A stretch of 32,000 bases of DNA from contig NC_007488.2 of the NCBI RefSeq assembly GCF_000012905.2, forward strand, positions 82,180-114,179, read 5' to 3'. Below the pieces are notes generated by a model. That model was not told the origin of the DNA. It made no database searches and was given only the letters and a program-made list of their open reading frames with translations. Numbering within the stretch: position 1 is the stretch's first letter; the number at the start of each line of letters is the position of its first letter. A program made the position numbers and the translations under genes. The DNA is from Cereibacter sphaeroides 2.4.1. Its GTDB lineage: Bacteria; Pseudomonadota; Alphaproteobacteria; Rhodobacterales; Rhodobacteraceae. Shown here piece after piece: positions 1 through 32,000 of this stretch.

Positions 1-473
1 ACGGCATATTTCGACACCGAATAGGGCAGGCGCAGCGGCATCCCCACGCGGCCCGCGACCGAGCCCATGTTGATGACCGCGCCCCCGCCCGCCGCACGGA
101 AGAGCGGCACGGCGGCCCGCACCATGTAGAACATCGCCGTGATGTTGACGGCGAGCGTGTCGTTCCATTCGGCGTCGGTGATCTCGTCCACGGGCCGGGT
201 GGGCCCCGAGACGCCGGCATTGTTGACGAGGATGTCGAGCCCGCCGAACCGCTCGACCAGACGGTCCACCACCTCCTGCACATCGGCCGAGCGCGCGACG
301 TCGGCCCGCAGGATCAGCGCCTCGGGCAACAGCGCCTGCGCCTCGGCGATGGCCGTCTCGGAGATGTCGCAGAGGCAGAGCTGCGCGCCCAGATCCGCGA
401 AGCGGCGGGCGATGGCGAGGCCGATGCCTCCTGCGCCCGCGGTGATGAGGGCGGTCTTTCCGGTCAGGTCCAT
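1..473 (-). CDS. Short-chain dehydrogenase/reductase (SDR), partial: N-terminal ~157 aa only, C-terminus lies beyond the window start
   Basis: Reverse-complement translation from ATG (473-471) reads MDLTGKTALITAGAGGIGLAIARRF (TGxxxGxG Rossmann motif), then ...LVNNAGV..., then ...YSVSKYA (YxxxK). It is absent from the ORF track because it is open at the window edge. Its start lies 3 nt after the stop of the upstream GntR gene (477). Confidence 0.85.
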   Translation of the reverse strand, partial: MDLTGKTALITAGAGGIGLAIARRFADLGAQLCLCDISETAIAEAQALLPEALILRADVARSADVQEVVDRLVERFGGLDILVNNAGVSGPTRPVDEITDAEWNDTLAVNITAMFYMVRAAVPLFRAAGGGAVINMGSVAGRVGMPLRLPYSVSKYA

Positions 474-476
474 GGC

Positions 477-1223
477 TCAGCTCTCGCTCGGTTCGGCCCG
501 GCGCCGGCCGCGCCGCGGCGTGGCGGCGGCCGGAGGCGTGGCCTCGTTGATGACATCCACGTTCCGGCGGAAGTAGCGGGCCGAATGCCAGATGTCGCCG
601 GCGATGGCGCGGGCCGCCGCCGTGGGGGTGCCGCGCTCGCAGGCGGCGATGATCCGTTCGTGAAAGAGGGTGCCCGCGCGCAGGAAGGGCGTCGGATTGT
701 CGAGCTTGCGGTGGGCGTTCATCAGATAGGGCCCGGCGCGGAGCCACAGCCCGTTGATGATGTCGAGAAGCTGCGGCATCTCGGCGCTCTCGTAGAGCGT
801 GAAATGGAAGGCGCGGTTGGCGGTCATCACCGCAGTGGGCACGCCCTCCTCGACGCCCGCCTTCATCTCGAGATTGATCTCGCGCAGGCGGGCGATGGTC
901 TCGGGCGTGATGCGCCGCACCGCCTGATTGGCGGCCAGCCCCTCGACCGCCATCCGCACCCGCATCAGCTCGCGGAACATGGCGGCGGTGAAGGGGGTCA
1001 CGCAGAAGGTGCGGTTCGGCAGCTGCGTCAGCGCATGCTCCGCCACGAGCCGCTGCAGCGCCTCGCGCACGGGCATCGGGCTCGTGCCCAGCATGGCGGC
1101 CAGATTGCGGATCGTGAGGCTCTCGCCCGGCAGCAGCTTGCCCGTGAACAGCGCCTCGCGGAGGCGGTTGTAGACCTGAAGCTGGATCGTCACCGATTCG
1201 ATCTGACCGAGATCTGCCGTCAT
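477..1223 (-). CDS. GntR-family transcriptional regulator (FadR/FCD-like C-terminal half)
   Basis: 248-aa ORF with an N-terminal winged-HTH signature: LLPGESLTIRNLAAMLGTSPMPVREALQRLVAEHAL. The C-terminal half is helical. It is divergent from the operon starting at 1396 and tightly followed by the SDR at 473. Confidence 0.85.
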   Translation of the reverse strand: MTADLGQIESVTIQLQVYNRLREALFTGKLLPGESLTIRNLAAMLGTSPMPVREALQRLVAEHALTQLPNRTFCVTPFTAAMFRELMRVRMAVEGLAANQAVRRITPETIARLREINLEMKAGVEEGVPTAVMTANRAFHFTLYESAEMPQLLDIINGLWLRAGPYLMNAHRKLDNPTPFLRAGTLFHERIIAACERGTPTAAARAIAGDIWHSARYFRRNVDVINEATPPAAATPRRGRRRAEPSES

Positions 1224-1294
1224 GCTTCCCCACCCCTCACGCCGGGTCCCGGTGCCCGCTCCGACTCATCGATAGCACAAAGTTCCCGTGTCGC

Positions 1295-1319
1295 AAATTG
1301 AGATCACAGATCACGATTT
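1295..1319. promoter_or_regulatory. Candidate operator in the divergent GntR/operon promoter region: tandem AGATCAC inside an imperfect 25-bp dyad
   Basis: The sequence AAATTGAGATCACAGATCACGATTT has AAAT..ATTT flanks, two GATC cores and about 18/25 symmetric positions by eye. It sits in the only AT-richer stretch between the divergent starts at 1223 and 1396. TTGACC at 1323-1328 is a possible -35. Confidence 0.3.
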
Positions 1320-1395
1320 TGGTTGACCCACGCCCGGGAAGCGGGAAGGGTGGCAGCGGGAGACGACGGTAAGCGGCTTGGGAGGGCCTCACTTC

Positions 1396-2331
1396 ATGTC
1401 GGTGGGAGTGATTGGAACCGGCTTCGTCGGCCGGGGCTGGGCGATCTGCCTTGCCCGGGCCGGCCACGAGGTCCGGCTGTGGGATCCGGCGCCCGACGCC
1501 GCCGAGGCCGCCCGCACCTATATCGCCGAGATGCTGCCGGATCTGGCGGCCGCGGACCTGCTGGGCGGCCGCGCCCCGGACGCGGTGCTGGAGCGGATCC
1601 GCGTCGCCCCGGACATGGCCACCGCCGTCCGCGGCGCCCGCCACATTCAGGAAAGCGCCCCCGAGGATCTGCTTCTGAAGACCGCGCTCTTCGCCGAGCT
1701 CGACGCTCTGGCCGATCCCGGCGCGGTGATCGCAAGCTCCTCCTCGGCGCTTCTGCCTTCGGCCTTCACCGAGGGGCTGGCAGGGGCGGGCCGCTGCCTC
1801 GTCGCCCATCCGGTCAATCCGCCGCACCTCATTCCGCTGGTCGAGCTGGTGCCGGCGCCGTGGACCGACGAGGAGACGCTGGCCCGGACCGAGACGCTCA
1901 TGCGCGAGATCGGCCAGAGCCCGGTGCGGCTCGAGCGCGAGGTGGACGGCTTCCTGCTGAACCGGATCCAGGCCGCGGTGCTCGACGAGGCCTTCCGGCT
2001 GGTCGATGCGGGCCTCGCCTCGGCCGATGCGGTGGATGCCTGCCTCCGCGACGGTCTGGCGCTGCGCTGGGTCTTCATGGGGCCGTTCGAGACCATCGAC
2101 CTCAACGCGCCCGAGGGCGTGCGCGACTATGTCGCCCGCTACCAGCCGATGTTCCGCAGGCTCACCGACACGATGCGGGAAAGCGCCGACTGGTCCGGCC
2201 CGGTGCTCGACCGGATCGAGGCCGACCGCCGCGCGCGCCTGCCGCAGGAGGCGCTGCGCGCCCGGCAGATGTGGCGCGACCGCCGGCTGATGGCGCTCGC
2301 CGCCTTCCGCCGCCAATCCCTGCAATCCTAG
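1396..2331 (+). CDS. NAD-dependent 3-hydroxyacyl-CoA dehydrogenase-family enzyme (L-carnitine dehydrogenase / L-gulonate 3-dehydrogenase-like)
   Basis: Motifs: MSVGVIGTGFVGRGWA Rossmann motif, ESAPEDLLLK, HPVNPPHLIPLVELV, and a C-terminal helical 3HCDH-like part. GGGAGGG Shine-Dalgarno lies ~8 nt before ATG 1396. The track start at 1378 is an in-frame alternative. Confidence 0.85.
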   Translation: MSVGVIGTGFVGRGWAICLARAGHEVRLWDPAPDAAEAARTYIAEMLPDLAAADLLGGRAPDAVLERIRVAPDMATAVRGARHIQESAPEDLLLKTALFAELDALADPGAVIASSSSALLPSAFTEGLAGAGRCLVAHPVNPPHLIPLVELVPAPWTDEETLARTETLMREIGQSPVRLEREVDGFLLNRIQAAVLDEAFRLVDAGLASADAVDACLRDGLALRWVFMGPFETIDLNAPEGVRDYVARYQPMFRRLTDTMRESADWSGPVLDRIEADRRARLPQEALRARQMWRDRRLMALAAFRRQSLQS

Positions 2332-2340
2332 GAGCCCCGC

Positions 2341-3273
2341 ATGGCCAAGCCCGATCCGGTCATCATCACCTGCGCCGTGACAGGCGGCATCCATACGCCG
2401 TCCATGTCGCCGCACCTGCCTATCACGCCCGACGAGATCGTGGCCGACGCGCTCGGCGCGGCCGAAGCCGGCGCCTCGATCCTGCATCTGCATGCCCGCA
2501 ACCCCGAGGACGGCCGCCCCGACCAGACGGTCGAGGGCTTCATGCGCTTCCTGCCGCGGCTGAAGCAGGCCACGAACGCCGTCATCAACCTGACCTCGGG
2601 CGGCTCGCCGCACATGAAGCTCGAGGAGCGGGTGAAGCCCGCGGCCCAGCTGAAGCCCGAGGTGGCCTCGCTCAACATGGGCTCGATGAACTTCGGCCTC
2701 TTCCCGCTGATCGAGCGCTACCCGGACCTGAAATACGACTGGGAGCGCACGCATTTCGAGGCGACGCGGGATGTGGTGTTCCGCAACACCTTCAAGGATA
2801 TCGAATATATCCTCACCTCCTGCTCGGCCAACGGCACGCGCTTCGAGTTCGAGTGCTACGACATCTCGCATCTCTACAATCTCGCGCATTTCGTGGACCG
2901 CGGCCTCGTGAAGCCGCCGTTCTTCGTCCAGTCGGTCTTCGGGATCCTCGGCGGCATCGGCACCCATCCCGAGGATGTGGCGCACATGAAGCGGACGGCC
3001 GACCGGCTGTTCGGGTCCGATTACCGCTGGTCGGTGCTGGGCGCGGGCTCGGCGCAGCTGCGCATCGTGGCGCAGGCCGCGGCCATGGGCGGCAACGTGC
3101 GGGTGGGGCTCGAGGATTCGCTCTGGGCCGGCCGCGGACGGCTCGCCACCTCGAGCGCCGAGCAGGTGCGCCTTGCGCGCAAGATCATCGAGGGTCTGGG
3201 GCTCGAAGTGGCCAGCCCCGACGAGGCGCGCCGGATGCTCGCGCTGAAGGGCGGAGCCGACGTCGGCTTCTGA
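2341..3273 (+). CDS. BKACE-family (DUF849) beta-keto acid cleavage enzyme
   Basis: 310 aa with family hallmarks: VIITCAVTGG, ASILHLHARNPEDGRP, INLTSGG, SLNMGSMNFG. It starts 9 nt after the dehydrogenase stop. Confidence 0.85.
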   Translation: MAKPDPVIITCAVTGGIHTPSMSPHLPITPDEIVADALGAAEAGASILHLHARNPEDGRPDQTVEGFMRFLPRLKQATNAVINLTSGGSPHMKLEERVKPAAQLKPEVASLNMGSMNFGLFPLIERYPDLKYDWERTHFEATRDVVFRNTFKDIEYILTSCSANGTRFEFECYDISHLYNLAHFVDRGLVKPPFFVQSVFGILGGIGTHPEDVAHMKRTADRLFGSDYRWSVLGAGSAQLRIVAQAAAMGGNVRVGLEDSLWAGRGRLATSSAEQVRLARKIIEGLGLEVASPDEARRMLALKGGADVGF

Positions 3274-3335
3274 AAGCACGTCATCGCATGTGAGGCCGGC
3301 CCTGCCGCCTCACCGTCAAGGGGGAGGAAACGCTC

Positions 3336-4589
3336 ATGAAAAGAAGAACCGTTCTGAAGAGCTTCGCCGGAGCCGCCGCGCTTCTGGGGATGAACGCCAC
3401 CTACCTGCGCGCCCAGTCGGGGCCGATCCGCGTCGGCGCGGCCTTCGCGCTGAGCGGGGTGGGGGCGCCCGTGGGCAAGCAGATGCTGGCCGGGACCGAA
3501 GTGGCGGCCATGCAGATCAACAAGGCCGGAGGCCTCCTCGGCCGCGAGGTCGAGCTCGTGATCCGCGACGACAAATACAACAGCTCGGAATCGGTCGCCG
3601 TGGCGCGCGAGCTGGCGGGCGACGGGATCAACCTCCTGCTCGGCGGCTCGCAGACGGTGACGGCGCTCGGCCTCGCCCCGCTCGCGCCCGAGCTGAACAT
3701 GGCGGTCATGATCGTCGCGGCCGCGGGGATGCCCGTCACGCACGAGCTCTTCAACCCCAACATCTTCCGGGCCACGGCCAACAACTACACGCAATACAGC
3801 TCGCTCGGCCGGGTGCTGATCGAGCAGAACCCCGACGTCCGCACCTGGGTGTCGCTCGCCCCCGACGGCGACTTCGGGCGCGACTCGGCGCTCTTCTTCG
3901 GCAAGGCCGTCGAGAAATATGCGCCGGGCGAGAAGCCCACCGTGCTCGACACGATCTATACCCAGGCCACCGCCACCGACTTCCGCACCCAGATCAACCA
4001 GCTCATGAGCTCGGACGCCGAGGGGCTCTATATCGGCATCGCGGCCTCGGCGCAGATCAGCTTCTTCCAGCAGGCGCGCAGCGTCGGCCTCTACGACAAG
4101 TTCAAGGCCATCGGCGAGGTGGGCAACGGCGACATCACCGGCAAGGCGATGGGGCGCAACACGCACCCGAACCTCTGGTCGGTCTGCCACTGGATCTACA
4201 ATGCCGAGCCCTTCGCGAGCAATCCGGTCAGCAAGCAGCTCTACGAGGATTATGTGACGCTGAAGGGCGACGAGATGCCCTCGGCGCAGGTGGCGGCGGG
4301 CCATCGCGCGGCCATGGCGATCTTCGAGGGCATCCGCGCCGCGGGCTCGACCGAGACCGAGGCGGTTCTCGCGGCCATCGAGGATGTGGAATTCGAGACG
4401 GTGGGCGGCCCGGTCAGCTTCCGCAAGGAAGACCACCAGCTGGTGAACACCAACTACTATTCCCAGATGGGGCCGTCGCGCGAAGAGCCCTTCTTCGCCT
4501 TCAACAAGGTGGTGAGCATCGACGCGGCCGAGATGATCGAGCCCGCCACGCCCGGCAAGGCGTTCGACATCTCCGAGCTGCCGCAATGA
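3336..4589 (+). CDS. ABC transporter substrate-binding protein, Leu/Ile/Val (LivK/LivJ)-type, with a twin-arginine-like signal peptide
   Basis: 417 aa. The N-terminus is MKRRTVLKSFAGAAALLG. IRVGAAFALSGVGAPVGKQMLAGTEVAAMQINKAGGLLGREVELVIRDDK is typical of type-I periplasmic binding proteins of the branched-chain amino-acid family. Confidence 0.85.
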   Translation: MKRRTVLKSFAGAAALLGMNATYLRAQSGPIRVGAAFALSGVGAPVGKQMLAGTEVAAMQINKAGGLLGREVELVIRDDKYNSSESVAVARELAGDGINLLLGGSQTVTALGLAPLAPELNMAVMIVAAAGMPVTHELFNPNIFRATANNYTQYSSLGRVLIEQNPDVRTWVSLAPDGDFGRDSALFFGKAVEKYAPGEKPTVLDTIYTQATATDFRTQINQLMSSDAEGLYIGIAASAQISFFQQARSVGLYDKFKAIGEVGNGDITGKAMGRNTHPNLWSVCHWIYNAEPFASNPVSKQLYEDYVTLKGDEMPSAQVAAGHRAAMAIFEGIRAAGSTETEAVLAAIEDVEFETVGGPVSFRKEDHQLVNTNYYSQMGPSREEPFFAFNKVVSIDAAEMIEPATPGKAFDISELPQ

Positions 4590-5467
4590 GCTCGCAGGCC
4601 GTCTTCGTCCTGTTCAACGGCATGGCGCAGGGGATGGCCTTCTTCCTCGTCGCGGCGGGCCTGACCTGGGTGTTCGGGATCCTCAAGATCCTGAACCTTG
4701 CCCACGGCGCCTTCTTCATGCTGGGCGCCTATATCGCCTACAGCGTGGGCGGCGCCTGGCCTGCCTCGATCTGGACCTTCCTCGCCGTGGCGCTCGTCGC
4801 CGCGGCGGCGGTGGGGGTGCTCGGCTATCTGACCGATGTGCTGGTGCTGCGCCGGCTGCGCAACGTCGACTACCATTATGCGCTGATCGCGACCTTCGGG
4901 CTCATGCTCTTCTGCGAGGGGGTGGCGAAGGCCATCTGGGGCACCGACTATTTCGCCGTCATGCCCCCGCCCGAGGTCGACCGCGCCATCGTCGTCGGCG
5001 GCTCCTACATCTCGGTCTATACGCTCTTCGTGATCGGCACGGGGCTCGTGCTCTATGCCGCGCTCGAGATCGTCATGCACCGCACCTGGGCCGGAAAGAT
5101 CATGCGCGCGGTCTCGAACGATCCCTGGATGGCCGGAACGGTGGGCATCAACGTGCCGCTCGTCCTGATGCTGTCGGTGGTGGCGAGCTTCGTGCTGGCG
5201 GGCTTTGCGGGCGGCGTCCTCGTGCCGAACCAGGCGCTGTCGCCGCATGTGGGTGCCTCGTTCGTGCTCTATGCCTTCATGGCGGTGGTGATCGGCGGGC
5301 TCGGCAGCATCCGCGGCACCTTCCTCGCCTGCATCCTCCTCGGCATCGTCGAGAGCGCCAACGCCACCTTCATGGCGCAGTATGGCGGGATCGCGATCTA
5401 CATCCTCCTCGCCGTCGCGCTCGTGTGGAAACCGAACGGCCTCTTCCCCGCACAAGGAACGACCTGA
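4586..5467 (+). CDS. ABC transporter permease, LivH-like
   Basis: The internal ATG at 4586 overlaps the SBP stop (ATGA). The product is hydrophobic: MSSQAVFVLFNGMAQGMAFFLVAAGLTWVFGILKILNLAHGAFFMLGAY. The upstream part of track ORF 3290..5467 is a shadow frame over the SBP gene. Confidence 0.85.
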   Translation: MSSQAVFVLFNGMAQGMAFFLVAAGLTWVFGILKILNLAHGAFFMLGAYIAYSVGGAWPASIWTFLAVALVAAAAVGVLGYLTDVLVLRRLRNVDYHYALIATFGLMLFCEGVAKAIWGTDYFAVMPPPEVDRAIVVGGSYISVYTLFVIGTGLVLYAALEIVMHRTWAGKIMRAVSNDPWMAGTVGINVPLVLMLSVVASFVLAGFAGGVLVPNQALSPHVGASFVLYAFMAVVIGGLGSIRGTFLACILLGIVESANATFMAQYGGIAIYILLAVALVWKPNGLFPAQGTT

Positions 5468-6480
5468 TGTCTGAAGCCTCCCTCGCCTCGGCAGAGGGCC
5501 GGCGGAGCGGCACCGAGACGCGTCTCGGGCTCCTGTGCCTGGCCGTGCTGGTGGTCCTGCTGTTTCTCGCGCCGGGCCTCGTGAACCCGGGCATCCTCTT
5601 CGTCATCGGCATGACGCTGATCCAGGCGGTCTTCGCTTTGTCCTGGAACCTGCTCTTCGGCTTCACCGGGCTTGCGAGCTTCGGCCATGCCGGCTTCTTC
5701 GCCATCGGCGCCTATTTCACCGGGGCGGCGCTGCGCTACGATTTCCACCTGCCGTTCCTCGCCGTGCTGGCGGTGGCGGGCCTTCTCGGCGCGCTGGTGG
5801 CGCTGGCCATCGGGGTCGTGGCGCTGAAGCGGCTGACGGGGATCTTCCTCGCGGTTCTGACCGTGGCGCTGACCGAGGCCATGGCCAAGATCATCGGCTT
5901 CTCGCCCGCGCTCGGAGAGCAGGACGGGCTGGGCAACATCCCCCGCCCGGTGATCGAGATGGGCCTGTTCCAGATCGACCTCACCCACGGCGACGACTAT
6001 TACCGCTTCCTCGTCGTGGCCACCGTCCTCATCGTGGCGGCGCTCTGGTGGGTGGTCCATTCGCGCCTCGGCCGCACCTTCCGCGCGATCCGCGAGGATG
6101 CCGACCGCGCCCGCTTCGTGGGCATCGACGTGGCGCGCTACCGGGTGATCTCCTTCATGATCTCGGGCGGCACCGCGGCGCTCGCGGGCGCGCTCTCGGC
6201 GCCGCTGACCCGGATCGTGACGCTCGATCAGGTGAACTGGCTCGCCTCGACCCAGCCGATCCTGAACTCGCTTCTGGGCGGCTTCACCTCGTTCTGGGGG
6301 CCGATCGTGGGCTCGGCGGCCTTCAGCACGATCAACTACTTCACCCGCGGCTTCCCGGGCCTGTCCGAGATCATGGTGGGCGGCATCCTCGTCGTCGTGA
6401 TCCTCGTGGCGCCCACGGGCATCCTCGGGCTTCTGGGCAAGCTGCGCCGGAGCGCGCTCGGCAAAGGAGGCCGCAAATGA
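5467..6480 (+). CDS. ABC transporter permease, LivM-like
   Basis: ATG 5467 overlaps the LivH-like stop (TGATG). The product is a multi-span hydrophobic protein containing SWNLLFGFTGLASFGHAGFFAIGAY. The track start at 5425 is an in-frame alternative. Confidence 0.8.
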   Translation: MSEASLASAEGRRSGTETRLGLLCLAVLVVLLFLAPGLVNPGILFVIGMTLIQAVFALSWNLLFGFTGLASFGHAGFFAIGAYFTGAALRYDFHLPFLAVLAVAGLLGALVALAIGVVALKRLTGIFLAVLTVALTEAMAKIIGFSPALGEQDGLGNIPRPVIEMGLFQIDLTHGDDYYRFLVVATVLIVAALWWVVHSRLGRTFRAIREDADRARFVGIDVARYRVISFMISGGTAALAGALSAPLTRIVTLDQVNWLASTQPILNSLLGGFTSFWGPIVGSAAFSTINYFTRGFPGLSEIMVGGILVVVILVAPTGILGLLGKLRRSALGKGGRK

Positions 6481-7259
6481 CCGGCACCCCCCTCCTGACC
6501 GCCACCGACCTGCGCGTGAGCTACGGCGCCTTCCATGTCATCAAGGGCGTGAGCCTCTCGGTGAATGCAGGCGACGCGCTGGCCATCATCGGCCCGAACG
6601 GGGCGGGCAAGTCCACGCTCTTCAAGGCGCTGACCGGTGAGATCTCCTGCCGGAGCGGCGAGGTGCGCTTCCGCGGCAAGGACGTGACCGCGCTGCCCGC
6701 CCATCTGCGCACCGCCGAAGGCATGGGCCGCACCTTCCAGGTCTCGCGGGTGTTCCTCGAACTGACCGCGCTCGCCAATGTGATCGTGGCGCTCGAATCC
6801 CGCCAGCGCTGCAAGAAGCGGGGGCAGGGGCGCTGGTGGCGCGCGGCCCCCGAGCCCGCGCTGGTGGAGGAGGCGGGGCATCTCTTGTCGCAGCTGGGCA
6901 TCGCTCATCTGCGCCACGAGGTGGCCGCCACCATCTCGCACGGCGACCGCAAGCGGCTGGAGCTTGCCCTCGCGCTCGCGCTCGACCCGCTGATCCTCAT
7001 GCTCGACGAGCCCACCGCCGGCATGGCCCCCGCCGACCGGATGCATATCGTCGATCTGATCCTCTCCATCCGCGCCGAGAAGGGCGTGGCCGTCATCATG
7101 ACCGAGCACGACATGGACGTGATCTTCTCGATCTCCGAGCAGGTGATGGTGCTGAACTATGGCGAGGTGATCGCCGCCGGCACCGTGGACGAGGTGCGCA
7201 ACAGCCAGACCGTGCGCGAGGTCTATCTGGGCAAGGACATGTATCATGCTGAAGGTTGA
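6477..7259 (+). CDS. ABC transporter ATP-binding protein, LivG-like
   Basis: ATG 6477 overlaps the permease stop (ATGA). Walker A is GPNGAGKST and Walker B is LILMLDEPTAGM. The ending NSQTVREVYLG is typical of LivG-type proteins. Confidence 0.9.
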   Translation: MTGTPLLTATDLRVSYGAFHVIKGVSLSVNAGDALAIIGPNGAGKSTLFKALTGEISCRSGEVRFRGKDVTALPAHLRTAEGMGRTFQVSRVFLELTALANVIVALESRQRCKKRGQGRWWRAAPEPALVEEAGHLLSQLGIAHLRHEVAATISHGDRKRLELALALALDPLILMLDEPTAGMAPADRMHIVDLILSIRAEKGVAVIMTEHDMDVIFSISEQVMVLNYGEVIAAGTVDEVRNSQTVREVYLGKDMYHAEG

Positions 7260-7953
7260 GCGGCTGGATGCCTTTTACGGCCAGAGCCACATCCTGCACG
7301 GGATCGACCTGTCGGTGGACGAGGGCCGGCGCACGACCGTGCTGGGCCGCAACGGGGCGGGCAAGTCCACGCTCCTGAAATCCATCACCAATTCCGGGCC
7401 GAAGGTCGAGGGCAGCGTCTCGCTTCAGGGCCGCCCGCTCGGCAGCCGCGCCTGGTTCCGCCGCGCCAAGGACGGCGTGGCCTTCGTGCCCGAGGACCGG
7501 CGCATCTTCACCCACATCACGGTGGAGGAGAATATCGAGCTCGGCCGGTTCGGCGCCACGGCCGCGCGCCCGGTGGTGCCGGCGGCCCAGATCTACGAGT
7601 GGTTCCCCATGCTCGGGCCGCTCCGCGCGCGCCTCGGCGGCCAGCTCAGCGGCGGGCAGCAGCAGATGCTGGCCGTGGCCCGCGCGGTGGCCGCGCGGCC
7701 GCGGCTCCTGCTCCTCGACGAGCCGACCGAGGGGCTCGCCCCCGTCATCGTCGAGGATCTGGCCAAGATCGTGGCCCGGATCTGCGACGAGCTGGGCATC
7801 ACCCTGCTTCTCGTCGAGCAGAACATCTGGTTCGGCCGCCAGACGACCGACCGGGTCTATGTGCTCGACACCGGCTCCGTCGTCTTCTCGGGCTCCTGGG
7901 CCGAGTTCGACCGGGACGAAACCATCCGCAACCGCCATCTGGCGCTTGCCTGA
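7246..7953 (+). CDS. ABC transporter ATP-binding protein, LivF-like
   Basis: Walker A GRNGAGKST, signature LSGGQQQMLAVA, Walker B LLLLDEPTEGLAP. It overlaps the preceding ATPase gene by 14 nt. Confidence 0.9.
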   Translation: MLKVERLDAFYGQSHILHGIDLSVDEGRRTTVLGRNGAGKSTLLKSITNSGPKVEGSVSLQGRPLGSRAWFRRAKDGVAFVPEDRRIFTHITVEENIELGRFGATAARPVVPAAQIYEWFPMLGPLRARLGGQLSGGQQQMLAVARAVAARPRLLLLDEPTEGLAPVIVEDLAKIVARICDELGITLLLVEQNIWFGRQTTDRVYVLDTGSVVFSGSWAEFDRDETIRNRHLALA

Positions 7954-7975
7954 CACATCTCTGGGAGGAGACATC

Positions 7976-8731
7976 ATGACCAGGTTCGAAGGACGGACCG
8001 CGCTCGTCACCGGCGGCGCGAACGGGATCGGCCGTGCCAGCGCGATCGCATTCGCCGAGCAGGGCGCCCGCGTGGGCATCCTCGACATCGAGGAGGGCCC
8101 GCTGGCCGAGACCGCCGAGGCGATCCGCGCCAAGGGCGGGCGCGTGGTGACCGTCGTCACCGACATGCGCGACCGCGCAGCCGTCAAGGCCGCCATCGGT
8201 CAGGTCGAGGCCGAACTCGGGCCGATCGACCTCCTCCTCAACAACGTGGGTCAGACCGCGCGCAAGAATGCCTCGGAATTCCTCGATTCCGTGCCCGAGA
8301 CCTGGGACTTCGTGGTGGATCTGAACCTCATGGTGACCTTCTACGTCACCTGGACGGTCGCCAAGGGCATGAAGGAGCGCGGCTTCGGCCGCATCGTGAA
8401 CATCTCGTCGGATTCGACCCTCGTGGGCGAGCGCAGCATCGTCGACTATGTCGCGGCGAAATCGGGCGTCTCGGGCTTCACCCGCGGGCTTGCGCGCGAA
8501 CTCGCGCCCTTCGGCATCACCGTGAATGCGGTCGCCCCCGGCGTGACCAACACCCGCGGCCCGAAGCAGCTGCCGAAGGAAGTCTACGATGCGGCGCTGG
8601 CCGAGATCCCGCTCGGCCATCTGGCCGAGCCCGAGGATATCGCCAATGCGATCACCTTCCTCGCCAGCCAGGAGGCGCGCTGCATCACCGGACAGATGCT
8701 GACCGTCAACGGCGGCCGGATCTTCTACTGA
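7976..8731 (+). CDS. Short-chain dehydrogenase/reductase (FabG-like SDR)
   Basis: The internal ATG at 7976 is preceded by GGGAGGAG. Motifs: TALVTGGANGIGRA, LLNNVG, YVAAKSG. The upstream part of track ORF 7859.. lies over the end of the LivF-like gene. Confidence 0.9.
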   Translation: MTRFEGRTALVTGGANGIGRASAIAFAEQGARVGILDIEEGPLAETAEAIRAKGGRVVTVVTDMRDRAAVKAAIGQVEAELGPIDLLLNNVGQTARKNASEFLDSVPETWDFVVDLNLMVTFYVTWTVAKGMKERGFGRIVNISSDSTLVGERSIVDYVAAKSGVSGFTRGLARELAPFGITVNAVAPGVTNTRGPKQLPKEVYDAALAEIPLGHLAEPEDIANAITFLASQEARCITGQMLTVNGGRIFY

Positions 8732-8741
8732 GGGGCGCGAG

Positions 8742-9542
8742 ATGCTGCACAATACCGGAAGCCACTGGATCTATTACGACCTGATCGGCGCGCCCGACGC
8801 GCCGGTCGTCTGCATGAGCCACTCGCTGACCTCGGACCACGGCATGTGGGCCGAGCAGGTGCCCGCCTTGCTCGAGGCCGGGTTCCAGGTGCTCAGGATC
8901 GACACCCGCGGCCACGGCGGCAGCAGCGCCCCGCCCGGCGACTACCGGATCGAGGAACTGGCCGGCGACGTGCTCTCGGTGCTCGACGCGCTCGGGTTCG
9001 AGAGCGGCGTCCACATGATCGGCCTGTCGATGGGCGGCATGATCGGGCAGGTGATCGCGGCCGACCATCCCGGCCGGCTCGCCTCGCTCATGGTCTGCTG
9101 CTCGGCCTCGAAATGGATGGGCGACACCGAGCTGATGAAGGGGCGCATCCGCGCGGTGAAGGAGTCCGGCACGCTCGAGAGCATCGTCGCGGCCAACATG
9201 GAACGCCGCTACGGCCCGGGCTTCCGCGAGCGGCGCCCGCTCCGGTGGGAGGCGCTGCGCCAGACCTTCCTCGGCACCAAGCTCGACGGCTATTTCGGCT
9301 GCATGAACGCCTGCCTCACCCACAATGTCGAGCCGCGCCTCGGGCAGATCGACATTCCGGTGCTGGTGGTGGCGGGCTCCGAGGATCCGACCACGCCGCC
9401 GGCCGACAACCGGCTGATCGCCTCCTGCATCCCCGGCGCGCGCTACGCGGAGATCGCGGGCGGCTATCACTTCCCGAACGTCGAATTCGACGGCGAATTC
9501 AACCGGATCATGCTGGACTGGCTGAAGGAACGGCGCGGCTGA
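8742..9542 (+). CDS. Alpha/beta-fold hydrolase (3-oxoadipate enol-lactonase-like)
   Basis: 266 aa. Motifs: RIDTRGHGGS and the nucleophile elbow GLSMGG. The C-terminal GGYHFPNVE carries the His. Confidence 0.85.
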   Translation: MLHNTGSHWIYYDLIGAPDAPVVCMSHSLTSDHGMWAEQVPALLEAGFQVLRIDTRGHGGSSAPPGDYRIEELAGDVLSVLDALGFESGVHMIGLSMGGMIGQVIAADHPGRLASLMVCCSASKWMGDTELMKGRIRAVKESGTLESIVAANMERRYGPGFRERRPLRWEALRQTFLGTKLDGYFGCMNACLTHNVEPRLGQIDIPVLVVAGSEDPTTPPADNRLIASCIPGARYAEIAGGYHFPNVEFDGEFNRIMLDWLKERRG

Positions 9543-9558
9543 GATCCTGCCGCGCAAG

Positions 9559-9585
9559 GGCCCGGACCCCGCGAGGGTCCGGGCC
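9559..9585. terminator. Bidirectional GC-rich stem-loop between convergent genes
   Basis: GGCCCGGACCC-cgcga-GGGTCCGGGCC forms a perfect 11-bp stem with a 5-nt loop, followed by ATTT on the + strand. It lies 17 nt after the hydrolase stop and 7 nt from the minus-strand SDR stop. Confidence 0.6.
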
Positions 9586-9591
9586 ATTTCG

Positions 9592-10335
9592 TCAATGGAA
9601 GGTGCGGCCGTTGTCGATCGCCAGCGCGACGCCCGTGATGGCCGCGGCCTCGTCCGACATCAGGAACAGGATGCCCGCCGCGATCTCCTCGGGCTGGGCC
9701 AGACGGTTCATCGCATAGACCGCGGCCAGCGCCTTGCGGCCCGCCACATCGTCGGGCGCCACGCCCTGATCGGTCATCGGCGTCTCGGTGGCCCCCGGGC
9801 AGATGATGTTCACCCGCACCGCCGGGGCAAGTTCCTTGGCGATGCTCTTCGAGAACATCATCACCGCGGCCTTCGAGGCGGCATAGGCCGAGCCGGTCAG
9901 CGAGGGCAGCAGCGCCTGCGCCGAGGCGATGTTGACGATGGCGGCCTTCGGCTCCTTGCGCAGCCACGGCAGCGCCGCCTGACAGACGAGGAAGGTCCCC
10001 GTCAGGTTCACATCCACCACCCGGCGGAACTCCTCGACGCCGATATCGTCCACGGTCTTCATGGTCAGGATGCCCGCCGAATTGAGCAGCCCGTCGATGC
10101 CGCCGAGCGCCTCCGCCGCGCGGCCCACGACGGTTTCGACCGCCGCCTCGTCGGTCACGTCGAGCGCGAAGACATGGCCCCCCGTCTCGTCCGCCGTCAC
10201 CTGCGCCGCCGCCTCGTCGCGGTCGATCAGCGCCAGCGTCGCCCCCTCGCGCGCGAACTGGCGCGCGGACTCGCGGCCGATGCCCGAGCCTGCTCCGGTG
10301 ATGACGATCTTGCGGCCTGCCAGACGTCCGGTCAT
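9592..10335 (-). CDS. Short-chain dehydrogenase/reductase (SDR)
   Basis: In-frame ATG at 10335 within track ORF 9592..11406. Motifs: MTGRLAGRKIVITGAGSGIGRE, LLNSAGI, YAASKAA. It is divergent from the LysR gene. Confidence 0.9.
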   Translation of the reverse strand: MTGRLAGRKIVITGAGSGIGRESARQFAREGATLALIDRDEAAAQVTADETGGHVFALDVTDEAAVETVVGRAAEALGGIDGLLNSAGILTMKTVDDIGVEEFRRVVDVNLTGTFLVCQAALPWLRKEPKAAIVNIASAQALLPSLTGSAYAASKAAVMMFSKSIAKELAPAVRVNIICPGATETPMTDQGVAPDDVAGRKALAAVYAMNRLAQPEEIAAGILFLMSDEAAAITGVALAIDNGRTFH

Positions 10336-10446
10336 GATGAATCCTCCCTTTCTCCGCACCCTGCGGAGCCGGCCCGACTGTCGCGCGCAAGGCGGCCGGG
10401 ATGCCAATACCTTCGGCTGGCCCGGCCGATGCCGCTGAGGTATTAG

Positions 10447-11349
10447 ATGCTGCAGACTCGTCATTTCCGCTACTTTCTGGCCGTCGCGGAAGAGCTGAAC
10501 TTCCACCGGGCGGCCGAGCGGCTGAACCTGTCGCAGCCCGCGCTCTGGCGGCAGATCCGCGATCTCGAGGCCGAGATGGGCACGCCGCTTCTCGAGCGCG
10601 AGCCGCGCGGCATCAGCCTCACCCGGGCGGGCGCGGCCTTCCTCGAAGACTGCCGCGACATTCTCGAGCGGGTCGAGAATGCCCGGCTCCGCGCGCGGCG
10701 CATTGCGCAAGGGGAGCTCGGCACGCTGCACATCGGCTTCAACGAGATCGCCGGCCGCCGCCCCGAGATGCCGCGCTTCCTGCAGGCCTTCCGCCGCGCC
10801 TTCCCCGAGGTGAGCCTCCAGCTCCATTTCCTCATGTCGCAGCTTCAGGTCGATGCGCTGCGCGGCGGCAGCCTCGATGCGGGCTTCCTCCTGCGCCCGC
10901 GGGGCGAGCGGACGGATTTCCAGACGCTGCGGATCGGCGAGGACGACTATGCCCTCGCCCTGCCGCGCGATCATCCGCTGACCCGGCGGGAGGGGATCCG
11001 GCTCACGGATCTGTCGGATCAGGCGCTGATCCTGCCCAACCCGCGCAACAATGCGGTGATCTACGACCGGCTGATGACGCGGCTGCGCGACGCGGGCGTG
11101 TCGGCGCGGATCGCGCAGTTCGCCGACAACGAGAACACGATCATGAATCTCGTCGATGCGGGCATGGGGCTGGCGTTCCTGAACCTGTCCTTCCGCCCGC
11201 CCGAGGCCAGCGGCGTGGTGCTCAGACCCTTGGCCGATCTGACCATGCCCGTCGATCTGGAGCTGGTCTGGCGCGGCGCGAATGCCAATCCCGCCCTGGC
11301 CCATCTGGTCGAGCTCGTCCGCGTGCAGGCCGAGGCGCCCGCCGCCTGA
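10447..11349 (+). CDS. LysR-family transcriptional regulator
   Basis: 300 aa. The N-terminus MLQTRHFRYFLAVAEELNFHRAAERLNLSQPALWRQIRDLE is the canonical LTTR HTH. Confidence 0.9.
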   Translation: MLQTRHFRYFLAVAEELNFHRAAERLNLSQPALWRQIRDLEAEMGTPLLEREPRGISLTRAGAAFLEDCRDILERVENARLRARRIAQGELGTLHIGFNEIAGRRPEMPRFLQAFRRAFPEVSLQLHFLMSQLQVDALRGGSLDAGFLLRPRGERTDFQTLRIGEDDYALALPRDHPLTRREGIRLTDLSDQALILPNPRNNAVIYDRLMTRLRDAGVSARIAQFADNENTIMNLVDAGMGLAFLNLSFRPPEASGVVLRPLADLTMPVDLELVWRGANANPALAHLVELVRVQAEAPAA

Positions 11350-11489
11350 GCCGATGCCCGCAAGGTATCGTGGACGCGCCCAGACGGCATTTGCCGCAGC
11401 CCGCACTCCGGCGTCTCATGGGCTCGGAGGAGGTCCGCACGGGTTCGGGAGGAGCATCGGGGCGGGCTGCGCAACAGCAGAGAGAAGCC

Positions 11490-12683
11490 ATGAACCAGCA
11501 GAACACGATTTCCGCAGCTCCTGCGGACACGATGGCCGAACGGGCCCGGGCCATCGCCCCCCTCGTGCGGGCCGAGGCGCAGGCCTCGGAAGAGCTCGGG
11601 ACGATGACGCCCAAGGTGGTGCAGGCCATCAAGGAGGCGGGCCTCTTCTGGATGCTCCTCGAGCGCAAGGTGGGCGGCGCCCAGGCCGACATGGCCGATT
11701 GCATGCGCGCCTGGGAAGAGATCGCCGCCGCCGACGCCTCGGCCGGCTGGTCGCTGATGGCCAACTCGACAGGCACCGCCGTTCCTTACGCCTATTGCAG
11801 CGAGGAGGCGGTGGCCGAGATCTACGGCGGCCCCGAACTGCCGATCATGGCCGGGATGCTCGGGCCGGGCGGCTCGGCGAAGGAGACCGAGGGCGCGCTC
11901 CACGGCAGCGGCAAATATCGCTTCGGCAGCGGCTCGCTGCATGCGACCTGGATCGGCGCGGGCATGTTCGTGATGGACGAGGGCGGCATGCGCAAGCTGC
12001 CTGACGGCAGCCCCGTCGTGCGCGTCTGCTGGCGGCCGGCCTCGGAGGTCACGTTCGACAATGAATGGAACGTGCTCGGCCTGCGCGGCACGGGCAGCGT
12101 CGATTACACGCTGGAGGAAGCCACGATCCCCGCGGGCTTCCACCACGAGCGCGCGGTCCAGCGCGGCCTGCGCGACTGGCGGCTCTACGACATCGGCATC
12201 CCGGGCCTCGCCTGTGCGGGCCACACCGGGGTGGCGCTCGGCCTGATGCGCCGCGCGCTGGAAGAGATCACCCGCATCGCCTTCGGCAAGAAGCGCCCGG
12301 CCTATCAGACCGTGCTGGGCGACCAGCAGGTCTTCCGCCACGATTTCGCCTATCACGAGGCGAGCTATCACGCGGCGCGCGACTTCACCCTGCGCTTCTA
12401 CGCCGAGATCCAGGAGTATCTGGAGGCGGGCGGCGAGCTCACGCCCGCCATGCGCGCGCGCTTCCGGCAGAACTGCATCTATGTCCACAAGGTCGCGGCC
12501 GAGGTTGTGCGCTTCTGCTACACGATGGGCGGCTCCGAGGCGCTGCGCGAGCCGAGCGATCTCGGGCGCTGCATGCGCGACATGTATGCCGCGACCCAGC
12601 ATATCTTCGTCGATACGATCGCCATGCAGGACATCGCGGTGCCGATCCTCGCCGAATGGAGAGAGCAGGCCGCCGCGCAATGA
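11490..12683 (+). CDS. Acyl-CoA-dehydrogenase-fold flavin-dependent monooxygenase, oxygenase component (HpaH-C2/DszC/SfnB-like)
   Basis: In-frame ATG at 11490 within track ORF 10401..12683, giving ~397 aa. The layout is ACAD-like (GWSLMANSTG, NEWNVLGLRGTGS). A flavin reductase is encoded two genes downstream. Confidence 0.75.
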   Translation: MNQQNTISAAPADTMAERARAIAPLVRAEAQASEELGTMTPKVVQAIKEAGLFWMLLERKVGGAQADMADCMRAWEEIAAADASAGWSLMANSTGTAVPYAYCSEEAVAEIYGGPELPIMAGMLGPGGSAKETEGALHGSGKYRFGSGSLHATWIGAGMFVMDEGGMRKLPDGSPVVRVCWRPASEVTFDNEWNVLGLRGTGSVDYTLEEATIPAGFHHERAVQRGLRDWRLYDIGIPGLACAGHTGVALGLMRRALEEITRIAFGKKRPAYQTVLGDQQVFRHDFAYHEASYHAARDFTLRFYAEIQEYLEAGGELTPAMRARFRQNCIYVHKVAAEVVRFCYTMGGSEALREPSDLGRCMRDMYAATQHIFVDTIAMQDIAVPILAEWREQAAAQ

Positions 12684-13444
12684 GCGGCCCCTTCGACCTG
12701 ACGGGTCGGGTCGCCGTCGTCACCGGGGCCGGTCGCGGCCTCGGCGCGGCGATGGCCGAGGCGCTGGCCGCCGCGGGCGCCACGGTCGTGCTCTCGGGGC
12801 GCGATCCGGGCCCGCTCGAACGCACCGCCGCGGCCATCCGCGCGGCGGGCGGCGCGGCCTCGGTCACGCTCTGCGACATAACGAAGCGCGCCGAGGTCGA
12901 GGCTCTGGTGGCGGAGACCGAAGCGCGTCACGGCCGCCTCGACGTGCTCGTGAACAATGCGGGCATCACCGGGCGCTCGGCGCTGACCGAGGTCGAGGAT
13001 GCCGACTGGGATCTGATGCTCCGCACCCACATGACCGGCCCCTTCATGGCCTGCCGCGCGGCGCTGCCCGGCATGATGCGGCGCGGCGCGGGCAAGATCG
13101 TCAACACCGTCTCGGTGCTGGGAGAGCTCGGCCGGCCCTGGGTGGTGCCCTATGCGGCGGCCAAGGGCGGGCTGCGGATGCTGACGCGGGCCCTTGCCAC
13201 CGAGGTGGCGGGCGCCAACATTCAGGTCAACGGCATCGGCCCGGGCTATTTCGAGACCGAGATGAATGCGGCCATCGTCCAGAACGAGGCGCTCCATGCC
13301 GAGCGCGTGGCCCGCGTGCCCGCCCGGCGCTGGGGCCGCCCTGTCGAACTCGGCGGAACCGCGGTCTATCTCGCCTCGGCGGCGTCCGATTACGTCAACG
13401 GGCAGATCATCTATGTCGACGGCGGCCTGACCGCCTCATTCTAG
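12680..13444 (+). CDS. Short-chain dehydrogenase/reductase (gluconate 5-dehydrogenase-like SDR)
   Basis: ATG 12680 overlaps the monooxygenase stop (ATGA). Motifs: VAVVTGAGRGLGAA, LVNNAGI, YAAAKGG. Confidence 0.9.
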   Translation: MSGPFDLTGRVAVVTGAGRGLGAAMAEALAAAGATVVLSGRDPGPLERTAAAIRAAGGAASVTLCDITKRAEVEALVAETEARHGRLDVLVNNAGITGRSALTEVEDADWDLMLRTHMTGPFMACRAALPGMMRRGAGKIVNTVSVLGELGRPWVVPYAAAKGGLRMLTRALATEVAGANIQVNGIGPGYFETEMNAAIVQNEALHAERVARVPARRWGRPVELGGTAVYLASAASDYVNGQIIYVDGGLTASF

Positions 13445-13453
13445 GAGAGACGC

Positions 13454-13981
13454 ATGTCCGCGCCCGATCAGGCCCAGGAATTCCGCGAGGCGATGAGCCG
13501 GCTCGCCAGCGGCGTGAGCCTCGTCACCACCCGCAGCCTCGCAGGCGTGCCGCACGGGATGCTGGCCACCGCCGTGACCTCGGTCTCGGCTGCCCCGCCG
13601 ATGCTTCTGGTCTGCATCAACCGCTCGGCCACGCTGCTGGCCGACCTGCTCGAGCGCGAGGCCTTCTGCGTGAACTTCCTCGGCGCGCATCATCAGGACC
13701 TCGCGGGGCGGTTTTTCTCGGCCGAGGGCCGCGCGCAGCGGTTTCAGACCGGGCCCTGGACGGAGCTTGCGACCGGCGTGCCGGTGCTCGGCGACAGTCT
13801 CGCCGCGCTCGACTGCCGGCTGGATCGCGCGGTCGAGGCTGGCACCCACAGCGTGCTCTTCGGCCGGGTCGAGGCGATCCGCCTGTCGCCCCCCGGCGAG
13901 GTGCAGCCGATGATCCACTACCTGCGCCAGTATCGCCGGCTGGAAAGCCCCGAGGCACAGCCCAGCGAAGCCGCCTCCTGA
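13454..13981 (+). CDS. NAD(P)H-flavin reductase (HpaC/flavin_reduct family)
   Basis: 175 aa. FREAMSRLASGVSLVTT...GMLATAVTSVSAAPPMLLVCINRSA is typical of the small flavin reductase components of two-component monooxygenases. Confidence 0.85.
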   Translation: MSAPDQAQEFREAMSRLASGVSLVTTRSLAGVPHGMLATAVTSVSAAPPMLLVCINRSATLLADLLEREAFCVNFLGAHHQDLAGRFFSAEGRAQRFQTGPWTELATGVPVLGDSLAALDCRLDRAVEAGTHSVLFGRVEAIRLSPPGEVQPMIHYLRQYRRLESPEAQPSEAAS

Positions 13982-14010
13982 TCCCTGTCCGCGCCGGCGA
14001 GGGCCAGAGC

Positions 14011-14040
14011 GCCGCGAAGCCCCACCCGGGCTTTCGCGGC
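14011..14040 (+). terminator. Putative terminator stem-loop after the flavin reductase gene
   Basis: GCCGCGAAGCCC-cacc-GGGCTTTCGCGGC forms a 12-bp stem with one bulged T, 30 nt after the stop codon. No clean T-tract follows (CTCTGTCATCT). Confidence 0.4.
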
Positions 14041-14105
14041 CTCTGTCATCTGCTGATCCTGCCGCCTCGCCGAAGGCCCGCGGAGATCCGGCCCCGACTG
14101 CGGGA

Positions 14106-14130
14106 TCCGGCGGCCCATCGGGCCGCCGGA
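14106..14130 (-). terminator. Putative terminator stem-loop after the SIS gene (minus strand)
   Basis: TCCGGCGGCCC-atc-GGGCCGCCGGA forms a perfect 11-bp stem with a 3-nt loop, 11 nt beyond the stop at 14141. There is no U-tract. Confidence 0.5.
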
Positions 14131-14140
14131 GGCGCTTGGC

Positions 14141-15154
14141 TCAGTAGGCCACGCGCTTGTAGTAGCGCCGCGTGACCAGCGGGTGGTCGCGCATCACTTC
14201 GAGATGGGCGCTCAGACGCTCCATCAGCGTGGCCATCACGGCGGGCGAGATCATCGCGCGCAGCTCGGGCGAGAGCGTCTGCGGGCAGTAGTCGGCGGTC
14301 GAGATCACCGTCAGCCGGTCGGTATATTGCCGCGCGAACTGCGCCACGCGCTCGGCCAGCGGGTCGTAGGCATCCTCGCCGCGGAACAGCACGAGGCTCA
14401 CCCCCGGCTCGATCAGTTCGAGCGGGCCGTGGAAGAAGTCCGACGCATGGACGGGCCGGGTGCGGATCCACTGCATCTCCTCGAGGATGCAGGTCGCGTA
14501 ATAGAGCGCCTCGGGCCACATGTTCCCCGCGCCGGTGAACATGTGATAGTCGGCGCCCGCGATGAGGCGCGCATGATCCTCGGCCTTGGGTTCGAAGGCC
14601 TTCTTGGCCGCGACCAGCGCCGCGGGCACGGTCTGAAGCTCGGCCACCAGCGCATCGTAAGTGTCGATCTCGCCGCGGGCCTTCATGACCGACAGGGCGA
14701 TGAGCAGCGACTGGAGGTAGAAGCTCTCGGACGAGGTGTCATCCTCGGCGAAGTTCACCAGCGCCGGGTTGCCGCCGAGGCCGAGCGGCGTGTCGGCATG
14801 GCCCACCAGCGTGATGATCTTGGCGCCCACTTCCTTCAGCTTCTCGAGCATGGCCACGCTCTCCTTCGTGGCGCCCGAGAGCGAGGGCATCACCACGATG
14901 GACTTGTCGGTGAGATTGGCCGAACCGGTCAGGATCAGCTCCGCCGGATAGTCCTTGAAGGTCGGGAAGCCCGAACGGCGGTGCAGCAGCTGGACGGCGG
15001 GCTCCATCAGATAGGCCACGCCCCCGGTCCCGAGGAAATAGAGGTTGGTCGCGCCCGCCGCGATGGCCGCGCCGATCTCGGCGTCGATCCGGGGCGCGAG
15101 CGCCACGGCGCCCGACTGGATGCGGAGGAAGCGGTCCTCGTTGAAATTCAGCAT
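14141..15154 (-). CDS. Two-SIS-domain protein, fructosamine-6-phosphate deglycase (FrlB/FraB)-like, phosphosugar-binding motif intact
   Basis: 337 aa. FLGTGGVAYL and VVMPSLSGATKES match the SxSGxT phosphate loop known from the GlmS SQSGET motif. The second half has TGAGNMWPEALY and VHASDFFHGPLELIEPG. AAGAGGA Shine-Dalgarno lies before the ATG. Confidence 0.8.
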   Translation of the reverse strand: MLNFNEDRFLRIQSGAVALAPRIDAEIGAAIAAGATNLYFLGTGGVAYLMEPAVQLLHRRSGFPTFKDYPAELILTGSANLTDKSIVVMPSLSGATKESVAMLEKLKEVGAKIITLVGHADTPLGLGGNPALVNFAEDDTSSESFYLQSLLIALSVMKARGEIDTYDALVAELQTVPAALVAAKKAFEPKAEDHARLIAGADYHMFTGAGNMWPEALYYATCILEEMQWIRTRPVHASDFFHGPLELIEPGVSLVLFRGEDAYDPLAERVAQFARQYTDRLTVISTADYCPQTLSPELRAMISPAVMATLMERLSAHLEVMRDHPLVTRRYYKRVAY

Positions 15155-15246
15155 GTCTGATCCTCTTGGTTTCGCCCCGGAGGGCAGGTGTTCGGGGCCC
15201 GGCCGCGGGCTGCGGCAGGGGACAGGAAAGGGAAGGGGCGGCGCGG

Positions 15247-16746
15247 TCAGGCGGTGAGCTCTGCCACGCGGGAGGCCAGCCGCTCGGAGGCCGCCTCGAG
15301 CGCTGCCGACCGCCGGGTCCTCAGCCCGGCATCCGCGGCAAGGCGGGCCTCCATCTCGGCGAGAAGGGCCGAGACCACCTCGGGCGCGGTGCCGCCCGGC
15401 ACGGTGCGCGCCCGCACCGCCTCGACCGGATCCATCCAGCGCCTGAGCCGCTCTTCGGGCAGATCGAAGCTGCGGCCGATCTCGGCTTCGGCCGCCTCGT
15501 TCAGCACCGCGACCGTCAGCTCCTCGGCGCCGCCGCCCGCGGCCAGCACCATCTGCACCGCGCGCCCCACCACATGATGGGCGTCGCGGAACGAGATGCC
15601 GAAATCGCGCACGAGCCCGTCGGCGAGATCCGTCGCGGTCGAGAAATTGGCCTTGCAGCGCGCCAGCAGCTTTTCGGCATCCGGCGTGGCCGTCTCGAAG
15701 ATCAGCCGCAGCAGCGAGAGGCCCGCCTCGAACCGGGCGAAGGCGGGCCAGGCGTCGGCCACCCCCTCGCGCACGCTGTCGAGCCCGATGGAATAGTTCG
15801 ACCCCTTCACCGCCGCGAGAGCGCCCGCCAGCGCCCCGATGCTGCGCCCGGCCTCGGCCCGAAAATATTCGAGCGGCAGCATGTTCTTCTTCTGCGGCAT
15901 GATCGAGGACGTGCCCGCCACCCGGTCGGGGAAGGTCAGCGCGCCGAACTCCCAGGTGGTGAAGACATAGAGATCCTGCGCCACGCGCGAGAACAGCACC
16001 TGCGCGCTGGTGACGGCCCAGAGAAGCTCGGTCACGAAATCGCGCGAGGCCACGGCATCGAGCCCCGGTGCGGCCGGTCCGGCAAAGCCCAGAAGGTCCG
16101 CCGTCTCGTCGCGGTTGATGGCAAAGGAGGTGCCGGCCAGCGCCGCCGACCCGAGCGGGCAGGCGTCGAGCCGGTCGAGCACCGCCGCGAGCCGCTCATG
16201 CTCGCGCTCCATCCCGCGGGCGACGTTGGCGAGATAATAGCCGAAGGTGATGGGCTGCGCGGGCTGGAGGTGGGTGTAGCCCGGCATCACGGTCAGCACA
16301 TGGCGCCCGGCCGCCGCGAGACAGGCGCGGCGGGCCTCTTCCATCGCGGCCAGAAGCGCAAGGCAGGTCTCGCGCGCGGCCATCCGGTCGAGGGTCGAGC
16401 CGATGTCGTTGCGGCTGCGCCCGACATGGAGCCAGCCCGCCACCGCCTTGCCCGCCACCTGCCCGAGCCGGTTCTCGAAGGCGAAATAGCTGTCCTCGAA
16501 CTGCGGATCGAGGTCGATGGCGGCGGGGCCCTCGGCGCGGATCTGCGCGATGCCGCGCAGGATGTCGCGCGCGCAATCGGCCGGGATCAGCCCGCGGGCG
16601 GCCAGCATCGCGGCATGGGCCTCGTTCAGCGCGCACATCCGCTCCAGCGCCGGGGCGTCGAAGCCCTGCATCGGCGGCTCGTAGATGGTGCGGGCCACCT
16701 CGGCCGCGGTGCGTTCCGTCAGGCGGGAGCTCACGGAGTTCTTCAT
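15247..16746 (-). CDS. Argininosuccinate-lyase-family (aspartase/fumarase superfamily) C-N lyase, probably not housekeeping ArgH
   Basis: 499 aa. All three conserved superfamily regions are present: VGRSRNDIGSTL, GYTHLQPAQPITFG and the signature loop GTSSIMPQKKN. It is embedded in an amino-acid ABC importer operon. Confidence 0.85.
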   Translation of the reverse strand: MKNSVSSRLTERTAAEVARTIYEPPMQGFDAPALERMCALNEAHAAMLAARGLIPADCARDILRGIAQIRAEGPAAIDLDPQFEDSYFAFENRLGQVAGKAVAGWLHVGRSRNDIGSTLDRMAARETCLALLAAMEEARRACLAAAGRHVLTVMPGYTHLQPAQPITFGYYLANVARGMEREHERLAAVLDRLDACPLGSAALAGTSFAINRDETADLLGFAGPAAPGLDAVASRDFVTELLWAVTSAQVLFSRVAQDLYVFTTWEFGALTFPDRVAGTSSIMPQKKNMLPLEYFRAEAGRSIGALAGALAAVKGSNYSIGLDSVREGVADAWPAFARFEAGLSLLRLIFETATPDAEKLLARCKANFSTATDLADGLVRDFGISFRDAHHVVGRAVQMVLAAGGGAEELTVAVLNEAAEAEIGRSFDLPEERLRRWMDPVEAVRARTVPGGTAPEVVSALLAEMEARLAADAGLRTRRSAALEAASERLASRVAELTA

Positions 16747-16973
16747 CTGGGATCTTTCCGGTCGGTGAGGGCCAGGGGCAGGGCATCGCGCAAGGCCCCG
16801 GCGGAGGGGAAATCGGTGGGCGAGAGGCGCCGCGGCCCGAGCGCGCGGGCCTCGGCGGGCGTGACGCGGACGCGGGCCATCAGGGCGCGGATCTCCGGAT
16901 CGCGCGGGCGGCCCGCATCGAAGGGCGCGGCGCAGAGCGCCGGAAGGGCCGAGAGAGAGGCGGGCGCCTCCAT
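16743..16973 (-). CDS. Small hypothetical protein (76 aa), translationally coupled between the permease and the lyase
   Basis: The ATG at 16973 lies 3 nt after the permease stop (16976), and its TGA overlaps the lyase ATG (ATGA at 16743-16746). Most third codon positions are G/C, as in neighbouring genes. I recognise no family. Confidence 0.45.
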   Translation of the reverse strand: MEAPASLSALPALCAAPFDAGRPRDPEIRALMARVRVTPAEARALGPRRLSPTDFPSAGALRDALPLALTDRKDPR

Positions 16974-16975
16974 CC

Positions 16976-17707
16976 TCAGGTCCTCACCGAGAGGGCGGCG
17001 TCGATCTCATGCGCCCGGTCCTCGGCCTGCGCCCCGCTCGCGGCGGAATAGGGCTTCAGGAAATGGCGCTCGATGCGCCCGCCCACCAGCGAGATCAGGG
17101 TGCAGAGGGTGAAATAGACCACGAGGATCGAACCGTAGACGAGATAGGCCGGGCTGCCGCCCTGCATGATGGTCGTCTGCTCGATCAGCACCTGGCCCGT
17201 GCGCAGCAGTTCCTGCGCCCCCACCACCGCGCCGAGCGACGTGGCCTGCACGAGCGCGGTCAGAAGCCCCACATAGGGCGGCACGATCACCGGCATCGCC
17301 TGCGGCAGCGTCACGAGGAGGAGCGTCTTCACCGGGCCGAAGCCGAAGGCCGCCGCCGTCTCGCGCTGGCCCCGGCCCACGGAGGCGAGCCCCGCGCGCA
17401 GGATCTGCGCCCCGTTGGCGCCGCCCCAGACCGAGATCGCGAGGCAGCAGGACCAGAACGGATTGAGCCCGAGCCCCGTCATGGGCAGCATGAAATAGAC
17501 GAGCAGCACCGTCACCATCAGCGGCAGGTCGCGCAGCAGCTCGACCAGCGCATAGCTCGCGCGGTTCAGAAGCCGCGGTTTGGCCGTGATGCCCATGGTG
17601 AGGAGGATGGCGCAGAAGGTGCCGCCCATCGCCACGACCGCCGACATCTTCAGCGTCTCGATCAGTCCGCCGAGCAGGAAGACGCGATATTCGTAAAGCA
17701 GGTCCAT
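16976..17707 (-). CDS. Polar amino-acid ABC transporter permease (HisM/GlnP-like)
   Basis: 243 aa, multi-span. It has the EAA-like loop ILRAGLASVGRGQRETAAAFGFG. Confidence 0.85.
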   Translation of the reverse strand: MDLLYEYRVFLLGGLIETLKMSAVVAMGGTFCAILLTMGITAKPRLLNRASYALVELLRDLPLMVTVLLVYFMLPMTGLGLNPFWSCCLAISVWGGANGAQILRAGLASVGRGQRETAAAFGFGPVKTLLLVTLPQAMPVIVPPYVGLLTALVQATSLGAVVGAQELLRTGQVLIEQTTIMQGGSPAYLVYGSILVVYFTLCTLISLVGGRIERHFLKPYSAASGAQAEDRAHEIDAALSVRT

Positions 17708-17711
17708 GGGA

Positions 17712-18380
17712 TCACCGTGACCCGTAGGGCCGGTTGAGGCGCCGTTCCAGCCGGTGCCCCAGCGCCGAGACGCCGAGGATGACGACGAGGTAGATGACGC
17801 AGATCGAGAGGAACATCTCGGTCGAGCGGAAGTCCTGCGCGATCCGGTCGACCGCGACGAAGGTCAGCTCCACGAGGCCGATGGCCTGCAGATAGGCCGA
17901 GTTCTTGATCGTGCCGACCACCGTGTTCAGCGTGGAGGGCAGGGCCGACCGCAGCGCGATGGGCGCCACCACGAGGAGCGCGTGCGGCAGCCGGCGCAGG
18001 CCCAGCGAGGCCGAGGCGTCGTGCATCTCGCGCCCGACCGAGGCCAGACCTGCGCGGAAGCTCTCGATATGGAAGGCGCTGGCCCAGATCGTGAGGGCGA
18101 GCACCCCCGACCAGAAGATCGAGAGCGTGAGCCCGAGGCTCGGCAGGCCGTAGAAGACGAAGAAGATCTGCACGAGATAGGGCGTGCCGCGGATGAACTC
18201 GACATAGCCGCGCACGGCATAGGAGAGCGGGCGGATGCCCGAGACGCGCAGCGCGCAGCCGGCCAGCCCCAGAAGGAGCGAGAAGAGGATCGCGAGCAGG
18301 CTGACCATGAGGGTCATGCCGAGGCCGCGCATGAGGTCGGGGAAGGCCGCGAGGATATAGCCCCAGTCGATGACGGTCAT
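17712..18380 (-). CDS. Polar amino-acid ABC transporter permease (HisQ/GlnP-like)
   Basis: 222 aa, multi-span. It has the EAA-like loop FRAGLASVGREMHDASASLGL. Confidence 0.85.
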   Translation of the reverse strand: MTVIDWGYILAAFPDLMRGLGMTLMVSLLAILFSLLLGLAGCALRVSGIRPLSYAVRGYVEFIRGTPYLVQIFFVFYGLPSLGLTLSIFWSGVLALTIWASAFHIESFRAGLASVGREMHDASASLGLRRLPHALLVVAPIALRSALPSTLNTVVGTIKNSAYLQAIGLVELTFVAVDRIAQDFRSTEMFLSICVIYLVVILGVSALGHRLERRLNRPYGSR

Positions 18381-18409
18381 GGTCGGTCCGGTCCGGCGGG
18401 AGGGAAGGG

Positions 18410-18433
18410 CCGGGAGGCGCGGACGCCTCCCGG
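18410..18433 (-). other. Intercistronic GC stem-loop immediately downstream of the SBP gene
   Basis: CCGGGAGGCG-cgga-CGCCTCCCGG forms a perfect 10-bp stem with a 4-nt loop. It lies 7 nt past the SBP stop (18441) and 30 nt before the next start (18380). Confidence 0.5.
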
Positions 18434-18440
18434 AGCGGGC

Positions 18441-19283
18441 TCAGATCTGCGGCGGCTCTTCGAGGAAGCCGCGCTTCATCACATCGACCACGGCCGGTTC
18501 CTCGACGAACTGCGGGATCACCGTCTCGTAGAAATCGCCCTTGCGCAGCTCGTCGAGCACCGCGTTGACGAAGGTCTGAAGCTCGGTCTCGCCCTTGCGC
18601 ATCCCCACGCCGTTCACGCCGAGGTCGAGCCCTTCCTCGATCACGCGGAGCTTGGGATAGTTGCCGCCGAGCGTGTAGATCAGCCCGCCGTCGCCCACGA
18701 ACCCGTCGGCCCGGCCCTGCATCAGCGCCTGCACCCCGTCGGCGGTGGTGTTGAGCTGCACGATCGAGATGTCGGGGATGTTGGCTTCGAGCCACTTGAT
18801 CTGCGTGGCGCCCTTGACCACCAGCACCGAGCGGCCCTGAAGGTCCGAGAGCTTCTGCACCGGGCTGTCGGCCGGCACCAGCACGTTCGAGGTGCCCCAG
18901 AAATAGATGTTGGAATAGTCGATCACCTCCTGCCGCGCGGCCGTCCGGCCCAGCGTGGCGATGATCAGATCGAGCTTGCCGGCATTCAGCGACGAGATGC
19001 GCGCCTCGCTGGTGACGCAGGAAAGCTCCGCGCCCTCCTCCGAGCCGAAGGCATAGTCGCCGATCTTCCTGGCCATCTCGACCTCGATGCCGCGCGGCTT
19101 GCCGTCGGGGCCGGAGGCGCCGAAGGGCGGGCTGTCGCATTTCACGCCGATGCGGATCTTGCCCGCCTTCTGGATCGCCTCGGGCAGGGGCGGCATGTCC
19201 TGCGCCACGGCGGCGGAGGCGGCCGAGAGCACGAGCGCCCCCGACAGAAGGAGGGAGGCGAGGCGGGTGCCGATCTTGGGCAT
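18441..19283 (-). CDS. Polar amino-acid/opine-type ABC transporter substrate-binding protein (family 3 SBP)
   Basis: In-frame ATG at 19283 within track ORF 18441..20048. The signal peptide is MPKIGTRLASLLLSGALVLSAASAAVAQD. KIRIGVKCDSPPFG and LDLIIATLGRT are typical of HisJ/GlnH-like SBPs. Confidence 0.85.
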   Translation of the reverse strand: MPKIGTRLASLLLSGALVLSAASAAVAQDMPPLPEAIQKAGKIRIGVKCDSPPFGASGPDGKPRGIEVEMARKIGDYAFGSEEGAELSCVTSEARISSLNAGKLDLIIATLGRTAARQEVIDYSNIYFWGTSNVLVPADSPVQKLSDLQGRSVLVVKGATQIKWLEANIPDISIVQLNTTADGVQALMQGRADGFVGDGGLIYTLGGNYPKLRVIEEGLDLGVNGVGMRKGETELQTFVNAVLDELRKGDFYETVIPQFVEEPAVVDVMKRGFLEEPPQI

Positions 19284-19348
19284 GGGTCGACCTTTCTGCT
19301 GGAAGAGTGAGGGGACTGGCCCCGGGTGGGCCCGATCCTTCTGCGGGA

Positions 19349-20101
19349 TCAGTGCAGGATCTGACTGAGGAACAGCCGCGAGCGTTCCTCCTGAGGGTTC
19401 GAGAAGAAGTCTTCGGGCGCCGCGCTCTCGACGATGCGGCCGCGGTCCATGAAGATCACGCGGTCGGCCACCTGACGGGCGAAGCCCATCTCGTGGGTCA
19501 CGCAGATCATGGTCATGCCCTCCTCGGCGAGCGAGACCATCGTGTCGAGCACCTCGCGCACCAGTTCGGGATCGAGCGCCGAGGTCGGCTCGTCGAACAG
19601 CATGATCTCGGGCTCCATGCAGAGCGAGCGCGCGATGGCCACCCGCTGCTGCTGGCCGCCCGAGAGCTGGCCCGGATATTTCCGCGCCTGATCGGGGATG
19701 CGCACCCGCTCGAGATAGCGCATGGCCCGCGCCTCGGCCTCGGCCCGCGGCGTGCCCCGCACCCAGCGCTGCGCGAGGGTGCAGTTCTCGAGGATCGTCA
19801 GATGCGGGTAGAGGTTGAAGTTCTGGAACACCATGCCCACGCGGCGGCGAACCTGCTCGATGTTGCGGCGCTGGTCGTTCACCTCGACCCCGCCCACGCG
19901 GATGGTGCCCGCCTGATGTTCCTCGAGCCGGTTGATGCAGCGGATCATGGTGGATTTGCCCGAACCCGAAGGCCCGCAGACCACGATCTTCTCGCCGGGC
20001 GCGACGGAGAAGGTCACATCCTGCAGCACATGCATCTGGCCGTACCACTTGTTGACACGGTCGAAGGCAATGCCCTGCTCCGCTGCGCCTGTCCCGTCCA
20101 T
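19349..20101 (-). CDS. Polar amino-acid ABC transporter ATP-binding protein (GlnQ/HisP-like)
   Basis: Walker [10 protein letters not shown], signature [15 protein letters not shown], Walker [14 protein letters not shown]-loop CVTHEMGFA. Confidence 0.9.
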
Positions 20102-20135
20102 CCGTCCCCCGTCGTTGCTGGCCTGGTCTGTCTCA

Positions 20136-20150
20136 ACTTGTCTGACAAGT
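20136..20150. promoter_or_regulatory. Perfect 7-1-7 palindrome, candidate GntR/HutC-type operator in the divergent promoter region
   Basis: ACTTGTC-T-GACAAGT lies 35 nt upstream of the ATPase start (20101). HutC-type operators are typically short GT..AC-containing dyads. Confidence 0.45.
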
Positions 20151-20255
20151 GAAACGTTTCTGGTGGGCGTCTGTCAATCTGGATTCTGATGCCCGACGTA
20201 TTTTTCTGCAACAAACTGAAAAGGCGTGACTTATCGCGGCGGATTGGGCAATCAT

Positions 20256-20266
20256 CTTGTCAGACA
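20256..20266. promoter_or_regulatory. Second, shorter copy of the TGTC-N-GACA dyad
   Basis: CTTGTCAGACA contains the TGTC-A-GACA dyad and shares CTTGTC with the 20136 site. It lies ~55 nt upstream of the preferred asparaginase start. Confidence 0.3.
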
Positions 20267-20319
20267 TCATGAAGCAGCCTGACTCGCGCCCCCGTGGCGC
20301 CGGGCGGAAGGAGGAGGAG

Positions 20320-21318
20320 ATGAGCCGGCAGGAAGCGCCCCGCCCGAAGGTGGCGGTGATCGCGGGAGGCGGGACGCTGACCGCCCTCGCCTCCGATCCG
20401 TTCGAGATCTGCGACTACGGGCAGGCGGGCAGCCTGACCGCGGCCGACCTCATCGACCGCTGCGCGGCGATGGCCGACCGGGTGGCGCTGGTGCCGCTCG
20501 CCTTCGAACCGCGGCCGAGCTTCGACATGGGCCCCGACCAGTGGGGCGCGATCTGCGGCCTCTGCGCGGCGGCGCTGGCCGAGGATCCGGGGCTTGCGGG
20601 CTTCGTGCTCACCCACGGGACCGGCTCGCTGGAGGAGGCGGCCTTCTTCCTCTCGCTCGTCTGGGACCTGCCGGTGCCGCTCGTGGTGACGGGCGCGCAG
20701 CGGCCCGCCTCCGCCCTCTCCAGCGACGGCTACATGAACCTCTTTCAGGCGGCGCTGGTCGCCGCCCACCCGCAGGCGCGGGCCGAGGGCGTGCTCGTCG
20801 TCGCGCATGGCGAGATCCATCTGCCCTTCGAGGTGACGAAGACGGCGACCTTCGGCCTCGACACGTTCCGCTCGCCCGATCTGGGGCCGGTGGGCCTCGT
20901 CATCGGCGGGCAGGTGCGCTTCCTGCGCCCCGCCGCTCCCCGCGCGCCGCGGGCGGACTGGCGCGTCCTCGGCGCGTTGCCGCGGGTCGATATCCTCTAT
21001 TGCCACAGCGGCGGCGACGCCTGCGCCATCGAGGCCTTCATTGCCGCGGGGGCGCGGGGCCTCGTGGTGGCGGGCTTCGCGCCCGGCTATGCCACGGGCG
21101 CGCAGGCCCGGCGGCTCGAGACATGGGTGCGCGAGGAGGGCGGGGTGGTCGTCATGGCCTCGCGCGGCCACGGGCCCGTGGTGGCCAACAGCCGCAACGA
21201 CGGCCACGGCTTCCTGCCCGCGGGCCGCGCCGCGCCGGTGAAGGCGCGGCTTCTGCTGCAACTCGCGCTGGCCGCCGGACGCGCGCCGGCGCAGATTGCA
21301 CGGGATTTCGAGTTCTAG
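20320..21318 (+). CDS. Type II L-asparaginase/glutaminase-family protein without a signal peptide, variant active-site motif (HGTGS)
   Basis: ATG 20320 is preceded by GGAGGAGGAG. The protein aligns by eye along its length to E. coli AnsB: VAVIAGGGT, GFVLTHGTGSLEEAAFFL, VTGAQRPASALSSDG, EVTKTATF, and a C-terminal KARLLLQLAL. The track start at 20257 is a TTG and was not preferred. Confidence 0.8.
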   Translation: MSRQEAPRPKVAVIAGGGTLTALASDPFEICDYGQAGSLTAADLIDRCAAMADRVALVPLAFEPRPSFDMGPDQWGAICGLCAAALAEDPGLAGFVLTHGTGSLEEAAFFLSLVWDLPVPLVVTGAQRPASALSSDGYMNLFQAALVAAHPQARAEGVLVVAHGEIHLPFEVTKTATFGLDTFRSPDLGPVGLVIGGQVRFLRPAAPRAPRADWRVLGALPRVDILYCHSGGDACAIEAFIAAGARGLVVAGFAPGYATGAQARRLETWVREEGGVVVMASRGHGPVVANSRNDGHGFLPAGRAAPVKARLLLQLALAAGRAPAQIARDFEF

Positions 21319-21339
21319 ACCGGCAAGGAGTTCAGCCGC

Positions 21340-22065
21340 ATGGAGAAACCGCGGGAAAGCAATGTCGAGCGATTGCGCACGGGCATCCTCGAGATGATCG
21401 AGGAGCTGGGCCTCGGCTTCGGAGACCGGCTGCCGACCGAGAAGGAGATGGTCGAGCGCTTCCAGATCTCGCGCCCCACGCTGCGCGAGGCGCTGAAGCT
21501 GCTGGAGCAGGAGGCGGTGATCGACAGCCATCAGGGCAAGGGCCGGTTCCTCGCCGCGGGCGCGCTCCTCAGCATCGCGCGGCCGATCACCAAGTTCGAG
21601 AGCGTCTCGCAGATGGTGAGCAGCCACGGCTACACGGCCGAGACGCGGCTTCTGGGCTTCTCGGCCGTGCCCGCCGATGCCGTCACGGCCGAGCGGCTGG
21701 CCGTGGCCGAGGGCACGCCCCTCGTCCGCGTCGAGCGGCTGCGCAGCTCGGGCGGCCAGCCGCTGGTCTATTCCGTGGACTGGCTGCCCCGCGCGCTCTT
21801 GGGCGACGGGCTCGAGGGCACGCCGGACTGGAGCGGCTCGCTCGTGGCGCTCCTCGACCGGGTGGGGCGGCGGCCCGTGGCCTCGACCGCGAACGTGCGC
21901 GCCGTCCTTCTGCCCGACGAGGTGAGCGGGCTGCACGGGCTCGAGGAGTTCGGCCCGGCGCTGCTCATCGAGGAGGTCTGCTACGCGGCCTGCGGCACGC
22001 GCGTGATCTATGCGATGGACTATCACCGGGGCTCGGCCTTCTCCTTCAGCTTCGTGCGGAAGTGA
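21340..22065 (+). CDS. GntR-family regulator, HutC subfamily (UTRA effector domain), FrlR/FraR-like
   Basis: 241 aa. The wHTH is LPTEKEMVERFQISRPTLREALKLLEQEAVI. The C-terminal half follows the UTRA pattern (TRLLGFSAVPADAVTAERLAVAEGTPLVRVERLR). Confidence 0.85.
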   Translation: MEKPRESNVERLRTGILEMIEELGLGFGDRLPTEKEMVERFQISRPTLREALKLLEQEAVIDSHQGKGRFLAAGALLSIARPITKFESVSQMVSSHGYTAETRLLGFSAVPADAVTAERLAVAEGTPLVRVERLRSSGGQPLVYSVDWLPRALLGDGLEGTPDWSGSLVALLDRVGRRPVASTANVRAVLLPDEVSGLHGLEEFGPALLIEEVCYAACGTRVIYAMDYHRGSAFSFSFVRK

Positions 22066-23167
22066 CCTCCGGCAGGGCGGCCTCGGGGCGCAGGCTGCGC
22101 TCGTCCTCCCCGAAGAGGTGCAGGCTCTGGACATCGGCCGTGAGCGCGATGGGGGCGCCGGCCTGCAGGTCGAGAACGCCCGGCAGCTTCGCGATCAGCG
22201 GCTCGGCCAGCCCGCGCGCCTCGATATAGGTGAGCTGCACCTCGCCCAGCTGCTCGATGTAGGAGATCCGCCCTTCGAGGAGCGGCGCGCCCTCGGCCAG
22301 CCGCAGGTCCTCGGGGCGGATGCCCACCTGCACCGTCCGGCCCGCAAGGCCCGCGTCGAGCGGGAAGGGCGCCCGCAGCCCGCCGCCGGTGGCGAGGTCG
22401 AGCCGCGCGCCCTCGGGCCCGATCCGCACCGTGCCCGGGATCACGTTCATCGCAGGCGAGCCGATGAAGCGCGCGACGAAGAGGTTGGCAGGCCGCCGGT
22501 AGAGATCGAGCGGCGAGCCCACCTGCTCGATCCGCCCCGCCCGCAGCACCACGATCCGGTCGGCCAGCGTCATGGCCTCGACCTGATCGTGGGTCACATA
22601 GATCATCGTGGCCCCCGGCATCGCCTGCTTGAGCTTGGCGATCTCGATCCGCGTCGCCACCCGGAGCGCGGCATCGAGGTTCGAGAGCGGCTCGTCGAAC
22701 AGGAACACCTTGGGGTCGCGCACGATGGCCCGCCCGATGGCCACCCGCTGGCGCTGCCCGCCCGAGAGCGCGCGGGGATAGCGGTCGAGATAGGGGGCGA
22801 GCTGCAGCACCTCGGCCGCGCGGGTGACGCGGCGGGCGATCTCGTCCTTCTTCAGGCCCGCGATCCGCATCCCGAAGGCCATGTTCTCGAACACCGTCAT
22901 GTGCGGATAGAGCGCGTAGGACTGGAACACCATGGCGATGCCGCGGCGCGAGGGGGCCACCTCGTTCATCCGCTCGCCGTCGATGGCGAATTCGCCCGAG
23001 CTGATGTCCTCGAGCCCCGCGATGGCGCGCAGAAGCGTGGATTTCCCGCATCCCGAGGGGCCCACGAAGACGACGAACGAGCCCGAGGGGATGTCGAGGT
23101 CGATCCCGTGCAGGACTTCCATCGAGCCATAGGTCTTGCGCACCTGGCGCAGCGTCAGTTCGGCCAT
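22046..23167 (-). CDS. Sugar ABC transporter ATP-binding protein (MalK/UgpC/MsmX-like)
   Basis: In-frame ATG at 23167 within track ORF 22046..23380. Walker A GPSGCGKST, signature LSGGQRQRVAIGRAI, Walker B VFLFDEPLSNLD, and a C-terminal regulatory/TOBE-like extension. The 3' end overlaps the convergent GntR gene by 20 nt. Confidence 0.9.
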   Translation of the reverse strand: MAELTLRQVRKTYGSMEVLHGIDLDIPSGSFVVFVGPSGCGKSTLLRAIAGLEDISSGEFAIDGERMNEVAPSRRGIAMVFQSYALYPHMTVFENMAFGMRIAGLKKDEIARRVTRAAEVLQLAPYLDRYPRALSGGQRQRVAIGRAIVRDPKVFLFDEPLSNLDAALRVATRIEIAKLKQAMPGATMIYVTHDQVEAMTLADRIVVLRAGRIEQVGSPLDLYRRPANLFVARFIGSPAMNVIPGTVRIGPEGARLDLATGGGLRAPFPLDAGLAGRTVQVGIRPEDLRLAEGAPLLEGRISYIEQLGEVQLTYIEARGLAEPLIAKLPGVLDLQAGAPIALTADVQSLHLFGEDERSLRPEAALPEVTSARS

Positions 23168-23225
23168 CGGCCTGCCCTTCCCTTGTCTGTCCGGCCCGAG
23201 GGCGCGGTGGCACCGTTCATGGCCG

Positions 23226-24638
23226 TCACCGGCCGGGCGTGAGCGACGAGAGCCAGCGCACCAGCGGGCCCGGGCTCCGGTTCTCGATCTCGAGGTCGTT
23301 GCGGATGCGGATGGCGCGGCGCACGAGGCGCGCGCCCAGCGTGCGCACCGGCTCCGGCGGCAGCGTCTGGCGGCGCGCAAGACCCACGAGGCCGCTCCGG
23401 CTCCAGCGGTCGTCCTGCCCGAGCACGAGGCTTGCGAGGATCCGGCCCGCGACCGGCGTCTGGGCGATGCCGGTGCCGTTGAAGCCCACGCCGAACAGGA
23501 TGTCGGGCTCGCCCGTGAGCGAGCCGAAGACGGGCAGATGCGCGGCCGAACAGTCGATGGGGCCGGACCAGTCGGCCGCGATCTTCACGCCCCGCAGTTC
23601 GGGATAGACGCGGGAGAGCTCGCGCAGATTGTCGGCGCCGCCGTCCGGCCGGCGGTTGAAGGCCGCGCCGAAGCGGTTGCCGTAGGCCACATTCCCGCTG
23701 CCGCGCCCGAAGACCACGCGCCCGCCCCTGGTGCGCTGGTAATAGAGCACATGGGCCTGCGCGTCGCAGATCGACTCGCCGCCCGTCCAGCCCAGCCGGT
23801 CGAGCGTCTCGGCCACCGGCTCGGTCGCGACGATCTGGCTGTCCACCACATAGAGGTAGCGGGAGAGCTCGGGCAGCGCCGCGGCCCAGGCGTTCGAGGC
23901 GATCACCACCTTGCCCGCCTGAAGCGTGCCGCCCGGCGTCTGCAGCCGGCAGGGCCTGCCCGACACGATCTCGGACACGGGGCTCCGCTCGTGAATCGCG
24001 ACGCCCCGCGACAGCGCCAGCGCCCGCAGCCCGAGGGCGAGCTTCGCGGGCTGCACCGTGCCCGCGCGCGGCTCGACCACGCCCATGTAGGAGGCGCCCG
24101 AGCCGGTGCGGCGGCGGATCTCCTCCGCGCCCACGGGCCGCAGCCGGTCGGCCTCGCCCGCCTTGCGGCAAAGATCGGCGGCGGGCTCCCACGCGCCTTC
24201 CTGCGCCCGCGCGCTGGCCGTCCAGAGCCAGCCGTCGAGCCGCAGGTCCATGTCGATCGTGCCCGAGGCCTGCAGCTCCGCCAGCTCCTCGATGGCCTCG
24301 GCGGTGGCATGGCAGAGCGCCAGCGCCTCCTCGGCGCCGACGAGGCGGGTCAGCAGGTCGAGCTCCGCGAACCAGCTGTGGACCTGCCCGCCGTTCCGCC
24401 CCGAGGCGCCCGAGCCGCAGAAATCGGCCTCGAGGATCGTCACGCGCAGCTCGGGCGCCTGCTCCTTCAGGCGCAGCGCCGTCCAGAGGCCGGTGTAACC
24501 GCCGCCGACGATGGCCACGTCGCAGGCGGCCTCGCCCGCGAAGGGCGGCGTCGCGGGGCCTGCGCCCAGATCGCGGAGCCAGAAGGAGCGGTCGCCCTCG
24601 GGCGCCGCGGCGGGAAGTGCCAGCCTGTAGGACGCCAT
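23226..24638 (-). CDS. FAD-dependent oxidoreductase (DAO family; PuuB/OrdL- or opine/amadoriase-like amine oxidoreductase)
   Basis: 470 aa. DVAIVGGGYTGLWTAL is the dinucleotide-binding motif, followed by ILEADFCGSGASGRNGG. The start lies 2 nt after the kinase stop. Confidence 0.8.
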   Translation of the reverse strand: MASYRLALPAAAPEGDRSFWLRDLGAGPATPPFAGEAACDVAIVGGGYTGLWTALRLKEQAPELRVTILEADFCGSGASGRNGGQVHSWFAELDLLTRLVGAEEALALCHATAEAIEELAELQASGTIDMDLRLDGWLWTASARAQEGAWEPAADLCRKAGEADRLRPVGAEEIRRRTGSGASYMGVVEPRAGTVQPAKLALGLRALALSRGVAIHERSPVSEIVSGRPCRLQTPGGTLQAGKVVIASNAWAAALPELSRYLYVVDSQIVATEPVAETLDRLGWTGGESICDAQAHVLYYQRTRGGRVVFGRGSGNVAYGNRFGAAFNRRPDGGADNLRELSRVYPELRGVKIAADWSGPIDCSAAHLPVFGSLTGEPDILFGVGFNGTGIAQTPVAGRILASLVLGQDDRWSRSGLVGLARRQTLPPEPVRTLGARLVRRAIRIRNDLEIENRSPGPLVRWLSSLTPGR

Positions 24639-24639
24639 C

Positions 24640-25497
24640 TCAGACCTCTCCCGCCGCGATCACCTCGGCATATTTGTCCAGGAGCCACGAGGGGATCGGC
24701 AGCAGCGGCTGCGGAAAGCCGCCCTCGTGCAGGCAGGTGTTGGTGGCCGCATCCGCCGCCCCGCGCAGGGCCTCGGCATCGGCGCGGCGCTCGATGGCCC
24801 AGAGCGCGATGAAGCGCGCGATGAAGCTGTCGCCCGCGCCGCAGGTGTCCACCACCTCGACCCGCCGCGCGCGAACGGGCGTGACGGTGCCGCCCGCCTC
24901 GAGGAAGGCACCGCGGCTGCCGCAGGTCACGACGGTGGCCTGCGCGCCGCGCTCGCGGAAGCGGGCGAGCAGCGGCTCGACCCGCTCGGACGGATCCTCG
25001 GGCCCCGAGGCGAAGACGAGCGGCACGCCCTCGAGATCGAGGAGATCGTGATGCGTCGAGACATCGACCGAAAAGCGCGCGCCGTCGCGGACGAGGGCGC
25101 GCACCAGTTCGGGTGCGCTGTGGGTGCCCAGATGCACCCAGTCGGCGGCCCGCAGCGCCGCGTAACGCGCGCCCTCGGGCACATAGCCCAGCCCCACGCC
25201 CAGATCCTCGAGCAGGAAGCGCCGGTCGCCGTCGCGTTCGAGGAGAAGCGTGACGGCGGTGCTGCCCGGGCGCACCTCGCAATCGTCGGGATCGAGCCCC
25301 GCGCGGCAGAGGGCGGTGCGGACCACATCGCCCTCGGGGTCGGGGCCGACAAGGCCGAAGTAGCGCGTCTTCAGGCCCGCGCGCATCCATTGCACCGCCA
25401 CGTTGAGGGCATTGCCCCCCACCGCCATGCGGTCCTTCGACAGATAGACATCGAGACAATTGTCGCCCACGGCGATCAGGGTCGGGCTGCGGCTCAT
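24640..25497 (-). CDS. PfkB-family ketoamine kinase, fructoselysine 6-kinase (FrlD)-like
   Basis: In-frame ATG at 25497 overlaps the upstream stop (ATGA). IAVGDNCLDVY and GGNALNVAV closely resemble E. coli FrlD (IGDNCVDIY, GGNAVNVAV, recalled from memory). DTCGAGDSFIA is the PfkB signature. Confidence 0.85.
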   Translation of the reverse strand: MSRSPTLIAVGDNCLDVYLSKDRMAVGGNALNVAVQWMRAGLKTRYFGLVGPDPEGDVVRTALCRAGLDPDDCEVRPGSTAVTLLLERDGDRRFLLEDLGVGLGYVPEGARYAALRAADWVHLGTHSAPELVRALVRDGARFSVDVSTHHDLLDLEGVPLVFASGPEDPSERVEPLLARFRERGAQATVVTCGSRGAFLEAGGTVTPVRARRVEVVDTCGAGDSFIARFIALWAIERRADAEALRGAADAATNTCLHEGGFPQPLLPIPSWLLDKYAEVIAAGEV

Positions 25498-26351
25498 GGG
25501 CGGGCCTCCACGGGATCGAGATGCGGCGCGAGCGCCGTGAGATGGCGGGTCCAGGCCGCCACCGGATCGAGGGCATAGGAACCGTCGCCGAAGGGCTCGA
25601 AGGAGAGCGCGCCGCGATAGCCCGCCGCCGCGAGATCGGCGAGGATCCGGGCGAGCGGCAGCGTGCCCTCGCCCCAGACGAGATGGCCCGCCGGGCGGCC
25701 ATCCACGAGATGCACATGGGCGAGCCTGTCGCCGAAGAGGCGCGCGTAATCGGCCACGCTGTCGCCCGCGCAGGCCATGGCGACCGTGTCGAGCACCACA
25801 TCCACCGTGTCCGCGCCCACCATCTCCAGCAGGCGCGCCGTATCGGCGGCGCTGTGGGCGATGTTGCTCTCCACCCGCTGGAGCGGCTCGAGCAGGCAGC
25901 GGAGCCCGAGGCCCGCCGCATGGCCCGCGATCAGGCGCAGCGCCTCGGCCGAGCGGTCCCAGGCGCGCGCGGCGGGCTCGCTCTCGTAGCCGCGGCCGGG
26001 GGTCAGGAACAGGTGCCGCGCGCCCAGCTCGGCCGCGATGTCGGCCGCGCGGCGGAAGCGGTCGATGCTGGCCGCGCGGAAGGCATCGTCGCCCGAGGCG
26101 ATGTTGATCGGATAGACCACCTGCTCGGGCGTGAGGCAGCGCACCGACAGGCCCTCGCCCGACAGCACGCATTTCACCTCCGCCACGTCGCGGTCGGTCG
26201 AGTGGAAGAGGTCGAGATGCGGCGCCACGCCCCAGAGCTCGATCTCGGTGAAGCCGAAGCCGCGCATCCGGCGCGCCACCTCGGCCAGCGGGAAGTGCTG
26301 GAAGGCGAAGTTCGCGCCGATCGACTGGCGGGCGGAGAGACGGGCGCTCAT
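25494..26351 (-). CDS. Xylose-isomerase-like TIM-barrel sugar isomerase/epimerase (FrlC-like family)
   Basis: 285 aa. TEIELWG, ARHLFLTPG, LLEPL and HVHLVD form the usual pattern of metal-binding strands in this fold. The gene is overlapped at both ends by its neighbours (ATGA). Confidence 0.75.
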   Translation of the reverse strand: MSARLSARQSIGANFAFQHFPLAEVARRMRGFGFTEIELWGVAPHLDLFHSTDRDVAEVKCVLSGEGLSVRCLTPEQVVYPINIASGDDAFRAASIDRFRRAADIAAELGARHLFLTPGRGYESEPAARAWDRSAEALRLIAGHAAGLGLRCLLEPLQRVESNIAHSAADTARLLEMVGADTVDVVLDTVAMACAGDSVADYARLFGDRLAHVHLVDGRPAGHLVWGEGTLPLARILADLAAAGYRGALSFEPFGDGSYALDPVAAWTRHLTALAPHLDPVEARP

Positions 26352-27193
26352 TTCGCCATCCCTTCGGTCAGGCCGCGGATGAAGTATCGCTGGGTCAGGA
26401 AGAAGATGATGACGATGGGCAGCGCCGAGAGCGTCATGGCGGCGAAGACCTGCGCGAAGTCGGTGCCCTGCTTCGACATCAGCGAGGTGAGGCCCACGGG
26501 CAGCGTCTGCACGCCGGGACTGTTGGTGAAGATCATGGCGAAGAGATATTCGTTCCAGGCAAAGAGGATATGGAGCACGACGCAGGAGACGACGATCGGC
26601 CGGCAGAGCGGCAGGATGATCCTGCGGTAGATCTGGCCGGGGCTTGCGCCGTCCATCATGGCGGCCTCGTCGAGGTCGCGCGGCAGGTCGAGCATGTAGG
26701 CGCGGATCAGGAAGGTGGTGAAGGGCACGCGGAAGGCGGTGTAGAGGATGATGAGCGCCCAGTGCGTGTCGTAGAGCCCGAGCGACTGGAGCATCCGCAC
26801 CAGCGGCACGAGGGCGACGGTCGGGCTCAGCATCATGCCGCCGAGGACGAAGGCGGTGATGAGGGGCTTTGCCGGCATCGCCGTCCGCGTGAGCCCATAG
26901 GCCGCGCGCGCCGAGATCAGCACGGTCGCCACCGTCGAGACCAGCGTGACGAGGAGGCTCGAGACCATGTAGCCCTGCACCCCGCGCCAGGCCGAGAAGT
27001 AGTTCTCGAGCGACCAGTCCTGCGGCAGGGCGAAGGGCTGGTCGAAGATCTGGCTGTTCGACTTGAAGCCGCCGAGCCCCATCCAGAGCAGCGGATAAAG
27101 CACGACGACGCCCACGGCGAGGAGGAAGGCCCAGAGGAAGGCCTGCCCCATCACGGGCCAGAAGCCGCGGGCGGAGTGGGTCGCGCCGCTCAT
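26348..27193 (-). CDS. CUT1 sugar ABC transporter permease (MalG-like)
   Basis: In-frame ATG at 27193 overlaps the upstream stop (ATGA). The EAA loop is DLDEAAMMDGASPGQIYRRIILPL. The upstream part of track ORF 26348..28180 is a shadow frame over the neighbouring permease gene. Confidence 0.85.
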   Translation of the reverse strand: MSGATHSARGFWPVMGQAFLWAFLLAVGVVVLYPLLWMGLGGFKSNSQIFDQPFALPQDWSLENYFSAWRGVQGYMVSSLLVTLVSTVATVLISARAAYGLTRTAMPAKPLITAFVLGGMMLSPTVALVPLVRMLQSLGLYDTHWALIILYTAFRVPFTTFLIRAYMLDLPRDLDEAAMMDGASPGQIYRRIILPLCRPIVVSCVVLHILFAWNEYLFAMIFTNSPGVQTLPVGLTSLMSKQGTDFAQVFAAMTLSALPIVIIFFLTQRYFIRGLTEGMAK

Positions 27194-28155
27194 GCGAGGA
27201 CCCTCCGCCGCCGGGTGTACCAGAGCTGCAGGATGCCCGTGAGCATCGTCACCGCGAAGACGACCGAACCGATGGCCGCGGCATAGCCCATGTCGTTCTG
27301 GTTGAAGCCCTGCTCGTAGAGCCATGTGCCCAGCACCTGGCTCGAATTGTTCGGCCCGCCGCCGGTCATGACCATGACCTCGTTGAAGACCTGAAAGGCG
27401 CCGGTCACGGTCACGATGATCATCATGCCGGTCATCTCGCGCGTGAGGGGGAAGGTGATGCTCCAGAGCTGGCGGAGCGGGCCCGCCCCGTCCATCCGCG
27501 CCGCGTCGTAAAGCTCCTGCGGGATCTTCTGGATCGCGATGGTGAAGAGGAGCGTCGAATAGCCGAAGCCCTGCCACTGGCTCATGGCGATGATGGCATA
27601 GATCGCCGTCCGCGGATCGCCGAGCCAGACATGCGACCATTCCTGCAGGTTCAGGGCCTTCAGCAGCCCGTCGAGGATGCCGATGTCGGGCTGATAGATG
27701 AAATAGAAGAGGAGCCCGGTGACGGTCGTCGAGATGGCCGAGGGCACGAAATAGAGCGCCCGCCAGAAGTTGCGCCAGCGTTCCGAGGACAGGCCCTCGA
27801 CGATGGCGGCGAGGCAGAAGGCCGCGAAGACCTGGAAGAGGATGGAGAGCACCGCATAGGCGCCGTTGTTCCAGAGCGCGCGGCCCACCACCGGGTCCTG
27901 CGTGAGCCTGCGGTAATTGTCGAGCCCGACCTGCGTCACCTCGCCGGTGAAGATGTCCTGGTTCGTGGTGCTGACGAAGAAGTTGTTGACGATCGGGTAA
28001 TAGACGAACCAGCCCACAAGGACGAGCGCCACGACGATCCAGCGCAGCGCCAGCAGCCGGGAGAGGAGGGGGCGCAGCCGCGGCCCCCTCCCTGCCCCGT
28101 GGGCGGGGCCGCTGAGGGCGACCCCGCTCTTTCCGATGTCCGCGGACAAGCTCAT
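27190..28155 (-). CDS. CUT1 sugar ABC transporter permease (MalF-like)
   Basis: In-frame ATG at 28155 overlaps the SBP stop by 1 nt (TGATG). The EAA loop is ELYDAARMDGAGPLRQLWSITFPL. Confidence 0.85.
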   Translation of the reverse strand: MSLSADIGKSGVALSGPAHGAGRGPRLRPLLSRLLALRWIVVALVLVGWFVYYPIVNNFFVSTTNQDIFTGEVTQVGLDNYRRLTQDPVVGRALWNNGAYAVLSILFQVFAAFCLAAIVEGLSSERWRNFWRALYFVPSAISTTVTGLLFYFIYQPDIGILDGLLKALNLQEWSHVWLGDPRTAIYAIIAMSQWQGFGYSTLLFTIAIQKIPQELYDAARMDGAGPLRQLWSITFPLTREMTGMMIIVTVTGAFQVFNEVMVMTGGGPNNSSQVLGTWLYEQGFNQNDMGYAAAIGSVVFAVTMLTGILQLWYTRRRRVLA

Positions 28156-29465
28156 CACTTGGCCGCGGCGGCGGCCGCACGGACTTCGGCCACGACCTCC
28201 TCGGCCGTGAGGTTGCCGCCCGCGAAGGCCTGCAGGTTCGACAGCCACGCCGCGGCGACGCGCGGATGGTTCACCGTATCCAGCCACTGCATCAGGTAGG
28301 AGGCCTCGGCGATATCCTCGAGGCCGCCCACCACGGCCGGGCTCATCTGCGCCGGATCCGCGCCGCCCACCACGGCGCTCGGCTGGCCGTAGGGCGGGGC
28401 CGACAGCACCTTCGCATTGGCCTGACTCGTCACGAACTTCATGAAATCGAGCGCGAGCGGCACATTCTCGGAGGCCGAGGAGATCATGTAGCCCTCGGGC
28501 GCGCCTTCGAGCGCCTTCGGATCGCCCTTGGCATCCTTCGGCGCCGGCAGCGGGAAGAAGCCGAACTCCTCGGGCTTGAGCTTGGTCTTGTCCGAGGCCG
28601 AATTGTCGAACTCGATGATCTCCTGATAATACATCGCCGACTTGCCGTCGCTCAGCTCCTGGATCGCATTCTGATAGGAGATGCCGTTCATGCCCGCGCC
28701 GATGGTGCAGCGGTCGGCGATGGCCTTGAACTGCTCGAGCGAGGCGACATAGCCCGGGTCTTCATAGTCCGCGGTCGCCGGGTCGAAATCGCGCTCCAGC
28801 ACGTCCTTCGGCACGTTGTAGGCCAGCAGCTGGCCGAGATAATGGACGGCGACCCAGGGCTCCTTGTTGCCGATCGAGATCGGCGTGATGCCCGCCTCCT
28901 TGATCGTGTCGCAGGCCGCCAGCATGTCCTCGAGCGTCTCGGGCTCCGACAGGCCCAGCTTCTCGAAGATGGGCTTGCTGTAGCCCATGAATTTCGCATC
29001 GAGATAGAGCGGGATGCCATAATGCTTGCCGTCGTAGACGAAGGCATCGACCGCGGCCGGGGCGAAGGTCTTGCCCCAGTCCGTGTCCGGTCCGATCACC
29101 GGCGTCAGATCCACCGCCCGCTTGCCGCGGATGAAGTTGCCGCCCCAGGTGCCGGTCCAGGAGAAGAAGACATCCGGGATCGAGTTCGAGGCGACCAGCG
29201 TCTTGGTCTTGCCCTTCACGCTGTCATCGTCTTCCTGGATGAGCTCGATTGTGACGCCGGGATGCTGCGCCTCGTATTCCTGCGCCAGCTCGGTGAAATA
29301 GGGCGCGAGGCGCTGCATCCCGAACTTGGTCAGCACCTTGATCGTGCCCTCGTATTCGACCGGGGCCGCGGGATCGGCGACCGCCGTCTGGGCCGCGGCG
29401 GCGCCCGCTCCCAGCGCCGACAGTGCGGCGACGATGGCTGTCATGGACTGCAAGGACCGTTTCAT
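28155..29465 (-). CDS. CUT1 sugar-type ABC transporter substrate-binding protein (family 1 SBP)
   Basis: 436 aa. The Sec signal peptide is MKRSLQSMTAIVAALSALGAGAAAAQ. The length and composition are typical of MalE-like family-1 SBPs. Confidence 0.85.
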   Translation of the reverse strand: MKRSLQSMTAIVAALSALGAGAAAAQTAVADPAAPVEYEGTIKVLTKFGMQRLAPYFTELAQEYEAQHPGVTIELIQEDDDSVKGKTKTLVASNSIPDVFFSWTGTWGGNFIRGKRAVDLTPVIGPDTDWGKTFAPAAVDAFVYDGKHYGIPLYLDAKFMGYSKPIFEKLGLSEPETLEDMLAACDTIKEAGITPISIGNKEPWVAVHYLGQLLAYNVPKDVLERDFDPATADYEDPGYVASLEQFKAIADRCTIGAGMNGISYQNAIQELSDGKSAMYYQEIIEFDNSASDKTKLKPEEFGFFPLPAPKDAKGDPKALEGAPEGYMISSASENVPLALDFMKFVTSQANAKVLSAPPYGQPSAVVGGADPAQMSPAVVGGLEDIAEASYLMQWLDTVNHPRVAAAWLSNLQAFAGGNLTAEEVVAEVRAAAAAAK

Positions 29466-29510
29466 CTCTCTCTCCTGTTGTCGGGCTTCTTGTTGGTCTT
29501 GGGTTGGGCG

Positions 29511-30449
29511 TCAGTCGCCGGGGCGCGGGGCGGGCGGCCCCAGATGGGCCTCGACCCGCTCGAGCAGCGCCGCGAGGATCACCGGGGTCGCCAGCGCCCG
29601 CAGGCGGGGGCCAAGGCCCGGCAGCTCGGCCGCGGCCGCATCCACGATGCGCAGACGGTCGGTGTAGCGGCCCACGAACCGCTCGACGCGGAGGGTCAGC
29701 GGGCGCAGGGCATCCTCGCCCTTCACGAGAAGGAGGCTCACCCCCGGCTCGATCAGTTCGAGCGTGCCGTGGAAGAAATCGGCGGCATGGACCGGGCGCG
29801 CGGGCAGGCGCAGCCCGCGCTCCAGCGCCGACAGCGCGAAGCGGTGCGCCACGGGCCAGGCCCCGCCCGCGCCGGTGACGATCTGATAGGGCTCGGCCCG
29901 CAGGCGCGCGGCCAGCCGGGCGGCCTCGGGCTCGAAGGCCGCTTTCGCAGGCCCGAGATCGCGGGGCAGGGCGGCCAGCCCCTCGCGGACCGCGTCGGGC
30001 GCCGCGATCTCTCCCCGCGCCGCGAGCAGATGGACAGCCCAGGCCAGCGCCTGCAGGCAAAGGGCCTCGGGCGCCATCGGCGCGAGCGTCCAGACCGCGG
30101 CCCCCCGGGCGGCAAGCGTCTCCGCCAGATCCGGGTCGGGCGCCGAAAGCAGCACCAGCGTGCCGGGCGCGCGCTCCGGCGGCAGGCCGATCCGCGCCTC
30201 CTCCGAGGCAAGCGCGAAAGAGGCCAGCCGCGAGGTCCGGCCCACCAGATCGAGCGCGGGTTGCGCCAGAAGCTGCGCCTCTCCCCCGCCCACCAGCACG
30301 AGCCTTTCCACCGACAGGGCCGGGATCCAGCGCGCCGCCGTCTCGGCCGCCGCCAGCGCCGCTTCGAGATCCCGCCGATGGCCCGCCGCGTCAAACGGCC
30401 CGGCAAGGGCAGTGGCGCGAGACAGGGACGAGCCGGCGGGAAGATTCAT
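29511..30449 (-). CDS. FrlB-like two-SIS-domain paralogue with a degenerate N-terminal phosphosugar-binding loop
   Basis: The C-terminal half is clearly homologous to the 14141..15154 protein: TGAGGAWPVAHRF and VHAADFFHGTLELIEPGVSLLLVKGEDA against VHASDFFHGPLELIEPGVSLVLFRGEDA. The N-terminal half has LLSAPDPDLAE where the paralogue has SLSGATKES. I prefer ATG 30449, because the track start at 30473 is a TTG inside an A-run. Confidence 0.65.
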   Translation of the reverse strand: MNLPAGSSLSRATALAGPFDAAGHRRDLEAALAAAETAARWIPALSVERLVLVGGGEAQLLAQPALDLVGRTSRLASFALASEEARIGLPPERAPGTLVLLSAPDPDLAETLAARGAAVWTLAPMAPEALCLQALAWAVHLLAARGEIAAPDAVREGLAALPRDLGPAKAAFEPEAARLAARLRAEPYQIVTGAGGAWPVAHRFALSALERGLRLPARPVHAADFFHGTLELIEPGVSLLLVKGEDALRPLTLRVERFVGRYTDRLRIVDAAAAELPGLGPRLRALATPVILAALLERVEAHLGPPAPRPGD

Positions 30450-30462
30450 GAGACCGATCTCA
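30449..30462. promoter_or_regulatory. LacI-family-type 14-bp operator (copy 1), overlapping the SIS gene start codon
   Basis: TGAGACCGATCTCA is a dyad centred on CG, with half-sites TGAGACC and TGAGATC (6/7). This is the TG..A.CG.T..CA architecture typical of LacI/GalR operators. Confidence 0.5.
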
Positions 30463-30471
30463 CAGCGAGGC

Positions 30472-30515
30472 AAAAAAGGATCGGTCCGGCCGCCGCAGCG
30501 ACTGAGAGACCGATC
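30472..30515 (-). terminator. Terminator/attenuator-like hairpin plus U6 tract on the minus-strand transcript, between lacI-like gene and catabolic operon
   Basis: On the minus strand GATCGGTC (30515-30508) pairs with GACCGATC (30485-30478), followed by C and TTTTTT (30477-30472). The stem is only 8 bp and the loop is ~22 nt. The arms are copies of the operator core. Confidence 0.3.
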
Positions 30516-30518
30516 TCA
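30505..30518. promoter_or_regulatory. LacI-family-type operator (copy 2)
   Basis: AGAGACCGATCTCA is identical to copy 1 at 13 of 14 positions. It abuts or overlaps the tandem TATGAG elements on the minus strand. Confidence 0.5.
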
Positions 30519-30551
30519 TACTCATACTGCACGCGAGACTCGATCTGGCAA
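30515..30551 (-). promoter_or_regulatory. Candidate sigma70-type promoter for the SIS-SBP-permease-kinase operon
   Basis: On the minus strand: TTGCCA (30551-30546), a 19-nt spacer, TATGAG (30526-30521), and a tandem second TATGAG (30520-30515). The spacer is longer than optimal. A degenerate third operator-like copy, GAGACTCGATCT (30535-30546), fills part of the spacer and abuts the -35. Confidence 0.25.
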
Positions 30552-30577
30552 GAGATTCTTTGACGGCGTGCGAGAGG

Positions 30578-31642
30578 TCAGGCGCGGCCGAAATCGACCC
30601 GCGCCACCGAGCCGCGCGCGATGAGGCGGGTGGGAAAGCGCACCTGGCGGGCCGGCTGGTCGCTGCCCTCGATGCGCTCGAGCAGCATCTTCGTGGCCAG
30701 AGGTCCGATCTGGCCCACGGGCTGCGCCACGACGGTGATCTGCGGATCGGTGAAGGTGGCGAGGTCGAAGTCGTCGAAACCGATCAGCGACACGTCGCGC
30801 GGCACGGCAAGCCCCATCGAGCGCAGCGCGAGCAGCGCCCCCGTCGTCATCAGACTGTCCACGGTGAAAAGCGCGGTCGGCCGCTCGGGCCGGCTGAACA
30901 GGCGGATCGTGGCGTCGATGGCATGTTCGACCGTCGATTGCGACACGGCGATGAGCCGGTCTTCGGCCGGTAGCCCCGCCTCGGCCAGCGCGCGCAGATA
31001 GCCCTCGCGCCGCTGCCGGGCGGTGGCGATACGCGAGGCGTCGTGGATCAGCGCGATCCGCCGGTGCCCGTTCGCGATCAGCAGGCCGATGGCCTCGTGC
31101 GCGCCGCCCTCGTTGTCGACCGTCACGCTGTCGCACTCCATCCCCGGCAGCTCGCGGTCGATCAGCACGAGCGGCACGCCCTCGCGCACCAGCCGCGCCA
31201 GATGGCGGTTGTCGCCCTCGGAGGCGGGGGCCACGATCATGCCGCGCACATTCAGCGCGCGCAGATTGTCGAGCAGGCCCTGCTCCTGCGCGAGGCTCTC
31301 GTCGCTGCTGGCGATGAGCAGACTGTGCCGGCTCCGGCGCAGAGCCGCATCGATGTCATGGGCCACGCGGGCGAAAAACGGGTTCTGGATGTCGCCGGGC
31401 ACGAAGCCCACGATGGGCATCTGCCCCTGCCGCAGCGCCTGCGCGATCCGGTTGCCGCGGTAGCCCAGCCGCTCGGCCGCCTCCTGCACCCGCCGCGCGG
31501 CCTCGTCGCCCACATAGCCGTAGCCGTTCAGCGCCCGCGCCGCCGTCGCCCGGGACACCTGCGCGGCCGCGGCGACGTCCTTGACCGTCACCGCGCGCTT
31601 CACGGCCCGGGGCGGCCCGTCTTCTGCCACTGGACTCTCCAT
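30578..31642 (-). CDS. LacI-family transcriptional regulator
   Basis: 354 aa. The HTH is VTVKDVAAAAQVSRATAARALNGYGYVGDEAARRVQEAAERLGYRGNRIAQAL, followed by a periplasmic-binding-protein-like sugar-binding core. GTG at 31630, preceded by GGAGAG, is an alternative start. Confidence 0.9.
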   Translation of the reverse strand: MESPVAEDGPPRAVKRAVTVKDVAAAAQVSRATAARALNGYGYVGDEAARRVQEAAERLGYRGNRIAQALRQGQMPIVGFVPGDIQNPFFARVAHDIDAALRRSRHSLLIASSDESLAQEQGLLDNLRALNVRGMIVAPASEGDNRHLARLVREGVPLVLIDRELPGMECDSVTVDNEGGAHEAIGLLIANGHRRIALIHDASRIATARQRREGYLRALAEAGLPAEDRLIAVSQSTVEHAIDATIRLFSRPERPTALFTVDSLMTTGALLALRSMGLAVPRDVSLIGFDDFDLATFTDPQITVVAQPVGQIGPLATKMLLERIEGSDQPARQVRFPTRLIARGSVARVDFGRA

Positions 31643-32000
31643 TGCGCGCGGTGGAACGGCCTTCCGCTTACCAGAGGAAGGCCCGTTCCTTCAAGCCGCG
31701 CGCCGTGCCGGATACCCGCGCCCCGCCGTCCGGCATCGCCACGAGGCCCGGGCGCCGCTGTTTCCCGACCGGCGCAAGGCCCTGACAGCCCGCGCCCGGC
31801 GAGGCTGATGCGGATGTCGTCAGGCTCTCCTGCCTCTCGTCCCCACCGCTGAAAAGGCTTTCCGATCCGACCGCCGGCGGCGGAGCCGCAACCCACGGCG
31901 CCGCCCAATGCAATCCGCGCCCGCCTCCATGCAACATAACTATCCTTATCCGTTCTGTCGGTGTAAGCGCAAAGTAGAATTGTCGCATCCAAGCAAAGTA

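Follow-up and report, generated by a model that had tools for sequence, protein, structure and literature searches.

A putative fusion of two ketoamine catabolic modules on a plasmid of Cereibacter sphaeroides

The island at positions 14141–31642 of the window, a stretch of 32,000 nucleotides of contig NC_007488.2 from Cereibacter (Rhodobacter) sphaeroides 2.4.1, appears to be a fusion of two modules for the catabolism of ketoamine (Amadori-type) sugar–amine compounds, an explanation that we hold, together with the pathways proposed below, with moderate confidence. Module 1 (14141–22065) comprises genes for a GntR/UTRA regulator, an asparaginase homologue, a polar-amino-acid ABC importer, an MmgE/PrpD protein, an ArgH-like lyase, and an FrlB-like deglycase; module 2 (22046–31642) comprises genes for a LacI regulator, a SIS protein, a CUT1 ABC importer, FrlC-like and FrlD-like proteins, a DAO flavoenzyme, and a MalK-type ATPase. 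We found no published description of the island, which is carried on a 114-kb plasmid of 2.4.1-type strains; the window matches this plasmid with 100% identity. The 14 kb upstream of it hold catabolic genes that are unrelated.

Organization and distribution of the two modules

GC3-guided gene calling combined with Pfam and NCBIfam scans, by which the open reading frames (ORFs) were assigned to families, reproduced 18 ORFs over the island at the coordinates given in an earlier note, made from the DNA letters and a program-made list of ORFs; the ORF list, families, and overlapping junctions of that note all hold. In module 2, the gene coordinates give a 1-nt overlap (TGATG) between the binding protein and permease genes, 4-nt ATGA overlaps at each of the permease/permease, permease/TIM-barrel, and TIM-barrel/kinase junctions, and a 1-nt gap between the kinase and FAD enzyme genes. 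The GntR and MalK genes converge with a 20-nt overlap. The proposal that the island is made of frl/fra-type parts was likewise upheld, as the kinase, TIM-barrel protein, and deglycase SIS2 match FrlD, FrlC, and FrlB, respectively, best among curated models; that all frl-type matches score under the NCBIfam equivalog cut-offs is a point against our explanation. In terms of layout, the genes of the three units described in the earlier note stand, but the partition does not: the asparaginase–GntR pair and the operon running from the polar-amino-acid ATPase gene to SIS2 together form module 1, and the remaining unit is a separate, widespread operon, module 2.

Module 1 is a conserved block in at least eight alphaproteobacterial genera and was found in Agrobacterium 33MFTa1.1, Salipiger, Tagaea, Rhizobium CF080, Microvirga, a MAG, Rhodobacter capsulatus, and Cereibacter, with the order GntR – asparaginase – (TIM) – ATPase – SBP – permease – permease – MmgE/PrpD – lyase – SIS – PfkB. 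Its two parts occur together in every related locus examined, and the kinase and SIS proteins group neither with ribokinase nor with GlmS/AgaS; on both points, the refuting tests proposed in the earlier note left its reading unrefuted. Outside Cereibacter, module 1 has FrlC- and FrlD-like genes of its own, and the best matches of the Agrobacterium TIM barrel and kinase are again FrlC and FrlD. In Shinella and Paracoccus AK26, module 2 is free-standing and includes an intact SIS gene; in Rhizobium, its core recurs, from the binding protein gene to the FAD enzyme gene. The two modules were seen side by side in Cereibacter alone, apart from a reduced arrangement in R. capsulatus, in which the LacI, TIM-barrel, and kinase genes, kept together beside a complete module 1, are all that is retained of module 2.

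Kinase, epimerase, and deglycases

The sole kinase of the island is an FrlD-like PfkB protein (24640–25497, minus strand; best NCBIfam match fructoselysine 6-kinase) of the module-2 type, with 61–66% identity to module-2 kinases versus 36–40% to module-1 kinases. The sole FrlC-like TIM-barrel epimerase (25494–26351, minus strand; AP_endonuc_2; best NCBIfam match fructoselysine 3-epimerase) is also of the module-2 type, with 60–76% identity to module-2 homologues versus 39–44% to those of module 1. SIS2 (14141–15154, minus strand; Pfam SIS) is an FrlB-type ketoamine-6-phosphate deglycase, for which the best NCBIfam match is fructoselysine-6-P deglycase and the PDB matches are 2A3N (4e-59), Salmonella FrlB (8GLR, 3e-58), B. 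subtilis FrlB (6e-30), and FraB (4e-19). It is 86% identical to the module-1 SIS protein of R. capsulatus and likewise 86% identical to the module-2 SIS protein of Paracoccus AK26. Every conserved active-site residue is retained, including the S-x-S-G-x-T-x-E loop and the Glu...16...His pair, which together with the FrlB match bears out its earlier description as an intact FrlB-like SIS protein; by its residues, SIS2 is the only catalytically intact deglycase of the island.

The second SIS protein, SIS1 (29511–30449, minus strand), is a degenerate FrlB paralogue that gives no match to the SIS domain in the Pfam scan. Its kinship to FrlB, noted previously, stands, as the C-terminal half alone matches the FrlB model, but the protein is catalytically degenerate by its sequence: the phosphate loop and the C-terminal tail are lost, about 21 residues are deleted, and the catalytic Glu is replaced by Arg. 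Identical lesions are present in two other Cereibacter species, and dN/dS, without indels, is 0.21–0.30. Judged from its sequence, SIS1 is a conserved pseudo-enzyme.

We infer that the modules depend on each other in Cereibacter, with one kinase, one epimerase, and one intact deglycase (SIS2) in common. Module 1 lacks a kinase and an epimerase of its own here and would therefore have to borrow those of module 2, and module 2 would have to use SIS2 because SIS1 is predicted to be catalytically dead. As the kinase that would serve module 1 sits in the putatively LacI-controlled operon, co-regulation of the modules is assumed.

Module-specific enzymes, importers, and regulators

The lyase (15247–16746, minus strand; Lyase_1 and ASL_C2 in Pfam) is named argH in RefSeq, scores above the TIGR00838 cut-off, and retains the catalytic motifs SRND, GYTHLQ, and GTSSIMPQKKN. 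It is a C–N lyase of the aspartase/fumarase superfamily, and its second-best PDB match, EDDS lyase (6G3D/6RX8, 508 aa), spans the full 499 aa of the protein, with the alignment reaching residue 496. The equivalents of Asp290 and Tyr320 are Leu and Ile; ArgH and EDDS lyase alike have Asp and Tyr as this amine-pocket pair, which is Leu/Phe and Ile in every lyase adjoining SIS and PfkB genes. Among the loci compared, the lyase gene always adjoins SIS and PfkB genes, and a second cluster type without the asparaginase gene still holds this trio. Argininosuccinate lyase was rejected as an assignment; of the earlier label "ArgH-like lyase", the lyase family stands and the likeness to ArgH gives way to an EDDS-lyase-like protein with a remodeled amine pocket. 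The neighboring 76-aa ORF (16743–16973, minus strand) was called correctly but is no gene of its own: blastn and translation against strain KD131 reveal that two internal deletions have reduced a 457-aa MmgE/PrpD gene, full-length in strains KD131 and IL106, to this in-frame remnant. The best PDB match of the MmgE/PrpD protein is iminodisuccinate (IDS) epimerase (2HP0/2HP3, 1e-39).

The asparaginase homologue (20320–21318, plus strand; Asparaginase N and C domains in Pfam) is of type II and cytoplasmic, with no signal peptide in the translated sequence. The nucleophile and Thr-Lys residues (Thr12, Ser58, Thr89, Lys162) are retained, and all three α-amino-binding residues are altered in 8 of 8 orthologues (Gln59 to Phe, Asp90 to Gly, Glu283 not conserved). 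The loss of these residues suggests that the substrate is an asparagine substituted at Nα, for example fructose-asparagine, and the protein is thus predicted to be an amidase for N-alpha-substituted asparagine with a remodeled α-amino pocket. Asp90 is also replaced by Gly in an asparaginase homologue from the opine-catabolic region of pTiEU6, a Ti plasmid that we take to be of the succinamopine (an Nα-substituted asparagine) type, which its record does not state. The pocket agrees with the earlier suggestion of an amide amino acid conjugate, still the leading candidate for one of the substrates.

Next to the asparaginase gene, an arrangement kept in module-1 loci, lies the GntR/UTRA (HutC-type) regulator gene (21340–22065, plus strand; Pfam GntR and UTRA). 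The regulator shares its class with FraR and FrlR, and the pair parallels Salmonella FraE and FraR. The divergent control region (20102–20319) contains two candidate GntR/UTRA operators, TTGTCnGACAA (20137–20149 and 20256–20268), a motif that recurs with 0–1 mismatch in the corresponding intergenic regions of R. capsulatus, KD131, Salipiger, Tagaea, Agrobacterium 33MFTa1.1, Microvirga, and a MAG. The minus-strand importer genes encode an ATPase (19349–20101; ABC_tran), a binding protein (18441–19283; SBP_bac_3, with a signal-peptide-like N-terminus), and two polar-amino-acid-type permeases (17712–18380 and 16976–17707; BPD_transp_1), the order of which is conserved across module-1 loci.

Module 2 lies on the minus strand throughout. 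Its LacI-family regulator (30578–31642, RefSeq start 31630; LacI and Peripla_BP_3) is accompanied by two candidate LacI operators, TGAGATCGGTCTCA (30449–30462 and 30505–30518), a motif with three matches in the window versus 0.3 expected by chance. In Paracoccus AK26 and Shinella, copies with one mismatch lie in the interval from LacI to the first gene of the operon; both operator motifs are conserved across genera. The CUT1 importer consists of a binding protein (28155–29465; SBP_bac_1 and SBP_bac_8), two permeases (27190–28155 and 26348–27193; BPD_transp_1), and a MalK-type ATPase (22046–23167; ABC_tran, OB_MalK, and TOBE_2; UgpC in RefSeq), the gene for which is last in Shinella and penultimate, before the SIS gene, in Paracoccus. 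The core FAD amine oxidoreductase (23226–24638; Pfam DAO, 5e-61) is closest to the curated model TIGR03329, under its cut-off. The earlier note had pointed to the opine and deoxyfructosyl-glutamine importers and amadoriase-like enzymes of Agrobacterium, but a connection with amadoriase, SocA, or MotA from that genus is not borne out: the PDB matches of the flavoenzyme are glycine and sarcosine oxidases and NikD only, with no amadoriase among them, those of the CUT1 binding protein are oligosaccharide binders without MotA, and SocA is a weak, non-top match of the module-1 binding protein.

Decay among strains and proposed pathways

Some strains show decay of the island: MmgE/PrpD is gone from 2.4.1, and IL106 lacks the kinase together with the N-terminus of the flavoenzyme. 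In KD131, by comparison, every gene is intact. Given these losses, the island may be only partly functional in this strain.

We infer the following substrates, step order, lyase reaction, and regulation. The GntR/UTRA regulator would control module 1 through its two candidate operators, and the polar-amino-acid-type ABC system would import an Nα-(1-deoxyketosyl)-asparagine or -aspartate, the simplest candidate being fructose-asparagine. The cytoplasmic asparaginase homologue, with its opened α-amino pocket, would deamidate the asparagine conjugate to the aspartate conjugate, from which the EDDS-lyase-like enzyme would take off the aspartate skeleton in the form of fumarate; the IDS-epimerase-like MmgE/PrpD protein of intact strains would assist, probably by epimerizing the conjugate. 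The FrlD-like kinase and SIS2 would then convert the sugar-amine part to glucose-6-phosphate and ammonia or an amine. LacI would control module 2 through its own candidate operators, the CUT1 system with its dedicated MalK-type ATPase would import a second ketoamine, and module 2 would supply the DAO-type amine-oxidizing flavoenzyme, the FrlC-like epimerase, and the FrlD-like kinase.

Salmonella FraB splits 6-phospho-fructose-aspartate directly, whereas module 1 has an additional C–N lyase. Direct, FraB-like cleavage by SIS2, if real, would leave the lyase without an obvious role and counts against the proposed route. With cleavage by the lyase as the favored reading, module 1 resembles the fructose-asparagine pathway of Salmonella, of which it would be an undescribed variant with an added fumarate-releasing C–N lyase.

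Two modules in one island

The 17.5-kb stretch at 14141-31642 is 100% identical to the 114-kb plasmids of Cereibacter (Rhodobacter) sphaeroides 2.4.1-type strains and 96-98% identical to the plasmids of strains KD131 and IL106. The G+C content stays at ~70%, and no compositional break marks the island. Gene calls were made by codon-position analysis, start-site inspection, and Pfam and NCBIfam scans. They recovered the 18 ORFs and protein families listed in the earlier note. The junctions it gave were confirmed too: going from the solute-binding protein (SBP) gene down to that of the flavoenzyme, one pair of genes overlaps by 1 nt, three pairs overlap by 4 nt, and the last pair is separated by 1 nt. 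Upstream of the island, window positions 1-14000 hold catabolic genes unrelated to it: a GntR/FCD gene, a 3-hydroxyacyl-CoA dehydrogenase with a BKACE protein, a Liv-type ABC system, several SDRs, an alpha/beta hydrolase, a LysR gene, and an acyl-CoA-dehydrogenase-like protein with an SDR and a flavin reductase. Rfam and tRNA scans gave no matches.

The earlier note had divided the island into three units; the neighborhoods of homologous loci reveal two modules instead. All lyase orthologues with at least 60% identity lie within a single conserved block, module 1, which encodes a GntR/UTRA regulator, an asparaginase homologue, a FrlC-like TIM barrel, an ABC ATPase, an SBP_bac_3 binding protein, two permeases, an MmgE/PrpD protein, the lyase, a SIS protein, and a PfkB kinase. 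It is found in Agrobacterium sp. 33MFTa1.1, Salipiger bermudensis, Tagaea, Rhizobium sp. CF080, Microvirga, a MAG, Rhodobacter capsulatus, and Cereibacter, and it corresponds to the regulator–asparaginase pair and the lyase operon of the island taken together (14141-22065), plus a kinase and an epimerase. Plasmid matches in Cupriavidus and Roseomonas were rejected as not being module-1 loci. The remaining unit is a separate operon, module 2 (22046-31642), composed of LacI, SIS, CUT1 SBP, two permeases, TIM barrel, PfkB kinase, DAO flavoenzyme, and MalK genes, and the Bacillus subtilis frlBONMD order recognized in it before (deglycase, SBP, permease, permease, kinase) was found again. In Shinella, module 2 is free-standing and has an intact SIS gene (337 aa); in Paracoccus AK26, the SIS gene is the last gene of the module; and the core from the SBP to the FAD gene occurs on several Rhizobium, Agrobacterium, and Ensifer replicons. 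Adjoining module 2 on the Shinella plasmid (L007, 16600-25900) is a further candidate sugar-amine or opine cluster with two FAD oxidoreductases, a TIM barrel, a second SIS gene, a GntR gene, an ornithine cyclodeaminase, and a polar-amino-acid ABC system.

The divergent region at 20102-20319 in module 1 contains one perfect palindrome, CTTGTCTGACAAG, along with a near-copy of it (candidate operators at 20137-20149 and 20256-20268), and the motif TTGTCnGACAA recurs with 0-1 mismatch in the corresponding module-1 regions of seven other genomes. Two copies of a LacI-type palindrome, TGAGATCGGTCTCA, lie at 30449-30462 and 30505-30518, upstream of the FrlB-like ORF of module 2 (SIS1, 29511-30449). 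A motif of this type has three matches in the window, compared with 0.3 expected by chance, and stands with one mismatch at the same position in Paracoccus and Shinella. We infer that these palindromes, which were spotted by reading the sequence, are binding sites for the GntR/UTRA and LacI regulators. The kinase operon is preceded by the LacI-family gene and the LacI-type candidate operators, and the GntR/UTRA gene lies in the other module. An automatic inverted-repeat search of the intergenic regions gave nothing useful, and a promoter and terminator scan did no better than on shuffles.

A lyase named argH and its partners

The lyase gene (15247-16746, minus strand) is named argH in RefSeq. 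Its product exceeds the TIGR00838 argH equivalog cut-off (342.1 vs 279.5 bits) and has Thermus ArgH as its first PDB match, both of which would fit a genuine second argininosuccinate lyase placed beside sugar-amine genes by coincidence. The second PDB match, however, is the EDDS lyase of Chelativorans (508 aa; 6G3D-I, 6RX8), which aligns with residues 39-496 of 499, at a bit score (~210) that reflects low identity. The island protein is ~40 residues longer than ArgH, as is EDDS lyase, and carries the C-terminal extension. The fumarate-side and catalytic motifs SRND, GYTHLQ, and GTSSIMPQKKN, including the Ser loop, are all present, but the amine pocket is altered: Asp290 and Tyr320 of EDDS lyase are replaced by Leu and Ile, and the motifs read KKNML and NYSIG where genuine ArgH in the same alignment has KKNPD and YN(R/K)D with the Asp and Tyr retained. 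PDB entries 6G3H and 6RX8 are EDDS lyase, and Leu290/Ile320 recall its engineered D290M/Y320M variant (PMC6973171). The signature KKN[MP][LF] ... NYSI[GC]LD, with Leu or Phe and then Ile at the two pocket positions, is common to all lyases found adjoining SIS and PfkB genes. Orthologues with at least 54% identity invariably lie beside such genes, with an ABC importer on one side and SIS and PfkB on the other, and none has an arginine-biosynthetic context. Pocket residues and gene context led us to reject genuine ArgH identity; by these features the lyase is not ArgH, and its being a second argininosuccinate lyase in chance company is highly improbable. The RefSeq names argH and UgpC, the latter given to the MalK-type ATPase (22046-23167), look like equivalog-model over-annotation.

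Related lyases occur in two further settings. A second cluster type consists of DeoR, SDR, lyase, SIS, and PfkB genes, with or without an MmgE/PrpD gene and an ABC importer; the asparaginase gene is absent. It was found on conjugative plasmids of Bradyrhizobium SSUT18 (L095) and A. vitis (L096) and in Granulosicoccus (L097), and in the first two it adjoins trb/tra conjugation and quorum-sensing genes, a typical site of opine catabolism genes. The SDR, which stands at the usual place of the asparaginase gene, may resemble MocC/Mas1; a tblastn search for a link to MocC gave generic SDRs only. More distant lyases (40-50% identity) have KKNPV and His or Asn at position 320 and often belong to minimal LysR plus SBP-permease-permease-lyase-ATPase clusters in Pseudomonas, Bosea, Methylobacterium, and others (L023, L027, L029, L031, L032, L048, and others). 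These minimal clusters look like an uncharacterized import-and-cleave system for some N-substituted aspartate, and an importer plus such a lyase looks like the ancestral unit.

Between the permease and lyase genes, KD131 and IL106 carry an MmgE/PrpD gene encoding 457-460 aa. Strain 2.4.1 lacks this gene; its 76-codon ORF (16743-16973) is an in-frame leftover after two internal deletions, and its 4-nt overlap with the lyase start persists. The MmgE/PrpD gene is present in every module-1 locus but those of the 2.4.1 lineage and R. capsulatus. Iminodisuccinate epimerase, which in Agrobacterium tumefaciens BY6 acts together with a C–N lyase, is the best structural match of the full protein (1e-39, ~140 bits).

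The asparaginase homologue (20320-21318) is devoid of a signal peptide and has its nucleophile Thr at ~residue 19. Thr12, Ser58, Thr89, and Lys162 (EcAII numbering) are retained, but Gln59 is replaced by Phe and Asp90 by Gly in all eight orthologues, and Glu283 is replaced as well, mostly by Ser. In EcAII, Asp90 is a member of the invariant Thr89-Lys162-Asp90 triad, and its mutation strongly impairs binding; Gln59 and Glu283 form part of the wall of its active-site cavity (PMC6667453). The same Asp90-to-Gly change is seen in an asparaginase homologue from the opine-catabolic region of the Ti plasmid pTiEU6 (L093, 9971-10984), where an MmgE/PrpD gene lies nearby (16140-17462) and hydantoinase/oxoprolinase genes are also found. 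This plasmid is presumably of the succinamopine type, succinamopine being an Nα-substituted asparagine, and Gln59, Asp90, and Glu283 are the residues that we take to hold the α-amino group of the substrate. Taken together, the pocket changes and the pTiEU6 parallel point to an Nα-substituted asparagine as what the asparaginase homologue acts on.

Parts shared between the modules

The island has only one kinase and one TIM barrel, and both are 60-76% identical to module-2 homologues compared with 36-44% to the copies native to module 1 elsewhere, for which FrlD and FrlC are the best matches as well. Plasmid pRCB133 of R. capsulatus carries a complete module 1 minus MmgE/PrpD and beside it, of module 2, only the LacI, TIM barrel, and kinase genes; it has lost the CUT1 importer as well as the flavoenzyme, MalK, and SIS1. 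The module-2 genes retained there are precisely those that module 1 would require.

The SIS protein of module 1 (SIS2, 14141-15154) has every FrlB reference catalytic residue tested, with the catalytic Glu and His 16 residues apart in LEEMQW...FFHG; the reference residues are those of the Salmonella FrlB study (PMC10285752). Its PDB matches are Salmonella FrlB (3e-58), B. subtilis FrlB (6e-30), and FraB (4e-19). SIS2 is 86% identical to the module-1 SIS of R. capsulatus and also to the module-2 SIS of Paracoccus AK26, which suggests that one deglycase type serves either module. The frl models are the best curated matches of the three core enzymes, all under the equivalog cut-offs (FrlD 116.5/247, FrlB 79.7/430, and FrlC 127.8/305 bits).

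SIS1, on the other hand, gives no Pfam SIS match. Its S-x-S-G-x-T phosphate loop is gone, with SAPDPD instead, Arg stands at the position of the catalytic Glu, and the protein has lost ~21 internal residues and its C-terminal tail. Homologues from two other Cereibacter lineages have identical lesions; conservation is good over the C-terminal half, where the His lies. Between C. sphaeroides strains, dN/dS of SIS1 is 0.21-0.30 with no indels (neighboring genes, 0.03-0.3), values that, with its presence in three Cereibacter species, leave a neutral pseudogene unsupported. Judged from its sequence, SIS1 is a retained pseudo-enzyme that perhaps serves SIS2 as a non-catalytic partner. At the DNA level, a 150-bp segment of SIS2 (14312-14460) is 80% identical to its counterpart in SIS1 (about 29650-29800). 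One public assembly encodes a protein, P0124, that begins like SIS2 and ends like SIS1; it has arisen either by recombination or by chimeric assembly.

In IL106 (plasmid L092), deletions of 551 bp and 128 bp, equivalent to window positions 24163-24714 and 25195-25323, have removed the flavoenzyme N-terminus and most of the kinase and left a chimeric ORF; this strain is a natural knock-out of the shared kinase. In KD131 all genes but SIS1 are intact. These strain-specific losses in 2.4.1 and IL106 indicate that the island is dispensable under some conditions. The remaining island genes are undamaged and free of frameshifts, and their dN/dS between strains is 0.03-0.3.

The opine-type identities considered for the transport proteins and flavoenzyme did not hold. 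MotA is absent from the PDB matches of the CUT1 SBP, SocA (5L9O) is a weak match of SBP_bac_3 (5e-13) behind many amino-acid binders, and no amadoriase structure is among the PDB matches of the flavoenzyme, which belongs to the amine-oxidizing DAO family (closest curated model TIGR03329, under cut-off). The window contains no MocC-type reductase and no Dcu-family ORF of the FraA type; the transport genes are two ABC systems.

Possible routes and known systems

In the mechanism that we consider most likely, module 1 would import glycated asparagine or aspartate, which would then be deamidated, the lyase would strip off the aspartate skeleton as fumarate, with help from the epimerase-like protein in intact strains, and the kinase and SIS2 would convert the sugar-amine to glucose-6-phosphate. 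The order of steps may differ, with the lyase acting before or after phosphorylation or with a FraB-like direct cleavage of the aspartate conjugate by SIS2. Module 2 would import a second ketoamine, its flavoenzyme catalyzing a DAO-family amine oxidation. We tentatively propose, as one possible reading, that Alphaproteobacteria strip the amino-acid skeleton from the Amadori nitrogen first, a “fructosyl-aspartate lyase” yielding fumarate in module 1 and the DAO flavoenzyme yielding a keto acid in module 2. Both would leave free fructosamine for the shared kinase, epimerase, and deglycase to convert to glucose-6-phosphate and ammonia, with SIS1 a non-catalytic subunit that gives the His half of a heterodimeric active site. 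Stripping first would explain why a C–N-cleaving enzyme has been added to the frl core in each module, why one deglycase, at 86% identity, occurs in either, and why the modules could be fused and share parts.

It is also conceivable, though rather doubtful, that module 1 is a plain Fra-type pathway in which the lyase acts later, aspartase-like or on a side product, and never on the sugar conjugate. The plain Fra route has been demonstrated in Salmonella (PMC12359202, PMC4072780), SIS2 carries the full FrlB/FraB catalytic set, and bulky hydrophobics in place of the pocket Asp and Tyr could shrink the lyase pocket to ammonia size. Yet the lyase accompanies SIS and PfkB more constantly than any other gene does, even where the asparaginase gene is absent; it descends from enzymes that cleave N-substituted aspartates rather than from aspartase; its pairing with an iminodisuccinate-epimerase-like protein points to an N-substituted aspartate substrate; and related lyases occur with an importer alone. 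That the 2.4.1 island is a decaying relic of little or no function, its part sharing a by-product of ongoing gene loss once two operons had come to lie next to each other, we regard as unlikely. The reduction of MmgE/PrpD to 76 aa, the degenerate SIS1, the IL106 deletions that destroy the kinase and flavoenzyme, and the absence of a phenotype from the literature searched are all consistent with decay, but the other genes are under constraint, translational coupling is kept even over the remnant ORF, and the candidate operators are conserved. The retention in R. capsulatus of exactly the module-2 genes needed by module 1 also speaks against a relic and indicates selection for the shared arrangement.

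Less probable still, the modules may target plant-tumor or plant-secreted opines, enzymatic sugar–aspartate or sugar–asparagine conjugates of the mannityl or santhopine type, instead of spontaneous Amadori products. The lyase–SIS–PfkB clusters near tra/trb and quorum-sensing genes on Agrobacterium, A. vitis, and Bradyrhizobium conjugative plasmids, the SDR in place of the asparaginase gene in one cluster type, and the pTiEU6 asparaginase homologue with its MmgE/PrpD neighbor all point this way. Against it, no sugar-type opine built on aspartate or asparagine is known to us, neither SBP is MotA- or SocA-like, the SDR search gave generic SDRs only, and some of the hosts are free-living phototrophs or marine bacteria (Cereibacter, Rhodobacter, Salipiger, Tagaea, Granulosicoccus).

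Salmonella enterica fraR-fraBDAE resembles the island in its GntR-family regulator, asparaginase homologue, PfkB kinase, and SIS deglycase with a Glu/His pair (PMC4072780, PMC12359202) and in the predicted substrate class, glycated asparagine. It differs in having a Dcu-type FraA, where the island has an ABC importer, and a periplasmic FraE, where the island homologue has no signal peptide; SIS2 is far nearer FrlB than FraB, and the island has three extra enzymes, the FrlC-like epimerase, the EDDS-lyase-like C–N lyase, and the iminodisuccinate-epimerase-like protein. FrlD, FrlC, and FrlB of B. subtilis frlBONMD and E. coli frlABCD-frlR are the best curated matches, all under the equivalog cut-offs, and the Frl regulator is the GntR-family FrlR and that of the island kinase operon LacI. 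Unlike Frl, module 2 adds a DAO flavoenzyme and a dedicated MalK ATPase and lacks a FrlA-type permease, and the own deglycase copy of the Cereibacter operon appears catalytically dead. The EDDS lyase of Chelativorans sp. BNC1 shares with the island lyase the ~500-aa, ArgH-like architecture, and the A. tumefaciens BY6 pair of iminodisuccinate epimerase and C–N lyase has a parallel in the island lyase and its MmgE/PrpD partner, for which that epimerase is the best structural match. Both systems convert N-substituted aspartates to fumarate and an amine; however, identity is low, and their context is aminopolycarboxylate degradation rather than sugar-amines. Agrobacterium moc/soc is likewise plasmid-borne, with ABC import of a sugar–amino-acid conjugate and a kinase plus deglycase logic (mocDE) (PMC8087989), but the MocC-type reductase, MotA- and SocA-like SBPs, and amadoriase-like flavoenzyme are missing from the window, and the island asparaginase and lyase have no counterpart there. 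Full-text literature searches returned no paper linking a deglycase with an ASL-type lyase and none on the island locus, and the literature on alphaproteobacterial fructose-asparagine and on moc/soc held nothing relevant to it. The parts come from known families, and the overall purpose is that of frl/fra systems; the combination of lyase, epimerase, and altered asparaginase and the fused layout with its shared parts appear to be undescribed.

Plant material and food are rich in fructose-asparagine and related Amadori compounds, and to our knowledge only the enterobacterial Fra, Frl, and Gfr and the Bacillus Frl routes have been worked out. The island is a clean natural case of two operons fused with their labor divided, for which natural knock-outs are at hand in 2.4.1, IL106, R. 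capsulatus, and Paracoccus AK26. If the route outlined for module 1 is true, a systematic argH misannotation would be corrected, and an asparaginase for N-substituted asparagine together with a fumarate-releasing C–N lyase, in a module conserved among Alphaproteobacteria, would constitute a new enzymatic route. It would also give the EDDS-lyase branch of the aspartase/fumarase superfamily, whose enzymes biocatalysis groups are engineering for such a pocket, a new natural substrate class.

Follow-up and report, generated by a model that had tools for sequence, protein, structure and literature searches.

An ArgH-family C-N lyase in a fra/frl-type operon of Cereibacter sphaeroides 2.4.1 as a candidate N-substituted-aspartate lyase

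Introduction

The described systems that most resemble the operon analyzed here are the Salmonella fra locus (fraR, fraB, fraD, fraA, and fraE) and the E. coli frl locus. In the fra system, uptake reportedly proceeds through a Dcu-type carrier, the asparaginase FraE is said to be periplasmic, and the kinase FraD and deglycase FraB reportedly turn fructose-aspartate into glucose 6-phosphate plus aspartate. A second kind of pairing is reported for Agrobacterium tumefaciens BY6, in which an epimerase for iminodisuccinate (IDS), a synthetic chelator, works together with a stereoselective C-N lyase. Loss of fraB in Salmonella traps a toxic sugar phosphate, and the substrate of the deglycase GfrF is fructoselysine 6-phosphate (PMC12675984). 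EDDS lyase of Chelativorans sp. BNC1 (PDB 6G3D-6G3I and 6RX8), a protein of about 500 residues with a long C-terminal helix, cleaves and forms many N-substituted L-aspartates (PMC6973171). The characterized MmgE/PrpD enzymes, two of which are epimerases, all have substrates built on a 2- or 3-substituted succinate (PMC12290011).

Here, we describe a 32-kb stretch of C. sphaeroides 2.4.1 plasmid pB (hereafter the window, meaning the whole stretch analyzed) that combines elements of these systems around RSP_3955, a 100% match to a gene annotated argH in RefSeq. With fra and frl, the locus shares a GntR-type regulator, an FrlB-like SIS protein, and an asparaginase, and an FrlD-like kinase is shared only by way of the clusters of relatives. 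It differs from fra in that uptake is by an ABC system and from both loci in two extra enzymes that have no counterpart there, a C-N lyase and a PrpD-like protein. Our literature search found no description of a lyase-deglycase cluster of this type.

Results

Gene organization around RSP_3955

As originally predicted, and in agreement with coordinates and Pfam assignments, the 499-residue lyase follows the genes of a polar-amino-acid ABC importer on the same strand and precedes an SIS gene (Table 1). The solute-binding protein of the importer is 65% identical to its Rhizobium CF080 orthologue and 44% identical to that of a Pectobacterium cluster. The asparaginase and regulator genes, which adjoin one another in relatives too, are indeed divergent from the operon across a shared 218-bp region. 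The asparaginase scores 197 bits against TIGR00520, under the cutoff of that model, and its N terminus leads directly into the GGT motif; lacking a signal peptide, it is predicted to be cytoplasmic, unlike FraE. The candidate operator palindrome has just two matches in the 32 kb, both in the divergent intergenic region, against a chance expectation of 0.16, and its core, TTGTCNGACAA, is kept upstream of the ABC ATPase gene in two loci of relatives (L173 and L175).

Table 1. Features of the RSP_3955 locus (window coordinates)
Feature	Coordinates	Strand	Basis
RSP_3956, FrlB/GfrF-like SIS deglycase, 337 aa	14141..15154	-	SIS domain; gene intact
RSP_3955, ArgH-family EDDS-lyase-like C-N lyase, 499 aa	15247..16746	-	Lyase_1 + ASL_C2 (Pfam)
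MmgE/PrpD (IDS-epimerase-like) remnant, 76 aa, two internal deletions	16743..16973	-	BLASTN vs KD131
ABC permease 2, polar amino acid type	16976..17707	-	BPD_transp_1; HEQRo_perm_3TM
ABC permease 1, polar amino acid type	17712..18380	-	BPD_transp_1; HEQRo_perm_3TM
Periplasmic solute-binding protein with signal peptide	18441..19283	-	SBP_bac_3; top NCBIfam LAO/octopine-type TIGR01096
ABC ATPase, first gene of the operon	19349..20101	-	ABC_tran; GlnQ/EhuA-like
Palindrome CTTGTCTGACAAG, perfect; candidate HutC/GntR operator	20137..20149	.	Motif search
Second CTTGTCTGACAAG copy, 2 mismatches	20256-20268		Motif search
Type II-like asparaginase, 332 aa	20320..21318	+	Asparaginase, Asparaginase_C; RefSeq start codon
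GntR/UTRA (HutC-type) regulator, family type of FrlR/FraR	21340..22065	+	GntR, UTRA
FrlD-like PfkB kinase, adjacent frl-like operon; candidate kinase in trans	24640..25497	-	PfkB; RefSeq fructoselysine 6-kinase

The stretch between the importer and the lyase is an MmgE/PrpD remnant rather than spacer, a point that the original prediction had overlooked. In BLASTN, window positions 17100-16924, 16931-16848, and 16855-16600 correspond to positions 7501-7677, 8630-8714, and 8889-9144 of the KD131 locus L086, so positions 7678-8629 and 8715-8888 of L086, about 1.1 kb of PrpD, are missing from 2.4.1. The 76-residue remnant has no Pfam match; the KD131 gene is intact (457 aa), with a modest top match (140 bits) to IDS epimerase (2HP0/2HP3).

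RSP_3956 has fructoselysine-6-phosphate deglycase as its top NCBIfam match and carries E226 and H242 at a spacing of 16 residues. Its highest score against the PDB is to 2a3n, which we take to be Salmonella GfrF (203 bits, full length), followed by B. subtilis FrlB, 3eua, a putative fructose-aminoacid-6-phosphate deglycase (108 bits), with GlmS and NagB-II at only about 26 bits. The gene received zero Tn-seq insertions, as expected if loss of the deglycase traps a toxic sugar phosphate, and its loss appears to be harmful, as for Salmonella fraB.

A PfkB gene follows the SIS gene on neither Cereibacter plasmid (2.4.1 or KD131). The FrlD-like kinase of the window, which lies in a second, frl-like operon and had likewise escaped the original prediction, has fructoselysine 6-kinase as its top NCBIfam match (116 bits), but it shares only 37-40% identity with the kinases encoded after SIS in relatives and is thus a paralogue, not an orthologue. 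Because it has no kinase of its own and has lost PrpD through two deletions, the 2.4.1 operon may be partly decayed. That it is a decaying remnant without present function nevertheless seems improbable, since all remaining genes are intact with a GC3 typical of coding sequence, the lyases of 2.4.1 and KD131 show 99-100% conservation, otherwise complete clusters elsewhere also lack PrpD, and the Tn-seq data on the SIS gene imply an expressed pathway.

Relationship of RSP_3955 to argininosuccinate lyase and EDDS lyase

RSP_3955 belongs to the same superfamily branch as ArgH (TIGR00838) and shares its three signature regions, found in the ORF translation as SRND at residue 111, GYTHLQ at 156, and GTSSIMPQKKN at 278. 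The full set of aspartase/fumarase superfamily catalytic motifs is intact (S111-R-N-D, T158-H159, S280-S281, K286, and N288), and the fumarate-binding and catalytic residues are all retained. Identity to ArgH of Thermus and Rhodobacteraceae is 37-39%. Nonetheless, RSP_3955 falls in a separate clade and has an extra C-terminal helix. In a neighbor-joining tree, calculated without support values and including partial ArgH sequences, its family groups near EDDS lyase and separately from the ArgH proteins of bacteria and archaea. Some dozen residues that are invariant in ArgH have changed in the clade of RSP_3955, namely H to Y87, Q to I115, D to L119, NS to PG227-228, EE to QD257-258, G to T279, PD to ML289-290, P to N317, Y to I320, Q to R326, and D to G328.

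The structural comparison points the same way. The AF2 model of RSP_3955 (pLDDT 89) finds EDDS lyase as its best Foldseek match, in an alignment that spans the whole protein with its C-terminal helix at 454-497 (E = 3e-31; top ArgH match, 1.8e-27), and HMMER also aligns the two proteins over their full length. They have in common Ser280, the numbering of the SS loop around it, and a Tyr at position 87, where ArgH has His. They also differ: identity is only 33%, EDDS lyase has T-Q where RSP_3955 has T158-H159, and Asp290 and Tyr320 of the EDDS lyase amine pocket are replaced in the RSP_3955 clade by a hydrophobic Leu/Phe and Ile. The retained residues and the modeled fold are consistent with a competent lyase of the EDDS type, and this forms part of the argument for the reading preferred below.

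RSP_3955 could alternatively be a genuine second argininosuccinate lyase (ArgH2) that landed by chance within a catabolic island. Its RefSeq annotation says as much, it is given as an isozyme in the metabolic model iRsp1140, it has the T-H of GYTHLQ that EDDS lyase lacks, and its 342 bits against TIGR00838 exceed the cutoff of 279.5. That last figure means little, since EDDS lyase also clears the cutoff (338 bits) and a fragment of canonical ArgH reaches 536. Moreover, the 2.4.1 chromosome carries a separate argH, RSP_0726, which is essential in Tn-seq despite the presence of RSP_3955, and an arginine-biosynthesis context was never seen for lyases of this type among the conserved loci compared. 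Together with the tree position and the swapped invariants, these observations make ArgH2 very improbable. Despite its annotation, RSP_3955 is thus almost certainly not the arginine-pathway enzyme; the original prediction of a non-arginine paralogue is supported by the phylogeny, the swapped invariants, the separate argH, and the structural model.

Conserved gene neighborhoods

We compared the other loci whose lyase reaches 60% identity or more and whose downstream flank extends for at least 1 kb. In every one of them (11/11), the SIS gene lies directly downstream of the lyase, and no locus with a lyase of less than about 57% identity has an SIS gene beside it. The usual companions of the lyase-SIS pair are an FrlD-like PfkB kinase, which directly follows the SIS gene in most relatives, an IDS-epimerase-like MmgE/PrpD protein, a polar-amino-acid ABC system, an asparaginase, and a GntR/UTRA regulator. 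It had been suggested that the lyase offers an alternative to the kinase/deglycase route; the kinase gene after SIS in most relatives, and the kinase in the window, indicate instead that the lyase is an addition to that route. The suggestion of a succinamopine or aminopolycarboxylate substrate fares no better for this clade, as it leaves the 100% linkage to a sugar-phosphate deglycase unexplained, but such a compound may be the substrate of more distant, TctC-linked relatives.

In KD131 and most relatives, the MmgE/PrpD gene lies directly upstream of the lyase, a likeness to the BY6 pair, except that here the pair forms part of a sugar-amine pathway and 2.4.1 has lost the epimerase gene by deletion. 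PrpD is missing from three otherwise intact clusters, those of the window, a marine TARA scaffold (L164), and Roseibium (L204), which is the behavior expected of an accessory epimerase, whereas the lyase is never lost from its clade. The impression is of an optional epimerase and an indispensable lyase, a further likeness to the BY6 pair. The PrpD-lyase-SIS-PfkB quartet occurs behind two different front ends, either an asparaginase with an amino-acid ABC system or an SDR with a sugar-type ABC system beside trb genes, which argues that all four proteins act on one compound. Gammaproteobacterial clusters combine the lyase and PrpD with a polar-amino-acid ABC system, a class III aminotransferase or phospholyase-like enzyme, and an APH-type kinase; in those clusters, only the lyase could separate an amine from the succinyl part.

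Discussion

Our preferred reading, to which we assign a probability of about 0.4, is that RSP_3955 is an N-substituted-aspartate C-N lyase in a fra/frl-type operon for glycated asparagine or aspartate, most simply fructose-asparagine. We infer that the substrate of the lyase is the glycated aspartate itself, not a released product, and that the steps run as follows. The compound would be taken up through the SBP_bac_3 ABC system and deamidated by the cytoplasmic asparaginase to its N-(1-deoxyfructosyl)aspartate form. The lyase would then remove fumarate by anti-elimination, with Ser280 as the base, in a step that could precede or follow phosphorylation at the 6-position by an FrlD-like kinase. 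The FrlB/GfrF-like SIS deglycase would convert the remaining fructosamine 6-phosphate to glucose 6-phosphate and ammonia. Where PrpD is present, the IDS-epimerase-like protein would epimerize the aspartyl C-alpha so that the D-epimer could also be cleaved. In strain 2.4.1, the epimerase gene is deleted, and the kinase would have to come from the neighboring frl-like operon. The conversion of fructose-asparagine through fructose-aspartate to fumarate that was first proposed thus fits the strict FrlB-like coupling and the asparaginase, but its independence of a kinase does not hold.

An argument for cleavage of the glycated compound is that the deglycase alone would yield glucose 6-phosphate and ordinary L-aspartate from fructose-aspartate 6-phosphate. 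There is need for a dedicated lyase, retained without exception, only if this enzyme itself breaks the aspartyl C-N bond. It is possible, if doubtful, that deglycation instead comes first: the kinase and SIS protein would release aspartate, the lyase would serve as an aspartase equivalent that merely disposes of the L- or D-aspartate, PrpD would be a racemase-like helper, and the net products would be unchanged. SIS proteins 71-74% identical to RSP_3956 occur with a kinase and without any lyase (L206 and L208), so the deglycase is a generic module that may act directly on a phosphorylated fructosyl amino acid, as its nearest PDB matches also suggest. Moreover, the lyase is the sole enzyme within a polar-amino-acid ABC operon in some distant relatives, and aspartate, being a 2-substituted succinate, has the backbone found in MmgE/PrpD substrates. 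The small, hydrophobic residues at 290 and 320 also fit. They are not the first expectation for a polyhydroxy substituent and count against our preferred reading. Yet this order of events would require an ArgH-clade aspartase, and we know of no enzyme of that clade with this activity. No enzyme of its own is required for aspartate, and fra and frl encode none; loss of PrpD but never of the lyase is the opposite of what D-aspartate salvage predicts; and the gammaproteobacterial clusters would need the lyase to split amine from succinyl part.

Amadori compounds of L-asparagine need no epimerase, so fructose-L-asparagine alone leaves the usual presence of PrpD unexplained. The same mechanism acting on another sugar-bearing N-substituted aspartate with a D-configured carboxyalkyl center would account for it. 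Candidates are a Heyns-type adduct or an opine-like N-(1-deoxyhexityl or hexosyl)-aspartate or -asparagine, that is, a counterpart of mannopine, mannopinic acid, or santhopine built on Asp/Asn, possibly D-configured as the product of a reductive condensation with oxaloacetate. A DeoR-SDR-lyase-SIS-PfkB module occurs with PrpD and an SBP_bac_1 ABC system beside trb/T4SS and luxR/luxI genes on plasmids from A. vitis, Bradyrhizobium, and R. ruizarguesonis, and opine-catabolic genes are commonly carried on conjugative plasmids (Ti and opine-catabolic plasmids). The SDR could oxidize a hexityl compound to its ketose, the reaction that MocC carries out on mannopine. Such a substrate seems unlikely here, as an Asp/Asn sugar opine would have to exist and none is known to us, the marine relatives are improbable opine consumers, and the Cereibacter-type operon, with an asparaginase and no SDR, fits fructose-asparagine more simply.

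EDDS lyase serves EDDS degradation, and RSP_3955, by its genomic context, belongs to an Amadori-type cluster. On the preferred reading, cleavage of a glycated aspartate by RSP_3955, the operon points to an undescribed fumarate-releasing step in the catabolism of Amadori compounds.

Gene organization around the lyase

The window has a G+C content of 70% and belongs to plasmid pB of Cereibacter sphaeroides 2.4.1. It encodes the 499-residue ArgH-family protein RSP_3955, referred to here as the lyase, and tblastn finds this protein at 100% identity in the plasmid pB record NZ_CP030274.1 and in five further records. Its gene belongs to an operon whose members are either separated by 2 to 92 bp or overlap by 4 bp, with an asparaginase and a GntR/UTRA regulator transcribed divergently across a 218-bp region. 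The original prediction had placed an ABC importer upstream of the lyase, an FrlB-like SIS gene downstream and an asparaginase on the opposite strand, and all of this context is real. It had missed that the small ORF between the second permease and the lyase is the remnant of an MmgE/PrpD gene, and it had also missed a second, frl-like operon within the window. Several features of the Amadori-compound loci fra (Salmonella) and frl (Escherichia coli) are present, among them the GntR/UTRA regulator and, as in fra, the asparaginase. The asparaginase carries no signal peptide, so the amide form of the substrate is probably the imported one.

Features of the lyase operon, its control region and the second frl-like operon
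Feature	Position	Strand	Context
SIS protein RSP_3956, 337 aa	14141-15154	-	lyase operon
ArgH-family lyase RSP_3955, 499 aa (RefSeq argH)	15247-16746	-	lyase operon
76-codon ORF, MmgE/PrpD remnant (annotated hypothetical protein)	16743-16973	-	lyase operon
Two permeases	16976-17707 and 17712-18380	-	lyase operon
SBP_bac_3 binding protein with signal peptide	18441-19283	-	lyase operon
ABC ATPase	19349-20101	-	lyase operon
13-bp perfect palindrome	20137-20149		divergent control region
Two-mismatch copy of the palindrome	20256-20268		divergent control region
Asparaginase	20320-21318	+	divergent from lyase operon
GntR/UTRA regulator	21340-22065	+	divergent, beside asparaginase
Sugar-type (SBP_bac_1) ABC system with UgpC-like ATPase	within 22046-30473	-	second frl-like operon
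DAO flavoprotein	23226-24638	-	second frl-like operon
FrlD-like kinase	24640-25497	-	second frl-like operon
FrlC-like TIM barrel	25494-26351	-	second frl-like operon
Unrecognised SIS paralogue (annotated hypothetical)	29511-30473	-	second frl-like operon
LacI regulator	30578-31642	-	second frl-like operon

The control region between the asparaginase and ABC ATPase genes contains both of the only matches to the palindrome CTTGTCTGACAAG in the 32 kb, one perfect and one with two mismatches. Two metagenome relatives, L173 and L175, keep the core of the palindrome upstream of their ABC ATPase genes, and CTTGTCTGACAAG is a likely candidate operator for the GntR/UTRA (HutC-type) regulator. In the second operon, the SIS paralogue has no Pfam or NCBIfam match, is 36-38% identical to FrlB-like SIS deglycases and retains their E...H pair. 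The DAO flavoprotein of that operon has as its best match TIGR03329, "putative aminophosphonate oxidoreductase" (418 bits against a cutoff of 633), and its presence beside FrlC- and FrlD-like genes is unexpected.

The lyase is not the ArgH of the arginine pathway

The signature regions named in the original prediction are all where it put them (SRND beginning at residue 111, GYTHLQ at 156 and GTSSIMPQKKN at 278). These regions are common to a whole branch of the aspartase/fumarase superfamily and therefore do not discriminate for argininosuccinate lyase (ArgH, EC 4.3.2.1). The model behind the annotation is TIGR00838, the argH equivalog HMM, with a cutoff of 279.5 bits. The lyase passes it at 342 bits and EDDS lyase, a non-ArgH enzyme, at 338; a genuine ArgH, represented by a fragment of 398 residues, reaches 536. 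Because the cutoff admits EDDS lyase, the argH annotation is probably an artefact of its leniency. All tested members of the lyase clade score 342-371 bits, and the entire clade is systematically annotated argH through this cutoff.

By identity, the lyase is 37-39% identical to Thermus and Rhodobacteraceae ArgH proteins and 33% to EDDS lyase. A genome scan with the family alignment and the motifs SSIMPQKK and PGYTHLQ, which are common to all ArgH, supplied canonical reference loci; the matches listed were nearly all canonical ArgH, 30-42% identical. In a neighbor-joining tree of 65 sequences, for which support values were not computed, the lyase family forms its own clade, which groups with a few further non-canonical sequences (L001-L005) and EDDS lyase, set apart from bacterial and archaeal ArgH, so the phylogenetic placement proposed as a check puts it outside the canonical clade. 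Residues conserved in ArgH are likewise replaced. Measured against 66 canonical ArgH sequences, the lyase clade carries substitutions in columns with at least 85% conservation: H to Y87, Q to I115, D to L119, NS to PG227-228, EE to QD257-258, G to T279, PD to ML289-290, P to N317, Y to I320, Q to R326 and D to G328. ArgH-invariant residues outside the fumarate site include, in duck delta-2 crystallin numbering, H91, the D of NPD, Y323 and Q328.

The genome also carries a separate argH, RSP_0726, the point on which the original prediction had chiefly staked itself, and the plasmid copy is no replacement for it. In a Tn-seq study of strain 2.4.1, RSP_0726 is listed as argininosuccinate lyase and is essential even though the metabolic model had "RSP_0726 or RSP_3955" (PMC5513736). 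The study lists RSP_3956 as a 1014-bp "sugar isomerase (SIS)" (PMC5513736), a length equal to that of the SIS gene in the window, and we therefore take RSP_3955 to be the lyase. RSP_3955 itself is called essential in the photosynthetic data set only, and the argininosuccinate-lyase rule of iRsp1140 was altered to "RSP_0726 and RSP_3955" to match the Tn-seq result (PMC5513736). This rule is probably wrong, because RSP_3955 is an EDDS-lyase-like paralogue. Despite its annotation, the lyase is not the arginine-supplying enzyme of this genome.

Similarity to EDDS lyase

An AlphaFold (AF2) model of the lyase monomer (pLDDT 89, pTM 0.89) features a long C-terminal helix, residues 454-497, without counterpart in ArgH. 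The best four Foldseek matches to this model are all EDDS lyase structures (E 3e-31 to 2e-30, TM 0.86-0.87, full length), with the best ArgH next at E 1.8e-27. EDDS lyase, the closest fold, shares the architecture of about 500 residues with a C-terminal helical extension, and the HMMER alignment of the two proteins extends to residue 496. S280, S281, K286, N288 and S111-R112-N113 align under identical numbering; Ser280 is the catalytic base of EDDS lyase, and D290 and Y320 shape its amine pocket (PMC6973171). At these last two positions the enzymes differ, with L or F at 290 and I at 320 in the SIS-linked lyase clade. The substitutions imply a different amine substituent and not a loss of lyase chemistry. 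In the tetramer, the active-site pocket is built from three subunits. Since the fumarate-binding residues are all kept, RSP_3955 appears to be a functional lyase of N-substituted aspartates whose amine pocket is distinctive.

Conservation of the gene neighborhood

We used a family-specific DNA pattern that matched all compared family loci except L002, L007, L089 and L090 and no canonical argH; in the metagenome collection it found 110 stretches. Synteny was scored by tblastn for loci with a lyase at least 60% identical and at least 1 kb of sequence downstream, excluding the window's own plasmid, and the SIS gene lies directly downstream of the lyase in all 11 of them. None of the many loci with lyases 41-55% identical has a SIS gene downstream; these lyases adjoin a TctC-type binding protein or opine-oxidase-like flavoproteins (as in Variovorax), or lie within a polar-amino-acid ABC operon.

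In Rhizobium sp. CF080 and Agrobacterium sp. 33MFTa1.1, the asparaginase, GntR/UTRA regulator, four ABC genes, MmgE/PrpD gene, lyase and SIS gene are joined by a PfkB kinase. Microbulbifer sp. (L205) has the Cereibacter-type layout with kinase and PrpD, and Roseibium aggregatum (L204) has it with the kinase and without PrpD. Another layout, DeoR-SDR-lyase-SIS-PfkB accompanied by PrpD and an ABC system of the sugar type, is found in A. vitis (L082), Bradyrhizobium sp. SSUT18 (L091, which additionally adjoins luxR/luxI-type genes) and R. ruizarguesonis (L207). These three modules lie on plasmids next to trb/T4SS conjugation genes, and they could mark an unknown opine-like compound.

Two gammaproteobacteria, Pectobacterium cacticida (L084) and Acerihabitans sp. 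(L093), combine lyases 46-47% identical with PrpD and a polar-amino-acid ABC system, and also carry an APH-type kinase and a class III aminotransferase or phospholyase-like enzyme. The best models for the latter are the fused kinase-aminotransferases PRK06148 and PRK06149, with PbfA weaker at 200 bits. These clusters parallel the SIS-linked loci: the lyase is their only enzyme able to split the amine from the succinyl part, and the kinase and the phospholyase-like enzyme could process that amine once it is released. The gene content suggests a route in which the lyase liberates an amino alcohol for subsequent phosphorylation and deamination.

The MmgE/PrpD partner

In Cereibacter strain KD131, a 457-residue MmgE/PrpD gene occupies the position of the 76-codon ORF. 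BLASTN against KD131 shows that strain 2.4.1 lost the middle of the gene through one deletion of about 950 bp and another of about 170 bp; at each junction the flanking segments overlap by 8 bp. The closest solved relative of the KD131 protein is iminodisuccinate (IDS) epimerase, at 140 bits. The pairing of an IDS epimerase with a C-N lyase reportedly comes from a 2004 AEM paper; an adjacent PrpD gene is present in KD131 and most relatives, whereas the window has only the 76-residue remnant. All characterized MmgE/PrpD enzymes use C2- or C3-substituted succinate backbones, and two of them are epimerases (PMC12290011). The backbone of an N-substituted aspartate is exactly that of MmgE/PrpD substrates. 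PrpD is also absent from the otherwise complete clusters L164 (a TARA marine scaffold) and L204 and so behaves as an accessory, whereas the lyase is never absent.

The SIS deglycase and its kinases

RSP_3956 has FrlB as its best NCBIfam match, and so supplies the fructosamine-6-phosphate deglycase feature of fra/frl loci. Against the PDB, it matches 2a3n over its full length with 203 bits and Bacillus subtilis FrlB (3eua) with 108, compared with about 26 for GlmS and NagB-II, and we reject a glucosamine/NagB-II identity on the strength of this difference. The protein of entry 2a3n is GfrF of Salmonella, which acts as a deglycase on fructoselysine-6-P. An account of the gfr functions is given in PMC12675984. 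All scores of RSP_3956 fall below equivalog cutoffs, and it therefore represents a distinct subfamily.

Neither the window nor KD131 has a PfkB fructosamine 6-kinase gene after the SIS gene. Such a kinase is in the operon in Rhizobium, Agrobacterium, Bradyrhizobium, Roseibium, Microbulbifer and several metagenome loci, and the best match of the kinases 3' of the SIS gene is fructoselysine 6-kinase. The FrlD-like kinase of the second operon is just 37-40% identical to these cluster-linked kinases and is therefore a paralogue; it may serve the lyase operon in trans.

The Tn-seq data bear on this step as well. Table S1 of the study records 0 insertions in the 1014 bp of RSP_3956 in a library recovered on LB (PMC5513736). 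It gives 0.5 insertions in the 1005 bp of the chromosomal FrlB-like gene RSP_1447, 45-80 in the ABC transporter genes beside it and 16.5 in the kinase gene RSP_1446 (PMC5513736). Phosphorylated fructose-aspartate is toxic in Salmonella fraB mutants (PMC12675984), and by analogy the scarcity of insertions in RSP_3956 and RSP_1447 looks like sugar-phosphate poisoning upon loss of a deglycase. The pattern suggests that the pathway is expressed.

A proposed fumarate-releasing route

Homologues of FraE, FraR/FrlR, FrlD and FrlB, joined in some loci by one of FrlC, suggest that the substrate is a glycated asparagine or aspartate, with fructose-asparagine the simplest candidate. We favor, at a probability of about 0.4, a route in which the lyase acts first. 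Acting on fructose-aspartate, or on the 6-phosphate of that compound, it would break the aspartyl C-alpha-N bond and yield fumarate and fructosamine (6-phosphate). The kinase and the FrlB-like deglycase would then handle the remaining fructosamine, the deglycase deaminating fructosamine 6-phosphate, and the IDS-epimerase-like MmgE/PrpD enzyme would be a natural stereochemical helper. The net products would be glucose-6-P, fumarate and two ammonia.

The reverse order, with the deglycase first and an aspartase-like lyase, strikes us as unlikely. SIS proteins 71-74% identical to RSP_3956 occur with a kinase and without the lyase in other loci, which makes the deglycase a generic module and is the main weakness of placing the lyase first. 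Fructose-L-asparagine alone also fails to explain why the pocket residues are hydrophobic and why an epimerase is usually present. A deglycase alone would yield glucose-6-P and ordinary aspartate. The unfailing retention of a dedicated lyase makes sense only with the aspartyl C-N bond itself as its target. Equally improbable in our estimation is the same mechanism acting on another, opine-like sugar-aspartate. Two other substrates were rejected. GlcNAc-asparagine does not fit the family of the asparaginase, nor is it an alpha-N-substituted aspartate, and succinamopine or an aminopolycarboxylate, the alternative offered in the original prediction, cannot account for the invariant deglycase and kinase of the SIS-linked clade.

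The locus is best described as an Amadori locus of the fra/frl type to which an EDDS-lyase-like enzyme and a partner resembling IDS epimerase have been added. Full-text literature searches, including searches for fructose-aspartate lyase and the locus tags, returned no description of a lyase-PrpD-deglycase cluster. We tentatively suggest that the lyase-first route is a previously undescribed, fumarate-releasing branch of Amadori catabolism that passes fructosamine 6-phosphate to an FrlB-like deglycase with PrpD as helper. The proposal is testable, since the substrates required (fructose-asparagine and fructose-aspartate) are available, as is a simple A240 assay.

The argH misannotation spans the lyase clade in alpha-, beta- and gammaproteobacteria and is already inside the curated R. 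sphaeroides metabolic model. If the proposed route is true, it would be a new enzymatic way to dismantle glycated amino acids and would provide a natural substrate class for EDDS-lyase-like biocatalysts and IDS-epimerase-like MmgE/PrpD proteins, giving the pair of iminodisuccinate epimerase and C-N lyase its long-missing natural role. It would also account for a catabolic module that travels on the conjugative plasmids of rhizobia and agrobacteria.
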